Part shown: piece after piece, positions 1-56,059 of the stretch
Layout: the number at the start of each line of letters is the position of its first letter
How positions within the stretch are numbered: the first letter of the stretch is position 1
Assembly (NCBI GenBank): GCA_002269645.1
Contig: NIVC01001490.1
Span: 1 to 56,059 of the forward strand
Length of the DNA: 56,059 nt
Direction of reading: 5' to 3'
Source: Macrostomum lignano
Lineage: Eukaryota
The notes under the pieces: model-generated
What the model was told of the DNA's origin: nothing
The model's database searches: none
The model's input: the letters and a program-made list of their open reading frames with translations, nothing else
Position numbers and translations under genes: made by a program

Positions 1-118
1 CATCTATAGATCTTTGAAAATAGGAATTCTTTCAAAATGATACTCATTTCATGCTAAGGTGATTCTTTAGATTTGATCTCTCCAAAGCCTTTCCATCTTA
101 CACCTCTCCAATATATTG

Positions 119-3100
119 AAATTGTGTACAAAACAAGGAATCTGCTACAACAGAAGTGTTCACATGTCTTGGGACGACTGCAATTACATGAACAGCCCGT
201 GTGAAAATGACACCAGCACCAGCACTGATCCTTTGATCCGATGCTATACCGGATACCACATGTGTCTAAGACAGACACAGTGCGATGAAGTGGAGGCAAA
301 GAGGTCGTGTCCCAACAACAAGATTATCATCACGTCCGTGTCGCCAACAAACTCCTGCTTCATTCCTCTGCGTCTGAATATTCGCTTTATCGTCGTGCAG
401 CAAGTGGGTCCTCCAGTGATGAGAATCGGATCCAACAGGCTCGACAACAGCCGCATCGGACAGGAAATTGCACTCGACAGGCTTCTCGATAACAACAGCT
501 GCGTGAGCGCAGACGCACTGGGAATGTCCAACTATGCCGGCTCCAATGCGAGTCTATCGTGGGTAAAGCTGAGGTTTCGCTACTTCAACAAGGACAACAA
601 GGTAGTCGCCGAGTGTCAGCCTACCTACGGATTTCTGCTTCCGCCGAAGTCGCGACCGCCACCAGCTAGATTCCCGACAGTCGTGGTAGAAAAGAACGGC
701 ACTGGATACATGTATGACTATGTCTACCCAAATAATATTTTAGGTCCAGTATTGAACCAGTCTACAGCATCTGCCCCGTGGTGCGACAGTCTCGGTCTGT
801 CCGAGTTTCCCGAATCCGCTCCCAACGACTACATTCGTCAGCTGTGTCGAGAGGCACCGAGGAAGGCTGCCTACTGCTACATCGAGGCGTCGTCGCTCTA
901 CACCGAATATTCGTTTCACGCCTACTCCTACTATGGCAGTGCTCCTGTCAGAAAGTTTGACCCAGGATACATATCGCTTTCTGTTGACAGCTCATACTTT
1001 AATGTGCAACTCAGGCAGCCGGGCAGTGTGAATTTGACATGCAGACTGTGGAACGGACTGCTGCCGGAGCAGGACACGCCTCCGACTGACGGAAACTACT
1101 TTGGCGACGAGATTCTCCGAATTCAGTATTCGTCCATCTGCTATCCTGGATATGTTCCCTGTTTGGCTTCAAAGACTTGTATTCCTTCTGATAATTTGTG
1201 CGAAGCGCCGACAATTTATCCTCGTACAACAATCGGTCCAGAAACTACAACTGATCAGATTACTACAGAGAAGCCTAAGGATTGCCGATACAAAGTGGGT
1301 ACAAGCAACTTTATGATTTATTCGAGTCGCTCCAACTTCATGAAACCCATTGCTGTCGTTTTGCACAGGTTTCCTGCCCACCCAGCGGTCAACTACTCTG
1401 CAAGGCTGCTTGTGTGCTGTCTCTTGTCGATCAGGGTACACGGTGCAACGCACAGGGCAAGGTAGGTATCAAGATGGCTATTTTTTAGCTTTTTAGCTTT
1501 TTTAGCTTATTTTTCTCGACAATACGAGCTACGCTCGTACATGCAATTTTAGTCAAGGAAAATGCTGTTCGTTTCAGAGATTCTGCCAATCCAAAGGTGT
1601 CTGTGAGAATGCTACAGCTGAGTCAAGCTTCTGTGCGTCTCTGCCTCAAAATTTCACGATATGCGAGGGCGCCAATGAGGTAAGCAACAGAATGCATTCT
1701 ACTGAATGCCTACTAAATTTTTGAGTTACATTCGTAGCAGGTATAAAAGCTCATTGTTTGTATTGCTAATGCGCGGTGACAAGATTGCTTCATTCAAAAT
1801 GCTCATCCTTAGACTGCCTGTCCTCACGCATTCGGTGCCTGCTTGGACTTCGCCAATTGCCGTCAATTGTGTCCTCGCTCTCATCGGCTTTTGCCAGCTG
1901 CTCAGCTCGTTTCTGGCTTCAAGGGCTTGTACAGGGATGCTCCGGACCCCGGCGTCTGTCGCACAGGTCACCTTCTTGGCGCTGCGTCTGCCGCACGCAT
2001 CAAAGTAATTTTTGTTAGCCCGGCATCCGGTACTGAGATGGAGTTGGATGGTCGCAAAATCAATGTCAGCGGAAGTCCAGAGCCGATCAGACCCGACAGT
2101 TGCTTCCAGCTTCTCGTCCACGGCGCTCAGAATGTACTCATCAATCTCACGTACTCGCTGCTACTTCCAGACGGATCGGAATGCGTTATGAGAAGCTTCG
2201 TGCTCCTACCTCAGAGAGCTCTACCTCCCAATGTGACACTGATTAAATCTAGTCTCAGCGTCATGGACACCTCTGTGCTGGATGAGTCTCTCTCTACAGT
2301 GCTGGTGTTGAGTCCAAACGGTTTCCCGAACAGCAGCGTGTGCGATCTAAGACTTGACAACGTAATTGATCTGCACTACGAGAGAAGTGTCTGCAACATG
2401 CGCTCAAGGATTGAGTCCTCGACTGTCGGTGGCGTGTTCTGCAAGTACATGGTGCAGCCGGTGTGGTAAGTTACTCCTGCTACTAACGTAGAGGCGGCAC
2501 ATTGCTGCCAGAACAATGTAAGAAATGTAAGAATAACGGAAGAGTTAATAAAATTTTCGGTTTTAATACCTAAAATAATAGAATAAATTGAGAATAATTA
2601 ATATATCATGCGAATTGCTGCTGCTTCCGTAATGACTGCAATACTCTCGTGCTTCAGTATATACATACATATAGTGTTAATGTAATTTGTGTAACTTCCA
2701 GGCCTGACATCTACGGAAACCTGACGTTCCGAAGTGGAGTCACGACAAGCGGTATCATCGAGTACATGAGAGGCTTTCTCGTTCCGAGTCCAAGCCAAGC
2801 CCACATCCGATTCGAACCAAATCGCAATGCCGCTACCAAGACCTTCGTTCTGATGTGCCAGGCTTGGAGTGGAATGCCGCCTCGCTTCGGCTACACCAGC
2901 TCTGGTTCCCTTGTTCCATCCGTCCTTCCTTCAACAGCCATGGGTGGGACAGTCAAAGTTACAATCAGCGTGCTGCACAAGGAGCAGCCTCCTGTTGTGA
3001 ATAAAGATTTCTTCTCTTTTGGTGTTCTCAAGGACAGGGAGAACGAGTACGTGAGTCAGAAATTACAGCGAGAGCGAGGCTTCATGCTGCAACGGCATGG

Positions 3101-6100
3101 AGAAAACTACGTCACTCAGATTCGGGTCGGCGACATGGTTTCACTGTTCTTTTGTGACGATAATACATTCGAGTTGGGCGCTCTCGTTCTACAAGGCCTC
3201 GGCGACGATGCAAGTGGTGTTCTGGAGTACCAGCTGCCGAACTCCATGTTCTGGCAGACTCTGAATGTATCCGCTGACAAGCCTGCGTTTGAGCAGTATC
3301 GCATGCGCTCGCGTTTTAAGGACTCAGCAAAAACTTCGGATGCCTTTTCAACCATCCAGTGTTTGGGAAGCATCTCATCTACATCTTCCTCCATGCTGCA
3401 GCTCTCTGACTTCCTAGCAGATGGCGTCAACGGTACGGGGCCTGTCACTGCGATGTTCCTCCCGGCCAACGCTACGATCCGATTTCGGCCTACGGCCCCG
3501 GCGTCCTGGTCCCGCAGTCGCGCCATCCTTGCTTTTACAGCCGCAGAGAAGCTGGACGCCCAACAACAAGTCTACATCAATCCAGTCGTGGTCAGTAGCG
3601 TAGTCAACAAAAGTGCAGCTGCTGGATGGGCAGTTGTCCGTCCAGTGACGGTTGGCTGCGACAATCAGCCGTGGTCAGGTCTCCAGACTGATGTCTGTAA
3701 TATCTGTGGTGGAAATGGTCGCTCATGCATCGACTGCAACGGTGATGCAAATGGCACAGCGATCTGGAACGACTGTGGCAACTGCGTTGGTGGAAGAACT
3801 GGCAAAGCCATGCGTTATGGAAAGGATTGCGCTGGTCGATGCAACGGATCCTTTGTCTCACCAATGCCTGGCCTGTGCTACAATTCCAGTCGATTTGCGA
3901 CTGCTGATGAGTACATTCGATCGGTGTGGTGCGATGGTAAAGTGAACAGCACTGCACGCATCAATAAGTGCGGCTTCTGCACCGAGGGAAGCACCGGAAG
4001 AGCGGCCAACTTCGGCGTAGGACCCTGCGGCTGCAGCAACGACACTTCCTGTATCATAGGCTGTGACGGTGTCGCTGAGCCATCGGTGTCGTCCCGAAAG
4101 ACTCTTGACAAATGCGGTCGTTGTCTGCTGCCCAGCGACCCGCAGAGAGATATCTGTGCTCGGATCCACTTCACGATTACCCGAAACGCTTGCGTGGGGT
4201 CATACGCTGATTATCAGCAAGTGACAATCAGCAGCAGCAGCATCAACCTCACAATCAGCTCAATCACTCTGCGCCTGCTGAAAGTGACCGATCGGGTAAG
4301 ACATCAATTCCATTTTTGCAATAATAAAACTAAAGGCTCTTTTACTTACACCGCTATCAAATTGCACGAATGTAAATTACACGACGATGTAAAACGCGGC
4401 GAAAAAAATAGTACAAGACGTTTATCCTGATAGTGACGAATAATGGCCTAATTTAGTGGCAACGCGCCTAAAGGTTTACTTACACTGATTGTAGATGTAG
4501 GTGAAAATAAGCAAAATAGACCATAACTCCTGAATTACTCAACATTTTAAAGCTTCAGTTTCTAAGTGTGCAATTTACGTTGATAAAATACAAACTAATT
4601 TCTCCGCCCTCACATTGACAGTCGCTCTACACGGAGCTTCAAGCAATATCCATCGATGTATCTTCTGGTCTGTTCCGCTTTTCTGTGCCCTCGGGTCTCG
4701 TTGCTCGCGAGTACGCTCTACAGGTGAAATACTTGACCGCTTCCGGTGCTACAGTCATCGAGGACGTTTCCGGTGGAAACTTGACTGTTTTTGGAGCTCC
4801 CAGCTTGTCCAGCTTGAGTGTCGGGAGCGGACTCACGCTAGAAAATCCCGTTTACTCTCTGCCAGTGAGCGGACAGGGATTCGTCAACACGCCCGATCTC
4901 GTCTGCCTTCTCTACTGCGACGATCTTAGCCGCCACACCCGATGCGACCCGCGCACTGGCTTTCTCACTGTGCCGGCCAGATTCGACAGCGCGACAAGCG
5001 TCACCTGCAATATCTCTGCGCTGGCCGAAGTCCGACAGCCGCTACAATGGAAGCTCAGCGTCATGAACTGCAAGCCGCAAACACTCAGCTACGATGCATA
5101 TGCGGTGTTCAAGTGAGTGGTTTGTTTTTATTGCTGCAAGTATGAATGCAATGATTTACACCAAGTGACACATCGATTACACCTCTTGCAATCACCGACC
5201 AGACACAACTCGCTGCCGTTCTCGATCCGCTCGAGTAAGGGTCCGGTGCTGCTCTCAGCAACTGATGACGCCATTGGCTACCACCTGCGTCTCGAGTTTG
5301 ACACAAACATCCAGCTGCGACAGACGGCGTGCTCGGCCATCTTTGATGCGTCGACTTTTGCGCTCATGGGTTCAGGCCCAAAGTGCTACGCGAGGGCAAA
5401 CGCTCTCATCGTGTGGAAAGGTCGTGGCGCAACAATCTGCTCTGGCTCGCGAATCAGCATCAATTCGAATATCATTTATGTGGGTGGCAGCGACATCAGT
5501 CTGGCCACCAGTTCCAGTGTCAGCACCGCTGTTGTGAATGCAAACGGTCGGAAGCCACCTGTCATCTTTTTGGCCGGAGTCCAATCAGATGCCAACCAGG
5601 TGGCCACCGTCGGACTCTGTGATTCGTTCACCCTGTATGCCATCATCAGTGGATCGATGGTGCAGCAGATCACTTGGGACATCCGGTGTGCTGCAGGCTC
5701 AACCTGTCAAGCAACTGAGCTGGCTGCATTCCAGTCGAAGTTTTCCACAGAAGTCACTTTCTACGCCGGAAAGGATGTTAGTGATCTCAAGCGCTTAAGT
5801 CAGAAGATATTACTCAAAAAATCATAAAGCTTACAGTCTCAAATCTTTGCTTTCTTCTTCAGATTCCGCCTGGCGAGTCATACAACATCACGGCTTCTGC
5901 CCAGAACGAATGCGGAACACAGTCAAATACGGCGAGCATCGTAGTAAAACGACTCGTTGAACGAACGCCATTCAGCATTAGTATCTACGGACCGCAAAAG
6001 TATGTGAAGCCCGATCTGTGGTACAGCGCTGTGCTTATTGTCCGACCTTCATTTTGCTATACCAAGGCTATCGACACTCTGAGTGTAAGTAACAGTACTC

Positions 6101-9100
6101 TGAGAACGCTTATAGAATAAATCATGCAGCAAAATGTGATAATAGCAGCAAAATTTGCATCAAAATCTTGATGAGCATATCCCTAAATTGTCTTTTTATC
6201 GAATATAAAGTACACCTGTTGTCTGCTATACAATAAAATACCTACACTGCCATCAACGTGATTCTCCACACTTTACTTTTGCAGTACAAGTGGAAGATCG
6301 TCGGTGGCACCAAAGCCATCAATGTGGACCAACAGGCGATCACAGGGAAATTCTTCCGACTGAGATCTGGAGTCCTGCAAGGAGGCCAGACCTACAACCT
6401 GAGTGTCTGCGCTTCCATGCCGACTTGGCCCAACGTGGCGTGCGGCTTTTTGCTTCTGGAGACGATCAGCCGCCCTCTGTTTCTCATGTTCGTCCGCGGA
6501 GGTCGCTCTGATCTCGGCGTCAGCGATGCACTGCAGGAATCCGTGTACATCATCGATCCGGACTACTCGACTGAGACGACATTATGCACCTTTTATCTGA
6601 CCAAATGGGCCAACGGTGAGGCAGTCTACATGCGCAACATGCACACTGGGACCATGCTGTCCTCATTCAGCTTCTTCGGTTCGGATGGAACTCAGACATC
6701 ATCGAACAGTATCCAAGTTCCTTGGCCGGACCCCAGCGTATACGAGCTACCCTCAGGCTTCATGAACCTTACCGTCAGTTGTCAGCGGGGTCAGCGAAGG
6801 TCCAGTCGTACAAAGCTTGTGCAGATTTTGCCTCGTCCACCTCCATCAGTTCGGATCTTGACCGAGCCGAGCAACAAACCAATCAATCCAAACGCTGCTG
6901 TCCCGGTGACAGCTTTAGTGATTGCCAGTGAGATAACCCAGATTCAATGGTCTGTGGATACTCAAGAGACTGGCTTTGGCTCGCTGTCGCTTCAGCAGTG
7001 CTCAGTAGGACCGCCGCTGGCCGATACATGCGTACCCAATCGTCGCTGCTTCATTACTTTGGTTCTCAAGCCAGGACGGAGCTGCAGATTTGCTGCCGGA
7101 GTCTCCTACCGACTGCTTTTGATCGCCAGCGCCAGTTCCGGGACCGCTCAGGCCCAGTTCGACTTCCGCGTGAATGCGCCACCAAGTGGTGGAGCACTGT
7201 CTGTGACTCCCAGCCAAGGAGCCGCTCTGGAGACCTCCTTCACGCTCACCATATGGCCGAATATCACTGACGATTCCGACGTGTCCTTCAGTTACAGCGC
7301 CATGTGCTGTCGCCAAGATTCATCAAGCCAGTGCGTCAGCGTAACTAGTGAACCAACGCCCGCTAGACTGCTCACCACTCGTCTACCTGGAGGAAACTGG
7401 ATCTGCAAAGCTTCAGCCATCGACTCTAACGGAGCAGGCTCCGATTGGTTCTCATTTACTACTGTAATTCAGGTGCAAGCGAAGCAGCTAACGCTTGCCA
7501 AGCTCGACGATTTACTAAACAACTTGAACAATATTTCAAACAGCTGTGAGCGTGATCAAATTATTTCCATTTTTACTTCAATTTCATCAAAATTAAATAT
7601 TAACTTGCATCGATTTCATATCTTGAATTATAGTTGACACTCCAGCACTATGCGGAATGATCCTGAGTGAGCCAGATACTGGCCTGTCAACTGAGGTAAA
7701 GAACAAGAAGCATGAGCTGGTGCAGGAACTGGCGATTCGGGATCTTCTGAATTTAGACACAAGGTATAAGTCGTGCTAAATAGTAATATACTTATAAACA
7801 GAAAACCAATCTGTCAATAGTGTGGAAAAACTCAAGGGCAGTATTATATTCAAACTTTATCGATAATTTTAGTGTGCCATCGGTTTCCTGTCTCAGGGCT
7901 GCAACAAGCTGTCAACTGTTTCGGAAAACGAAAGCCAACAGCCAGTACATAACAAACTTGGTACTGAGCACTCTTAAAAAGTGCCTTGATGCGTTTCACT
8001 CTCAGTCCTTTTCAACAACTTTGCCAAACAGCGCAAGAAGAAGGAGAAGGCGCAACACGTCGGGATCTCAGGGTGGAACAACAAGCAAAATAACTGCCAC
8101 TGAAGCGAAGTCCGTCCTCGACATCGCGTCCGGAGTCTATCACTCCACACTCGATTCGACGACAGCTGCTGATATCCAGGCTACAATTCTTAACACCGTT
8201 CCTGCCTTCTGCAACAGTCAAAATCCGAACTCGCTAGCTCAGGCGGCAGCGTCTACAATGGCTGTTGTACGCGTGTACAAGACGTCTTTCAACTCAGTCG
8301 GTTCAGCCAATCTGGAGATGGGATGCGACTCAGGAAGCACCGACTGTCTATCCAATTTCACAGTCCGTCAACAGGTTGCACTTGGAGACGATCTCGAGCA
8401 GCGCTACTATAACTGGTCATGTGGCCAGACTGACTGCTTCCAGGACGGTGCCTGCATCGGAACCATCCTGCTGGACAAGGATCTGCTCACTCCACAGGCC
8501 AAAGTGGCTTCTCCGACGATTTCTCCGCGACGCAGTCCTCTGGCCTACGTAGGAATATTTCACCCGAGCGACGGCGCGAACCAGAATGTTTCACGCCTCG
8601 GTGATGGCGTGACTATCACCACCAACATCAGTGGCTCTGTGAATCTTAGTAGCATCAGTCTCATCTGCCGCAGCTGGAGCGGAGCTGACTGGACCCCGGA
8701 TAACTGCACAACTCGCGCGCCATTCCAGACCGACGATGGCATCTGGCACGTAACGTGTGTGTGCCGTGACATATCTTCATTTATTGGCGTTTTTGAGGGA
8801 CCACCAGGCTTCCGACCGGAGACAACCATCGCTCCATCTACCACCGAAAGTGAGACTGGCCAAGCAAGGACGACGTTTGAAACAACATTTGAATCTCACT
8901 TAATGACTACAATTTTGAAGATGCATACCTCATCTGTGCCTCTTTCGAGTACCATCACTTCTACTCAGGCTCCCAGTAGTACGTCTGCGACACTTTCGAA
9001 AGCGTCGAGTTTGTCTAGCACTTCTCAGAGTACAATCATTTCTACTCAGGAACCCACTAGTACATCTGCGACACTTTCGAAAGCGCCGAGTTTGTCTAGC

Positions 9101-10180
9101 ACTTCTCAGAGTACCATCACTTCTACTCAGAAACTCACTAGTACGTCGGCGACACTCTCAGAGACGCAAACTTCAGCTGCAACGCTTTGGAACAGCATCA
9201 CGACAACTATATTACCCCGTGTAACGGCTCCGACACTCTCAGAGACGGACACTATAGCTGTGACACTCCAAATCAGGGTCACAGAGTCATTCTCTAACGT
9301 CGTTACAGACGAAAGCCGCCTTCAAGGCCACCTGACGAGTCAGCTTGCGCGTCAGCTAAGGCTCGCTGAGTCGCAACTAACCGACATGCAGTTTGCAAAT
9401 GGCAGCGTTCTTATCAGTTTTACCGTCAACAGTCAGTCTGGTGCCAACACTAGTGCTTCCTTCGCTGTTTATTTGCTGGTGCAGCTCATGAACAACCGCC
9501 AGCTCGTGCTACTTGGCCTGAGCAACAGCAGTCTGACGGTCTCCTGGGAGTACCTGCGGGTGCTGGACGTAAAAACAGCTATGCAGCCTACTGTAAGGAC
9601 TAGCAGCAACAACACCAACATTATTTCCATCGCTGTTGGTGCTTCAGTTGGTGCCCTTTGCCTAATTGGGACTTTTATAGTAGTCCTTCTGCTAATGCGA
9701 AGGAGCAACCGAAACTCTAAAGTCCCAGAAGAACATGAGAGCAACTTAAGGAATGATTTGAATACGGTGCGTGACCCGAGAGCAACGGAGACAAGTTGGC
9801 CGGTCGGTGTCATTCCAGTCAAGTTTGCACCACCCCGTTGGAAAACGGTAAGGAGCTCTTTCGGTGGGCTACATTTTTTGTTTGCGTGCGAAGCTGTACG
9901 TAGTAGGCACTTTATTGCACACACTGTTCTATAGGGTTTGGTCTTCATATTAAAAACTATGCGACTCAATCACAAATGAACGTGTACTCGCTCACAAGTA
10001 AAAAAGATTACTTAGCGATATTTGTTCTGAGAAATTGATTTTAGTATTTTTCATTACTTGCATTAACGCGCACCCGTGTCCTTCCTACGACAGGAAATGC
10101 TCAGGGAGACGGGTCCATCGCAAAGTCGAGAGTCGAGAGCTGAGCGAGTGAGGGAATGGAGCAACCTGAAATACTATTAA
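119..10180 (+). CDS. Copy A: large single-pass REJ/GAIN(GPS)/SEA receptor (polycystin-1/REJ-like ectodomain), multi-exon, 5' end outside window
   Basis: Phase-consistent GT-AG exon chain built by hand: 119-1294, 1369-1461, 1578-1679, 1813-2465, 2702-4295, 4622-5112, 5203-5776, 5863-6084, 6285-7545, 7634-7763, 7873-9847, 10094-10180 (8358 nt, 2786 codons; first acceptor and last exon uncertain). Nine of the ten internal exons match copy B in length to within 1 nt; the stalk-containing exon differs (1975 vs 1655 nt). REJ hallmark, GPS motif, SEA motif and one hydrophobic helix are visible in translation. Confidence 0.85.
3651..4160 (+). CDS. Tandem Cys-rich modules resembling the ADAMTS Cys-rich GCDG...DxCGVCGG motif (within copy A)
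   Basis: VGCDNQPWSGLQTDVCNICGGNGRSC, DCNGDANGTAIWNDCGNCVGG, WCDGKVNSTARINKCGFCTEG, GCDGVAEPSVSSRKTLDKCGRC. Confidence 0.6.
6285..7545 (+). CDS. REJ-module exon of copy A
   Basis: YKWKI...LRSGVLQGGQTYNLSV and VNAPPSGGALSVTPSQGAALETSFTL (from 7170), matching the NxPPxGGxxxVxPxxGxALxTxF signature of REJ domains in PKD1-family proteins. Confidence 0.85.
7873..9847 (+). CDS. GAIN/GPS - Ser/Thr stalk - SEA - transmembrane exon of copy A
   Basis: Polybasic RRRRRR at 8036-8053; GPS CRSWSGADWTPDNC...CVCRDISSF at 8666-8782; S/T-rich 8820-9240; SEA-like with FANGSVLISF (GSV 9401-9409); TM IISIAVGASVGALCLIGTFIVVLLLM at 9620-9697 followed by RR. Confidence 0.85.
8951..9172 (+). repeat. 81-bp coding tandem repeat (~2.7 copies) forming the mucin-like stalk of copy A
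   Basis: Units start at 8951, 9032 and 9113 (TITSTQAPSSTSATLSKASSLSSTSQS-like); absent from copy B. Confidence 0.85.
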
Positions 10181-11071
10181 GAAACTACTATTATTGGACA
10201 GACTAGATGAGTTTACTGCTAGTGTAGCCTTCTAGGTGTAGTGAGTGTTTTAGCAAGAGCTGTAAGACCAAAAATGATCTGACTACTTCTACACGTAGAA
10301 CTATATTTTTTGTTACTCTGTCAGATTTATACGCAAATCGGTATATGTACGCACGCAGTAGATTTTAGTATTTTTTTCTAGTTGAGCCATTTAAAAGTCC
10401 TCCGTATTTCAAAAATATTGGCATTAATGTTGGATGGTTCAGTGCAGCTGGATCGTCAGTCACGTACAAAGAGGGCGAGCTATCAAGGTCACCAGACTAT
10501 GAACTCCATACCTTCAATTAATGGCGCTCGGCCCAGGTGGATGCACTCGATGCACTCTAAGAGTCCATCTTGCCCTCACGTCATAAATAAGAGGGCATTT
10601 TGATCCCTATCTTTTAAGCCTTTTCGCCAGCTAGATACGGAGAATTTTTCAAGTGGCTTTTAGTTTTTAGACACAATGCTTTAATTGAAGCAAAATTTAC
10701 GAGCAAATAATGCCTTTTATTTATGTAGTAATCGCTGTTTTCCATATTCGTGTTGATGCTAAAAATTACTGAGTGATTTTAGACAAACCCACTTGCTTCT
10801 ACTTTATCTATTTGCACTCGAAACACTGTTTCCTTTAGACGACGTTAACATCTCTTATCGAATCTACGAGTGCTTAGAACTTTTTTCTTAGATATGAACT
10901 TCTCTGGTGACTTAAATTCACCCCGATGAAAGAAATAAACTTTTGGACTCAAAATGGCTTGCCAGATATTCAAGATTCAATTTTTATATTCGCTCGGTTG
11001 CTTGTTAACTAGCTTTTATCATTTTATTCAAACAGAAAGAATAAAAAACCAACAAACAACATTTGTAAGTC

Positions 11072-11103
11072 GACGCGTTTCGCACTCCGTGGTGCATCTT
11101 CGG
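11072..11103 (-). ncRNA. Penelope-type minimal hammerhead ribozyme motif (probably degenerate)
   Basis: Minus strand CCGAAGA-T-GCAC[CACGGA]GTGC-GAAAC-GC-GTC; palindromic ACGCGT helix III; T-rich tract and AATAAA follow on the same strand; stem I reduced to about 1 bp. Confidence 0.5.
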
Positions 11104-11836
11104 GGTGAAACAGCATGAAAACACTGCTGCAGAGTGTGTAATGTGACTACAATAAACTATCTAACCTGTTGTGTTTTGTGATTTGATTCTGTGCTGAGCC
11201 GAAAGCTGTTATAACGAGAGCTTAGCTTAAGTTGAATGTATATTTTATTTAACGATATAAGTAACGGCAAGCCTTTATAGAGTCAGAGTCAGTCGGTAGC
11301 TGTTTGGGACACAGACAAATAAATTAACGCTGGGGCAACGACTGAAAATAAAAGTACATTGGATTCGGATCGGTATACAACATAACCTGTACACAGTGAT
11401 CGCTACACGAACCATGAGTGCAACAGATGACGCACTGACAATAAAGCTGAACAGATTTCTTTCAGCGGAAGCAGGTGCAAAAAGCATTAAAATTAATAAA
11501 AAAGTTACTTCACTAACGGATGCCGCGTCATCTGGTTGCTTCACGCTCAATGAAGACATTTCCGGACTAAATCCATCTGTATTTCTTATATTTCCTGATC
11601 GGATTGCTTTTACAGCTTGTGAAAATCTCAGACAAGCTGCCTAGTTCGTACTTTTCAACTGCGACTAAATAATATTGCACTTGAATTTGCGCTAAACTTT
11701 AAAGGTACGCTGCATTAAAAATGACGGGTAGATTAATTTCGGAATGCTCGTCGTAGCTTTAGCACCCGAGATTTTGGGTGTCCAAACAAAGTAAATGGCG
11801 TTCCTTTTGCTGGCACCTCCTGCACTCTGACATTCT

Positions 11837-12046
11837 TGGCGTCCCTGGCACTGGCGTCCCTGGCACTGGCGTCCCTGGCACTGGCGTCCCTGGCACTGGC
11901 GTCCCTGGCACTGGCGTCCCTGGCACTGGCGTCCCTGGCACTGGCGTCCCTGGCACTGGCGTCCCTGGCACTGGCGTCCCTGGCACTGGCGTCCCTGGCA
12001 CTGGCGTCCCTGGCACTGGCGTCCCTGGCACTGGCGTCCCTGGCAC
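11837..12046. repeat. 15-bp minisatellite (TGGCGTCCCTGGCAC) x14
   Basis: Perfect tandem units read directly; ends ~280 bp upstream of the ATG at 12323. Confidence 0.97.
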
Positions 12047-12183
12047 TGGTGCCCCTTCATGGTAGCTAGTCAGATAAAATGGCGCCAATTCAAATGAGAT
12101 AGCGAATTTTTGCACAACTCAATTCATTACGCGTCTAGTTCTGTCTCCGCATGAAACTGAAGCTACAGGGAATAAGTTGCGGA

Positions 12184-12266
12184 CCAATCATAGCCTTCTT
12201 CTGCAGTGAAGCAAGCCTGAGGCATTAAGTAAACGTTTCGATGCCGTACGAACTACTTGCATAAAA
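12184..12266 (+). promoter_or_regulatory. Possible CCAAT box and TATA-like element of the lectin/sushi gene
   Basis: CCAAT at 12184-12188 and CATAAAA at 12260-12266, ~60 nt before ATG 12323; short motifs that could occur by chance. Confidence 0.25.
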
Positions 12267-12322
12267 AGGGGCAATAAGACGCTCCATCAGGCATTCGTTC
12301 GATACGGTTGACTTGCAACACA

Positions 12323-15300
12323 ATGCTTTTTATTGTTGCAAAGTGTTTGTCTAGTCTGGCACTTGCAGTCGTCTTCACTGCATCCTTCTGCCAGGATGTA
12401 CAGGGCTCACCAACAAGTTCCCACCTGAGTACGGTGGACTACAATGGCTTTGAATACACCTTCAATCTGGAGGAGTTCGCTGGCACAGACATGGACTATC
12501 TAGAACAGAGACAGGCGTGTTTTACCAAAGAGATGAACGGGTTGAAACCGTTTCGCATAGCTGACAGCGCCGAGTTCCTGGCACCCCTGATTCGGCTGGT
12601 CTCCGTCAAGTGAGTGGCCCTTCTCTGTTCCTATCATTAGTATATTTTTGGGCTTTCTTTTCTCGAAGCGAATGGTGCCCCTGTTGTTGGCACTTAGTGC
12701 AGTCTGAAGTTCAAGTCTGTTTCATCGGCATGTCGACATGTGCCTGCATCATCTCAGACTCCGGTAGCCACTGGCCTTTGCCTAAGCAGAGCTCCCAAAC
12801 CTTCAAATATTCTTGTTCGAGAATGAGCGCAACAGAAGGCGTCCTCGAAGTTCGTGGTCTGTGTTCGAAGTGTTCTTCTGGCGCATTTTTTTACTTTAGA
12901 AATTTCTTCAATACCATAATACAGATATTGTATAACTAGGCTTACCTTGCGCAAAGCGTTTGTTATTTTGCAAGGCAGTGATTTTTTCAATTTCAACAGC
13001 ACTTCATTTGCGGTTTGGCTCTCTGGCGTAACCATGACAACGGATATCGAGCACAGGGCTCAGGCTCCGCACATTCCACTGCTGAACGGCAGCAGCCTCA
13101 GATGGGGCTTCACCGGTCAGCTCCTGAACGTTGGCTGGCTGAACGAGAACCTCACCAGCATTCCCTGGGCTGCCGAGGCCAATGCCTATGCGACTGGTGG
13201 TGGCGCGGGCAGCCTGGTGGCCATGCGGCTGCTTGCCTGCGGCGATTTCAACGGCACAGCAGGCGACAGCAGCGATGGCGGTGGCGGAAACTCCAGCTGC
13301 CAGTTCGAGTTCGTGCTGACCCGACACTGGGAGCTGGTGCATCCAATCTGCTGGACATCCACCGACTGCACGTGTAAGTCTTTCACTGATGATATTTTCT
13401 TACAGGCTTTTGTGCGACATTGTTGTACTCTTTAGGCTACTCAGGTAAGGCCTAACAGTGTACCCGGATATTCGATTCGAATCAGACGGAAGGAATGCTT
13501 TGTAGCTTTGAATAAATATTCTTGCTGCTATATTTAGACCAAAAGATATTGCTTTGATCATTCATTCGTGGGCTGAACATAACTTCATTGAAGAATTTCC
13601 TTAAATAAATTGCGGCAGTTATCCGTTCAGGACTCAATTAGTTGCTATGAAACGAGACTGAATAGAACATTCTCCTCGCCATGACGCACTGCAGCCAGTG
13701 AAAACCAGACCTGCGTGTCCAGCAGCTATCCGGGCGCACCAGCTGCCTGCCTCTGCCTTCGCCGCAGTCAGATTTCTATCGAAACTCTGCTTGATCAACT
13801 GCTGATCAGCTGCCTGTTGCCGAAATTGGATACGCCCGAGTTAGCGGACACCTTCGTGTGAGTTTGCTGGGCGAACCCACTGAAGAACGGGGTGTCGTGC
13901 GTCACAGTATGGCAACCTCAAATGTTAGAATTTGAGAACCGCAAGAGGACACTAGAGAGACTATAGAGGCTATTTGTTCTAAAAGCGTACTTCTCGATGG
14001 GTTTAAGGATAAGTACTTCTGTGAATCGTGATGCTGTTATCATAGAAATGGCTTCAAAGGTAAGTACAGTGAACAAAGAATAAAGTGTCAGCTTCAGATT
14101 CGCCCTTTTAGATGCTGGAATCGGGCGTGTTGCGCATACAAAACTCCTAGCAAAAAGATAGATTGTCTGATTGAGGTTTAATGAATTGTTTGCTCAGCTT
14201 ATTCTTCTATTTATGTTTCTAGAGTCTATGCAGGATCCAGGCCTGGAAAAGCCCAGCAACGATGGTCCATGACTTGTTATAAATTATTTGTTTATTCTTT
14301 AGCCTGAACTTAAAGAAATGATAAGTGGGGGAAATCACGCGCAAATTTCGAAAAAGGTTGGTTCATGACATTTCTTGAAGAAAAATTCGAAAATCTCCCC
14401 ATACCGGATTGAGGTCAGCTCAATGCTAAACGCGTCTCGACTCTCGCGTCTCGACCCCTCGTTCGATTCCGTCACGTGTCTTTTTTTTCACGTGTATTTT
14501 TGGCTTGTGCGCAAAAAATTGTCTGGAGTTGTGCAATTCAGCTCCATGAAGATCAACCCTCAAGGCACAGAGAGTGTACATGCCTGACGAATAGAAGGCA
14601 GGGCCGCTGTACATTCGGTGAGCGCTGGTTGTGGGACAATGTCACCAAAAGCGTTGCACCAGGGTACCCGGCACTCTTCTGCAGTTATTATTATTGTTAT
14701 CAATATCATTATGATCGATTGACACTCGTAATGACTTCAGATCCCTACTGAGCGAAGTGCCATCGGGTTACAGTGGTCACTTAGTTTCGATTCTGCTAAT
14801 TCAAAGCGACTTTCTGACAGTTCATGGAGGCGGCGATGTACAGTCCGCTGGCTACAAGGACATGCTGGAGTTCAACACAAGTCCAAGAAAACCCAAATAT
14901 TGGTTTGACGACTACCAGCTGGTGCAGAAGAGTGACGCAACCAAGGCCTATCGTCTCGTGTTCGCATACAACGTTAACGGAGTGCAGCTATCAAGGAGGC
15001 TGGTCACTGCTGGCGATGTAGCATTTTGCGTTGGTAAGCCTTCTTAGATCTGTTACAATTCTCGGAGTTCTTAATTTTACTGTTCTCCGGAACTTATTAG
15101 AAGATTAAGTTGCATATTACGCTCGTAGAAGCTGAAGAATCTTTTAATCCCATGTCGTGAATTTCAGCAAAGAGATGCGTACAGCCTCACAACGACTCTT
15201 ATTTGCTGGGTCGCGGCCTGGTGGCCTTAAACAGCTCGCACGACTCGCGCTATCTGGTTAATGCAGTGAGTCTCTGAATTAATGCCGAATAAATGCCGCA

Positions 15301-18300
15301 TTGCTTGTCTAAAATGAGCCGGGAGTTTTACTGCGATTTTCTTTTTCTGTTCTTTATGTTGTTTAAAATCGACAATAAAGTCATTCCAAAAGTACAGGCA
15401 ATTATTCAAGTATTGCATTTCACTTTAGCTGAGATTTTTTCGTCCCGTTGAAGCTTTTCATCCCTGTACACTCGTAGTGTAAAAAAACTATCTTCTTGTC
15501 CTTGCCGACATAAAAAACTTACAGACGATCCAAAATCCACTATTTTTTACATTCCAGAACTCCCAGTTGACATTCCTGTATACCTGCCAGACTGGCTATG
15601 AGTACACTTCCGCGGCGCAACGTTTTACGAACTTCACTCGCCGTTGCAATGCCGCGGGTTCTTGGCAACCGGTTGAATTTCCGATCTGCCTGCCAAAATC
15701 CTGCGCTTTCCCTGACAGCGTCCCGGATGGTGCGGTGCCGACGCTGCAGATGTCCAGCTATACACCCCAGGGAACGGTAGCTGTTCAGAGCTATTCTGAT
15801 CCACAGAGTCTGCTGGTTCCCTTCAAATCCAAGCTGCTGTTCAACTGCTCAGACTCTGGCAGGATTGGCTACATGCAGTGCGGCCATAACGCCATCTGGG
15901 ACGCCAGCGGGCTGAACTGTAGCTGTTCGAATTTCACTGTTTCCGAGGCCTCCTGCTGCATACCTGTGGTGCCGAATGCGATTCTCATCCAGCCCACTGG
16001 TCTCGGTGTCTCTGAGAAGCCTTTGAATTTTACGCATCAGTGCTTAGAAAACTACTCAAGTCCCTTGAACTCCAGCCTTACTGTCGCGTCTGGCACGTGC
16101 AACATTCTTGCAAACGGAAGCCAGGGGCAATGTCTCTGCGAAGCAGCAACGCTAGCTGGCGGATATCCGTTCAGCTGTGAGCCGAGCCCCTGCACTGAAC
16201 CGCCACCTCAAGTGAACAATTCCATGGCAACGGTGCTCTACGGGGACACCGCTAAGCCGCTGACGCTGCCGCATAACTCGGCCTTCCCTGTTGGTCAGGT
16301 TGTGCGATACGCGTGCGACATTGGCTACAAGCCGGTCAGGTTGGATAACGAAACAATTGTCGGGACATTCTTGGAGGCCACCTGCGAGATCGGCAACCGT
16401 TGGTCTCCGATCCGCTTTGAGTGCTCCTTAGTCACCTGTCCCGGGGTGAAGTCCTACTCATGGGTGGACTACTATAAAGTCTTACCTAACGTCACCGAAC
16501 AAAACTTTACAGCTTCAACAACCGAAACAAGCCAGGTACTTCCATACAAGACCCAGCTGCGGTGGTTTTGTCACGGAGATCACCTTAAAATTCCTGGCGC
16601 CTCCGATGAGCAAGAATGCACCAAGACTGGAGAATGGTCGTGGCTCGGCAAAGGCAAAAGAGCATTTTTCTGCGTCCGTAAGTTAAACAGTTTCTTTGAT
16701 CTTGTCACTTTACCACTATTATCACTGCTTAGTGACGTCAGTTTCTATCTGAATATTTCTTGGAAATTTTTATGATAATTTTTGAACTGGTGATGTTTTG
16801 AACTTTAATTTTAAACCCCAGCTTAAAAGGCAATAAATTTGTTACTACCTTCATAGGAGCTTGCAGCAACGCCGTCCTCAGAAACAGCATCTCTGGAGAC
16901 AACGGCTTGGTGCTTTTTTCTCCCTACTCAACCAATTTGCTGTCACATTGGTTCCGATTTCATTACCCAAACAACCATGCATCTCTGGTGTGCAACTGGA
17001 CTACCAGTTTGCTGCATGGAATTCCGATGTCTCCCAGCTTCGTCAGTTACAACTGGACAGTGAATTGCAATGTATATTCCAATAATGCCAACTGGACGAG
17101 TGACTTTGCACCGGACATGAACGGATTGCAACTCTGTCCGCAGCACAACTGTTCTAATTTAAGCATATTTGTTGAAAATGCCTCAATAACGAGTATCGGC
17201 AACCCGATGGAGATGTTCGTCACCGTCAGCTGCCTGCCCGGGCACACAATTCGAAGCCCGGTGGTGGCGAACAAGACAACCATTGCCTGCAACCGGACTT
17301 CCGGGAAGTGGAACGCCACTGCAATCTGCGAGCCAGTCACGTGCGACAATCTGCCTTTCAATGCATCAGTTTCCGGGTTGATGAACCTAACTGCACCTTT
17401 CCAACTCAGCCAGAAGGGTGAAATATTGCCAGTGCATTGGAATGCCACCGGGTTTTCACTCTACTCCAAGGTGCATTACCTATGCCAGATTCTGTCTGTT
17501 GTGAATGACAGCAACACGTGGAGGCCTTTTCAGTGCAGGATTGGACGTGATGGCCTCAGGGGTAGCTGGGAGGATGTGAACCCCTCGTCATCGTTCACTA
17601 CTCTGAGCTGTTCACGTGAGTATGTGTGCAGTAAGATTATCTTGGAACATCAGGTGAGGCAGAAAACACTCTATTCTTTCAGACTACTGCCGAATATCAG
17701 CTCTAACAAGTGTAGTCGGTCCAGGAAACGCAACCTTCCGTTCACTCATCACAAGTACAGGCTATGTCGAGGGCTCAGCCGAAGCCACAGTGCAGTGCTG
17801 GGCGGGAAACTACTTCACATTAGCTCGTGGGAAGTCATACAAGTCAGCTGGAACTGTCAATTGCAAAGAGGGCAGCTGGGACATAGAAGATGCTCGAAAA
17901 GCAAATGCTAGCGTCGAGCTCTGTCGCAAGCTGCCTTGCGAGCCGCTGACGAACTTGACGAACCTTGACCTGTTCAGTGTGACGTCAAGTGAAATCCTCA
18001 ATAAGGCGACACGCCACGAGCCGGGCGCGGAAGTGTTGCTGCAGTGCCACCCGATGTACTATTTCGAAGCGATCAATGAAACTAAAAAGACAGCAACCTG
18101 TCTGAACAACTCAGTCTGGAGTTTCGCCTCAAACTGCCAGGCCCAGCTGTGCCCGGGTCTGCCTCTGGCAAATGAAACTGAGGCAATCGCGGCTCGAGGT
18201 CTGGCGCCGCACTTTCCCAACAGTCTGGGCTCGGCCGAACCCAGCGCACTGTCCGGCCAGCCCCGGCTACTCTGGTTGGCTACGCGTGTCGAAGCAGCCT

Positions 18301-19898
18301 GCTGGCCCAGCTGGAGATTGAGTCAAACTCTGCGGCGCTGTTCAACTGCACGGACACAGCTGGCCCAGGCATAGCCGGTTGGTCCGGCTCCCTAGCCCGG
18401 AACTGGCAGGATATCATTTGTCCCGGTGAGACACCAGCAAGCTGTGTTCTTTCTGCAACATGGCTTGATAAATATGGCTTGCTTAGACTGAACACATTGG
18501 CCGATTATTCTTAGTCCGGATTTACAATCATCTGGCTTCGTAGATCTGGTTTTGGTGCGGTTCTGGTTTAGTCCGCTTGCAGTTAAGCTGCTCTTCCCTC
18601 TTTTGAGCGAAAACATTTTTCAGCAGTGGCGTAGCCAAGGGTTCGGCGGATCAATAAAGTTTTGAATTTAAACTTGTTAAAATTGTCAACAAAAAAGCCA
18701 GTAACGCTAAAATCTCGCTGGCGGCCCTAAATCGCTGCGGAAATATTTTGCTTAGTGATGACTCTTATGACTCTGGCTCGTGACCTCTCAGATGAAAATC
18801 CACTGTTTTTCAGACATAAATTTTCCGGTTTAGTATGCCTTTGTAAATAACAGCTTCAGAAAAACACATTGCACACCATTGTATTGCACGCAGTGGTAGC
18901 GTGGTGAGCGGTTACAAAATAAACAGATCCAGATACTGTGTCTCAGTTTCTCCCCCAGGGTAGTGCGTTACATGCTACTGTTGTACCATCGTGCCCTTTT
19001 TTTCTCGCGCCCTGCCCCACCCTTCCAGTGTTCTCGCATGTACTTACAAGCGTCAATATGGAATCGTATGATCTCCGTCATCCCCACATCTGGCCCCCTT
19101 AGCAGACAAGCAAAAACTGGCAAACGCACTTTGCAGAGCATTGCTCCAGCCAAATTCTGCTTGACGCTTTCCACAACGGCTCGGTGACTTTCGAGGCCGA
19201 AGTGTTCCAGGCGGCCAACTTGTCCCTGGTAGGCAACGGGTCTCTCGCAGCCGTGAACTGCAGCAGGTCTGGCTCTGGTGAGACCCAAGCGTACCTCCAC
19301 AGTGATAGCTGGGTCAACACTAGCGCCGAGTTCTCGTCCACGGCAGCAACGATGCGCTGTCTAAACGGCACCTGGCAGGTGCTTGATGCGTCCTCTCACA
19401 GCGGCAGCGAATCGAACCGCGTGCCCAGCTGCCAGGAGCTTCCGTGTCATCCGCTGTCCAACTTGACCATCGCCAGCGTCAACGGAATAGCCGACAACGG
19501 CAGCGCTCTGCTGGATCCGCTGTCGAAGTACGTGCGTCATGCAGTCGGCAGGCGAGTCGAGTTGCGCTGTCCGACAGGTTATCGATTCGCCAGCCTGGGC
19601 GCAGAGGCTGCGAGCGTGGTTTGCCTCAGCGGTCCGCAGTGGAGCTTTGCCGAGGACTGCCAGCAGTGGAACGGGACCGCTTCTGGTCAAGGTGGGTTCA
19701 GAGAGTCGCTTTCCCAAATGTCAGTATTTTTCTCAATATCACAAAATTATTGATACTTTTGTACTGTTTAACTCCTTTATATTTGTACTAGCGACGTCAG
19801 CTCCCTGTTGGGAAGGCAAGACAAAAATATTTTTGAGAAACTTCACACGTAAAAGCCTGCATGGCCCAGTCACTATCGCTGGTTTCGTGAAATTTTGA
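12323..19898 (+). CDS. Signal peptide + C-type-lectin-like region + ~13 sushi/CCP-like modules; heavily N-glycosylated; 3' end unresolved
   Basis: Exons: 12323-12609 (MLFIVAKCLSSLALAVVFTASFC signal), 12979-13373, 13695-13857, possible 14046-14059, 14821-15033, probable ~15167-15258, 15558-16677, 16857-17615, 17683-18425 (1-nt frameshift at ~18326), 19137-~19691, possible 19801-19898. Repeated C..P...Y/FxCxxGY...CxxxGxW...C pattern. No TM helix found. Confidence 0.75.
15558..16677 (+). CDS. Sushi-repeat exon (about 5 CCP-like modules)
   Basis: FLYTCQTGYEY...RCNAAGSWQPVEFPIC; VRYACDIGY...TCEIGNRWSPIRFEC; LRWFCHGD...CTKTGEWSW; donor GTAAGT at 16678. Confidence 0.85.
16857..19691 (+). CDS. Further sushi-repeat exons (16857-17615, 17683-18425, 19137-~19691)
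   Basis: All junctions are phase 1, as is typical for sushi exons; TVSCLPGH...CNRTSGKWNATAIC, LLQCHPMY...CLNNSVWSFASNC, ELRCPTGY...CLSGPQWSFAEDC. Confidence 0.8.
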
Positions 19899-21490
19899 TG
19901 TTTAATGCATAACGCAAGTACCCTGATATCAAGCCTTCAGCAAAATAAGATATCAGCATCCCCTCTTCGAGCCTTGGCATTTTAGAAACTCCCCCTTGAG
20001 CCATGGTATCTATATAGCGAAGAATACTCGTATGCTCACTTTTGCCTTTGAAGTCAAAATTAGGCCTTCAAAATTTTTATACAATTTTGCAGCTTTGCAT
20101 TCTAAAAGTGTAACACGTCATTTTGGTGTCCCTATACTAAAAGATGATTGCATGTGCAAAACCAGAATATGGCAAACGTACAACAAGAGATTCATTGCAG
20201 CTGTAATTGACGCTTGAGTGCATGCAACACCTGATCAAGAAATTGCAACTGAGGAAGCTTGTCATGTCAAGAAAGATCACGCGCTCCACTTGGGTAAGCA
20301 TGCAGCCATGCTTTTTTGCAATTGTCATGCCAAATCGCCATTTCAAGCGTAAATACTATCCAGTAGGTTTCTATTCAAAGGAGCTAAGCGCAGCAAGTGG
20401 TAAGTGAAGGTAGGATCGAACAATGAGAGTTCTCCTCAGCATTTTTAGCGCTTTCTCTCGGATGGGACAGCTCCGTTTTCTGTACCCAAATGTGTCTGGC
20501 TACCCCAACAGCCAAACACCTCGCTTTTTGATTGCTCATTGCTCGTGTCTGTCAATTAGCAGCAATATTTTGGACGATGTGCCCTCTCTTTGAGGACTAC
20601 ATCAGCTATCATGCTAAGCCTGTATGCAGGTGCAACCAGCTCAGAATTTTCTCACGCGGACACATTTTTAATTCAAATAAAAATTTTTGAGGCGACTGAA
20701 AATTTACTGTTTATCGATTTTGACTCGCTTTCTGGTTTTGTTATCTATGCTGTTTGAGAGACGCCAGCTGAGTTGCAAAATTAGCCACGATTTAGGCTCG
20801 CGAACGTCTAATTTGTCTAGCTTTACATACTGCAGAGACTTATCTAGCTTTACAATACTGCCGAGCTAGATATATCTACCTTTACTAGACTTACGTGTAA
20901 TTGCCGAAAGACAATTGCATGTCTAAAGCTTCCAACGAACTGTAACAAGCCTATAGGCAGAGTGCGTCAGAGCTTGACATTCGGGCGACAGAAAGGCAAC
21001 TGTTTGACTTTTTGACTGTTTGACTTTTAGGCTATTGAATGGTCACGAACTGGCACATGATCGGCAACCTCAACTTTTTACCAAAATCGATTCAAACTTC
21101 GTGTTTACAGTTTCGTTATGAAAATCTCATAGCTAGTTGAATTAGTTTCCTCTGTACTTCTTTTGCTTAAATGTCCTGTTATGTTATGTCAACATATCTA
21201 CTAACAAATAATATTGTGTGCATGTGCATGTCACAATTACGGATTAAAAAAGGGCGGACGGTTATCAACGTTAATTGTAACCCAGAAATAGTTTAATGAT
21301 GGTTCAATACTTTTTCAAATGACCAATTTGCTTAGAGGATGTCAGAAAAAGGAGAACGAAAACAGCTACGTTCATGCTTGAGAACTAGGATGTGCTGGGG
21401 TCACCCAGATATGAAGGAATGCATAAACCACGCACGAGAACTACATGTAGGATGCAGAGTTCATGCTTGAGAAATAACGGATGTGGTCTG

Positions 21491-22319
21491 GAGGTCCCGC
21501 ATGAGAACTGTGAACATAGTGACGTCATGCAAGAGAACTGGGCACATGTTGAGGTCACGCATGAGAACTGGGCACATGTTGAGGTCACGCATGAGAACTG
21601 GGCACACTGTGAGGTCGTGCATGAGAACTGGGCACACTGTGAGGTCGTGCATGAGAACTGGGCACACTGTGAGGTCGCGCATGAGAACTGGGCACACTGT
21701 GAGGTCGTGCATGAGAACTGGGCACACTGTGAGGTCGTGCATGAGAACTGGGCACACTGTGAGGTCGCGCATGAGAACTGGGCACACTGTGAGGTCGTGC
21801 ATGAGAACTGGGCACACTGTGAGGTCGTGCATGAGAACTGGGCACACTGTGAGGTCGTGCATGAGAACTGGGCACACTGTGAGGTCGCGCATGAGAACTG
21901 GGCACACTGTGAGGTCGTGCATGAGAACTGGGCACACTGTGAGGTCGTGCATGAGAACTGGGCACACTGTGAGGTCACGCATGAGAACTGGGCACACTGT
22001 GAGGTCGTGCATGAGAACTGGGCACACTGTGAGGTCACGCATGAGAACTGGGCACACTGTGAGGTCGCGCATGAGAACTGGGCACACTGTGAGGTCGTGC
22101 ATGAGAACTGGGCACACTGTGAGGTCGTGCATGAGAACTGGGCACACTGTGAGGTCACGCATGAGAACTGGGCACACTGTGAGGTCGTGCATGAGAACTG
22201 GGCACACTGTGAGGTCACGCATGAGAACTGGGCGCACTGTGAGGTCGTGCATGAGAACTGGGCACACTGTGAGGTCGCGCATGAGAACTGGGCACATGTT
22301 GAGGTCACGCATGAGAACT
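21491..22319. repeat. 30-bp minisatellite (GAGGTCGTGCATGAGAACTGGGCACACTGT) x~27
   Basis: Tandem units with GTCGTG/GTCGCG/GTCACG variants read directly. Confidence 0.97.
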
Positions 22320-22789
22320 ACAACGCACTAAATAAATAAAAGTAATGCATTGCTATAAAAATAAAGAATAAATTATGAATGACATTATAGTCTTTTTTCT
22401 TTCTAGCACAAGCAATTAAAAGCAGATTCACTGGTCAAGAGCGCACATCTGTATATTTATAGGCTTAACAAAGTGATAGGAACAGGATTAACTCGGGAAT
22501 CAATGGGCCCAATAGGGCAAACCTTGGATACAAAAGAGTGATGAAATGAAATCCCGGAGAAACAATTCATACTATTTTTAGCTGCATGTACAAGCGAACG
22601 CAGCATATTTGGGAAATCAATCATCAAACAACTATTCAATAGCAGAGATTAGTTGGACATTTCTGAGATTATTCTATGGCAATTATGAAAAGCTAGTCTT
22701 TCATCTTAACTCTTCCCAATATTAACAATCAGGGAACACGTTCGTCTCTATTTGGGAAAATTTTGACCCTTAGCCACAGATACTAGAAA

Positions 22790-23207
22790 AACTAGATGGG
22801 CCACTCAGCACATTTGCGTGTAAGCTACTTTCAGTTCAGTAGTAAGTTAAACAGAAGCATTTTAATGTACTTTTAAAGCCAAGGCTCATTTATTGGCTCT
22901 TAACCCCCAGCTTAAACCCTCCAACCGCGCCTTTCCACACTACCCCACGCGCCCCACCCCAATTTTATTGCCTTTCTCGGAACTCCCGCCTAAAGCTGCC
23001 ATGTACATTTCAGTGGACTGGCCAATGTACATTATTGCTGAACCAATTAGCAAGTTGTAAACGCCTGCAAGCTTGGGCTTCTCAAACTTATCAAAGGCAC
23101 TTCAGCTTCCTTTTTTAATAAAATAGATTATGTATACTTCTTTGCTACTGAACTGAAAGTAGACAGCTGTCTTACTAAGCATATATGCCTGAGTGGCCCA
23201 TCTAGTT
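22790..23207. mobile_element. MITE-like element with terminal inverted repeats
   Basis: AACTAGATGGGCCACTCAG (22790-22808) is the exact reverse complement of 23189-23207; a second inner inverted match (CTACTTTCAGTTCAGTAG) at ~22825-22842 / ~23145-23162; no TSD recognised. Confidence 0.55.
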
Positions 23208-23443
23208 ATTGTAGGTATCTGCCCATAGCAAAGAAAGGTACTATGAATACCGTTCAGCAAAGAAATTCTATTAAATTGAACCTACTTGAGATAATAAAAC
23301 ACAGAATATTTATAGATATCATCTCTGTAAATGAATGGCATATTAATAGTGATACAGATGACGGGGATGTGACAGTTTTGGCACTGAATACAATTTTAAA
23401 TGAAACCGATCATGTCGCCATCAGGTCACCGTATCGCTACTTC

Positions 23444-23750
23444 CTAACCGGAAATCAGGTGCTCATCGTCCTCATCTGACAGGCCGCCCACCTGCTGGTA
23501 GCGTCCGTTGCTGCTGTCGCCGCCTCCGCCGCCGCTGCGGCACACGAAGTCGCAACCGTCGGCCAGACAGTCGCCGAATCTTCGCCAAACGGTGTAGTTC
23601 GGAATGGATTCGAGTCCGCGACGCTTGAATACGAATCGTTGAATTGCGGCGCCAATCAGCAGGTAGGAGATGAACAGGCTGAGCAAAACAATCAGCGCGA
23701 TAGCCGAGGCAGGCAGGCCGCCCTGCGGCTGCTCCAGGCTGCACAGGCGT
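23444..23750 (-). CDS. M6PR: M6PR exon 3 (TM helix and cytosolic tail)
   Basis: [25 protein letters not shown]; [11 protein letters not shown]; GCDFVCR; YQQV; terminal acidic DEHLI. Confidence 0.92.
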
Positions 23751-26700
23751 CTGGAAATCAATTGCGGCTTGGGATGCTGATGGACACAGTGGGGATATTG
23801 GGGGCTGCTGATGGACACAGGGGGATATTGGGGGTTACTGATGGACACAGGGGGATTTTGGGGGTTACTGATGGACACAGGGGGATATTGGGGGTTACTG
23901 ATGGACACAGGGGGATATTGGGGGTTACTGATGGACACAGGGGGATTTTGGGGGTTACTGATGGACACAGGGGGATATTGGGGGTTACTGATGGACACAG
24001 GGGGATTTTGGGGGTTACTGATGGACACAGGGGGATATTGGGGGCTGCTGATGGACACAGGGGGATATCTAATCTTCTAATCTTCTAATCTTCTAATCTA
24101 ATCTAATTCTAATCTTCTAATCTTCTAATCTTCTAATCTTCTAATCTTCTAATCTTCTAATCTTCTAATCTTCTAATCTTCTAATCTTCTAATCTTCTAA
24201 TATATCTAAAGTAGCAACCCCCCCCTCCACCGGCCCTGTCTGTCTGTGGGTATGTAACAGGTTATCTCCCAAAAGGCTCAACCGATTTTCTCCGTTTCTT
24301 CGCCAAAAGATGTCAAATGTGCCCGGGACGGTACATGTAATTTTATTAAGCTCTAGCTCAATGCTAAGGGGATTAAATATTCGAAAAACTGTTTTAAATG
24401 GCCTTTTTAGTGTATTTTTTTATCAGCCTGCGCGCAGCGAGAAACTTCACAGCCAATTTTAATGATTGCGCCAGAGCCAACTGATAAGAAAATTCACTTT
24501 GCCCCACTGCCCAGATAATTACTCTATTTAACTTGCGTAACCAATTAAGGGGGGGTATAATGAAAATTCTGGATGCTTCCAATATACTAAAAAAAATATA
24601 CTAAAAATCAAAACTTCCATTCCAATATACTAAAAATCAAAACTATGTACCTATAGGAACCTTCGTGTAACTTGGCTCTACATGGTCGGAATTTCGCGGG
24701 GTTTTCTGCATTCGATGCGTATTGATGGCGCGCTGGTACACGAAATTTTGCTAAGAAATTGCTTCATTTTTTCGGGCTTAAATATTCGAAAAACTCGATT
24801 TTTGCCCCGCATTTTTAAGTTCAAACAGTTCTTTCCAATTGAGAAGCATTCTGACTGCCGATGGAATTGTATCGCATCATAACTCAGTGCCAACTATAGC
24901 ATTGGTTCTCTACACTGGCGTAGAGAGCTATAAGCGTTGAAAGGTTGCGCAACACCTTTTAGTTATTGAATTGAGGGGCGGGTATTGCCATTCAATGAGT
25001 CCCGGGCATTGGCTTGGTTGTGAATTTCAATGCATCAACTGCAGGCCTCTCACTGTAGCTGGCGCTGAATGTACACCTTTATGAATTTGACTGCTTTAAA
25101 GCAGGAATATCAAACCGTTGTTTGTGCTTCGAGTTTTTCACTTTCAGAAGAGAGCCTTGTATTGCTGGAAAGAGCTAGAAACGCTGAGTTCGAGAATATA
25201 ATCTGTTTGCTGAGATTTGAAAAATTAAAAGCACAGCATAAAAAAGAAATTTCTATACTTTTTACTCTATATTCTCATTGTACGCTCTCTCATATCGCAA
25301 ACCCCTATTTATCGCAACTCCACTATTCAAGCCAGCGCCATTAGATCTAAATTTAGATTGCGTAACCATATTGTTGACTTTAATTGTTGACTTTATTAAT
25401 TGAAACTGATATTGACTGCCTGAGAAATTGATTACGTCGTAACTGCTTCGAGTGATTTCTACTCTATGCTGGGAGTTTTCAAAGTGTTGAAATATATAAG
25501 TGCTACAATTCATGTTATCAAAACGATGAGAGCTAGCCTAGAGGTAAACAGACTGAACTGCTAATGCAGCGACGTGGGTTCGAATTTTTAGAGTGTTGAA
25601 GTTTTTTATTAAAAAAATTAATTTCAAGAAAGCTAAAGGAATCTTAAAAATGTCAAGTAAATCAGGTAAAAGAGAAGAAGCTACGAGCGTTCATGTAGTA
25701 TAATCAAAAATTTTATTCAACTTTAAATTTTGAAAAGTTTTAAAAAGGACTATTCCAATAGATAAGAAATTAATTATTGTAATAGCTGACGAAATTGTTT
25801 CACAATCTTGCTGGGGGTACTTTCTATCAGGGGATGCTTGCTATCGGAAGGACGCTTGCTTTTGGGAATGCTTGCTCGGGGGAGATTGCTAACTGGGGGA
25901 ATCACTGAGATGTCAAGGCTTAGTGGGGAAATTCCTGAGATGTCAAGTCTTAGAGGGGGGAGGGAATTGCTGAGATGTCAAGGCTTAGAGGGGGGAGGGA
26001 ATTGCTGAGATGTCAAGGCTTAGAGGGGGGAGGGAATTGCTGAGATGGCAAGGCTTAACAGGGACTTGCTGAGATGCCAAGGCTTGGTGGGGAAATTCCT
26101 GAGATGTCAAGTCTTGGTGGGGAAATTCCTGAGATGTCAAGTCTTGGGGGGGGGAGAATTGCTGAGATGCCAAGGCTAAAGAGGGACTTGCTGAGATGCC
26201 AAGGCTTAAGAGGGACTTGCTGAGATGTCAAGGCTTAAGAGGGACTTGCTGAGATGCCAAGGCTTAAGAGGGACTTGCTGAGATGCCAAGGCTTAAGAGG
26301 GACTTGCTGAGATGCCAAGGCTTAAGAGGGACTTGCTGAGATGCCAAGGCTTGGTGGGGAAATTCCTGAGATGTCAAGTTTTAGGGGGGGGGGGGAATTG
26401 CTGAGATGTCAAATGCTTAGAGGGACTTGCCGAGATGTCAAGACGTAAGACGGAATTGCTGAGATTTCAAGGCTTGGGGGGGAATTACTGAGATGCCAAG
26501 GCTTGAGGGCGAATTGCTGAGATGTGAAGGCTTGGGGGAATTTCCGAGATGTCAATGCTTGGTGGGGAAATTCCTGAGATGTCAAGTCTTAGAAGGGGGA
26601 AATCTGTGAGATATCAAGTCTCAGGGGGGAATTGCTGAGATGTGAAGGCTTGGGGGAATTTCTGAGATGTCAAAATCTTAGGGAAGGGAATTGCAGAGAT

Positions 26701-29700
26701 TTCAAGTCCTGAGGGCGAATTGCTGAGATGTCATGTCTTTGGGGGGAATTCTATGGATTGGGGATTCTTTGAATGAGGGAGGGTGCTTCTAATATATATC
26801 TTTGGATAGTGATTCATTGGGGAATTCCTTCGTTGGGGGATTACTAAATCGATGAAAGGTTCTTTGAATGGGGGATTCTTTAGCTGAAGGCTTCTTTCTA
26901 TAGAGTGATCCTTTGGATATGAGATTATTTGGGGGGGATTCTTTATGAGGGGATTCTTTGGATGGGGAGTATTTCGACGGTGGTTCTTTAGATGAGGGGA
27001 TTCTTTGGACAATGATTCTTTTGATGGGGGATTATTTGAATGGGAGATTCTTAAGAGGGGGATTCTTTGGATAGGGGTGGATGGGGGATTCTTTGAATAG
27101 GGATGGATGGGGGTTCTTTGGATAGGGATGGATCTGGGGTTCTTTGGATAGGGATGGATGGGGGGTTCTTTGGATGAGGGATTCTTTGAACGGAGATTCT
27201 GTGGAGGTCAAGTCTTAGGGGGGGGGGATTGCTGAGATGTCAACGCTTTTGACTAGGAGAAATTGCTAAGATGTCAAGATTTACTAGGGGGAATTACTGA
27301 GATATAAAGACTTACTGGGTGAATTACTGAGATGTCATTGCTTAATGGGAAATTCCTTAGATGTCAAGTCTTACAGAGGGGAATTGCTGAGATGGCAAGA
27401 CTTACTTCGGAAATTACTGAGATATAAAGGCTTACTGGGGGAATTTCTGAGATGTCAAGGCGTGGGGGGAATTTCTGAGATGTCAAGACTTGAGACGGGG
27501 AGAAATTGCTAAGATGTCAAGTCTTAGGGGGGGGGGTAATTACTGAGATGTCAAGGCTTAAGGGTAATTTTTGAGATGTCAAGTCTTGGGGAGGGGAATT
27601 ACTGAGATTTCAAGGCTTGGTAAGAATGATTCATTGGGAACTTCTTTCGATGGGGGATTCTTTCGATGAAGGGTTCTTCCGATAAAGGGATCTTTTGGAT
27701 TGGATTGGATTTGGATTGTTTGGACGGAGATTATTTGCATGAGGGGATTCTTTAGATGGGGGTTATTTGGATGGGTGTTCTGTAGATGAGGGGATTCTTT
27801 GGCCAAGGATTCTATTTGGATGGGAGATTCTTTGGATTCTTTGGATGGGGGGTTCTTTGGATTCTTTGGATGGGGTTTATGTTAATGGGGATTATTTGGA
27901 TGTGGATTCTTTAGAGGGGGGTTTTCTGGAGGGGGATTCTTTGGATTCTTTGGATTGGGATTATTTGGACGGGGGTTCTTTAGATGAGGGGATTATTTTG
28001 TCAATGATTTTTTAGATAAGGGATGATTTGGATTTCAGAATCTTTGGATTATTTAGATGGGGATTTTGTGGATGGGGATTATTTGGATGTCGATTATTTA
28101 GATGGGGATTCTTTGGATAGGGATGGATTTGAGATTCTTTGGATGGGGATTCTGTGTATGGCGGATTCCTTGGATAGGAAATTCATTGGATGGGGATTCT
28201 TCGAATCAGGATTCTATCAATGGGGGGCTCTTTGAATGGAGGATTCTTTGGATATAGGATTCTTTGCATGTGAGATTCTATGGATGGGCGATTCATTGGA
28301 TGGGGAATTCTTCAGATAGGAGGATTCCTTTAGTGGGGAATTGTGTGGATTGTGTGGAGTGGGGAATTGAGTGGATTCTATCGATGGAGGTTCTTTAGAT
28401 GGCGGATTCTTTGGATAGTGAATTCTTTGCATGTGAGATTCTTTGCATCAGAGATTTTATAGATGGGGGATTTTTTGGATGAGGGATTCTTTGGATGTGG
28501 GATTCAGTGGGGTGAAATTTTATTGCGTGGAAAAACTGTGATTGGAGTTTGGACGGAAAGCCCCAACGGGGGTTGGAATTGGCTAGTTGGGGGCTACTGA
28601 TGGACACAGGGGGATATTGGGGGCTACGATGGACACAGGGGGATATTGGGGGCTGCTGATGGACACAGGGGGATATTGGGGGCTACTGATGGACACAGGG
28701 GGATATTGGGGGCTACTGATGGACACAGGGGAATATTGGGGGCTGCTGATGGACACAGGGGGATATTGGGGGCTACTGATGGACACAGGGGGATATTGGG
28801 GGCTACTGATGGACACAGGGGGATATTGGGGGTTACTGATGGACACAGGGGGATATTGGGGGCTACTGATGGACACAGGGGGATATTGGGGGCTGCTGAT
28901 GGACACAGGGGGATATTGGGGGCTACTGATGGACACAGGGGGATATTGGGGGCTACGATGGACACAGGGGGATATTGGGGGCTGCTGATGGACACAGGGG
29001 GATATTGGGGGCTACTGATGGACACAGGGGGATATTGGGGGCTACTGATGGACACAGGGGGATATTGGGGGCTGCTGATGGACACAGGGGGATATTGGGG
29101 GCTACTGATGGACACAGGGGGATATTGGGGGCTACAGATGGACACAGGATATTGGGGGCTAGTGATGGACACAGGATATTGGGTGCTAGTGATGGACACA
29201 GGATATTGGGTGCTACTGATGGACACAGGATATTGGGTGCTAGTGATGGACACAGGATATTGGGTGCTACTGATGGACACAGGATATTGGGTGCTAGTGA
29301 TGGACACAGGATATTGGGTGCTACTGATGGACACAGGATATTGGGTGCTAGTGATGGACACAGGATATTGGGTGCTACTGGACACAGGATATTGGGTGCT
29401 AGTGATGGACACAGGGGGATATTGGGGGCTGCTGATGGACACAGGGGGGTATTGGGGGCTACTGATGGACACAGGGGGATTTTGGGGGTTACTGATGGAC
29501 ACAGGGGGGTATTGGGGGCTACTGATGGACACAGGGGGATTTTGGGGGCTACTGATGGACACAGTGGGGATATTGGGGGTTACTGATGGACACAGGGGGA
29601 TATTGGGGGCTGCTGATGGACACAGGGGGATATTGGGGGCTACTGATGGACACAGGGGATATTGGGTGCTACTGATAGACACAGGATATTGGGTGCTACT

Positions 29701-30565
29701 GATGGACACAGGGGGATATTGGGTGCTACTGATGGACACAGGGGGATACTGGGTGCTACTGATGGACACAGTGGTGGATGCCAGGAAGCAGTACAAAGAA
29801 TTGAGCAATTCCCCCGCTCCGCACCTGTGCAGCAGCTCGAACAGCGAGTAGCAGCCAGACCCGTTGCCCATGGCAACCCGGCCGATATAACGGAAACTAC
29901 CACTGCGCTCGGTGGCATCGCAGATGAGCATCGTGTGAGCTGACCAGCCCACTGTGCTGCTGCAGTTGCCATCGGCCAAGTCCTCGGCACTGGCCTTGCC
30001 GCCCATGTACACCAGCTCCACCCAGCCGCGACCGGCAGTGGCATAGAACTGGCCCCAGCGACCGAGCACTCGATTGCCGGCAGCTTTGTCCAGCTGGACC
30101 AGGCCAGCCCCAGCCAGACTCGAGTCCGCGTCCGAGCACAAGCCGAATGCAAACTGGCCAGATGAGTCCTTCACCCTGAGCAGTGATAGGCCAGTGAGAT
30201 TATCAAGTTAAGAATTGAGTTCATTGGATTGAAATCACCAAAAGCCTGTCTGCCCCCTGGTTCTCTGTCTGTGACCCCTACTAATTTGTACTAATATTTG
30301 ATTTTGGAGCTCCTCAAAAACTTTGCTTGAGTTGAGTTAATTTTGTTGCTTAATTATGATTTTTAAGTTAAAATACATTTAGACATTAAAAAAATTCTGT
30401 ATGTGATTCATAAATACCATATTAATTTATACTTGATACTTACTTTAGTCCAATAAGATCCTTGAGGATTCCTTTTTCCAAGTTATTGAAGTATTGCTCA
30501 CATGACAATGAACATACAATGTGGGCCATACTACTTAAAAATGCTATTGATATGAGTAGCTTCAT
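23444..30565 (-). CDS. M6PR: Cation-dependent mannose-6-phosphate receptor homologue (CD-MPR/MPR46-like), complete, 259 aa
   Basis: Exons 30565-30444 (122 nt, signal peptide [19 protein letters not shown]), 30175-29825 (351 nt, MRH domain with [15 protein letters not shown]) and 23750-23444 (307 nt, TM and tail with [21 protein letters not shown]). Total 780 nt; all junctions GT-AG and phase 2. Confidence 0.9.
23766..24067. repeat. 30-bp minisatellite (GGGGATATTGGGGGCTACTGATGGACACAG) x~10, left part
   Basis: Tandem units read directly; same unit and orientation as 28587-29775. Confidence 0.95.
24069..24200. repeat. (TCTTCTAA)n simple repeat at the Helitron 5' end
   Basis: About 15 copies read directly. 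Confidence 0.9.
25527..25586 (+). pseudogene. tRNA-derived fragment (Ser-GCT-like anticodon loop), probably a SINE head
   Basis: A-box-like TAGCCTAGAGG at 25534-25544, arm CTGAA-CTGCTAA-TGCAG, B-box-like GGTTCGAAT at 25577-25585; no acceptor stem 3' half. Confidence 0.35.
25810..28500. repeat. Degenerate G-rich satellites inside the Helitron: ~29-bp (GGGACTTGCTGAGATGCCAAGGCTTAAGA) and ~14-bp (GGGGATTCTTTGGAT) blocks, alternating
   Basis: 29-mer blocks ~25860-26735 and ~27205-27620; 14-mer blocks ~26740-27200 and ~27625-28500. Confidence 0.85.
28587..29775. repeat. 30-bp minisatellite, right part (~40 units including shortened variants)
   Basis: Same unit as 23766-24067; ends ~50 nt from the M6PR exon 2 donor. 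Confidence 0.95.
29825..30175 (-). CDS. M6PR: M6PR exon 2 (MRH domain)
   Basis: FAFGLC...GAGLVQLDK...WVELVYMGG...C...MLIC...GCYSLFEL aligns motif by motif with vertebrate CD-MPR. Confidence 0.9.
30444..30565 (-). CDS. M6PR: M6PR coding exon 1 (signal peptide and first Cys)
   Basis: ATG at 30565, donor GTAAGT after 30444; phase 2 joins the acceptor at 30175 to give K-V-K-D. Confidence 0.8.
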
Positions 30566-31339
30566 TTGTATTTGAAAATAAAGTAATTCAAAGCTGAAAT
30601 ACAAGGTTTTGAAAAAATGCTATTTGTGTAAAATATAAACTTTTAGCAATAAGAAAAGACATTATAGATTGAACCATTAAAAATATAAATAATTACCTAA
30701 TATTACTACTTGAAGTTGTAAAATACACTACAGCAAAGAATTAATAAAATATAAACATTGCTTATACTATAAAATAAATATATACCATAGCTAAACAAAT
30801 GAGTGTAAATTATAAAATGATAATTCATCTTTCTATTCCAATAGGTTTATTTTACTTATAAATAATACAATTATTAAAATATTAGATCCTACATTTAGCC
30901 AAAAAATTAAAATTTTATTATATAATTTTATTAGCCTTAAAATTAATGTTTATATAGAGAGCCTTGAATATTGATGTTTTATTATACTTGGTTTTATTTC
31001 AAATAATTAATAAATAATAAAATAGTCAAAGACCACTGAAGTCACTTAAGCGCAGCCCTTGAAATGAGTGCAGTACAGTTGCGCAATGTTTGAATTAGTT
31101 GAAAATTTGAGCATTTTCAGCTAGACTTTTGGCTACTCCAACACAGAATTGAATGGCCTGGTTATGTCATATTGCCACACAAACTTATATAATAGCAGCA
31201 GTTTGGGTGCCCTTGGATTAGAAGAAATTATGTGCAATGTGCCCTCCCATCAATAGCCCCCCACTCTGAAATATGTTCCGACACTACTGGCTTGAGCTAC
31301 AGTACATTTACATGTAGTCTAGGGGAGTCCTGCAGTCCG

Positions 31340-31600
31340 AGGCCAGCTTAATGTATAGCTGACTGCTAGAAGACAGCGTTGTTCCAGGCAAGGCGGTGAT
31401 CGAGACTGTCCTGCTGTACACTGTCAAGACCTAGACGCTAATGAAGTCACTCGAGCAACAAGTTGATGCGGTGCGTGTACACTGGCCTACTGTACGCTGC
31501 TTTCAAGTTAAGTTTGCCTACGCGAGTAACCAACGCGGCTTTTGTATCACCACGCCGACCTGTTCCATCCAAGTGACCTGCTGCGAAGTCATAGATGACC
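31340..31600 (+). pseudogene. RTE-like non-LTR retrotransposon RT C-terminal relic
   Basis: KAVIETVLLYTVKT*TLMKSLEQQVDA then (frameshift) YTGLLYAAFKLSLPTRVTN, resembling the RTE post-RT motif AVxxSxLLYGxETWTL...LD...YTRLLR...VTN; TGG>TAG stop. Confidence 0.5.
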
Positions 31601-31918
31601 ACATTCATGTATGTAATGGCTTGATTTGGAATGCTTTCTATATGTATGTTTTGCAAATAGAGGACCTGGCCACTTAAAGCATTATCTTTGGTCCGGGTAC
31701 TCCTCAACTACATGTACTACTTCTTAATTAACTTTTGCATTCAAAATTTAACATATACAAATGTGTAACATAGGATGTCAACCCCGTCATGCTGCACAAA
31801 TTTCAAACATGAGCACATTATATTTTGTTAGTATATGTACAAGCATATAATAGAGATGCATCGATCAAAAGCTGGCAAATATTGGAGAAGGGTATAAATA
31901 TTAATTAGCCTGTCAACT

Positions 31919-32134
31919 TAGTCATTTCAGGGTTCAGTTTTATCTTTTTGCGGCTGCTGGGGGTAGTTTATTAGCAGTTGACGAAGTGACCAATGCTGGA
32001 ACACTTCTTGTTGGCCAGTTGATGAAGTGACCGAGGTTTGAGATCCCTTCATTGGCTAGTTGACGAAATGACCAGTGATAAAACAGAGTTGATGAAATGG
32101 CCAATTGACAAAATTCCAGTTGACGAAATGACTA
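31919..32134. mobile_element. Small inverted-repeat element with subterminal AGTTGAYGAARTGRC repeats
   Basis: TAGTCATTTC (31919) and GAAATGACTA (32125-32134) are inverted; five spaced internal motif copies. Confidence 0.35.
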
Positions 32135-33906
32135 GGGCCTAGGACCTTTGAAAACCAACTAAAAAAAGAAAATGGCAAAATAATGGTAGGCCAAAACTAA
32201 AATGTTGTCCTCTTTTGCTATAGCCTATACAGTATACTATAAATTAAATGTCTATTTTTTAACTTATAGGTCTACTTTATAGGTACTTTATAGGTCTACA
32301 ACTAAATTTTATTTTGACCAAAAAATAATCACAAAAAATTTGCAAAATAGGCCTAGCCTATGAAAATTTAAACTGGTTATTTATATCAAATATTAGGGTC
32401 TTACAATAGTCAATAGAATAATAGATTTGAATATTTTTTTAAAATTCATTTTAGCCTAGGTCTTTTGTCCCTTAGGATATATTAGATAAAGAACTACATT
32501 TTCTATAAAAATTTTGTCAATTTGATTTAATTCCAAATTCCAAATAAATAGGCCTAGGCCTATGTCCTATCTCTAGATAATAGAACAGCCATGTCTATGC
32601 ATAATGCATAAAAAGATATGTGGTCATTCTATCATTTGGCCATTTGCATTTAATCACAAAAACCCAATGCATCTCAGATTGGTCAAAATTTAAACAAACA
32701 TTTGTCTTGATGGATAAAAACTAGTCAAGATACAAGAAATTCAAGAATAACTAGGAAAATTGAAATTTGCCTCCAAATCACGCCAATGCCAATGGTCAAT
32801 GCTTTGGGCCTAAAAACAAAAAGATATCCTCCATTTTTTACGTTTCGTCTCATAACAGCTCAGTGCAAGGGACATCAGCATGCAGTGCTGAAGAAGATTA
32901 GGAGACGTAGTGGCTGTACATAGGTCTGTGTACACATAGGTAGGTAGGACCTGTTTATAACGCCTCGGATATGCCAATTTAAATTGGACACGAATTATTG
33001 TACTTTGCGACTAACAAAAAGTGGAAACAACTGGTCCGTTGATGTAAAATACGATACGTAGTCTCAACAGAAGCTGAGGGCAGAGGCGGATTTAGAAATA
33101 TAAACTAAAATGAGTGAGATGGATTTTAACTTCGAGATTGGGAGGGGGCGCCATAATATACACTAGAGGGGCGCCATAATATTCACTATAGATCGGGGTG
33201 CCATACTGAGCAAACTGAGGGTTGTGGTGAGGACCTTTTTCTTTTTGATGAGGACCTGAGCTTATAGTATGAAGTTAAAGAGGCGCAACTTCTATGCTTG
33301 TGTTTTCTGGCACTCCTGCTTTTTTCTGTTTGTTTTGGATATATAGTTCAGAATATTGATATTATTTGGGACTGCTAGCCCAAAGGAAAATTATCGGAAC
33401 GGCCGGAGGGAGAGAACAAAGGCAACAATTGGATAGCACGAGCAAAACATCCTACCGCCCTGTATGGGCAACATACGAGACACGAGTATATTTGGAAAGC
33501 ATTCGAAAAAACTATTTGGAAGAGTAAAAGGTAAACGAAGAGAAAGGAAAAAAAGAATTGCAGGAGTTGCGAGAAAGGGGTCTAAAAGCAGAAAAAAACG
33601 CACGCAAGCTGGAGAGGAGAGATAGGCTGAGGCGGGCACAACGCACGGGGTTAAAAAGGCCCCACAGACACCCACCTCCGCCCCGGGGGCGGCGCACCCA
33701 CCCCCGGACCAAGCACCCCCAAAACGGGCGATGACAAGCCCCCCGGCCCCGCTAACAGCGATTGGCCAGCCAATCTACACTTAGCGGAACGGCCGGAGGG
33801 AGAGAACAAAGGCAACAATTGGATAGCACGAGCAAAACATCCCAAAAAACCCGAACAAAGGGATCAAAGAGTAGGGTACACGGCGACAGGGCGAGTCAGG
33901 CGAGCG

Positions 33907-34900
33907 CTAGAGAGGTGCCGACAGCACATGGTTGACCATTGGGCGCAGGAGACGGAGGCAACCTCCCGACTGCGGCAGGTAGCGTGAAATGGCGCCGCTG
34001 CTCCAGCCGCCCAGCCGCTTGATCTGCTCCACGTCGAGGCCGCTGTCGAACGCCAGACAGGCGCCACCCCGTCGTAGAGAGTGGCCTGAGAAAGCTGTCG
34101 CCGCCCAACCCGCATCTGTCAGAGCCCGAGCGAGGCGGCGGTCGAATTGACGCGATGAAATCGGGCACCAGCTTCCGGCGATGTGGACGCAAAACAGCTG
34201 AGTGAGCGCCGGCGCAGACCGCAGCTTGTTAGTCTGAAAATGCCGCCGCAGGGCTTGGACAGGACAAAGTGGGTGGCCTCCGAGTACTGGCAGCACCGCC
34301 TCCTGGTATTCTTGTCCGCATTGGTTGGTCTTCGATTGTCGAACTCGGTGTCTCCAGCACTGAATGTCGCCGAGTGTCGCCGACAAGAATGGAGTAGCGC
34401 CCGCAGACATTTGCTTTCCTGAGAAGCGCCCAGAAGCAGCAGAGCACGGCGGCCCAAAAGGCGGCGTCTGCAGGGTCTCTTGGGTTCACCTGGTTTGCCA
34501 GTGAAAGCAGAACCGCCAGGGTGATGGGGTCTTTCTGCTTGACTGAATGGCCGCTTGTCCGTTTGGCGCTCTTAACTGCCAGATCGATCAGGCCGGACTT
34601 GGTGATGTCGGGGAGTTGCGCCAGCTTGAAGCTCCAGCTGATGGCCGCCAGGTGTCCACCGAGGCTACCGGGTGCCACGCCGCGCTTAGCCAAGCGTCGC
34701 ACATACTCGACCAGGTGCACCGGGGACGCCGCTAGTGGCTGAACACCTTCGAGGTTGTAGAAGCGCTGCCACTGTTCGAGGTTTGAAGCGTACGATGCCC
34801 TCGTACTAGGAGCCCAGGCGTCGGCGAGAAAGCGAAGGAGCGGCCCGGGTAGGCGGGAGGCAGGAGGCGCCAGACCTGCAAAAGCAAAAGGGAGGCGGAG
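33907..34900 (-). pseudogene. Tyrosine recombinase of the retroelement, frameshifted by a 10-nt duplication
   Basis: AWAPSTRASY..., ALLR, SKT, HSLRRGG, GGW, SRY (catalytic R-K-H-R-W-Y all present); TGTCGCCGA repeated at 34365-34373 and 34375-34383. Confidence 0.88.
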
Positions 34901-34989
34901 GCTTGGCAGAGCGCATGGCGCGAGATGCAGCAGGATTCAGCAGCTAAATCATACAGGCTACGGTAGAAGCGGAGAAAGAAATTCTGCGC

Positions 34990-36318
34990 CCCGATTCTAG
35001 AAGCAAGGCGAGAGGCCGGGTCCGCCAGGGCCTGGAAGGCGCCTGGAACGTGAAAGGCCCGCAGCCGCAGACTCCACGCGTCGCAGGCAAGCGACAGCGT
35101 GTGCAGGAGCCGGTTGACGTCGTTACATGGCGAGCTGAGCTTGTTCAGCGCACCGACAGCCGCCGAGCTGTCGCTGTACACGACGATATCCGCACCGGCG
35201 AAGCGGCCCGGGGCCGCGAGGATGCTGAGGACAGGCGTGATGGTCTCCTTAACGTTGATGTGGGCCGAAGCAAAACGGCCACCAGCGTCGTTCTTCCAGT
35301 TGATGTAGAGCCAGTCGGACTTATTGGCCTCCCGAACAATGCAGGCACCACCCGAGTTGCAGGCGTCAGTCTCAATGACGATCCTTCGAGCGTAGCGAGG
35401 CCAGATGGGCGCGCAGCCAACAGACTGAAGGCTTCTCCTCCACCAGTGCAGCAGCTCAGTGAGGTGCGGGGTCAGCCGCAATTTGTCACCAGGTCTAGTC
35501 GCCCGGCTCGCCAGCATCAGTAGAGGGCGGATGGAAGCTCAGCCTTTCCTGGTCACGCTGCTTACCCAGGACAGCTTGCCGCAGATCCGCTGAATGTCGC
35601 GCTTGCTGATGGCACCGCGTCGATGCAAGCAGCTCCCAAGTGCGTCTTCGAGTGCACTGAGCTTTGCCGGTGGGATGCTCAGCATCCCCGACTTTGTGTC
35701 AATCAGGACGCCCAGGAAAACCGTGCGCCGCGACGGCCCGCTAGACTTCTTTTCGTTGATGGTGAAACCGAGGCTCGTCGCCAGGCTTCTCAAGCTCTCG
35801 TAAGCCTCGACACAGGCCTCGTAGGTGCTCCCGTGGTCGTGGTCGCAACCGCAGAAATCCGCAACGAGTGGTGCCGCCCGTAGCCCTGGTTGAGCTATTG
35901 AGGGCTCGAGCCTGGTCTCGAACCCGGGACCTCTGAGCATACTCGGGATATTCATGTCGCTACTACAATCAGAGGGCTCATTAAGAAGCTGTTGGTCCAC
36001 CTCACCTGGTCTAAATCGGCCTTCCAGCTGCTGGCGCATTGCTGCCGTCTCCGATTCCAGGCTAGCTATCTTCCGCCGGAGCTCTGCTAGGTCCAGCGCC
36101 TCCCCTGCCTCCAGCCTTTGTTGCTGCTGCTGCCGCCGACCTTCGCTGTCGGTCTCCGCGGAGTTTGACGCCGCTTGTTCCCGCCGACTAGCTGCTTCGT
36201 TCTGGTTCATCGCAGTGGAGAGTCTGCTGACCAGGTCTTTCTTGTAGCCATGCGTGCTCAGACCCCTATCTCTCAATTCTTCACGTAGCTGATTTACAGT
36301 CATCCTACGCAAACTCAT
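34990..36318 (-). pseudogene. SAP domain fused to RT C-terminal (thumb) region and DIRS-type RNase H; in-frame TGA at 35541-35539
   Basis: MTVNQLREELRDRGLSTHGYKKDLVSRL (SAP); LGFTINEKKS..P....FLGVLID (RT C-terminal); IETDA, HINVKE, VYSDS, HVPG...ADPASR (RNase H); the two ORF-track ORFs share one frame. Confidence 0.85.
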
Positions 36319-37543
36319 AGTACCCAGAGTAAGTTGAGTAATTAAGTTGGGCTAGCCAAAAATCGCAAAAAAACGCACGCAAGCTGGCGAGGAGAGATAG
36401 GCTGAGGCGGGCACAACGCACGGGGCTAAAAAGGCCCCACAGACACCCACCCCCGCCTCGGGGGCGGCGCACCCACCCCCGTACCAAGCACCCCCAAAAC
36501 GGGCGACGACAAGCCCCCCCCTGGCCCCGCTAACAGCGATTCGCCAGCCAATCTACACTTAAGGGGCGCCATCATCGCCAGACACAATGGGGCTCCCAGC
36601 TGAGCAGGACCCCAAAAGCAAAAAATTAATTTTCTGTTTTTCATTGGCATATATTGTGGTTATATATTTGCATCGTACCCATTTTGATCGAAACGGGTAT
36701 ACTTTTTACTACCATTTGTGGCATATCCTTGTGCTAAAAGTAAAGGACGTACATACATGTACATGTATGTACGCAAGGACTACTAGACTAGGAACGAAGT
36801 GTTCCTAGTGGTCCAATATCACATTATCTAGACAGCGGGCCTGGGTTGTTTGAAGGTACACGCCAGAGGCGCGGCCGCGCCCACCATGCAGTCACCTATG
36901 CAGGTCAAGTACACCGCGGTAGAGACTCCCTCTCTAACGAGACGAGACTCCCGCGGTTTGTAACAGACGTAAGTTCTTGACCCGCAACTATGATAGAAAT
37001 GGCCGATTAGGGACTCTATGCGAGGCATGCAAAGGACAGTCTAGTCAGTTGCTGGAAACGAGGACTTTTGCATAGGAGGATCGAAAGGCACAGCTCAGAG
37101 CGAGGGGAAAGCTCGGCACCAGCAAAAGGGTGGCACAGGAAACGGGGAACGATAAAAACAGAGTGGAGAGAGGGGGAGGTAGCCGCTCAGGGCTTAAAAC
37201 GGCTCAATCTGTCCTCCAACTCTGAAGGTCATGTCCTCCAACTTTTTTGGCGCTGCCATAAGGCACAGCGCGCGGATAGCTTGCAGACCCGCCTTTGACA
37301 GGAAGAGATCCGTCTTATCTCGGGGTTCAGCAGGAGTGACGTGTCTGTGAGCTTATTAATGCGCGCTGTGTGGCTGATAGGTAGGCGTTGTGTCCATGCT
37401 TCGGCCATGTTAGCGTCGCCTAAATTGAGCTTTTGGCTCTCCCTGTCTGCTTGCGACGCCCATTGACACGTCGTTTGATTAAATCAAGCGAATGCGCTAT
37501 TGCGAAAAGTGCAGCCAGCTTTACGAGTAGTTGGCTGGTGGAA

Positions 37544-39208
37544 CGGTTTACTCCCGATTCGCCGAATCCCGATTTGCCGATTCCTGGTTCGCCGAAATTC
37601 CTGATTTGCCGAATCCGTTTACCGTTTTGTATCTTAATAATCCGTTTAATATTTTGCGATTCCGTTTGTAATATGAGCGTAATAAAACTAGTTTGTCACT
37701 AAGTTGTGAGGCAGGCTCATTATTATATGTACTCATTAATACTTGTATGCTTATTTTCTTGTATGCCTTACTAATAGTCTAGTGGCCTCAATACATTAGT
37801 TTTACGTTTTTAACGCAAATTCACTATTTTTATCACTCTTACTCGTAGCCTTATTAGAGGTAAATATACGTGAGTAAATGGTTATTTTTATACTGTAAAT
37901 CTGTTGCCAAATAATTCTTTTTGTAGCATTTGTTAAAAATTGTCCGCCATATTTAGTGAAAATACTATATATACTCGCAAATATACAGCAAGAGAAAACC
38001 AACCTTGTCTGCCTCCGTGCTAAGTCTGGAGTATGAACAGTTTGTTCTAAAAATAGCTTGACTCACTGTTCCTCTTTTAGGCGCTCAGCCTTCCCTTTCC
38101 ACAGGCTTGCTCAGAAACGTACAGCCACTCCCGTTCCCTCGAACGCTCTCCAGAGCGATCCAAGCCCACGCAAACCCCCCTTTCTTTCCGGACGTACAAT
38201 AGTCCCAAGAAGCCCTTCCCGCGCTTCCCCAGACATAGTGACTGCCAAGCCCGCCCAGACTAACTGCCCCTTAATATTAGACTCTTGATTCCGCTACGTA
38301 ATTCCCAATGAAGCAACCTGCCCTCCCCGCCAGCATTCCCTATTAATCATTAGAATTCCCCACTAGCGCGCCAGGCAACTCTAATCCACCGCGAAGCCCT
38401 TACCTCCCCCATCCATATCCCCCCGGACTGAATAGAAACTGTGTCTTGCCGCTCGGACACACTCACGCCACCAGGAGCAACCTAGAGCTTACTCCTATCA
38501 GTAGTAGAAATTGTGTTTTCTTTAAAATCCCAAGAGACCCTCGAAATTCCCTGCAATAATTTAATAAACGAAGTTAATACTCCCCGACCCCTACAACAAA
38601 TTGGTGTCAGCAATAGGAAAACTTCCCTCCCCCAAGACCCCTGTAACAATTTGGTAGCAGCGTTGTGATAAACCACAGGCAGAAGAAGTTATACCCTGTA
38701 ACAAATTTGGTTGCAGCAGTGAGATTCATAACCAGAAAGCCAAGAGCCCTGTAACAGTTGTTTGTTTTGCATTTCACTCGAGCGATTCATATTTTGCTAA
38801 GTTCATTTTGCATTTTCCTGGTATGCTTTGCGTTCTACATATTAGTCAATACCAGTCGTACATATCGTCAATACACCAATTAACGAAACTAGAAACTAGA
38901 ACAATTTGAAACTAGAACAAATGGTTCAAACAACGTTTAGCTACTGCATAAATGGAAATTATTCATGTATAACTGAGTGGTAATGTCTTCAAAAAATTTC
39001 AAAAAGTTCCAGAGAAGCGATTAAGAATTTCGGCGAATCAGGAAATTAGCAAGTCGATATTCGGCAAATGAGGAATTTCGCCAAATCAGGAATTTCGGCA
39101 AATCGGGAATCGGCGAGTCGGGAATTTCGGCGAACCAGGAATCGGCGAATCGGGATTCGGCGAGCTGGGAATCGGCAAATCGGGATTCGGCTAATCGGGG
39201 GTAAACCG
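37544..39208. mobile_element. Non-autonomous TIR element with subterminal (TTCGCCGAA/ATCCCGATT)-type repeats (MULE-like)
   Basis: Left CGGTTTACTCCCGATTCGCCGAATCCCGATTTGCCGATTCC matches the reverse complement of the right end ...GATTCGGCTAATCGGGGGTAAACCG; possible imperfect 6-bp TSD GTGGAA/GTTGAA. Confidence 0.75.
37707..38756 (+). mobile_element. LTR-like insert (TG...CA) inside the TIR element
   Basis: GTTG on both sides (37703-37706, 38757-38760); AATAAA at ~38564; ends with repeated ...AACA + TGG PBS-like motifs; terminal inverted match limited to TG/CA. Confidence 0.45.
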
Positions 39209-39699
39209 GTTGAAATGCTAAGCGAGAGCAAATGGGGTTGCGGGCGCAGGACTAAAAATCAATGAGCGCAGGGTGCGCATTGGTGCGCGAGTATTGGAGT
39301 GAGAGTAAGGCCAAGTACATGTAGGCCAAGTGTTGATGAGTCATAGTGTAAACGTACAGTCATTATCAGTGCAGTCAATTAAGAGTAGCTCGTAATCGAT
39401 GTGCAAGCTCAGCGCTGCTTCAAAAGGTACGTTTGTTACATAAATTTATTAATTAATTCAGTCCTAAATTGTATTTTAATAATTAAATTTCCGAATTTTT
39501 TATTTTCAATGTAAATGAATTAGGAAATTTCGCATAAATGCTCGCGACTTTCAATATCTATAAAGAGGGTAGACGTCTTTTGACTGGCGCTGTCAAGTCT
39601 GTGACCCACAGTTTTAAGTCCGCGGTCGACCTGCAATCTGCTGTCGAGCCACCACATTGCTGCAGAAGTAGCACAGCTTCAGGAGCTTTACGATTATGT

Positions 39700-41673
<1,974 letters not shown>

Positions 41674-41694
41674 TCACTGCCACAGTTTTACCTT

Positions 41695-42006
41695 GGGGGT
41701 TGTAGCCTAGTGGTCAGAGCGTCGGACTCACGACTTGAAGGTCGGGGGTTCGATTCCCGACCCCTCTGGAACAATTTGTGTCCTTGAGCAAGACACTTAA
41801 CTCTGCATTGCTTCAGTTCACCCAGCTGTAAAATGGGTGCCAGCATTAGCTGGGGTAATTGAGGGTGTGTGTGGCGACCCCCCTAGTCCTTGGACTGAAC
41901 AGCCGTATGCAGCCTTCAGATGCGCCGCGCAATAGCTGCGGCTGAGCTGTCGGTTGCACATTTGCCCATTGGACAGGTGTAATCAATTATTATTATATTA
42001 TTATTA
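41695..42006 (+). mobile_element. tRNA-derived SINE with a CORE-like domain and (TTA)n tail
   Basis: A-box TAGCCTAGTGG at 41703-41713, B-box GGTTCGATTCC at 41747-41757; TGTGTCCTTGAGCAAGACACTTAAC...CTGTAAAATGGG resembles the MIR/CORE consensus; TSD TTTACCTT (41687-41694, 42007-42014). Confidence 0.85.
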
Positions 42007-43164
42007 TTTACCTTCTACAAATTTACAATTTAAAAGTTTTATTTTTACCATTTTATTATTTAATTCACTCTGCGGGGCTCGTGAAATGAATGAAATTAAG
42101 CTTTGGTCACTTTTGCTTTTTTTCTGCAGTTCAATTAACATTTTAGAATGTTTTTCGCTGCGAAGGAAGTGCATTGATTTTATGCTAAATATTGAAATAA
42201 ATTGGACATCGCGGGTCTTAGACAATTAGACAATAAAACAAACTCAATTAAAATGGAAAGCTAATATGCATTGACTAATACTATTGCACTAAAAGAATGA
42301 TTGAAACTATACAGAATTGTTCTTCCTTCATTGTCGCCGAATTTGACTAGATTTTCGCCGAATTTGCTTTCGCCGAATTTGTCCATGGTGAATCTCTGTC
42401 GCCTAATTGGTCAGCACCCCTTATTTCTAGCAATAAAATCACAGCTTGTCACGCGACCACGTGAGCATGATGCGTAATATTGAAAGCCGTGACTTGTCCT
42501 TGACCTCGGCCGTTACCAAGCAACCCTGATGACGTCGTCACCCGTCATCCGCATTGTGATTGAACGAGAAATCGGGGTGGCGAAGCGAAGAAAAAAGTTT
42601 TTTATAGGGGATTACGTAACAGGCAGGAAAAATCTTGGGGAGATTGGAGGCCATAAAACTGTCACACGTATGAATGATTTCGAACAATAGAAAGGAGTTG
42701 AGGTTGGTGCGTGGGAGTGGGGTTGGGTTATCGGGCATGAGTCATCGAGCATGAGTCATCGAGAATGAGTAATATCGGGGGTGCAGGAATCACAGTGAAA
42801 GAAAAGAGGGTCCGTAAAAATTAGTGGTTAATTGATTACTCGTTGAAAAAAGATTTTTCCTATCTCTGCGGTGCATATATTCTAGGGAAATTTGGCCTTC
42901 GGACATGAGACATAAGGGGAAGGGCTGAACTTTGCGCCATCTCAAAGACAACAAAATTTTAACCGAACTAACTAAAAACTATCATTTTCAAATGCAGCTA
43001 ATCCAGAGTTTTAAGTATTAAAAGTTTTGATGCAATGCAAACAAGCGCGGGCCTTCAAATATTTTGTTATATTTACGAGTGTTACGTCCTGATACAGCGG
43101 TAAACTTTCAGTGGTAAAGGTTTTAATCGTGTAGGAATAAATATTGACTGCTTCCCATGAATGC

Positions 43165-43914
43165 TGTGGTGAGTACACCTCTCCCAGCCCGTTTTAAAGA
43201 ACACGTGGTACTCTCCCGCGTTGTTTATTTACATGCATTTCTCTCGAATCTCTCCGCGCGGATGCCGGTCTGGTGAAAACCGGCTCACCTCAGTTCTCAA
43301 ACTCTTCTTTGGGGTATGAATAAGCCTGCGTGATTGGCTGGGCCTAACACCTCCCTCGCGCCATTTGGGGGGGTTGGCCTCTCTTAGCCGTGTGGCCGCC
43401 CTCTGCACCATCCCGCTCCGCCTGTATTTAAGTAGGACCTCTGCTAAGATTTTCTGTTACTTTCGACTTGCGGCCACACCCGGTCATTGCTCTCTGTGTG
43501 TCCACCTGCTCTCTGTGAATCTGCGCTACGGTCCCAATTGCGTCTACCTGTTCTTTGCGATTCTGCCTGCGTTCCCATTGCGACTGCGCCGCGCCGGAAA
43601 CCGTGAACCGTGAGTTGAACCGTGAACCGTGAACCATCACCCGAAACCGTGAGACCCTTCTAGCCTGCCGTGTTGTTCTTTGGGGTTGGTTGCTTAGGGC
43701 CTAGGCGGGATTAGAGCGTCGTACGCAGCTGTCTCAAAACCACCCCGACCGGCACCGCGTCGTACGCGTGCTGGAGGCAGTCGAGCCGCTCGAACTGCCC
43801 TATCCCATGACTCTGCGTCGTACATGTACGCGAGTGGGTTGGCGACCACAGCGAGAGTCCGAACACGAGCCCGAACTCCGGGAGAAAATACCGGGATTTC
43901 CCTCTGTCACCACA
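43165..43914. mobile_element. Solo LTR (750 bp)
   Basis: TGTGGTGA...TCACCACA 8-bp inverted termini; 4-bp TSD ATGC (43161-43164, 43915-43918); internal CCGTGAA repeats. Confidence 0.88.
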
Positions 43915-45617
43915 ATGCTACATATATATCTGACAGTGTCTGATCAATTGAATATTGCTGCCGATTAGATCTGATCTACTGGGTGCCGATGAAAGATAGT
44001 AATAATGTGGAAATTTGACGGCGTTTGAAAAATACTTTTTTTATATTTACCGAAGTGTCACCATATGGCGGCAGCAATTTATTACTGAAATAGAAAATAA
44101 AGAAGGCGTACACTGCGATAAACTTCAATGCAACAACAATAAGGGGTTCAAATAGCTAGAAAGAATCTGCTAATAAAAATAAGAGAGCTTTATATTTTTT
44201 TCATCCGGGTTTAGTCATTAGCTTTCGAAAAAAAAATTGTAGTTATAAAACTGCGAAAAAACAGGATAAATATGAGATAGAAAAATATTACTTTTACTTT
44301 GCAGGCGTCAAATACTCTATCAGTTTACTTTGGCAAGGTAAAATCTATCCAATAATTTTGGGGCAAAGCAGCATTTAGCTAAAAGAAAATTTTTGGATTC
44401 GGGATGCAATAAAAACTTTTAAAGCACAGAAAGCAAAATACAAATAACGATTCTGCCCATCTAACAACAGAAAATGTACCAAATTAATCTCAAAACTTGA
44501 AAAAATATCACGGGTCCCCTGCATTAACCTGTAACCTGTTATGTATGGATTTTAATAACCTATCATTCTGGTTAAAGCATGAATAGATACTTTGGAGTCG
44601 CACGATAAAGCTGTCGTAGCGTAATTTCGGTCGTACGTCGGATCTTTTACACTACGAAGATAGGAGCTAGGAACGATCTTATCTTACGATCGCTTTATAG
44701 AACGGGAAATTTGAGTCTTCTGAAAGGTCATAGCAATCTGTGGGCTGCATGCATGTGATGCTGATGCCATATTTAAAGCTGCGGGCAGCTGCAGGGAACC
44801 CTAGTATCAGCATTAATATAATCTATTATAAAAGTTGTAAACAAAGATAATAGAAAAATAGTTGAATACATTAAAGATACAAAAAGATAAAAATATCCAA
44901 AGCCGGTAAATTTAACTTCTTTGAAACACTTGAAATAATAGTAGCAATGTGGTTTTACTATATTGCGGGACAGAAACTAGGCAAGATGGGTTATAGTGTG
45001 GTATGCATGCGTTTTAAATACGAATCAGCTATATATGTGGGATAATATTAAACAACGCACATAGTTACAAATAAAATTTTCCATAACACACTTATCATTC
45101 TAAACAGTTCAACAACGTCTATCTATAATCTCGTATTTTAAAAAATAGCCAAACATGCCCAGCTCATCTACTGCAATTTTTATTTTACTACTCAGTTTCT
45201 ACTGAAGTACAATTAAATGTCAACAATTATTCTCAGCTTACCTTTGTCATACAGAGTATTATTTGTGCAGTAATCGGTAAAAATAGACAGAACACACTAA
45301 ATATGAAGACTTAAAACGATTTACTATAAAAACAATCATTCACCATTAACGGCTTATTCGCACTTCTATCAAATGAGCCATCAACTATATGTTTTTTTCC
45401 ATCAACTAGCAAGACAAATAAATCAAATTTGATTCTCAGACAGTGAGATGAAAGGAAATTTGGACTCATTTGATGGAGGCTTGAACAACCCTTAGTCGGC
45501 ACTCCCTAACTTCGTAAAACTATAACGTCACATTAAGTAAAATATATAGTTCCATCATCCTTTAATTGCTGGTTTGTAGCAACAAACTCTCTCCGGTGTG
45601 CCGCTTCACTCAGTCGC

Positions 45618-48600
45618 TCAGTTCTCGACTCTGGACATTTCGATAGATCCGCCTCCCTGTGTATTGCCTGGTGTTGGAAAGAAAAGGTGACTGTAACTTA
45701 CAACTGGCAAATTTGACAATGAGTCCTGTTTGTGATAAAATTTATAAGCTCTTCTACTTTTGACAATAAGACCCGAATCAAAGCTACTTACTTCTAGCCA
45801 GCAGGCTGGCACGGGAGTTGCCGTTGCCGCGTTCACCGCCCACATCGACTCGGCTGCCGCTACGGCCTTGGCCGGCGCTGGCCCTGCTGCCGCTCCTAAC
45901 GTTGCTCTGCGATTCATCGGCGACTTTTGACGTTTGGGAGCTCTTCTTCATCAGCAGAACGATGACCACAATAGCCACAATTAGGCCAATACCTCCTAGC
46001 GAGGCTCCAACAGCTATGGCGACGATGTTGCTGCCATCGCCATCGACAATCACAGCATCTGTCTTCACGTCCAGCACCTGCAGATAGTCCCAGGACACGC
46101 TCAGGCTGCTGTTGCTCAGGTCTAGAAGAACTAACTGGCGGTTGTTCATGAGCTGCACAAGCAGTTGGGTAGCGGATGAGGCGCTAGTATTAGCACCAGA
46201 CTGGCTGTTGATGGTAAAACTGATCAAGACGCTACCACTCGTGAACTGCATGTTAGTAATTTGCGACTCGCTGAGCCTGAGCTGACGTGCGATCTGACTC
46301 GTTAGGTGACCTCGAAGACTGGTTTCACTTGTAACAACGCTGGAAAACGACTCTGTGACCTTGATCTGCAGCGTCACAGCTGAGGTCTGTGTCTCCGAGA
46401 GGGTCGGAGCAGTTACGCTGGGAGCCACGGTTGTTGACGTTGTTGCCGTTGTTGGGCCTGTGGTACTTTCAGAGGTAGATGGAGCGATGGTTGTCTCCGG
46501 TTGGAAGCCTGGTGGTCCCTCAAAAACGCCAATGAATGAGGATATGTCATGGCACACACACGTTACGTGCCAGATGCCATCGTCGGTCTGGAATGGCGCG
46601 CGAGTTGTGCAGTTATCCGGGGTCCAGTCGGCTCCGCTCCAGCTGCGGCAGATGAGACTGATGCTACTAAGATTCACAGAGCCACTGATGTTGGTGGTGA
46701 TAGTCACGCCATCACCAAGGCGTGAAACATTCTGGTTCGCGCCGTCGCTCGGGTGAAATATTCCTACGTAGGCCAGAGGACTGCGTCGCGGAGAAATCGT
46801 CGGAGAAGCCACTTTGGCCTGTGTAGTGAGCAGATCCTTGTCCAGCAGGATGGTTCCGATGCAGGCACCGTCCTGGAAGCAGTCAGTCTGGCCACATGAC
46901 CAGTTATAGTAGCGCTGCTCGAGATCGTCTCCAAGTGCAACCTGTTGACGGACTGTGAAATTGGATAGACAGTCGGTGCTTCCTGAGTCGCATCCCATCT
47001 CCAGATTGGCTGAACCGACTGAGTTGAAAGACGTCTTGTACACGCGTACAACAGCCATTGTAGACGCTGCCGCCTGAGCTAGCGAGTTCGGATTTTGACT
47101 GTTGCAGAAGGCAGGAACGGTGTTAAGAATTGTAGCCTGGATATCAGCAGCTGTCATCGAATCGAGTGTAGAATGATAGTTTCCAGATGCGATGTCGAGG
47201 ACGGACTTCACTTCAGTGGAGGTCATTTTGCTTGTTGTTCCACCCTGAGATCCCGACGTGTCGCGCCTTCGCCTTCGCTTACCAAGCACGCCATTTGAAA
47301 AAACTTGTGAGACTTGAGAATTGAAAGCATCTAGACATTTTTTCAGAGCATTCAGTACCAAGTTAGTTATATACTGGCTGTTGGCTTTCGTTTTCCGAAA
47401 CAGTTGACAGCTTGTTGCAGTCCTCAGACAGGAGACCGATGGCACACTGAAAGAATATATGTAGATATAGATATGCACTACGGAAACAATTAACGCTTTT
47501 GCGTGACACAAAAAGAATTCATTAAAAAGAAGTAGAAAAGTGGCGAATTCGTTATATTCTAGACAAATTCAAATTCCACAGAATTCTTACTTGATGTCTA
47601 GAGTCATAACGTCCCGAATCGCCAGTCCCTGCACCAGCTCATTCTTCTTGTTCTTTTCCTCAGTTGACAGGCCAGTATCCGGCTCATTCAGAATCATACC
47701 GCCCAAAGCTGGAGCGTCAACTATAATTTAGGATATGAAATCGATGCAAGTTATTATTTAATTTTGATGAAATTGAACTAAAAATGGAAATAATTTGATC
47801 ACGCTCACAGCTGTTTGAAATATTGTTCAAGTTGTTTAGTAAATCGTCGAGCTTGGCAAGCGTTAGCTGCTTCGCTTGCACCTGAATTACAGTAGTAAAT
47901 GAGAACCAATCGGAGCCTGCTCCGTTAGAGTCGATGGCTGAAGCTTTGCAGATCCAGTTTCCTCCAGGTAAACGAGTGGTGAGCAGTCTAGCGGGGGTTG
48001 GTTCACTAGTTACGCTGACGCACTGGCTTGATGAATCTTGGCGACAGCACATGGCGCTGTAACTGAAGGACACGTCCGAATCGTCAGTGATATTCGGCCA
48101 TATGGTGAGCGTGAAGGAGGTCTCCAGAGCGGCTCCTTGGCTGGGAGTCACAGACAGTGCTCCACCACTTGGTGGCGCATTCACGCGGAAGTCGAACTGG
48201 GCCTGAGCGGTCCCGGAACTGGCGCTGGCGATCAAAAGCAGTCGGTAGGAGACACCGGCAGCAAATCTGCAGCTCCGTCCTGGCTTGAGAACCAAAGTGA
48301 TGAAGCAGCGTCGATTGGGTACGCATGTATCGGCCAGCGGCGGTCCTACTGAGCACTGCTGAAGCGACAGCGAGCCAAAGCCAGTCTCTTGAGTATCCAC
48401 AGACCATTGAATCTGGGTTATCTCACTGGCAATCACTAAAGCTGTCACCGGGACAGCAGCGTTTGGATTGATTGGTTTGTTGCTCGGCTCGGTCAAGATA
48501 CGGACTGATGGAGGTGGACGAGGCAAAATCTGCACAAGCTTTGTACGACTGGACCTTCGCTGACCCCGCTGACAACTGACGGTAAGGTTCATGAAGCCTG

Positions 48601-51600
48601 AGGGTAGCTCGTATACGCTGGGGTCCGGCCAAGGAACTTGGATACTGTTCGATGATGTCTGAGTTCCATCCGAACCGAAGAAGCTGAATGAGGACAGCAT
48701 GGTCCCAGTGTGTACGTTGCGCATGTAGACTGCCTCACCGTTGGCCCATTTGGTCAGATAAAAGGTGCATAATGTCGTCTCAGTCGAGTAGTCCGGATCG
48801 ATGATGTACACGGATTCCTGCAGTGCATCGCTGACGCCGAGATCAGAGCGACCTCCGCGGACGAACATGAGAAACAGAGGGCGGCTGATCGTCTCCAGAA
48901 GCAAAAAGCCGCACGCCACGTTGGGCCAAGTCGGCATGGAAGCGCAGACACTCAGGTTGTAGGTCTGGCCTCCTTGCAGGACTCCAGATCTCAGTCGGAA
49001 GAATTTCCCTGTGATCGCCTGTTGGTCCACATTGATGGCTTTGGTGCCACCGACGATCTTCCACTTGTACTGCAAAAGTAAAGTGTGGAGAATCACGTTG
49101 ATGGCAGTGTAGGTATTTTATTGTATAGCAGACAACAGGTGTACTTTATATTCGATAAAAAGACAATTTAGGGATATGCTCATCAAGATTTTGATGCAAA
49201 TTTTGCTTCTATTATCACATTTTGCTGCATGATTTATTCTATAAGCGTTCTCAGAGTACTGTTACTTACACTCAGAGTGTCGATAGCCTTGGTATAGCAA
49301 AATGAAGGTCGGACAATAAGCACAGCGCTGTACCACAGATCGGGCTTCACATACTTTTGCGGTCCGTAGATACTAATGCTGAATGGCGTTCGTTCAACGA
49401 GTCGTTTTACTACGATGCTCGCCGTATTTGACTGTGTTCCGCATTCGTTCTGGGCAGAAGCCGTGATGTTGTATGACTCGCCAGGCGGAATCTGAAGAAG
49501 AAAGCAAATATTTGAGACTGTGAGCTTTATGATTTTTTGAGTAAAATCTTCTGACTTAAGCGCTTGAGATCACTAACATCCTTTCCGGCGTAGAAAGTGA
49601 CTTCTGTGGAAAACTTCGACTGGAATGCAGCCAGCTCAGTTGCTTGACAGGTTGAGCCTGCAGCACACCGGATGTCCCAAGTGATCTGCTGCACCATCGA
49701 TCCACTGATGATGGCATACAGGGTGAACGAGTCACAGAGTCCGACGGTGGCCACCTGGTTGGCATCTGATTGGACTCCGGCCAAAAAGATGACAGGTGGC
49801 TTTCGATCGTTTGCATTCACAACAGCGGTGCTGAAACTGGAACTGGTGGCCAGGCTGATGTCGCTGCCACCCACATAAATGATATTCGAATTGATGCTGA
49901 TTCGCGAGCCAGAGCAGATTGTTGCGCCACGACCTTTCCACACGATGAGAGCGTTTGCCCTCGCGTAGCACTTTGGGCCTGAACCCATCAGCGCAAAAGT
50001 CGACGCATCAAAAATGGCCGAGCACGCCGTCTGTCGCAGCTGGATGTTTGTGTCAAACTCGAGATGCAGGTGGTAGCCAATGGCGTCATCAGTTGCTGAG
50101 AGCAGCACCGGACCCTTACTCGAGCGGATCGAGAACGGCAGAGAGTTGTGCCTGGTCGGCGATTGCAAGAGTTGTAACCGATGTGTCACTTGGTGTAAAT
50201 CATTGCATTCATACTTGCAGCAATAAAAACAAACCACTCACTTGAACACCGCATATGCATCGTAGCTGATTGTTTGCAGCTTGCAGTTCATGACGCTGAG
50301 CTTCCATTGTAGCGGCTGTCGGACTTCGGCCAGCGCAGAGATATTGCAGGTGACGCTTGTCGCGCTGTCGAATCTGGCCGGCACAGTGAGAAAGCCAGTG
50401 CGCGGGTCGCATCGGGTGTGGCGGCTAAGATCGTCGCAGTAGAGAAGGCAGACGAGATCGGGCGTGTTGACGAATCCCTGTCCGCTCACTGGCAGAGAGT
50501 AAACGGGATTTTCTAGCGTGAGTCCGGTCCCGACACTCATGCTGGACAAGTTGGGAGGTCCAAAAACAGTCAAGTTTCCACCGGAAACGTCCTCGATGAC
50601 TGTAGCACCGGAAGCGGTCAAGTATTTCACCTGTAGAGCGTACTCGCGAGCAACGAGACCCGAGGGCACAGAAAAGCGGAACAGACCAGAAGATACATCG
50701 ATGGATATTGCTTGAAGCTCCGTGTAGAGCGACTGTCAATGTGAGGGCGGAGAAATTAGTTTGTATTTTATCAACGTAAATTGCACACTTAGAAACTGAA
50801 GCTTTAAAATGTTGAGTAATTCTGGAGTTTTGGTCTATTTTGCTTATATTCACCTACATCTACAATCAGTGTTAGTAAACCTTTAGGCGCGTTGCCACTA
50901 AATTAGGCCATTATTCGTCACTATTAGGATAAACGTCTTGTACTTTTTTTTCGCCGCGTTTTACATCGTCGTGTAATTTACATTCGTGCAATTTGATAGC
51001 GGTGTACGTAAACGAGCCTTTAGTTATATTATTGCAACAATGGAATTTACGTCTTACCCGATCGGTCACTTTCAGCAGGCGCAGAAGATTTTTGATGATT
51101 GTGAGGTTGATGCTGCTGCTGCTGATTGTCACTTGCTGATAAGCAGCGTATGACCCCACGCAAGCGTTTCGGGTAATCGTGAAGTGGATCCGAGCACAGA
51201 TGTCTCTCTGCGGGTCGCTGGGCTGCAGACAACGACCGCATTTGTCAAGAGTCTTTCGGAGACGACCGATGGCTCAGCGACACCGTCACAGCCTGTGATG
51301 CAGGAAGTGTCGTTGCTGCAGCCGCAGGGTCCTACGCCGAAGTTGGCCGCTCTTCCGGTGCTTCCCTCGGTGCAGAAGCCGCACTTATTGATGCGCGCAG
51401 TGCTGTTCACTTTACCATCGCACCACACCGATCGAATGTACTCATCAGCAGTCGCAAATCGACTGGAATTGTAGCACAGGCCAGGCATTGGCGAGACAAA
51501 GGATCCGTTGCATCGACCAGCGCAGTCCTTTCCATAACGCATGGCTTTGCCAGTTCTTCCACCAACGCAGTTGCCACAGTCGTTCCAGATCGCTGTGCCA

Positions 51601-54600
51601 TTTGCATCACCGTTGCAGTCGATGCATGAGCGACCATTTCCACCACAGATATTACAGACATCAGTCTGGAGACCTGACCACGGCTGATTGTCGCAGCCAA
51701 CCGTCACTGGACGGACAACTGCCCATCCAGCAGCTGCACTTTTGTTGACCACGCTACTGACAACGAGTGGATTGATGTAGACTTGTTGTTGGGCGACCAG
51801 CTTCTCTGCGGCTGTAAAAGCAAGGATGGCGCGACTGTGGGACCAGGACGCCGGGGCCGTAGGCCGAAATCGGATCGTAGCGTTGGCCGGGAGGAACATC
51901 GCAGTGACAGGCCCCGTACCGTTGACGCCATCTGCTAGGAAGTCAGAGAGCTGCAGCATGGAGGAAGATGTAGATGAGATGCTTCCCAAACACTGGATGG
52001 TTGAAAAGGCATCCGAAGTTTTTGCCGAGTCCTTAAAACGCGAGAGCATGCGATATTGCTCAAACGCAGGCTTGTCAGCGGATACATTCAGAGTCTGCCA
52101 GGACATGGAGTTCGGCAGCTGGTACTCCAGAACACCACTTGCATCGTCGCCGAGGCCTTGTAGAACGAGAGCGCCCAACTCGAATGTATTATCGTCACAA
52201 AAGAACAGTGAAACCATGTCGCCGACCCGAATCTGAGTGACGTAGTTTTCTCCATGCCGTTGCAGCATGAAGCCTCGCTCTCGCTGTAATTTCTGACTCA
52301 CGTACTCGTTCTCCCTGTCCTTGAGAACACCAAAAGAGAAGAAATCTTTATTCACAACAGGAGGCTGCTCCTTGTGCAGCACGCTGATTGTGACTTTGAC
52401 TATCCCACCCATGGCTGTAAAAGGAAGGACGGATGGAACAAGGGAACCAGAGCTGGTGTAGCTGAAGCGAGGTGGCAGTCCACTCCAAGCCACGCACATC
52501 AGAACGAAGGTCTTGGTAGCGGCATTGCGATTTGGTTCGAATCGGATGTGGGCTTGGCTTGGACTCGGAACGAGAAAGCCTCTCATGTACTCGATGATAC
52601 CGCTTGTCGTGACTCCACTTCGGAACGTCAGGTTTCCGTAGATGTCAGGCCTGGAAGTTACACAAATTACGTTTACACTATATTTATGTATATACTGAAG
52701 TATAATACTGGAACCACAAACATTCACATGAGATATTTTTCATTCTCCTTTTATTCCATTATTTCAAGTATTAAATCGAAAAATCTATTTATGTTTCGGT
52801 TCTTTTTACATTTCTTACAAAGTTATGGCAGCGATGTGCCGTCTCTACGTTAGTAGCAGGAGTAACTTACCACACCGGCTCCACCATGTACTTGCAGAAC
52901 ACGCCACCGACAGTCGAGGACTCAACCCTTGAGCGCATGTTGCAGAGACTTCGCTCAGAGTGCAGATCAATTACGTTGTCAAGTCTTAGATCGCACACGC
53001 TGCTGCTCGGGAACCGGTTTGGACTCAACACCAGCACTGTGGAGAGAGACACATCCAGCACAGAGGTGTCCATGACGCTGAGGCTGGATTTAATCAGTGT
53101 CACATTGGGAGGTAGAGCTCTCGGATGTAGGAGCACAAAGCTTCTCATAACGCATTCCGATCCGTCCGGAAGTAGCAGCGAGTACGTGAGATTGATGAGT
53201 ACATTTTGAGCGCCGTGTAAGAGAAGCTGGAAGCAACTGTCGGGTCTGATCGGCTCTGGACTTCCGCTGACGTTGATTTTGCGACCATCCAGCTCCATCT
53301 CGACACCGGAATCTGGGCTGACAAAAAGCACTCTGATGCGTGCGGCAGACGCAGCGCCAAGAAGGTGACCTGTGCGACAGACACCGAGGTCCGGAGCATC
53401 CCTGTACAAGCCCTTGAAGCCAGAAACGAGCTGAGCAGCTGGCAACAGCCGATGAAAGCGAGGACACATTTGGCGGCAGTTGGCGAAGTCTAAGCAGGCA
53501 CCGAATGCGTGAGGACAGGCAGTCTAAGGGTGAACAGTTTGAATGAAACAACCTCGTCACCGCTAATTAGACATAGTACGTACGAAAAATGAGCATTTAT
53601 AGCTGCTACGAATTTTGAAATTTAGTTTATAGTAAGCATTCAGTCGAATACTGTCGCTCACCTCGTTGGCGCCCTCGCATATCGTGAAATTGTGAGGCAG
53701 AGATGCACAGAAGCTTGGCTCAGCTGTAGCATTCTCGCAAACACCGTTGGATGGGCAGAATCGCTGAAACGAGCAGCATTTTGCTATATTTTTTGTTAAC
53801 AAGAGAATCCTAAGAATCAAGAATGCAGCACTTGGCGGCTAGACTCGCATTTGGCAATTGAAGCAGACAACAAATCAAAAGGGTATAGCGCGTATATAGA
53901 GCTCGTTATACTTATTATCAATTTTTAAAAAGGCGAGGTTGACACAGGCTTTAGCGGGGGGTTATTAATGTGCATGAATTGCTATGTACTCGTACGTTAA
54001 CCAATCAGAATGGAAGGGGTGAGAAAAGGTGGCGTGAGGCGCGGAGGGGGGTGCAATAGACAAATCATGAGTGTGAGTAATTGTACAGATACAGACGTAC
54101 ATTGAAATAAAAAATTCTTTACTCTTCAAACCATTTTCTGCAACACCAATATTATTATATATTTTGCAGAGAATGCTAAAAATAGTCAGTTTGAGACTTA
54201 CCTTGCCTTCTGCGTTGCACCGTGCACCCTGCTCGACAAGAGACAACACACAAGCAGCCTTGCAAAGCAGTAGACCGCTGGGTGGGCAGGAAACCTGCGC
54301 AAAAAGATAGCAATTGGTTTCATGTAGTTGGAACAACGATAAAAAATCAGTCGCTTATACTCACTTTGAATCGGCAATCCCTAGGCTTATCTGTAGTCAG
54401 TTGATCGGTTGTAGTTTTTTGATCGATTGTAGTAAGAGGATCAGCTGTAGTACGTTTATCGGTTACTGCGGATGTCTGTGACTCAAGGGTAGACACGGAT
54501 GGCGGGACTGTTGAGTCCATACTCCACGTTGTGCTTGGACAGGATCCAACAGGGACGCACCTCTTGACGGCCTCACAGTAAGTCTCAGCCTAAAAAAAAG

Positions 54601-55772
54601 AATTTTAACGATTACAGAGCAACAGAGAACTCAAATGCACAAAAGAGTGACTGACGAAAACTTACAGAGCTGCAGTTCATCGACGCTTCGCACAAATCCC
54701 CAGAACGAATACAAGTCTTTAATGCCAAACAGGGAACATATCCAGGATAGCAGCTGAATGAATACTCAATTCGAAGAATCTCGTCTCCGAAGTAGTTTTC
54801 GTCAGTCGGAGGCGCGTCCTGCTCCGGCAGCAGTCCGTTCCACAGTCTGCATGTTAAATTGACACTGCCCGGCTGTCTGAGTTGCACATAAAAGTATGAG
54901 CTCTCAACCGATAGCAGTAGGTATCCTGAGCTGAACTTTCTGACAGAAGCGCCGCCATAGTAGGTGTAGGCGTAGAGCGAATATTCGGTGTAGAGCGACG
55001 ACGCCTCAATGTAGCAGTAGGCAGCCTTGCTCGGCGCCTCTCGACACAGCTGACGAACGTGGTCGTTGGGTGCGGAGTCGGGAAACTCGAACCGACCGAG
55101 ACTGTCGCACCAAGGCGCAGATGCTGTCGACTGGTTCAATACTGGGCCTAAAATATTCCTTGGGTAGACATTGTCATACATGTTTGTAGTGCTGTTCTTT
55201 TTCAGCACGACTGTCGGGAATCCAGCTGGTGGCGGTCGCGACTTCGGCGGAAGCAGGAATCCGTAGGTAGGCTGACACTCCGCGACTACTTGGCTGTCAT
55301 TGTTAAAGTAGCGAACCCTCAGCTTTACCCACGATAGACTCGCATTGGAGCCGGCGTAGTTGGACATTCCCAGTGCGTCTGCGCTCACGCAGCTGTTGTT
55401 ATCGAGAAGCCTGTTGAGTGTAATTTCCTGTCCGATGCGGCTGTTGTCGAGCTTGTTGGATCCGAGTCTCATCACGGAAGGACCCACTTGCTGCACAACG
55501 GTGAAACGAACATTCAGACCCGAAGGAATGAAGCAGGAGTTTGTAGGCGACACGGACGTGATAATGGTCTTGTTGTTGGGACACGACCTCTTCGCCACCA
55601 CTTCATCGCACTGTGTCTGTTCGATACACATATTGTAACCGGAATAGCATCGGATCAGAGGCTCAGTGCTGGTGCTGGTGGCATTGTCACACGGGCTGCT
55701 CATGTAACTGCAGGTGTCCCAGGGCATGTAAACAGTTCTGTTGTAGCAGATTCCTTGCTTTGGGCAGAAATT
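45618..55772 (-). CDS. Copy B: inverted paralogue of the REJ/GAIN(GPS)/SEA single-pass receptor; apparent 1-nt frameshift at ~51263; 5' end outside window
   Basis: Exons 55772-54666, 54589-54365, 54294-54202, 53763-53662, 53523-52871, 52650-51058 (1593 nt vs 1594 in A), 50732-50242, 50151-49578, 49491-49270, 49069-47809, 47720-47591, 47446-45792, 45667-45618; same domain order as copy A. Confidence 0.85.
45792..47446 (-). CDS. GAIN/GPS - short stalk - SEA - TM exon of copy B
   Basis: KRRRRR at 47280-47263; GPS ...CVCHDISSF at 46650-46534; FTSGSVLISF (46236-46228); TM IVAIAVGASLGGIGLIVAIVVIVLLM at 46026-45949. Confidence 0.85.
47809..49069 (-). CDS. REJ-module exon of copy B
   Basis: 1261 nt, as in A; translation differs from A at only a few residues (e.g. 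NMHTG vs NVHTG). Confidence 0.85.
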
Positions 55773-56059
55773 CTGAATATTGGAGAGGTGAAGGATGGAA
55801 ATATTTTATACAAAGATCAAATCTGAGGAAGAAGCACGACGGAATGTCATGAGTGTGTCATTTCGAAAGAAGTCGAAAGTCTACACGTTCTGTCAATGCT
55901 GTTCTGACTGTAAGTCTTCAATTGTTTTTTTGCATTTTGGTGTACATATTACAAGCTTTTATTACAAGGCTAGAGGAGAGAGTGAGTTCACATTACGCTA
56001 CGCTCGTACTCGTAATAGCTTGCGAGTTTAATACTGACGAAATCATTGACATATTTTAT

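Follow-up and report, generated by a model that had tools for sequence, protein, structure and literature searches.

A predicted single-pass surface protein of Macrostomum lignano that combines REJ, GAIN-like and SEA-like domains belongs to an uncharacterised family that spans at least seven phyla

Results

Two inverted gene copies at the ends of the contig

The window analysed here is the whole 56,059-nucleotide stretch of contig NIVC01001490.1 from the Macrostomum lignano assembly GCA_002269645.1. Its plus strand carries a gene (copy 1) that was modelled as 12 exons between positions 88 and 10180, with a predicted product of 2,795 amino acids (Table 1). The splice junctions were placed with guidance from P0001, P0002 and P0004; all of them are GT-AG, and the spliced model contains no internal stop codon. 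The initial annotation had placed the start at 119, but the first exon within the window probably begins at 88; its end at 10180, the last base of the stop codon, was confirmed. Neither a start codon nor a signal peptide was found at the 5' end of the model, indicating that the gene extends upstream past the contig end. A diverged paralog of the same architecture (copy 2) lies inverted at the opposite end of the contig and is also cut at its 5' end. Both copies are open over about 2,800 codons. The database model of copy 2, P0001 (BOX15_Mlig013328g1), covers only the 3' 1,396 codons. From about 21 kb, the next gene on the plus strand encodes a separate Sushi-repeat protein with its own signal peptide.

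In copy 1, a Cys-rich region is followed by a REJ domain, a GAIN-like region with a GPS-like motif at its end, a Ser/Thr-rich stalk, a SEA-like module, one transmembrane (TM) helix and a short tail. Each element of the order initially proposed, from REJ to tail, was thus recovered on the plus strand within 119-10180. The stretch from the GPS-like motif through the TM helix is encoded by one unbroken exon (exon 11), so that no splice is needed between the two. The TM helix is the sole strongly hydrophobic segment above threshold in the copy 1 model, and Pfam gave no PLAT or PKD-channel match, either in the spliced model or in the open stretches of the plus strand from 9.9 to 21 kb; the proposed lack of a PLAT domain and of a multi-TM region is borne out by these results. 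Copy 1 appears to be an intact gene whose 5' end is incomplete in the window, and its predicted product is a type-I surface glycoprotein of very large size with a single membrane pass. The ectodomain contains 101 Cys in total, with about 2,400 residues of Cys-containing folded regions.

Table 1. Positions of the two gene copies and of the features of the predicted copy 1 product.
Feature	Position in the window	Strand	Residues (copy 1)	Basis or remark
Copy 1, exons 1-6	88-1294, 1369-1461, 1578-1679, 1813-2465, 2702-4295, 4622-5112	+		GT-AG junctions, open frame
Copy 1, exons 7-12	5203-5776, 5863-6084, 6285-7545, 7634-7763, 7873-9847, 10094-10180	+		GT-AG junctions, open frame
Cys-rich region	3657-4166	+	1004-1173	D-x-C-G-x-C-x-G-G repeats; no Pfam match, kept in homologs
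REJ domain	6285-7544	+	1646-2065	Pfam PF02010
GAIN-like region	7464-8806, spliced over exons 9-11	+	2039-2420	helical part, then beta-rich part
Polybasic RRRRRR, candidate furin-type site	8036-8053	+	2164-2169	R-R-x-K/R-R conserved in family
GPS-like motif	8666-8794	+	2374-2416	4 Cys and 2 Trp conserved; D-I-S in place of H-L-T/S
Ser/Thr-rich stalk	8795-9253	+	2417-2569 (153 aa)	48% Ser+Thr
SEA-like module	9254-9577	+	2570-2677	fold and motif; GSVLISF at 9401-9421
TM helix	9620-9697	+	2692-2717	followed by RRSNRNSK
Cytoplasmic tail	9698-9847, 246-nt intron, 10094-10177; stop 10178-10180	+	78 aa	donor ACG/GTAAGG
Copy 2, inverted diverged paralog	45621-55874	-		same architecture, shorter stalk; tblastn and blastn maps

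The REJ domain is the only one above threshold in Pfam scans of the raw open stretches and of the spliced copy 1 model, which gave no SEA, GPS, PLAT or PKD. The match reaches E=1.1e-19 (70.9 bits, cut-off 25) in the open stretch 6237-7634, where it covers model positions 15-432 of 452, and E=1.4e-19 in the spliced model. Pfam did not detect LRR, WSC, C-lectin, LDL-A or PKD repeats in the copy 1 model. The ectodomain had been described as polycystin-1-type; this holds for the tandem of REJ and GAIN-like region, and not for the rest of it. At the other end of the protein, the stalk contains a tandem repeat of 81 bp (2.6 units of 27 aa each, 8947-9156). The acceptor of the terminal exon is preceded by a pyrimidine tract, this exon is 100% identical to the P0004 tail, and no recognised motif was found in the 78 residues of the tail.

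A SEA-like module next to the membrane

For structure prediction and for the exhaustive search, the queries were a substring of P0001 (copy 2) and the contiguous last exon. The juxtamembrane region, for which such a prediction had been proposed as a check, is predicted to fold as a SEA-like alpha/beta sandwich: the AF2 model obtained with a 21-sequence alignment (pLDDT 88, pTM 0.79) has the order beta-alpha-beta-beta-alpha-beta. Its Gly-Ser pair is located in the beta2-beta3 hairpin, between model strands 53-59 and 62-70. Both residues are invariant in 21/21 sequences, and the [IV][IV]V-x-F that follows them is invariant or nearly so in this set, which spans several phyla.

A Foldseek search with this module retrieved EpCAM (E=4.9e-4, TM score 0.66-0.69), and further matches were Trop2, dystroglycan (8e-3) and IA-2/phogrin (3e-2), all of which are treated as SEA or SEA-like juxtamembrane domains in PMC6586460. 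No mucin SEA entry was present among the top 50 fold matches. The Pfam SEA model (PF01390) matched neither copy 1 nor copy 2, and only 1/21 family members (E=0.038), and a profile built from the SEA-like family retrieved no SEA chain, and nothing significant, among PDB sequences. The SEA domain with a GSV motif of the initial annotation is therefore supported by predicted fold and by motif (GSVLISF), but not by Pfam, and its nearest structures are those of EpCAM/Trop2, dystroglycan and IA-2. Sub-threshold matches to Pfam FAZ1_cons were observed in 15/21 SEA-like segments.

A GAIN-like region with a GPS-like motif

The GPS-like motif of copy 1 (CRSWSGADWTPDNCTT...CVCRDISSFIGVF) gave only E=1 (10.4 bits) with the Pfam GPS model, yet the alignment spans model positions 2-42 of 45. 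When a 17-sequence family profile was compared with the PDB, seven adhesion GPCR GAIN structures were retrieved at E=1e-3 to 3e-2, including ADGRG1, G6, B2, L3, G3 and F1. These alignments cover the C-terminal strands and the GPS, and all extend as far as the motif does. In a low-confidence AF2 model of the whole C-terminal module, computed with two rows (pLDDT 39), helices come first and beta strands later, an order that fits a GAIN domain. A fold search with this model gave no GAIN match, and EpCAM/Trop2 only, for the SEA-like part; single-sequence PDB searches with the GAIN-like and SEA-like segments gave nothing meaningful. Homologs from Bugula and Trinorchestia are named as GPS proteins by UniProt and NCBI. 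The top matches of the GAIN/GPS profiles were anti-lysozyme antibody VH chains, which we rejected as due to chance because they aligned only at a 'C..W....W' stretch (YYCANWDGDYW).

The canonical GPS motif is H-x-S/T (PMC13062082). In the family the triad at this position is mostly x-L-G, with Gly at the nucleophile position, and it is D-I-S in copy 1. As the GPS-like motif lacks the catalytic His-x-Ser/Thr, autoproteolysis of the GAIN-like region of the copy 1 protein is unlikely, judging from its sequence. The stalk and the SEA-like module place about 275 residues between this motif and the TM helix. Within the GAIN-like region, two Arg columns of the polybasic site are invariant in 12 sequences.

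Conservation between the copies and across phyla

For the SEA-like module, comparison of copy 1 with copy 2 gave a dN/dS of 0.15 at a dS of 0.85, and values for the folded domains range from 0.15 to 0.24. These ratios indicate purifying selection on the GAIN-like and SEA-like parts. The stalk and the tail diverge fast between the paralogs: the stalk of copy 2 is about 107 residues shorter, and the reading frame of the tail differs. The copies show 4-26% DNA difference in addition to their unequal stalks, and are therefore not one sequence read twice.

The exhaustive search produced 34 relatives, many of which span GAIN-B, stalk, SEA-like module and TM helix, with a match ending near the C-terminus. 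The SEA-like module was found in bivalves, an annelid, a bryozoan, crustaceans, Limulus, amphioxus and a jellyfish, in proteins all annotated as uncharacterised; no vertebrate, insect or nematode relative was among the matches of this search. Pfam REJ occurs together with the SEA-like module in homologs from Potamilus, Branchiostoma and Rhopilema. None of the eight long homolog models scanned has a PLAT or PKD-channel match, and homolog models from other phyla, NCBI XP_ models among them, end like copy 1. The idea of a one-off graft is refuted by these results: from its sequences, the family is old, present in at least seven phyla, and uncharacterised. The placement of a SEA domain between GAIN and a single TM helix in a REJ protein had not been recognised from known proteins, and our literature search (gene identifiers, REJ with SEA, single-TM GAIN) found no published description of a REJ-GAIN-SEA-like single-pass architecture. 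The same design recurs in many invertebrate phyla.

Discussion

A probable releasable surface tether

From sequence and structure models, copy 1 probably encodes a releasable single-pass surface tether, of REJ-GAIN-SEA-like design and with a dead GPS, that belongs to an old invertebrate family. The function of the protein is entirely inferred. Its GAIN-like domain would be a structural or adhesive module and not the source of a tethered agonist, since it lacks His-x-Ser/Thr and lies 150-300 residues from the membrane. The SEA-like module would cleave itself between G2619 and S2620 during folding, as MUC1 or dystroglycan does, and the ectodomain would stay on non-covalently. Pulling on the ectodomain, or access of a sheddase, would then release it, which would make the protein a releasable adhesion or load-bearing tether and not a polycystin channel partner. 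The conserved polybasic site suggests that a further, furin-type cut may take place within the GAIN-like region.

SEA-like domains of the EpCAM, Trop2 and Notch types are cut by other proteases and not by themselves, so that self-cleavage does not follow from the fold alone. With the same architecture, the module might not self-cleave and might instead act as a proteolytic switch of the Notch/EpCAM/dystroglycan type, in which a sheddase site stays buried until force is applied or a ligand binds, or else as a rigid spacer. In MUC1, SEA cleavage occurs in the beta2-beta3 hairpin, and the Gly-Ser pair of the family lies exactly there; if the module were only a spacer, the near-invariance of this pair together with [IV][IV]V-x-F would moreover be difficult to account for. 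We consider a switch or spacer without self-cleavage rather unlikely on these grounds, even though EpCAM and Trop2 are the nearest structures, Pfam SEA is unmatched, and SEA-like domains are known to act as proteolytic switches (PMC6586460).

As initially suggested, the protein might be a receptor for gametes or for self/non-self recognition; sea urchin REJ1 and ascidian s-Themis offer an analogy. The protein has a REJ domain, its stalk and tail diverge quickly between paralogs, and M. lignano is a hermaphrodite; sea urchin REJ proteins act in the recognition of egg jelly by sperm (PMC2120838, PMC1934368). However, Pfam finds in the copy 1 model none of the recognition-type domains that REJ1 has (C-lectin, EGF), selection on the GAIN-like and SEA-like parts is purifying and not positive, and the family is conserved in phyla that reproduce in very different ways, all of which makes such a role improbable. 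That PKD1-family proteins usually go on to PLAT and multi-TM regions (PMC1934368) could suggest a polycystin-1-like gene of the ordinary kind, with PLAT and 11-TM exons that escaped the model because of alternative splicing or that lie elsewhere. Such exons are very hard to accommodate: one open exon carries GPS, stalk, SEA-like module, TM helix and most of the tail, and a short terminal exon with its stop comes after it; no PLAT or PKD-channel match lies on the plus strand between 9.9 kb and the Sushi-repeat gene at 21 kb, and the homolog models of other phyla end alike. The inverted arrangement of two 5'-cut copies at the contig ends and their differing tail frames might point to a pseudogene or to a misassembled contig, for example a palindromic chimera, but the length of the open frames, the low dN/dS in folded domains and the differences between the copies make this highly improbable too.

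To our knowledge, GAIN and SEA are the two self-cleaving modules by which animals link adhesion to release or signalling that depends on force. The family joins GAIN and a SEA-like module in one chain, in the reverse of the adhesion GPCR order, with a GAIN that seems dead, a strictly conserved SEA-like cleavage motif and a single-pass anchor that has neither channel nor GPCR part. It is tempting, though doubtful, to place the family in an ancient class of its own, the third among animal surface proteins with a GAIN domain, next to adhesion GPCRs and polycystin-1-like proteins; GAIN autoproteolysis would have been lost in this class and force-sensitive cleavage moved to the SEA-like module. Such a change would be a natural exchange of one of the two known autoproteolytic mechanosensing modules for the other, and the class would have been kept from cnidarians to amphioxus. 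If confirmed, these findings would make the REJ-GAIN tandem known from polycystin-1 an ectodomain cassette that is portable and that predates the channel-associated 11-TM body or exists apart from it; the family would offer a natural test case for the role of a non-cleaving GAIN; and a widespread invertebrate surface family, almost unannotated in current domain databases, would be defined. RNAi and transgenesis work in M. lignano, so that function can be tested there.

Comparison with known systems

Possession of a REJ domain defines the PKD1/REJ family (Gunaratne et al. 2007), and copy 1 has one by Pfam PF02010. It shares with polycystin-1, the kidney-disease protein, and with the PKD1 family a REJ domain directly followed by a GAIN-like region with a GPS-type Cys/Trp motif, in a very large glycosylated ectodomain, whereas its anchor resembles that of a membrane mucin. 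The usual order in that family is GPS, TM, PLAT, multi-TM (PMC1934368). Copy 1 differs by the lack of PLAT and of an 11-TM/channel region, by the lack of H-L-T/S at the GPS (no such cleavage site stands directly before its first TM helix), by the mucin stalk and SEA-like module inserted between GPS and membrane, and by LRR, WSC, C-lectin and PKD repeats not being detected by Pfam. SpREJ1 has been reported as single-pass and without PLAT, like copy 1 (PMC2120838, PMC1934368); SEA is not named among the SpREJ domains (PMC1934368).

Like MUC1, dystroglycan, EpCAM/Trop2, IA-2 and the Notch HD, copy 1 has a predicted alpha/beta sandwich that lies just outside its one TM helix and follows a Ser/Thr-rich stalk, and the family G-S-[IV]-[IV]-V lies in the beta2-beta3 hairpin as do the cleavage sites of MUC1 and dystroglycan. 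It differs in not matching Pfam SEA and in having a REJ-GAIN ectodomain as N-terminal partner, in place of mucin repeats or of a cadherin-like or thyroglobulin domain. Nor is its main ectodomain a long tandem-repeat PTS region as in MUC1, its stalk having only 153 residues. KIAA1549 is likewise a type-I protein with one TM helix; its ectodomain is heavily O-glycosylated, it has a Ser/Thr-rich region and SEA-like domains next to the membrane, and it undergoes processing of the furin type (PMC13570299). We considered kinship with it for its furin site and SEA-like domains and ruled this out, as no sequence relationship to copy 1 was found and there is no Pfam KIAA1549 match. KIAA1549 has no REJ or GAIN.

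With adhesion GPCRs, copy 1 has in common a GAIN/GPS-type domain accompanied by adhesion modules, and the presence of SEA-type and GAIN-type domains in one polypeptide. In ADGRF1, ADGRF5 and ADGRG6 the SEA domain is N-terminal to GAIN. The order is reversed in copy 1 (GAIN, SEA-like, TM), the GAIN-like region is followed by one TM helix and not by a seven-transmembrane domain, and the missing GPS triad implies that no tethered-agonist logic applies. Single-TM isoforms bearing a GAIN domain do exist for Drosophila CIRL (bioRxiv 10.1101/2023.01.11.521585).

Two convergent copies of one gene

Used as a protein query, the REJ-to-tail translation retrieved M. lignano BOX15_Mlig013328g1 (P0001) and P0002, another REJ protein of this species. 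Analysis by tblastn and self-blastn revealed two convergent copies of one gene within the window. P0001 is a model of copy 2 lacking its 5' part (45790-50540, - strand, 1,396 aa). It begins at an internal methionine, and since homology to P0002 runs on upstream to 55772, the annotated protein is short by about 1,300 codons at its 5' end.

Copy 1 was modelled using P0002, P0001 and later P0004 (UniProt A0A1I8FVC6) as guides, and each junction was inspected. The resulting 12 exons form an uninterrupted reading frame of 2,795 aa, all junctions being GT-AG and introns measuring 74-326 nt. At 100% identity the terminal exon matches the P0004 tail, and it closes with a stop codon that agrees with the end coordinate, 10180, of the initial annotation. 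Start codon and signal peptide are absent from both copies in the window. P0004 bears one more repeat of the N-terminal module upstream, indicating that the copy 1 gene extends past the contig end. The contig ends cut both copies at their 5' ends.

Coordinates of features in the window
Feature	Position	Strand	Basis or content
Copy 1	about 24-9752	+	tblastn, self-blastn
Copy 1 exon 1	88-1294	+	guided gene model
Copy 1 exon 2	1369-1461	+	guided gene model
Copy 1 exon 3	1578-1679	+	guided gene model
Copy 1 exon 4	1813-2465	+	guided gene model
Copy 1 exon 5	2702-4295	+	guided gene model
Copy 1 exon 6	4622-5112	+	guided gene model
Copy 1 exon 7	5203-5776	+	guided gene model
Copy 1 exon 8	5863-6084	+	guided gene model
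Copy 1 exon 9	6285-7545	+	guided gene model
Copy 1 exon 10	7634-7763	+	guided gene model
Copy 1 exon 11	7873-9847	+	guided gene model
Copy 1 exon 12 (terminal)	10094-10180	+	guided gene model; stop codon 10178-10180
Satellite array	11837-12049
Satellite array	21491-22319
Satellite array	23777-24068
Satellite array	25895-26750
Satellite array	28587-29771
Long open stretch	28627-30207	-	N-terminal part: mannose-6-phosphate receptor family, Pfam E=3.4e-8
Tyrosine-recombinase mobile element	33584-36561	- (ORFs)	SAP and integrase domains, flanking repeats
Copy 2	about 45621-55874	-	tblastn, self-blastn (homology map about 55874-45894)

The satellites comprise a perfect array of 14 15-bp units, 30-bp arrays and a 29-bp array; the 30-bp arrays at 23.8 kb and 28.6-29.8 kb are of the same family. 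GC skew is very strong (+0.46 to +0.54) at 26-30 kb, and beyond its N-terminal part the long open stretch crosses the 30-bp satellite. The mobile element (local GC content 61%) encodes SAP (E=6e-10), a phage-integrase SAM-like N-terminal domain and an integrase catalytic domain (E=9e-6), and is flanked by direct repeats of about 200 bp (33584-33783 and 36359-36561, 93.6% identical).

A GAIN-like ectodomain on a single-pass anchor

Several elements of the initial annotation were recovered in copy 1: the REJ signature (Pfam E=1.1e-19), an S/T stalk (153 aa, 48% Ser+Thr, containing an 81-bp x 2.6 repeat), and one TM helix with a short tail (a single hydrophobic segment, aa 2692-2717, then basic residues; the tail has 78 aa). 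The absence of PLAT and multi-TM regions was likewise borne out, as a single open exon spans everything from GPS to TM helix, stalk and SEA-like module included, plus most of the tail, and neither PLAT nor PKD-channel was matched in open stretches of the + strand between 9.9 and 21 kb. About 12278-19750 of the + strand is occupied by a separate gene of several exons, which has its own signal-peptide-like N-terminus, MLFIVAKCLSSLALAVVFTASFC, and encodes several Sushi/CCP repeats (Pfam Sushi, E=2.7e-9).

The GPS motif was recovered in a GPS-like form. The motif CRSW...W...C...CVCRDISSFIGVF (aa 2374-2416) gave only E=1 with Pfam GPS, yet the whole model was covered. A 17-sequence family profile matched solved GAIN domains over their C-terminal strands and GPS, with all alignments reaching the motif end (ADGRG1, E=9.9e-4; ADGRG6, 1.1e-3; ADGRB2, 1.4e-3; ADGRL3, 4.5e-3; ADGRG3, 4.7e-3; ADGRF1, 0.018). 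Antibody VH chains ranked above GAIN in this search were rejected as chance matches, aligning by the C..W....W stretch alone. The Bugula and Trinorchestia homologs are independently named GPS proteins by UniProt and NCBI. The canonical cleavage triad, H-x-S/T (PMC13062082), is replaced at the copy 1 GPS by D-I-S, and in most family members by x-L-G.

The juxtamembrane module

A SEA-like domain with GSV had also been proposed. Pfam SEA did not match copy 1 or copy 2 and matched one of 21 family members (E=0.038); the family sequence profile found no SEA chain in the PDB. AF2 modelling of copy 1 aa 2559-2686 with the 21-sequence alignment gave a confident predicted fold (pLDDT 88, pTM 0.79) with the topology beta(11-23), alpha(31-45), beta(53-59), beta(62-70), alpha(79-91), beta(107-119). 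Only Gly61-Ser62 of this segment (G2619-S2620) is invariant in the family alignment, and the model places it in the beta2-beta3 hairpin, where SEA domains cleave, as known from MUC1. The best Foldseek matches included EpCAM (E=4.9e-4, TM 0.66-0.69) and Trop2, dystroglycan as part of the dystrophin-glycoprotein complex (8e-3), and the membrane-proximal ectodomain of IA-2/phogrin, with no mucin SEA entry among the best 50. EpCAM, Trop2, dystroglycan, IA-2/phogrin, MUC1 and Notch HD are treated as one SEA/SEA-like juxtamembrane class in PMC6586460. Judged by sequence, the module is not SEA; judged by its predicted structure and its motif, it is SEA in the wider, SEA-like sense. Pfam FAZ1_cons (PF23398) gave sub-cut-off matches to 15 of the 21 aligned segments (best E=1.5e-6), from helix 1 to strand 3.

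Relatives in other phyla

Searched exhaustively with HMMER, the copy 2 module from the GAIN-like region to the TM returned 34 relatives at E<=1e-3, all carrying hypothetical or uncharacterised names. They come from M. lignano, four bivalves (Potamilus, Mactra, Mercenaria, Mizuhopecten), the annelid Dimorphilus, the bryozoan Bugula, krill, an amphipod, Limulus, Branchiostoma and the jellyfish Rhopilema. Many can be aligned from GAIN-B over stalk and SEA-like module into the TM (about 25-28% identity), the alignments stopping 30-200 residues short of the C-terminus. The architecture, initially read as a graft, is not a one-off.

Long homolog models have GS[IV][IV]V-x-F in common, as well as a single C-terminal TM helix and, some 200-240 residues ahead of the GPS, a polybasic site, R-R-x-K/R-R. 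H-L-S/T is absent from those with a recognisable GPS, and PLAT or PKD_channel was found in none of the eight scanned. Pfam REJ was matched strongly by the proteins of Potamilus (3e-40), Branchiostoma (7e-54) and Rhopilema (6e-34). A Cys-rich region of copy 1 (3657-4166), with repeated D-x-C-G-x-C-x-G-G and D-C-x-G motifs and no Pfam match, has counterparts in the Potamilus, Dimorphilus, Branchiostoma, Rhopilema and Mizuhopecten homologs and may be an undescribed domain.

Divergence between the copies

DNA identity between the copies is 88% in the 5' part, 96% over 1556-7763, 93.5% over 7867-8867 and 74% over 9215-9752. Within the last large exon, dS jumps from 0.14 in the GAIN-like part (dN/dS 0.24) to 0.85 in the SEA-like module (dN/dS 0.15), and reaches about 1.7 in the tail. 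This jump inside one exon suggests either that gene conversion has acted on the 5' and middle part or that the origin is mosaic. Both copies look functional. The copy 1 terminal exon is homologous to 45621-45668 of copy 2 in a differing reading frame: the P0004 frame gives EMLRETGPSQSRESRAERVREWSNLKYY, while an alternative frame of copy 1 (10096-10140) gives NAQGDGSIAKSRVES, similar to NTQGGGSIEMSRVEN of copy 2. The phase of the upstream donors is not alike in the two copies.

Possible mechanism

From the architecture of copy 1 we infer how the protein may work. The GAIN-like domain most likely has a structural or adhesive role jointly with REJ; it would be unable to provide a tethered agonist, since it has no catalytic triad and lies 150-300 residues off the bilayer. 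Conservation of the polybasic site suggests that family proteins may undergo furin-type processing there. The SEA-like module would undergo SEA-type autoproteolysis at the Gly-Ser hairpin, leaving the ectodomain attached non-covalently so that load could release it, a behaviour proposed for MUC1 and dystroglycan. A module that acts as a proteolytic switch of the Notch/EpCAM type, not cutting itself, is the main rival explanation (PMC6586460). Autoproteolysis of the modelled domain would best account for the strict conservation of the Gly-Ser hairpin within a SEA-like fold adjoining the membrane. The results neither support nor contradict the initial suggestion of a role in gamete or self/non-self recognition.

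Comparison with known systems

In adhesion GPCRs with SEA, this domain is N-terminal to GAIN and a 7TM region is present, whereas copy 1 has its SEA-like module after the GAIN-like region and a single TM. Under the loose rule that a REJ domain defines the PKD1/REJ family (PMC1934368), the copy 1 protein is a member, although it is missing the GPS adjoining the TM, H-L-T/S, PLAT and the multi-TM region. SpREJ proteins have 1-11 TM segments, and SEA is not listed among their domains (PMC1934368); a coral REJ protein (PMC4890752) is of the classical multi-pass type. A literature search, short of full journal coverage, found no published work on these gene IDs or this architecture. The family is real, conserved and unstudied, though made of known parts.

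Follow-up and report, generated by a model that had tools for sequence, protein, structure and literature searches.

The window analysed here is the complete 56,059-bp contig NIVC01001490.1 of the Mlig_3_7 assembly of Macrostomum lignano. It probably carries an old inverted duplication of a large gene encoding a REJ-domain, single-pass membrane receptor, between whose two copies there have been several exchanges of sequence, all non-crossover. The data comprise the assembled sequence of one assembly of one inbred line.

BLAST aligned A 24-9752 with the reverse complement of B 55874-45894 in five collinear pieces, and a scan of the window for inverted repeats returned, besides the gene arms, a single unrelated pair of 65 nt in the spacer and nothing else. 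The inverted arm pair of the original prediction was borne out by both methods. Each arm holds one multi-exon copy of the REJ-domain receptor gene, and the copies, genes A and B, are convergent (tail-to-tail); a contig edge cuts each of them, and both lack their 5' end (Table 1). Neither copy has an NCBI gene model in the parts examined.

Table 1 Features of the inverted receptor gene pair and its spacer, in window coordinates.
Feature	Coordinates	Strand	Remarks
Arm A of inverted repeat	24-9752	+	Carries gene A; reaches left contig edge; collinear BLAST pieces
Arm B of inverted repeat	45894-55874	-	Carries gene B; ends within 185 nt of right contig edge
Gene A	77-10180	+	5'-truncated by contig edge; GT-AG junctions conserved in B, open frame
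Gene A exons 1-6	about 119-1294, 1369-1461, 1578-1679, 1813-2465, 2702-4295, 4622-5112	+	
Gene A exons 7-12	5203-5776, 5863-6084, 6285-7545, 7634-7763, 7873-9847, 10094-10180	+	
REJ domain, A exon 9	6285-7545	+	Pfam PF02010; sole domain confirmed by a curated profile
GPS-like motif	8666-8782	+	Inside tract 2; motif-level call
S/T-rich stalk of A	8813-9220	+	Readable from sequence
SEA-like module of A	9221-9586	+	Pairs with B 46416-46051; motif F-A-N-G-S-V-L-I-S-F
Transmembrane helix of A	9620-9697	+	Sole TM helix
Cytoplasmic tail of A	9698-9847 and exon 12	+	
Block 1	A 39-2682		12.2% divergence; segmentation
Putative conversion tract 1, A side	2683-7614	+	4.93 kb; 1.7% divergence; pairs with B 52669-47740
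Diverged island	A 7615-8160	+	21.3% divergence; pairs with B 47739-47156
Putative conversion tract 2, A side	8161-8840	+	680 bp; 1.0% divergence; within exon 11; pairs with B 47155-46476
Block 5	A 8841-9750		26.9% divergence; segmentation
Putative conversion tract 1, B side	47740-52669	-	Alignment and segmentation
Putative conversion tract 2, B side	46476-47155	-	Alignment and segmentation
Gene B	45784-55772	-	5'-truncated; predicted 3' end; A junctions projected
Gene B exons, first part	55772 to about 54681 plus extra mini-exon, 54294-54202, 53763-53662, 53523-52871, 52650-51058	-	
Gene B exons, middle	50732-50242, 50151-49578, 49491-49270, 49069-47809	-	
Gene B exons, last part	47720-47591, 47446-45784	-	3' end predicted
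Net -1 indel cluster, B exon 5	51258-51265	-	Matches A 4088-4094
B-specific insertion, exon 1	54441-54680	-	Site at A 1210
Unique spacer	9753-45893	.	36.1 kb
Sushi-repeat gene in spacer	15.6-19.8 kb	+	
Cation-dependent mannose-6-phosphate receptor (M6PR) gene in spacer	23.4-30.2 kb	-	
Tyrosine-recombinase retroelement insertion	33394-36558		3.2 kb; 205-nt split direct repeats
Tyrosine-recombinase ORF	33907-34410		Phage_integrase E = 6e-6, just below Pfam cut-off; inside retroelement

The receptor gene encodes more than 2,800 aa in at least 12 exons. Exon 12 of gene A was located with the tail of the UniRef entry A0A1I8FVC6 (100% identity over 28 aa), with a donor GTAAGG at 9848 and a TAA stop at 10178-10180. 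A0A1I8FVC6 is a predicted gene of the ML2 assembly, itself made from the PacBio reads used for Mlig_3_7; the prediction reaches ~190 aa further upstream than the window, and the 5' end of gene A is therefore absent. When the junctions of A were projected onto B, every one had AG...GT there, and each B exon was open in one frame. Exon 5, however, measures 1593 nt in B versus 1594 in A, and B as assembled is frameshifted in this exon, with a premature TGA at 51131-51129. Odd multi-nucleotide differences occur in B at the indel cluster and at the site matching A 4258-4267. The insertion in B exon 1 adds a GT-AG intron and a Cys-containing coding segment, neither of which A has. Either copy B was disabled recently and conversion from A has kept most of it open, or its sequence contains an assembly error.

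Identity between the two arms changed abruptly along their length. In a global alignment divided into 100-column bins, identity was 84-97% across A 132-2568, 93-100% (mostly 98-100%) over A 2669-7568, 86-88% over A 7569-7768, 39% over A 7769-7845 and 71-83% up to A 8124, before rising to 96-100% over A 8225-8824; past A 8824 there is a ~300-nt insertion in A, and identity was 63-79% to about 9724. Maximum-likelihood segmentation of the A/B alignment, which supplied the block limits and divergences of Table 1, yielded five blocks, each with its own divergence. The sharp identity steps for which a window-based identity check had been proposed were present in the bins and in the segmentation alike, and the tracts originally placed at 2.9-7.6 kb and 8.17-8.83 kb were located correctly, except that tract 1 begins slightly earlier, at ~2.68 kb.

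Tract 1 begins at the end of intron 4, reaches intron 9 and includes five introns. Its 84 differences in 4,930 columns are scattered, leaving 98.3% identity over 4.93 kb and perfect runs of 492, 300, 289, 264, 248, 224 and 209 bp. The longest identical A/B runs overall were 492, 331 and 300 bp, and when mismatches were placed uniformly in 2,000 permutations, the longest run never exceeded 183 bp, versus the 492 bp observed. The island between the two tracts takes in exon 10 and intron 10 (7764-7872), together with the beginning of exon 11, where a run of six arginines (8036-8053) is encoded. Intron 10 had been described as unalignable, and this was confirmed, the intron retaining GT-AG ends in both copies but only 55% identity, with 41 gap columns.

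Might purifying selection by itself have kept the central exons near-identical, with no recombination between the copies? The central tract does encode the conserved REJ domain, but its synonymous sites and five introns are as similar as its replacement sites. The values of dS for the successive blocks were 0.19, 0.029, 0.43, 0.026 and about 1 (0.93-1.16), a heterogeneity with a chi-square of 415 (p = 1e-88). Intron identity was 95.5-99.5% within tracts versus 55-82% outside, with mismatches at 22 of 789 aligned intron sites within tracts versus 160 of 641 outside (Fisher p = 3e-38), or divergences of 2.8% and 25%. Because the identity steps are found at silent sites and in introns as well, selective constraint cannot explain the mosaic; the silent-site and intron data refute a reading by constraint alone, to which we assign almost no probability. 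Within the tracts, the 2.8% intron divergence matches the dS of 2.9%, as expected of neutral decay after homogenisation. Since silent sites and introns show the steps just as sharply, the gene conversion put forward in the original prediction is well supported, although no GC-bias signature of conversion was detected in introns (34.2% GC within tracts versus 34.6% outside).

Diversifying selection was rejected as the cause of the divergence of the island, where dS was 0.43 and dN/dS 0.26. Across the diverged blocks dN/dS was 0.17-0.45, and purifying selection appears to have acted on both copies for most of their history. The SEA-like module had a dS of 0.93 between copies, and the TM helix and tail were the most diverged part of the gene (dS 1.16, dN 0.52).

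At least three ages of sequence appear to be visible between the copies, as read from the block divergences. The end encoding the SEA-like module, TM helix and tail would retain near-original divergence (dS about 1), the 5' exons would have been homogenised at an intermediate time (dS 0.19), and the 4.9-kb and 0.68-kb tracts recently (dS about 0.03); two nucleotide sequences without an outgroup fix neither the direction of conversion nor the number of events. We infer that a double-strand break in one copy would have been repaired with the inverted paralog, on that chromatid or its sister, as template, and that resolution as a non-crossover would have left a conversion tract. The tracts probably end where heteroduplex cannot form or is rejected, and candidates for such barriers are the indel-rich intron 4, the unalignable intron 10 with the 21%-diverged sequence around it, and the repeat in the stalk, which differs in length between the copies. 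The dS of about 0.03 in the tracts is near the divergence between subgenomes in this neopolyploid, which is about 2% (PMC10733133).

A0A1I8FVC6 provided a third M. lignano sequence for comparison. At residues diagnostic of A or B in the 3' region, it agreed with A at 81 of 83 and with B at none, and at the 5' end 54 matches were to A and 9 to B; in the stretch A 2116-4056, 15 of 20 sites were B-like. This one extra sequence, compared at the protein level and error-prone (59 private differences and some frame errors), is an A-B-A mosaic with end points unlike those of the tract on this contig. The pattern points to non-crossover exchange, though the mosaic could be partly an assembly chimera.

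The REJ domain encoded by exon 9 matched PF02010 at 70.9 bits versus a cut-off of 25 (E = 1.1e-19; E = 2.1e-19 for the spliced protein). When all long exons and 1,206 aa of spliced protein were searched against Pfam at E of 10 or below, REJ alone was returned, with no match to GPS, PLAT or PKD_channel. An exhaustive protein search with the REJ exon found 125 relatives; those checked were REJ proteins, three of them (P0003, P0004 and P0006) with REJ at E = 1e-38 to 1e-75. A word-indexed search of 5.8 billion proteins with the REJ exon and the last exon gave no match but was uninformative, as it also missed the 93%-identical A0A1I8FVC6 in the collection. UniRef names A0A1I8FVC6 as a zona pellucida (ZP) domain protein; the ZP profile was unmatched by Pfam, which found no family in P0002 and REJ alone in the spliced protein A.

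Among the features named in the original prediction, the sequence itself directly shows the arginine run, the S/T-rich stalk, the TM helix and the tail. The stalk of A contains an 81-nt repeat in 2.6 copies (8947-9156) that is missing in B, whose stalk is ~100 aa shorter. The predicted SEA domain, on the other hand, stayed at the level of a motif, unconfirmed by Pfam, PDB or fold searches. Neither Pfam nor a PDB sequence search matched SEA (PF01390), and the PDB search with the SEA-like and GAIN-like regions returned nothing meaningful. An AF2 model of the SEA-like module had a beta-alpha-beta-beta-alpha-beta order with G-S at the beta2-beta3 turn, at a mean pLDDT of only 53; Foldseek with this model returned generic ferredoxin-like folds alone, at E of 0.018 or worse, and the AF2 model of the entire last exon (pLDDT 32.5) was unusable. 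The G-S-V-L-I motif and its place between stalk and TM helix are consistent with a SEA domain. The GPS-like pattern C-x2-W-x4-W-x4-C-x16-C-x-C-x3-S-x-F had a single occurrence in the protein and appeared in none of 20,000 shuffles, with D-I-S where the HL-T/S cleavage triad would sit. Both the SEA and the GPS assignment are putative, motif-level calls.

Polycystin-1 (PKD1), PKDREJ and sea-urchin suREJ are REJ-module proteins. The M. lignano receptor has in common with them a REJ module and, no more than ~300 residues further on, a GPS-type motif with four Cys and two Trp that sits just outside the membrane-proximal region. PKD1 and PKDREJ, however, have 11 TM helices and a PLAT domain, whereas the M. 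lignano receptor has a single TM helix, no PLAT match, and a mucin-like stalk and SEA-like module between the GPS-like motif and the membrane. A polycystin-1-like (PKD1/PKDREJ) identity was rejected on its one TM helix, the absence of GPS, PLAT and PKD_channel matches, and D-I-S at the cleavage position. The combination of REJ, GPS-like motif, S/T-rich stalk, SEA-like module and single TM helix is undescribed in the curated libraries searched.

The spacer also holds minisatellite arrays. It was compared with the homeologous contig NIVC01001794.1 over the M6PR gene plus/minus 10 kb, corresponding to the window from 16.0 kb to about 41 kb, and was collinear over this stretch; the retroelement is missing from the homeologous contig.

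These observations bear on whether the near-identical tracts could have arisen by consensus mixing of A, B and homeolog reads, or by Pilon polishing with multi-mapped short reads. Mlig_3_7 was assembled from PacBio reads with Canu (errorRate 0.04) and then polished by Pilon with Illumina and RNA-seq reads, and copy-number errors are acknowledged for this assembly of a genome with three roughly 2%-diverged subgenomes (PMC10733133); moreover, the contig starts and stops inside the arms, and the multi-nucleotide oddities in B would suit such an origin. Polishing, however, could not turn a divergence of 12-27% into 1-2% over 4.9 kb, since reads that diverged would fail to map, and RNA-seq polishing leaves the near-identical introns unexplained. 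The tracts retain their scattered differences instead of being collapsed to identity, the contig passes through them into copy-specific sequence on either side, and between the arms lie 36 kb of unique, gene-bearing spacer, collinear with the homeologous contig. We consider an assembly origin of the tracts improbable, although fine-scale differences within them, including the B frameshift, could be consensus or polishing errors. A missed-adapter palindrome was rejected on the same 36-kb spacer and its collinearity with the second contig.

A crossover between the arms, as distinct from conversion, had been proposed to flip the spacer and swap receptor halves. The topology of this proposal stood up: an in-silico crossover at A 6400/B 48954 produced an in-frame, 2,666-aa A5'-B3' gene with intact splice sites, and a substrate for non-allelic homologous recombination (NAHR), 4.93 kb of inverted sequence at 98.3% identity, is present, with at least eight perfect-identity runs of more than 200 bp available to support crossover. 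As to its occurrence, the data give no sign of a flip. That homologous crossover in tract 1 now and then inverts the locus in the germline, toggling the 40-50-kb segment between the crossover points in populations or lineages, we regard as rather unlikely; such inversion would swap the arginine-run flank, stalk, SEA-like module, TM helix and tail, all 3' modules, between the two 5' ectodomains and could coexist with conversion. Inverted repeats that undergo conversion also invert at a lower rate, as in human P6 with 3 inversions versus 56 conversions (PMC3723533), and in humans there is ample documentation of inversions that recur between inverted duplications (bioRxiv 10.1101/2021.12.20.472354). 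No second orientation or single-switch chimera was seen, however, in one inbred line and one further sequence; in that sequence, A0A1I8FVC6, the linked 5' and 3' ends are both A-type, and the contig runs unbroken through the tract into copy-specific 5' sequence on both sides. Because of the frameshift and premature TGA in B exon 5, the reciprocal product, B5'-A3', would fall short of a full receptor, leaving one of the two flip products non-functional. A natural toggling locus, with recurrent tract-1 crossovers in the germline of M. lignano populations or between subgenomes, each of two ectodomain 5' halves joined to either of two membrane-proximal cassettes (arginine run to tail), both chimeras expressed and the diverged 3' cassettes shielded from conversion by selection, seems to us a long shot. 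Programmed or somatic flipping by a recombinase, giving combinatorial receptor isoforms within an individual in the manner of a shufflon, is extremely unlikely. The inverted geometry and the tyrosine-recombinase ORF in the spacer are all that favours it, and this ORF belongs to the retroelement missing from the homeologous contig and so is not part of the design of the locus. At the tract ends, which sit in introns, mid-exon and at a length-variable repeat, there are no short, conserved sites for recombination; the repeats consist of entire genes, graded in divergence, around a single invertible segment, and according to PMC11850598 eukaryotes have no known natural system of multiplexed inversion.

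The likeness to a shufflon drawn in the original prediction accordingly fails for want of a dedicated recombinase, short sites and multiple invertible segments. The invertible hsdS loci of phase-variable type I restriction systems are a comparable case to the shufflons. Bacterial shufflons such as Rci/sfx (PMC5430464, PMC11852207) share with this locus inverted segments whose inversion would swap the 3'/C-terminal part of a surface or specificity protein, but they have a site-specific recombinase, short defined sites, several segments and high-frequency switching within a clone, none of which is found at the M. lignano locus.

Non-crossover exchange between inverted copies, the reading we favour, has closer parallels. 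In C. elegans, inverted paralog pairs are homogenised along with their introns (Zhao et al. 2007, PMC1803023); these are likewise convergent or divergent paralogs in an invertebrate autosomal genome, with intron-containing arms and an active homogenising process. Those repeats are near-perfect, whereas the M. lignano arms fall into five blocks of 1-27% divergence, the spacer is large (36 kb) with unrelated genes, and the gene is much larger. Mammalian sex-chromosome palindromes such as human Y P6, with multi-kilobase conversion tracts and rare inversions (PMC3723533), also share inverted arms, a unique spacer, and a geometry in which crossover, far rarer than conversion, would invert the spacer. 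The Y and X palindromes are on a scale 10-1,000 times greater, and their arms are more than 99.9% identical throughout, whereas exchange in M. lignano is patchy; their genes lie wholly within the arms, so that inversion makes no chimeric genes, whereas a crossover here would hit gene bodies. Human NAHR inversions (bioRxiv 10.1101/2021.12.20.472354) use the mechanism that a flip would require, but both orientations are seen there and none of the alternative here. The human disease cases end in gene disruption, not in a functional chimera. In the F8 int22h and IDS/IDSP1 inversions, crossover between a gene and its inverted copy rearranges the gene.

The phenomenon is an ordinary one, usual for inverted duplicates, in a new gene and species, and the idea of a flip matters only if both orientations are found. 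Since contig ends cut both gene copies and the parts examined lack NCBI gene models, such Mlig_3_7 loci call for caution in annotation and assembly. If the structure is real, it would be a clean, well-delimited case of interlocus conversion between inverted paralogs in a neopolyploid flatworm, in which a single sequence pair would record at least three conversion ages and a third copy has different tract ends. It would then be a useful case for studying concerted evolution where it meets recent whole-genome duplication.

The two inverted arms were aligned globally, and the alignment was divided by binomial segmentation. Arm A (24-9752), which carries the receptor copy termed gene A, pairs with arm B (55874-45894), which carries gene B, as an inverted repeat in five collinear pieces, and the homology fades past A 9750. 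Divergence rises and falls along the arms in five blocks, of which the two with low divergence are referred to here as tracts 1 and 2. The longest perfect runs between the arms are 492, 331, and 300 bp; when the 682 mismatches were spread evenly in 2,000 permutations, the longest run averaged 93 bp and was at most 183 bp in any of them. Segmentation placed the tracts where the original prediction had them, with tract 1 only beginning slightly earlier, at ~2.68 kb. The alignment also bore out the predicted unalignable intron, as intron 10 (7764-7872) is essentially without alignment between the copies. Tract 1 contains a ~300-bp patch (B 51058-51330 versus A 4040-4340) with 92-94% identity, compared to 98-100% around it. 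The patch holds two clustered multi-nucleotide differences (A 4088-4094 and 4258-4267), the first of which results in a frameshift in gene B. It may have escaped conversion, have arisen by template switching, or reflect an error of polishing at this site.

Divergence at synonymous sites rises and falls in parallel with these blocks. The dS is 0.19 in exons 1-4, 0.029 in exons 5-9, 0.43 in exon 10 together with the first part of exon 11, 0.026 across 8161-8830, 0.93 in the SEA-like module, and 1.16 in the TM helix and tail (heterogeneity chi-square 415, p = 1e-88). Mismatches occupy 22 of 789 aligned sites in the five introns within tract 1, compared to 160 of 641 in the five outside (p = 3e-38). 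These steps in dS and introns rule out constraint as the cause of the mosaic and substantiate the predicted gene conversion between the arms, which, judged from sequence comparison, is what we take the block mosaic to be. Intron divergence and dS are equal inside the tracts (2.8% and 2.9%), as predicted by neutral decay after homogenization. No GC-bias signature of conversion was found. The diverged blocks have dN/dS values of 0.17-0.45, indicating that both copies were functional during most of their history, and that the island around an arginine run was not kept apart by diversifying selection. The graded dS values indicate an old duplication (dS about 1), after which the 5' part underwent an exchange of intermediate age and tracts 1 and 2 were exchanged recently. 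The divergence of the recent tracts is approximately that of the subgenomes of M. lignano, a neopolyploid having three subgenomes with an SNP difference of ~2% (PMC10733133).

A third M. lignano sequence of this receptor, UniRef A0A1I8FVC6 (P0002; 2,438 aa), comes from a gene predicted on ML2, an earlier assembly, and was scored only where the A and B residues differ. Of 83 such sites in the SEA-like/TM/tail part, 81 agree with A and none with B, and in exon 1 it has 54 sites as A and 9 as B. Across A 2116-4056, 15 of the 20 sites are instead those of B, and the sequence is A-like again from 4089 on. This two-switch A-B-A pattern reads as the signature of non-crossover exchange, at limited weight given that the sequence has frame errors and 59 private differences and is not an independent sample, since ML2 and Mlig_3_7 were built from the same PacBio reads. 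The B-like stretch has its left end at ~2.1 kb, versus 2683 for the tract in this contig, which suggests that separate conversion events occurred independently in different copies.

Gene models were built using GT-AG junctions at homologous positions in both copies that kept the frame open. A0A1I8FVC6 runs ~190 residues further upstream than the window; both genes thus lack their 5' ends, cut off where the contig stops, and the inverted repeat is possibly longer than the window shows. The window is the whole of contig NIVC01001490.1 (56,059 bp), both ends of which fall within the arms, in introns of the two copies, and the repeat and both genes probably extend past them. Exon 1 of gene B carries an inserted extra intron and coding segment (54680-54441), one of four structural differences from gene A. 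The stalk is ~100 aa shorter in gene B, and the cytoplasmic tail differs. A net -1 indel cluster in B exon 5 (51258-51265; 1593 nt versus 1594 nt in A) leads to a premature TGA at 51131-51129. Every other B exon is open, and gene B is either a recently disabled copy or has an assembly error. No gene model for either receptor copy was found in the collections searched, and the M6PR gene is the only called gene listed within 13.4-40.6 kb.

Exon 9 encodes a REJ domain (E = 1e-19), the only domain that Pfam detected on the receptor. Run exhaustively against 1.84 billion representatives, HMMER returned 125 relatives, and those checked were large REJ proteins. The UniRef name of A0A1I8FVC6, "ZP domain-containing protein", has no support from Pfam. 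A run of six arginines in A (8036-8053) has as its B counterpart K plus five R. The pattern C-x2-W-x4-W-x4-C-x16-C-x-C-x3-S-x-F occurs once in the protein, at 8666-8782, and in 0 of 20,000 shuffles. Its layout is that of a GPS motif such as follows the REJ domain of polycystin-1, except that D-I-S stands at the position of the cleavage triad H-L-T/S. The S/T-rich stalk includes an 81-nt repeat. Downstream of the REJ domain are one TM helix, a cytoplasmic tail, and a ~120-aa module with the motif F-A-N-G-S-V-L-I-S-F, which had been predicted to be a SEA domain. The motif is present and the AF2 model has the beta-alpha-beta-beta-alpha-beta order with G-S at the beta2-beta3 turn, but at a pLDDT of 53; Pfam and PDB sequence searches gave no match, and Foldseek returned only generic ferredoxin-like folds (E 0.018 or worse). 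As profile and structure searches did not confirm the assignment, "SEA-like" and "GPS-like" are used as names. The N-terminal part (window 77-1294 plus A0A1I8FVC6 residues 1-190) is built from a repeated ~300-aa module (...APWCDSLG.SEFP...LCREAP.KAAYCYIEA...YSYYG...) matching no Pfam family, whose copies are ~60% identical and set apart by short Cys-rich segments. The combination of modules joined in the receptor is unusual and notable.

The spacer between the arms has a collinear copy on the 237-kb contig NIVC01001794.1, with 94-99.6% identity over the part matching window 16-41 kb, and this contig is most likely a homeolog of the one studied here. The M6PR gene in the spacer was identified by comparing a query spliced from two spacer exons with the M. 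lignano protein. Its large intron is filled with minisatellite arrays, some of which give long but spurious ORFs in several reading frames. The tyrosine-recombinase retroelement is missing from the homeologous contig, marking it as a copy-specific insertion. The Sushi/CCP chain has no gene called in the listed NCBI annotation. The Rfam tRNA match has no ARAGORN call; it could be a degenerate gene or a repeat that derives from a tRNA.

Features of the arms, gene A, and the spacer
Feature	Coordinates	Strand	Remarks
Block 1	A 39-2682		12.2% divergence
Block 2 (tract 1)	A 2683-7614/B 52669-47740		1.7% divergence
Block 3	A 7615-8160		21.3% divergence
Block 4 (tract 2)	A 8161-8840/B 47155-46476		1.0% divergence
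Block 5	A 8841-9750		26.9% divergence
Gene A exon 1	~119-1294	+	
Gene A exon 2	1369-1461	+	
Gene A exon 3	1578-1679	+	
Gene A exon 4	1813-2465	+	
Gene A exon 5	2702-4295	+	
Gene A exon 6	4622-5112	+	
Gene A exon 7	5203-5776	+	
Gene A exon 8	5863-6084	+	
Gene A exon 9	6285-7545	+	
Gene A exon 10	7634-7763	+	
Gene A exon 11	7873-9847	+	donor at 9848 from match to A0A1I8FVC6 tail
Gene A exon 12	10094-10180	+	100% match to A0A1I8FVC6 tail
15-bp array	11837-12049		14 copies, perfectly identical; open in several frames
Sushi/CCP-repeat long-ORF chain	15567-19753	+	Pfam PF00084, best E = 3e-9
30-bp array	21491-22319		27.6 copies, 94% matches; open in several frames
M6PR gene (cation-dependent mannose-6-phosphate receptor, BOX15_Mlig013714g1)	23444-30174	-	98% identity
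M6PR intron arrays	25895-29771		G-rich, 29-31 bp; GC skew about +0.5
Tyrosine-recombinase retroelement, DIRS/PAT/Ngaro-like	33394-36558		3.2 kb; SAP-domain and Phage_integrase-like ORFs
Retroelement 205-nt split direct repeats	33584-33783, 36359-36561		
Retroelement ORFs	33907-34410, 34732-35517, 35539-36318	-	tyrosine-recombinase ORF, 33907-34410
Rfam tRNA match	41696-41765	+	34.6 bits, above gathering score

The Mlig_3_7 assembly is a Canu 1.4 product based on PacBio data from the inbred line DV1, with Illumina and RNA-seq reads used for Pilon polishing (PMC5730564). Some of the small differences, perhaps the B frameshift among them, could stem from polishing or from mixing in the consensus. 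These processes cannot produce 4.9 kb at 98% identity, introns included, between arms differing by 12-27% on either side; such an origin of the near-identical tracts is improbable. A missed-adapter palindrome is excluded by the 36-kb unique spacer, which is collinear with another contig.

The original prediction further held that crossover between the arms could flip the spacer and exchange the 3' parts of the receptors. The topology is correct, as in silico inversion from A 6400 to B 48954, inside the 492-bp identical run, yields an A5'-B3' gene that encodes 2,666 aa in frame and keeps its splice sites intact. Tract 1, with 4.9 kb at 98.3% identity and many perfect runs above 200 bp, is an adequate substrate for homologous recombination. 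Positive evidence of a flip was nonetheless not found. A0A1I8FVC6, the sole other sequence, joins an A-type 5' part to an A-type 3' part, and the reciprocal product would bear the B frameshift. The contig moreover runs unbroken across the tract and on into sequence specific to each copy at either side, which would not be expected of the assembler were both linkages common in the reads. At human Y palindrome P6, the best-studied comparable case, 3 inversions were detected versus 56 conversion events (PMC3723533). We consider occasional germline inversion conceivable but rather unlikely, and recurrent toggling giving two expressed chimeras quite doubtful. The suggested likeness to a shufflon did not hold: there are no short recombination sites, only one segment is invertible, and the sole tyrosine-recombinase ORF belongs to the copy-specific retroelement, making a programmed system of this kind very unlikely indeed.

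As inverted paralogs with gene conversion, the two copies form a locus of a known kind. The closest known cases are the C. elegans inverted homologous gene pairs kept as near-perfect inverted repeats (PMC1803023) and the sex-chromosome palindromes with arm-to-arm conversion (PMC3723533), and the proposed flip has its known counterpart in NAHR inversion between inverted duplications (bioRxiv 10.1101/2021.12.20.472354). The locus is notable mainly for an unusual receptor, one without a gene model in the NCBI annotation checked, and for a mosaic in which exchanges of multiple ages can still be read.

Follow-up and report, generated by a model that had tools for sequence, protein, structure and literature searches.

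A CD-MPR homologue with a dismantled ligand pocket in the flatworm Macrostomum lignano: a candidate sorting receptor for a non-M6P ligand

What might a mannose-6-phosphate (M6P) receptor do once most of the residues that bind M6P have been replaced? The question is raised by a gene in the window analysed here, a stretch of 56,059 nucleotides that makes up the entire Macrostomum lignano contig NIVC01001490.1. Lysosomal enzyme delivery in invertebrates is poorly defined, and MPRs themselves are described in one recent review as "not well defined in invertebrates" (PMC9109462). If the reading we propose below is true, a single-domain CD-MPR homologue with a dismantled pocket and mostly kept trafficking signals would provide a compact and tractable test of what other cargo this scaffold can serve. 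M. lignano is, moreover, a model flatworm in which both RNAi and transgenesis work.

A three-exon gene and its place in the CD-MPR family

The interval 29825-30175 on the minus strand, where an M6PR homologue had originally been predicted, is exon 2 of an intact three-exon gene. The coding sequence is 780 nt long, and the 259-residue product is a 100% match to M. lignano PAA63991/A0A1I8FYQ6. The parts of the gene are:

30444-30565, minus strand: coding exon 1, which supplies the ATG, the predicted signal peptide, the N-terminal helix and the first of the lumenal cysteines (C22, or C18); its final residues are ...GLK, the Lys codon being split by a GTAAGT donor
30176-30443, minus strand: intron 1, 268 nt, AT-rich, GT..AG
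29825-30175, minus strand: coding exon 2, the MRH beta-barrel core, residues 42-158
23751-29824, minus strand: intron 2, 6074 nt, GT..AG, mostly minisatellite
23444-23750, minus strand: coding exon 3, with the last lumenal cysteine (C161), the transmembrane helix, a 65-residue cytosolic tail and a TAG stop
23642-23716, minus strand: transmembrane segment, residues 170-194

All splice junctions are GT/AG (for exon 2, acceptor AG at 30177-30176 and donor GT at 29824-29823), and exon 1 taken separately is identical (100%) to PAA63991/A0A1I8FYQ6 over residues 1-41. Exon 2 encodes every one of the four pocket positions, along with C54, C112, C126 and C149 from the set of six lumenal cysteines. Within intron 2, one 30-bp repeat unit adjoins both splice sites (23777-24068 and 28587-29771), and further G-rich arrays extend across 25895-28505. 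A 516-residue ORF at 28624-30174 was considered as a gene and rejected, being exon 2 read through into the 30-bp minisatellite, which is open in frame. A tblastn search of the window found no second CD-MPR-like sequence.

By sequence and predicted fold, the protein is a true CD-MPR homologue. At full length it matches PF02157 with an E-value of 1.9e-34; the score is 119.4 bits where the cut-off is 25.4, and the match spans positions 49-252 of the 254 in the profile. Exon 2 alone matches Pfam PF02157 at E 3e-9 and, as its best PDB match, bovine CD-MPR chains at E 5e-8. The 204 homologues returned by phmmer are headed by CD-MPRs; the highest identity to any other protein is 38%, and the branch leading to the window protein in the tree is long. 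AlphaFold run with a single sequence gave a pLDDT of 42, and the model used here is the one built from a 43-sequence alignment, with a pLDDT of 83.7 overall and >90 across the domain. In a Foldseek search with that model, the top 14 matches were CD-MPR chains (TM 0.61-0.68), the best being bovine CD-MPR (E 2.5e-10, TM 0.68), and CI-MPR domains ranked after them. The profile match and the predicted fold thus bear out the M6PR homologue first proposed for this interval.

The topology read from the sequence is type I, with a hydrophobic N-terminus/signal peptide, one transmembrane helix and the 65-residue tail, and the AlphaFold model places a helix at residues 174-199 of P0001 with pLDDT >90. 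All six lumenal cysteines are present, as the equivalents of Cys6, Cys52, Cys106, Cys119, Cys141 and Cys153 (three disulfide pairs). Of 35 family-conserved columns 26 are kept; these take in every cysteine and, within the tail, the W, P, G, R, Y and D positions. In distant matches it is the tail that is best conserved.

The mannose-6-phosphate pocket

To our knowledge, in all characterised sugar-binding MRH domains a Gln/Arg/Glu/Tyr quartet hydrogen-bonds the mannose hydroxyls. The bovine residues Gln66, Arg111, Glu133 and Tyr143 correspond here to Q68, W118, R140 and S151, so that only the Gln is kept. The codons concerned, together with that of a phosphate contact, are:

30094-30096, minus strand: codon of Q68, bovine Gln66, the sole quartet residue retained
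29965-29967, minus strand: codon of N111, bovine His105 (phosphate contact), in D-G-N-C against bovine D-N-H-C
29944-29946, minus strand: codon of W118, bovine Arg111, lost
29878-29880, minus strand: codon of R140, bovine Glu133, with its charge reversed
29845-29847, minus strand: codon of S151, bovine Tyr143, lost, in CYSLFE against C[FY]YLFE

These assignments use a sequence register anchored on the flanking cysteines and on predicted strand positions, and the residue correspondences agree between HMMER and three MAFFT alignments. The calls originally made by eye (Q kept, R111>W, E133>R, Y143>S and H105>N) are all reproduced by these four alignments, and the motifs cited for them lie on the minus strand: GAGLVQ at 30094-30111, a Trp-containing 10-residue motif at 29920-29949, FRYIGR at 29878-29895 and CYSLFE at 29836-29853. 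Loss of the quartet is, moreover, independent of the alignment, since the stretch bounded by the flanking cysteines C112 and C126 contains neither Arg nor Lys, and the 18 residues preceding C149, where the strand expected to carry Glu133 lies, lack both Asp and Glu. No shift restores the three replaced residues, and the predicted loss of the M6P-binding residues stands.

Around the quartet, the phosphate and cation contacts Asn104 and His105 are replaced, Arg135 has become Ala or Met, and five residues have been inserted in the loop before Cys106. Counting back from Cys106 (D-G-N-C), the Asp that corresponds to the cation-binding Asp103 is still in place. The change at N111 creates an N-C-S sequon. 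The Asp103, Asn104 and Arg135 positions vary across the family, and His105 is conserved in 44 of 115 family representatives. For the quartet itself, the same 115 sequences have Q in 83, R in 89, E in 76 and Y in 90, with all four residues present together in 62. The substitutions in the window protein cluster at ligand-contact positions rather than being randomly spread.

In published mutagenesis of bovine CD-MPR, single quartet substitutions reportedly abolish binding. Applied to W118, R140 and S151, these results suggest that the lumenal domain would no longer bind mannose-6-phosphate or mannose canonically. One could nevertheless envisage a pocket in which binding of M6P or high-mannose glycans persists via compensating residues, with, for example, the phosphate held by Arg138 and Arg140 and the sugar ring stacked against Trp118. 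In favour of this, the Gln66 and Asp103 equivalents are kept and the Glu133 strand has two arginines; a Trp could, moreover, stack against a pyranose, and hemipteran and orthopteran homologues likewise have Trp in place of Arg111. We nonetheless consider compensation highly improbable: the missing residues are the very ones that hydrogen-bond mannose in the characterised domains and whose single replacement is said to be enough to abolish binding in the bovine receptor, three quartet positions differ in the window protein, with the charge reversed at one of them, and the loop before Cys106 has been lengthened by its insertion.

Sorting signals and a proposed function

The tail motifs lie about 6 kb downstream of exon 2, in exon 3:

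23585-23590, minus strand: VW (V212-W213), matching the Phe18-Trp19 endosome-to-TGN retrieval signal, with the Trp kept and the Phe changed to Val
23537-23560, minus strand: DGCDFVCR (GCDFVCR at 23537-23557), in which C224 and C228 stand where the mammalian tail has its palmitoylated Cys30 and Cys34
23489-23500, minus strand: YQQV, a YxxPhi signal where the mammalian tail has YRGV
23453-23479, minus strand: SDEDDEHLI, an acidic cluster with a CK2-type serine, [DE]xxxL[LI] / DxxL[LI]

The role of Cys34 in the mammalian tail has been described (PMC2199859), and the [DE]xxxL[LI] / DxxL[LI] motif is used here as defined previously (PMC9109462). The YxxPhi Tyr is conserved in 82% of family representatives, and the LI of DEHLISG lies two residues from the C-terminus, the stop ending at 23444. 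The palmitoylation motif GCDFVCR, YQQV and the acidic DxxLI near the C-terminus are all present as first described. At the same time, the broader claim that all sorting signals had been kept needs some qualification: it holds for the Cys pair, the YxxPhi and the acidic-cluster [DE]xxxL[LI], whereas two signals differ from the mammalian form, FW being VW and LL being LI. The LI fits the AP-type [DE]xxxL[LI] but is not the canonical GGA DxxLL.

On balance, we favour a Golgi-endosome sorting receptor for a non-M6P ligand, LERP-like in concept and derived from a CD-MPR homologue with a lost pocket, and we would put the probability of this reading at roughly 0.6. Because the tail still carries the palmitoylation cysteines, the YxxPhi and the acidic dileucine-type signal, the protein would be expected to enter clathrin/AP (perhaps GGA) carriers and to cycle between the trans-Golgi network, endosomes and the plasma membrane. 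In the lumen, the remodelled pocket (Gln, Trp, Arg, Ser) may recognise some other ligand, whether a different glycan or a protein determinant, and the protein would then act as a sorting receptor or a chaperone-like carrier, analogous to Drosophila LERP. The gene itself probably goes back to a duplication that also gave rise to a second M. lignano homologue, paralogue B, which is itself missing part of the quartet.

A more radical view would dispense with lumenal cargo altogether, the protein acting through its scaffold and tail, either by forming a heterodimer with paralogue B or regulating it, or by serving as a trafficking factor for some other membrane protein. CD-MPR is a dimer, and yeast Atg27 is a trafficking factor for Atg9. 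Conservation of the fold and tail while the pocket was dismantled would suit such a role, as would the presence of a sister paralogue in the same genome and a weak similarity to ATG27. All the lumenal disulfides and many core positions are kept, which might seem to speak for lumenal cargo, but dimerisation needs these too and the observation does not discriminate. The Gln66 equivalent and the GAGLVQ loop, on the other hand, are kept exactly, hinting at continued constraint on the pocket region. The similarity to Pfam ATG27 (PF09451), for its part, extends only over residues 177-234 (transmembrane segment and tail) and scores 17.3 bits, below the cut-off of 27; it indicates no specific relationship, and the comparison with Atg27 made in the original prediction is weak to that extent. 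We therefore regard a cargo-free role as unlikely and continue to prefer a sorting receptor with a ligand other than M6P.

Paralogue B, other animals and known receptors

Other MPR paralogues in the genome, a subject already raised with the original prediction, do exist in the form of paralogue B (PAA69411 / Mlig021630g2, P0008). This protein scores 106 bits against PF02157, is about 34% identical to the window protein and groups with it as sister in 74 of 100 neighbour-joining bootstraps. In paralogue B the quartet is likewise incomplete (P/R/E/H): Arg111, Glu133 and Arg135 are kept, with Pro for Gln66 and His for Tyr143. It ends in a canonical DDDHLLPG where the window protein ends LISG, and its gene has two coding exons, lacks the minisatellite intron 2 and has its intron at about the same alignment position as intron 1 of the window gene.

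Three near-identical loci are found for the window gene and three for paralogue B. The three copies of the window gene have identical coding sequences, and in 3 of 3 loci the reading frame is open over three exons with canonical splice sites. This identity is no proof of purifying selection, because intron 1 and the upstream DNA are also about 99.6% identical among the loci; the lower identity of the first ~960 nt downstream (95.5%), set against the identical coding sequence, is mildly suggestive of constraint on the latter.

Such multiplicity invites the question of whether the gene is simply a redundant duplicate in decay, its pocket lost without selection for ligand binding and the remainder not yet degenerate. 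The M. lignano genome is recently polyploid and rich in gene copies, and the three loci for each paralogue, the long branch with at most 38% identity to any other protein, and the lack of an orthologue in other species in our homologue searches would all be in keeping with decay. Against this stand the frame and splice sites, intact at all three loci, and the concentration of substitutions at ligand-contact positions. The public gene models, which begin several codons before the ATG in the same frame and are marked as partial, are also presumably transcript-derived, to judge from annotation practice for this assembly. Furthermore, the split from paralogue B is old, at about 34% identity, yet the cysteines and short tail motifs survive, which argues for selection, as unselected sequence would have lost them. 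Decay thus seems to us quite improbable, and a selected sorting receptor the better account.

Judged from the sequences, the case is less singular than the original prediction implied, with paralogue B incomplete and many arthropod homologues degenerate. Indeed, degenerate "CD-MPR-like" proteins are common among insects and crustaceans. Those of Rhodnius (XP_073977177), Ranatra, Homalodisca, Gryllus, Procambarus, Hyalella and Penaeus are single-domain proteins that retain the cysteines and the dileucine tail although most of the quartet has been replaced, the tails ending ...LLHP, ...LLSP or ...LLRP; Arg111 has become Trp in Rhodnius, Ranatra and Gryllus as well. These losses are independent of that in the window protein, since the pancrustacean sequences fall in separate clades of the tree. 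In cnidarian, priapulid and most rotifer homologues the quartet is kept. Searches for an orthologue in other flatworms found none, a focused profile giving rotifers, a broad profile mainly vertebrates and a word-indexed search only the protein itself. In the literature, our searches found no characterised member of the pancrustacean group, nothing relevant on flatworm or invertebrate CD-MPR pockets, and nothing on GNPTAB, GNPTG, the uncovering enzyme or CI-MPR/LERP in M. lignano.

A wider reading is possible, though we advance it tentatively and at well below even odds: Macrostomum, and possibly flatworms more widely, may lack any CD-MPR with an intact pocket, both paralogues having come from one duplication and the scaffold and tail having been re-used for M6P-independent cargo, in parallel with insects and crustaceans and including the Arg111-to-Trp change. 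If that were true, single-domain CD-MPR-like proteins would be an uncharacterised kind of non-lectin sorting receptor that recurs among invertebrates.

Among known receptors, bovine CD-MPR likewise has a single MRH domain, three disulfides and type I topology (about 277 residues against 259 here). Its GAGLVQ loop and ADGCDFVCR tail motif are identical in the window protein, and both proteins have a YxxPhi and an acidic-cluster dileucine-type signal near the C-terminus. At about 26-33% identity, the window protein differs in the replacement of Arg111, Glu133, Tyr143, His105, Asn104 and Arg135, in the insertion of five residues before Cys106, in its shorter N-terminal region, and in having VW for FW and LISG for LLPM. 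Yeast Mrl1 and Atg27, type I proteins with one MRH-like domain that cycle between Golgi and endosomes, are the classic CD-MPR-like scaffolds used without M6P. The sole characterised non-M6P MPR homologue known to us is the CI-MPR-type LERP of Drosophila, and most CI-MPR repeats also lack the quartet. Loss of the quartet in MRH domains thus has precedent, and the gain offered by the present case is incremental rather than surprising. The closest functional analogy to the window protein is LERP, an MPR homologue that lacks conserved M6P-binding residues yet is implicated in the function of lysosomes and has clathrin adaptors among its binding partners (PMC4610224, PMC3127973). LERP is of CI-MPR type with five MRH repeats, whereas the window protein has one domain of CD-MPR type, and the homology between them lies only at the level of the MRH fold.

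The gene and its surroundings

The window is eukaryotic rather than prokaryotic DNA, the entire contig NIVC01001490.1 of GCA_002269645.1 (56,059 bases), and the CD-MPR-like gene occupies three coding exons on its minus strand, the second of which is exactly the interval of the original prediction:

30444-30565, minus strand, exon 1: ATG, signal peptide and N-terminal helix
29825-30175, minus strand, exon 2: MRH core
23444-23750, minus strand, exon 3: last lumenal cysteine, transmembrane helix, tail and TAG stop

Splice junctions are GT/AG throughout, split codons rejoin in frame, and the 780-nt coding sequence encodes 259 residues (hereafter the window protein); by protein search the spliced peptide is 100% identical to PAA63991/PAA67351 (BOX15_Mlig013714g1) of M. 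lignano, a free-living flatworm. We rejected as a gene the 516-residue ORF at 28624-30174, which is exon 2 read through into a 30-bp minisatellite that stays open by chance. Several frames of this repeat are open on each strand and yield mechanical ORFs of 400-516 residues (28624-30174, minus; 28587-29851, plus), one of them fused to exon 2; the repeat is thereby a trap for ORF-based annotation. A 206-residue database isoform (P0003, UniRef A0A1I8J2A0) skips the segment at about 29825-29860. Splicing apparently from an internal GT that lies 36 nt upstream of the normal exon 2 donor, it would lose C149 and the Tyr143 position; it probably reflects faulty prediction, not a genuine splice form.

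Intron 2 (23751-29824) is about two thirds minisatellite. An identical 30-bp unit abuts both of its splice sites, with 9.7 copies at 23777-24068 and 40.8 copies at 28587-29771, G-rich arrays of 15-, 16- and 29-31-bp units with a GC skew of about +0.5 run across 25895-28505, and intron length varies among the three genomic copies of the gene (6074, 6335 and 6330 nt). Two further tandem arrays lie at 21491-22319 (27.6 copies of a 30-bp unit with 94% matches; four frames are open) and 11837-12049 (perfect 15-bp unit, 14.2 copies). On the downstream side, about 7 kb from the gene, is a Sushi/SCR-repeat ORF (15567-16775, plus; E 3e-9); upstream of the gene, a SAP-domain ORF (33907-36318, minus; E 6e-10) sits in a block of high GC content (61% at 34-36 kb). 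The contig ends (90-9578 and 46059-55801) form a ~9.6-kb inverted duplication of seven blocks, 79-98% complementary, bearing long ORFs that include a REJ-domain (polycystin/PKD-REJ-type) ORF at 6258-7637 (plus) and its mirror copy at 47717-49096 (minus); this is either two inverted large-gene copies around the central 36 kb or a polyploid-genome assembly artefact.

A CD-MPR fold with an altered sugar pocket

The window protein is a CD-MPR homologue in both sequence and fold, as originally proposed. On its own, exon 2 hits bovine CD-MPR chains in the PDB with E 5e-8 and Pfam PF02157 with E 3e-9; for the full protein the PF02157 score is 119 bits (cut-off 25.4). When 1.84 billion cluster representatives were scanned exhaustively with phmmer, 204 homologues emerged, the best non-self match being just 38% identical. 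AlphaFold was useless with a single sequence (pLDDT 42); with a 43-sequence alignment it reached pLDDT 83.7, exceeding 90 through the barrel and transmembrane helix, and CD-MPR chains take the first 14 places among the Foldseek matches in the PDB (E from 2.5e-10 to 1.6e-8, target TM at most 0.68), with CI-MPR/IGF2R domains coming next. The window protein keeps 26 of the 35 alignment columns at which at least 70% of family members agree, among them every cysteine and Tyr96/Gly99.

In every known MRH domain that binds sugar, a quartet of residues (Gln66, Arg111, Glu133 and Tyr143 in bovine CD-MPR) forms hydrogen bonds to the mannose hydroxyls. Changing any one of them reportedly abolishes binding in the structural and mutagenesis work of Roberts, Olson, Dahms and colleagues on the bovine receptor. 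MRH domains have one mannose-binding site in common (PMC9388126).

Bovine CD-MPR pocket positions and their window protein equivalents (Met counted as residue 1)
Gln66: Q68, kept
Arg111: W118
Glu133: R140
Arg135: Ala or Met
Tyr143: S151
His105: N111
Asn104: Gly
Asp103: Asp, kept, counting back from Cys106

The HMMER alignment to bovine CD-MPR and three independent MAFFT alignments (115 representatives, 10 sequences and 31 sequences) give the same correspondences, reproducing in full the predicted retention of Gln66 and replacement of the other three quartet residues and His105. Because a conserved cysteine adjoins each position, the result is independent of alignment detail. From C149 onward the family pattern C-[FY]-Y-L-F-E is C-Y-S-L-F-E in the window protein, and the predicted strands 120-128, 136-144 and 151-159 (AlphaFold model, P0001 numbering) are the expected sites of the pocket residues. 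No Arg or Lys occurs in the 13-residue stretch separating C112 from C126, and no Asp or Glu among the 18 residues preceding C149. Sugar binding might persist through compensating residues, an idea we regard as very improbable. Across the 115 representatives the quartet positions are held by Gln in 83, Arg in 89, Glu in 76 and Tyr in 90, with all four in 62; the window protein has one. Judged from its sequence, it lacks the feature by which a functional M6P receptor is defined.

The quartet is intact in the cnidarian Rhopilema, the priapulid Priapulus and vertebrates, and in most of the bdelloid rotifer homologues; Glu133 is missing from three rotifer homologues. The other degenerate members that can be named are pancrustaceans only (Rhodnius, Ranatra, Homalodisca, Gryllus, Schistocerca, Zootermopsis, Procambarus, Penaeus, Hyalella, Hirondellea and Darwinula); since degenerate members fall in separate clades, the losses are independent. 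Arg111 is also Trp in several of them (Rhodnius, Ranatra and Gryllus), a recurrence noticed in the protein set P0059, P0093, P0071, P0049, P0040, P0046, P0064, P0035 and P0030. Word-limited searches, which are not evidence of absence, identified no homologue from any other flatworm, and we found no paper on the window protein, flatworm MPRs or degenerate arthropod CD-MPR-like proteins.

Sorting signals, gene copies and a second paralogue

In the cytosolic tail, the conserved Tyr, Gly, Arg, Gly, Pro, Trp, Gly, Asp-Gly, Arg, Tyr and Asp columns are kept. The two tail cysteines correspond to Cys30 and Cys34, the palmitoylated pair in the mammalian receptor (PMC2199859), a YxxPhi signal is present as YQQV, S249 lies within a CK2-type acidic cluster, and DDEHLI matches the AP-1/AP-2 signal [DE]xxxL[LI] (PMC9109462). 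To that extent the claim that all sorting signals survive stands; it does not extend to the Phe-Trp retrieval pair, here Val-Trp, or to the dileucine, which is Leu-Ile and thus departs from the strict GGA motif DxxLL. Rotifer homologues end in ...DDDILSP, so the C-terminal dileucine-type signal drifts in Spiralia.

M. lignano also has a second CD-MPR-like family, paralogue B (P0008: PAA69411, PAA75374, PAA89673), whose ~34% identity to the window protein makes the split old. A neighbour-joining tree pairs them as sisters, both long-branched, in 74 of 100 bootstraps. The pocket of paralogue B is Pro/Arg/Glu/His, with Arg111, Glu133 and Arg135 kept and Gln66 and Tyr143 lost, and its tail ends in the canonical DDDHLLPG. 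Its gene (L004 3001-5566, NIVC01001326.1) has two coding exons, with no intron at the intron 2 position, and adjoins a PMC2NT/3'-5' exonuclease/HRDC (Rrp6-like) gene; among the UniRef members of its cluster is a 1032-residue entry named 'ATP synthase-coupling factor 6', probably a gene model produced by fusion.

Identical coding sequences of the window gene occur at three loci (NIVC01001490, NIVC01001794 and NIVC01003912). Among them, intron 1 and the 1.7 kb upstream share 99.6% identity, making the copies too young for a selection test, and the first ~960 nt 3' of the stop are 95.5% identical. The gene might be a decaying duplicate, which we consider quite improbable. The stronger argument for a living gene comes from comparison: despite the age of the split from paralogue B, the protein still has all its disulfides and its short linear motifs, and its changes cluster at the ligand contacts.

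Possible function and known receptors

Overall, the original observation is confirmed, and its interpretation is supported at the level of sequence and plausible at that of function. We favor, at a probability of roughly 0.6, a type I membrane protein on a CD-MPR scaffold that would be unable to hold mannose-6-phosphate canonically, that AP-type signals probably still take round the TGN-endosome-surface circuit, and that probably carries or escorts some other ligand. The same altered pocket on an intact fold could belong to a ligand-free scaffold or dimer partner, which we think unlikely. The match of the window protein to Atg27, a comparison suggested originally, falls below threshold. The functional resemblance is to Drosophila LERP (PMC4610224), although LERP has a CI-MPR-type architecture and the window protein does not.
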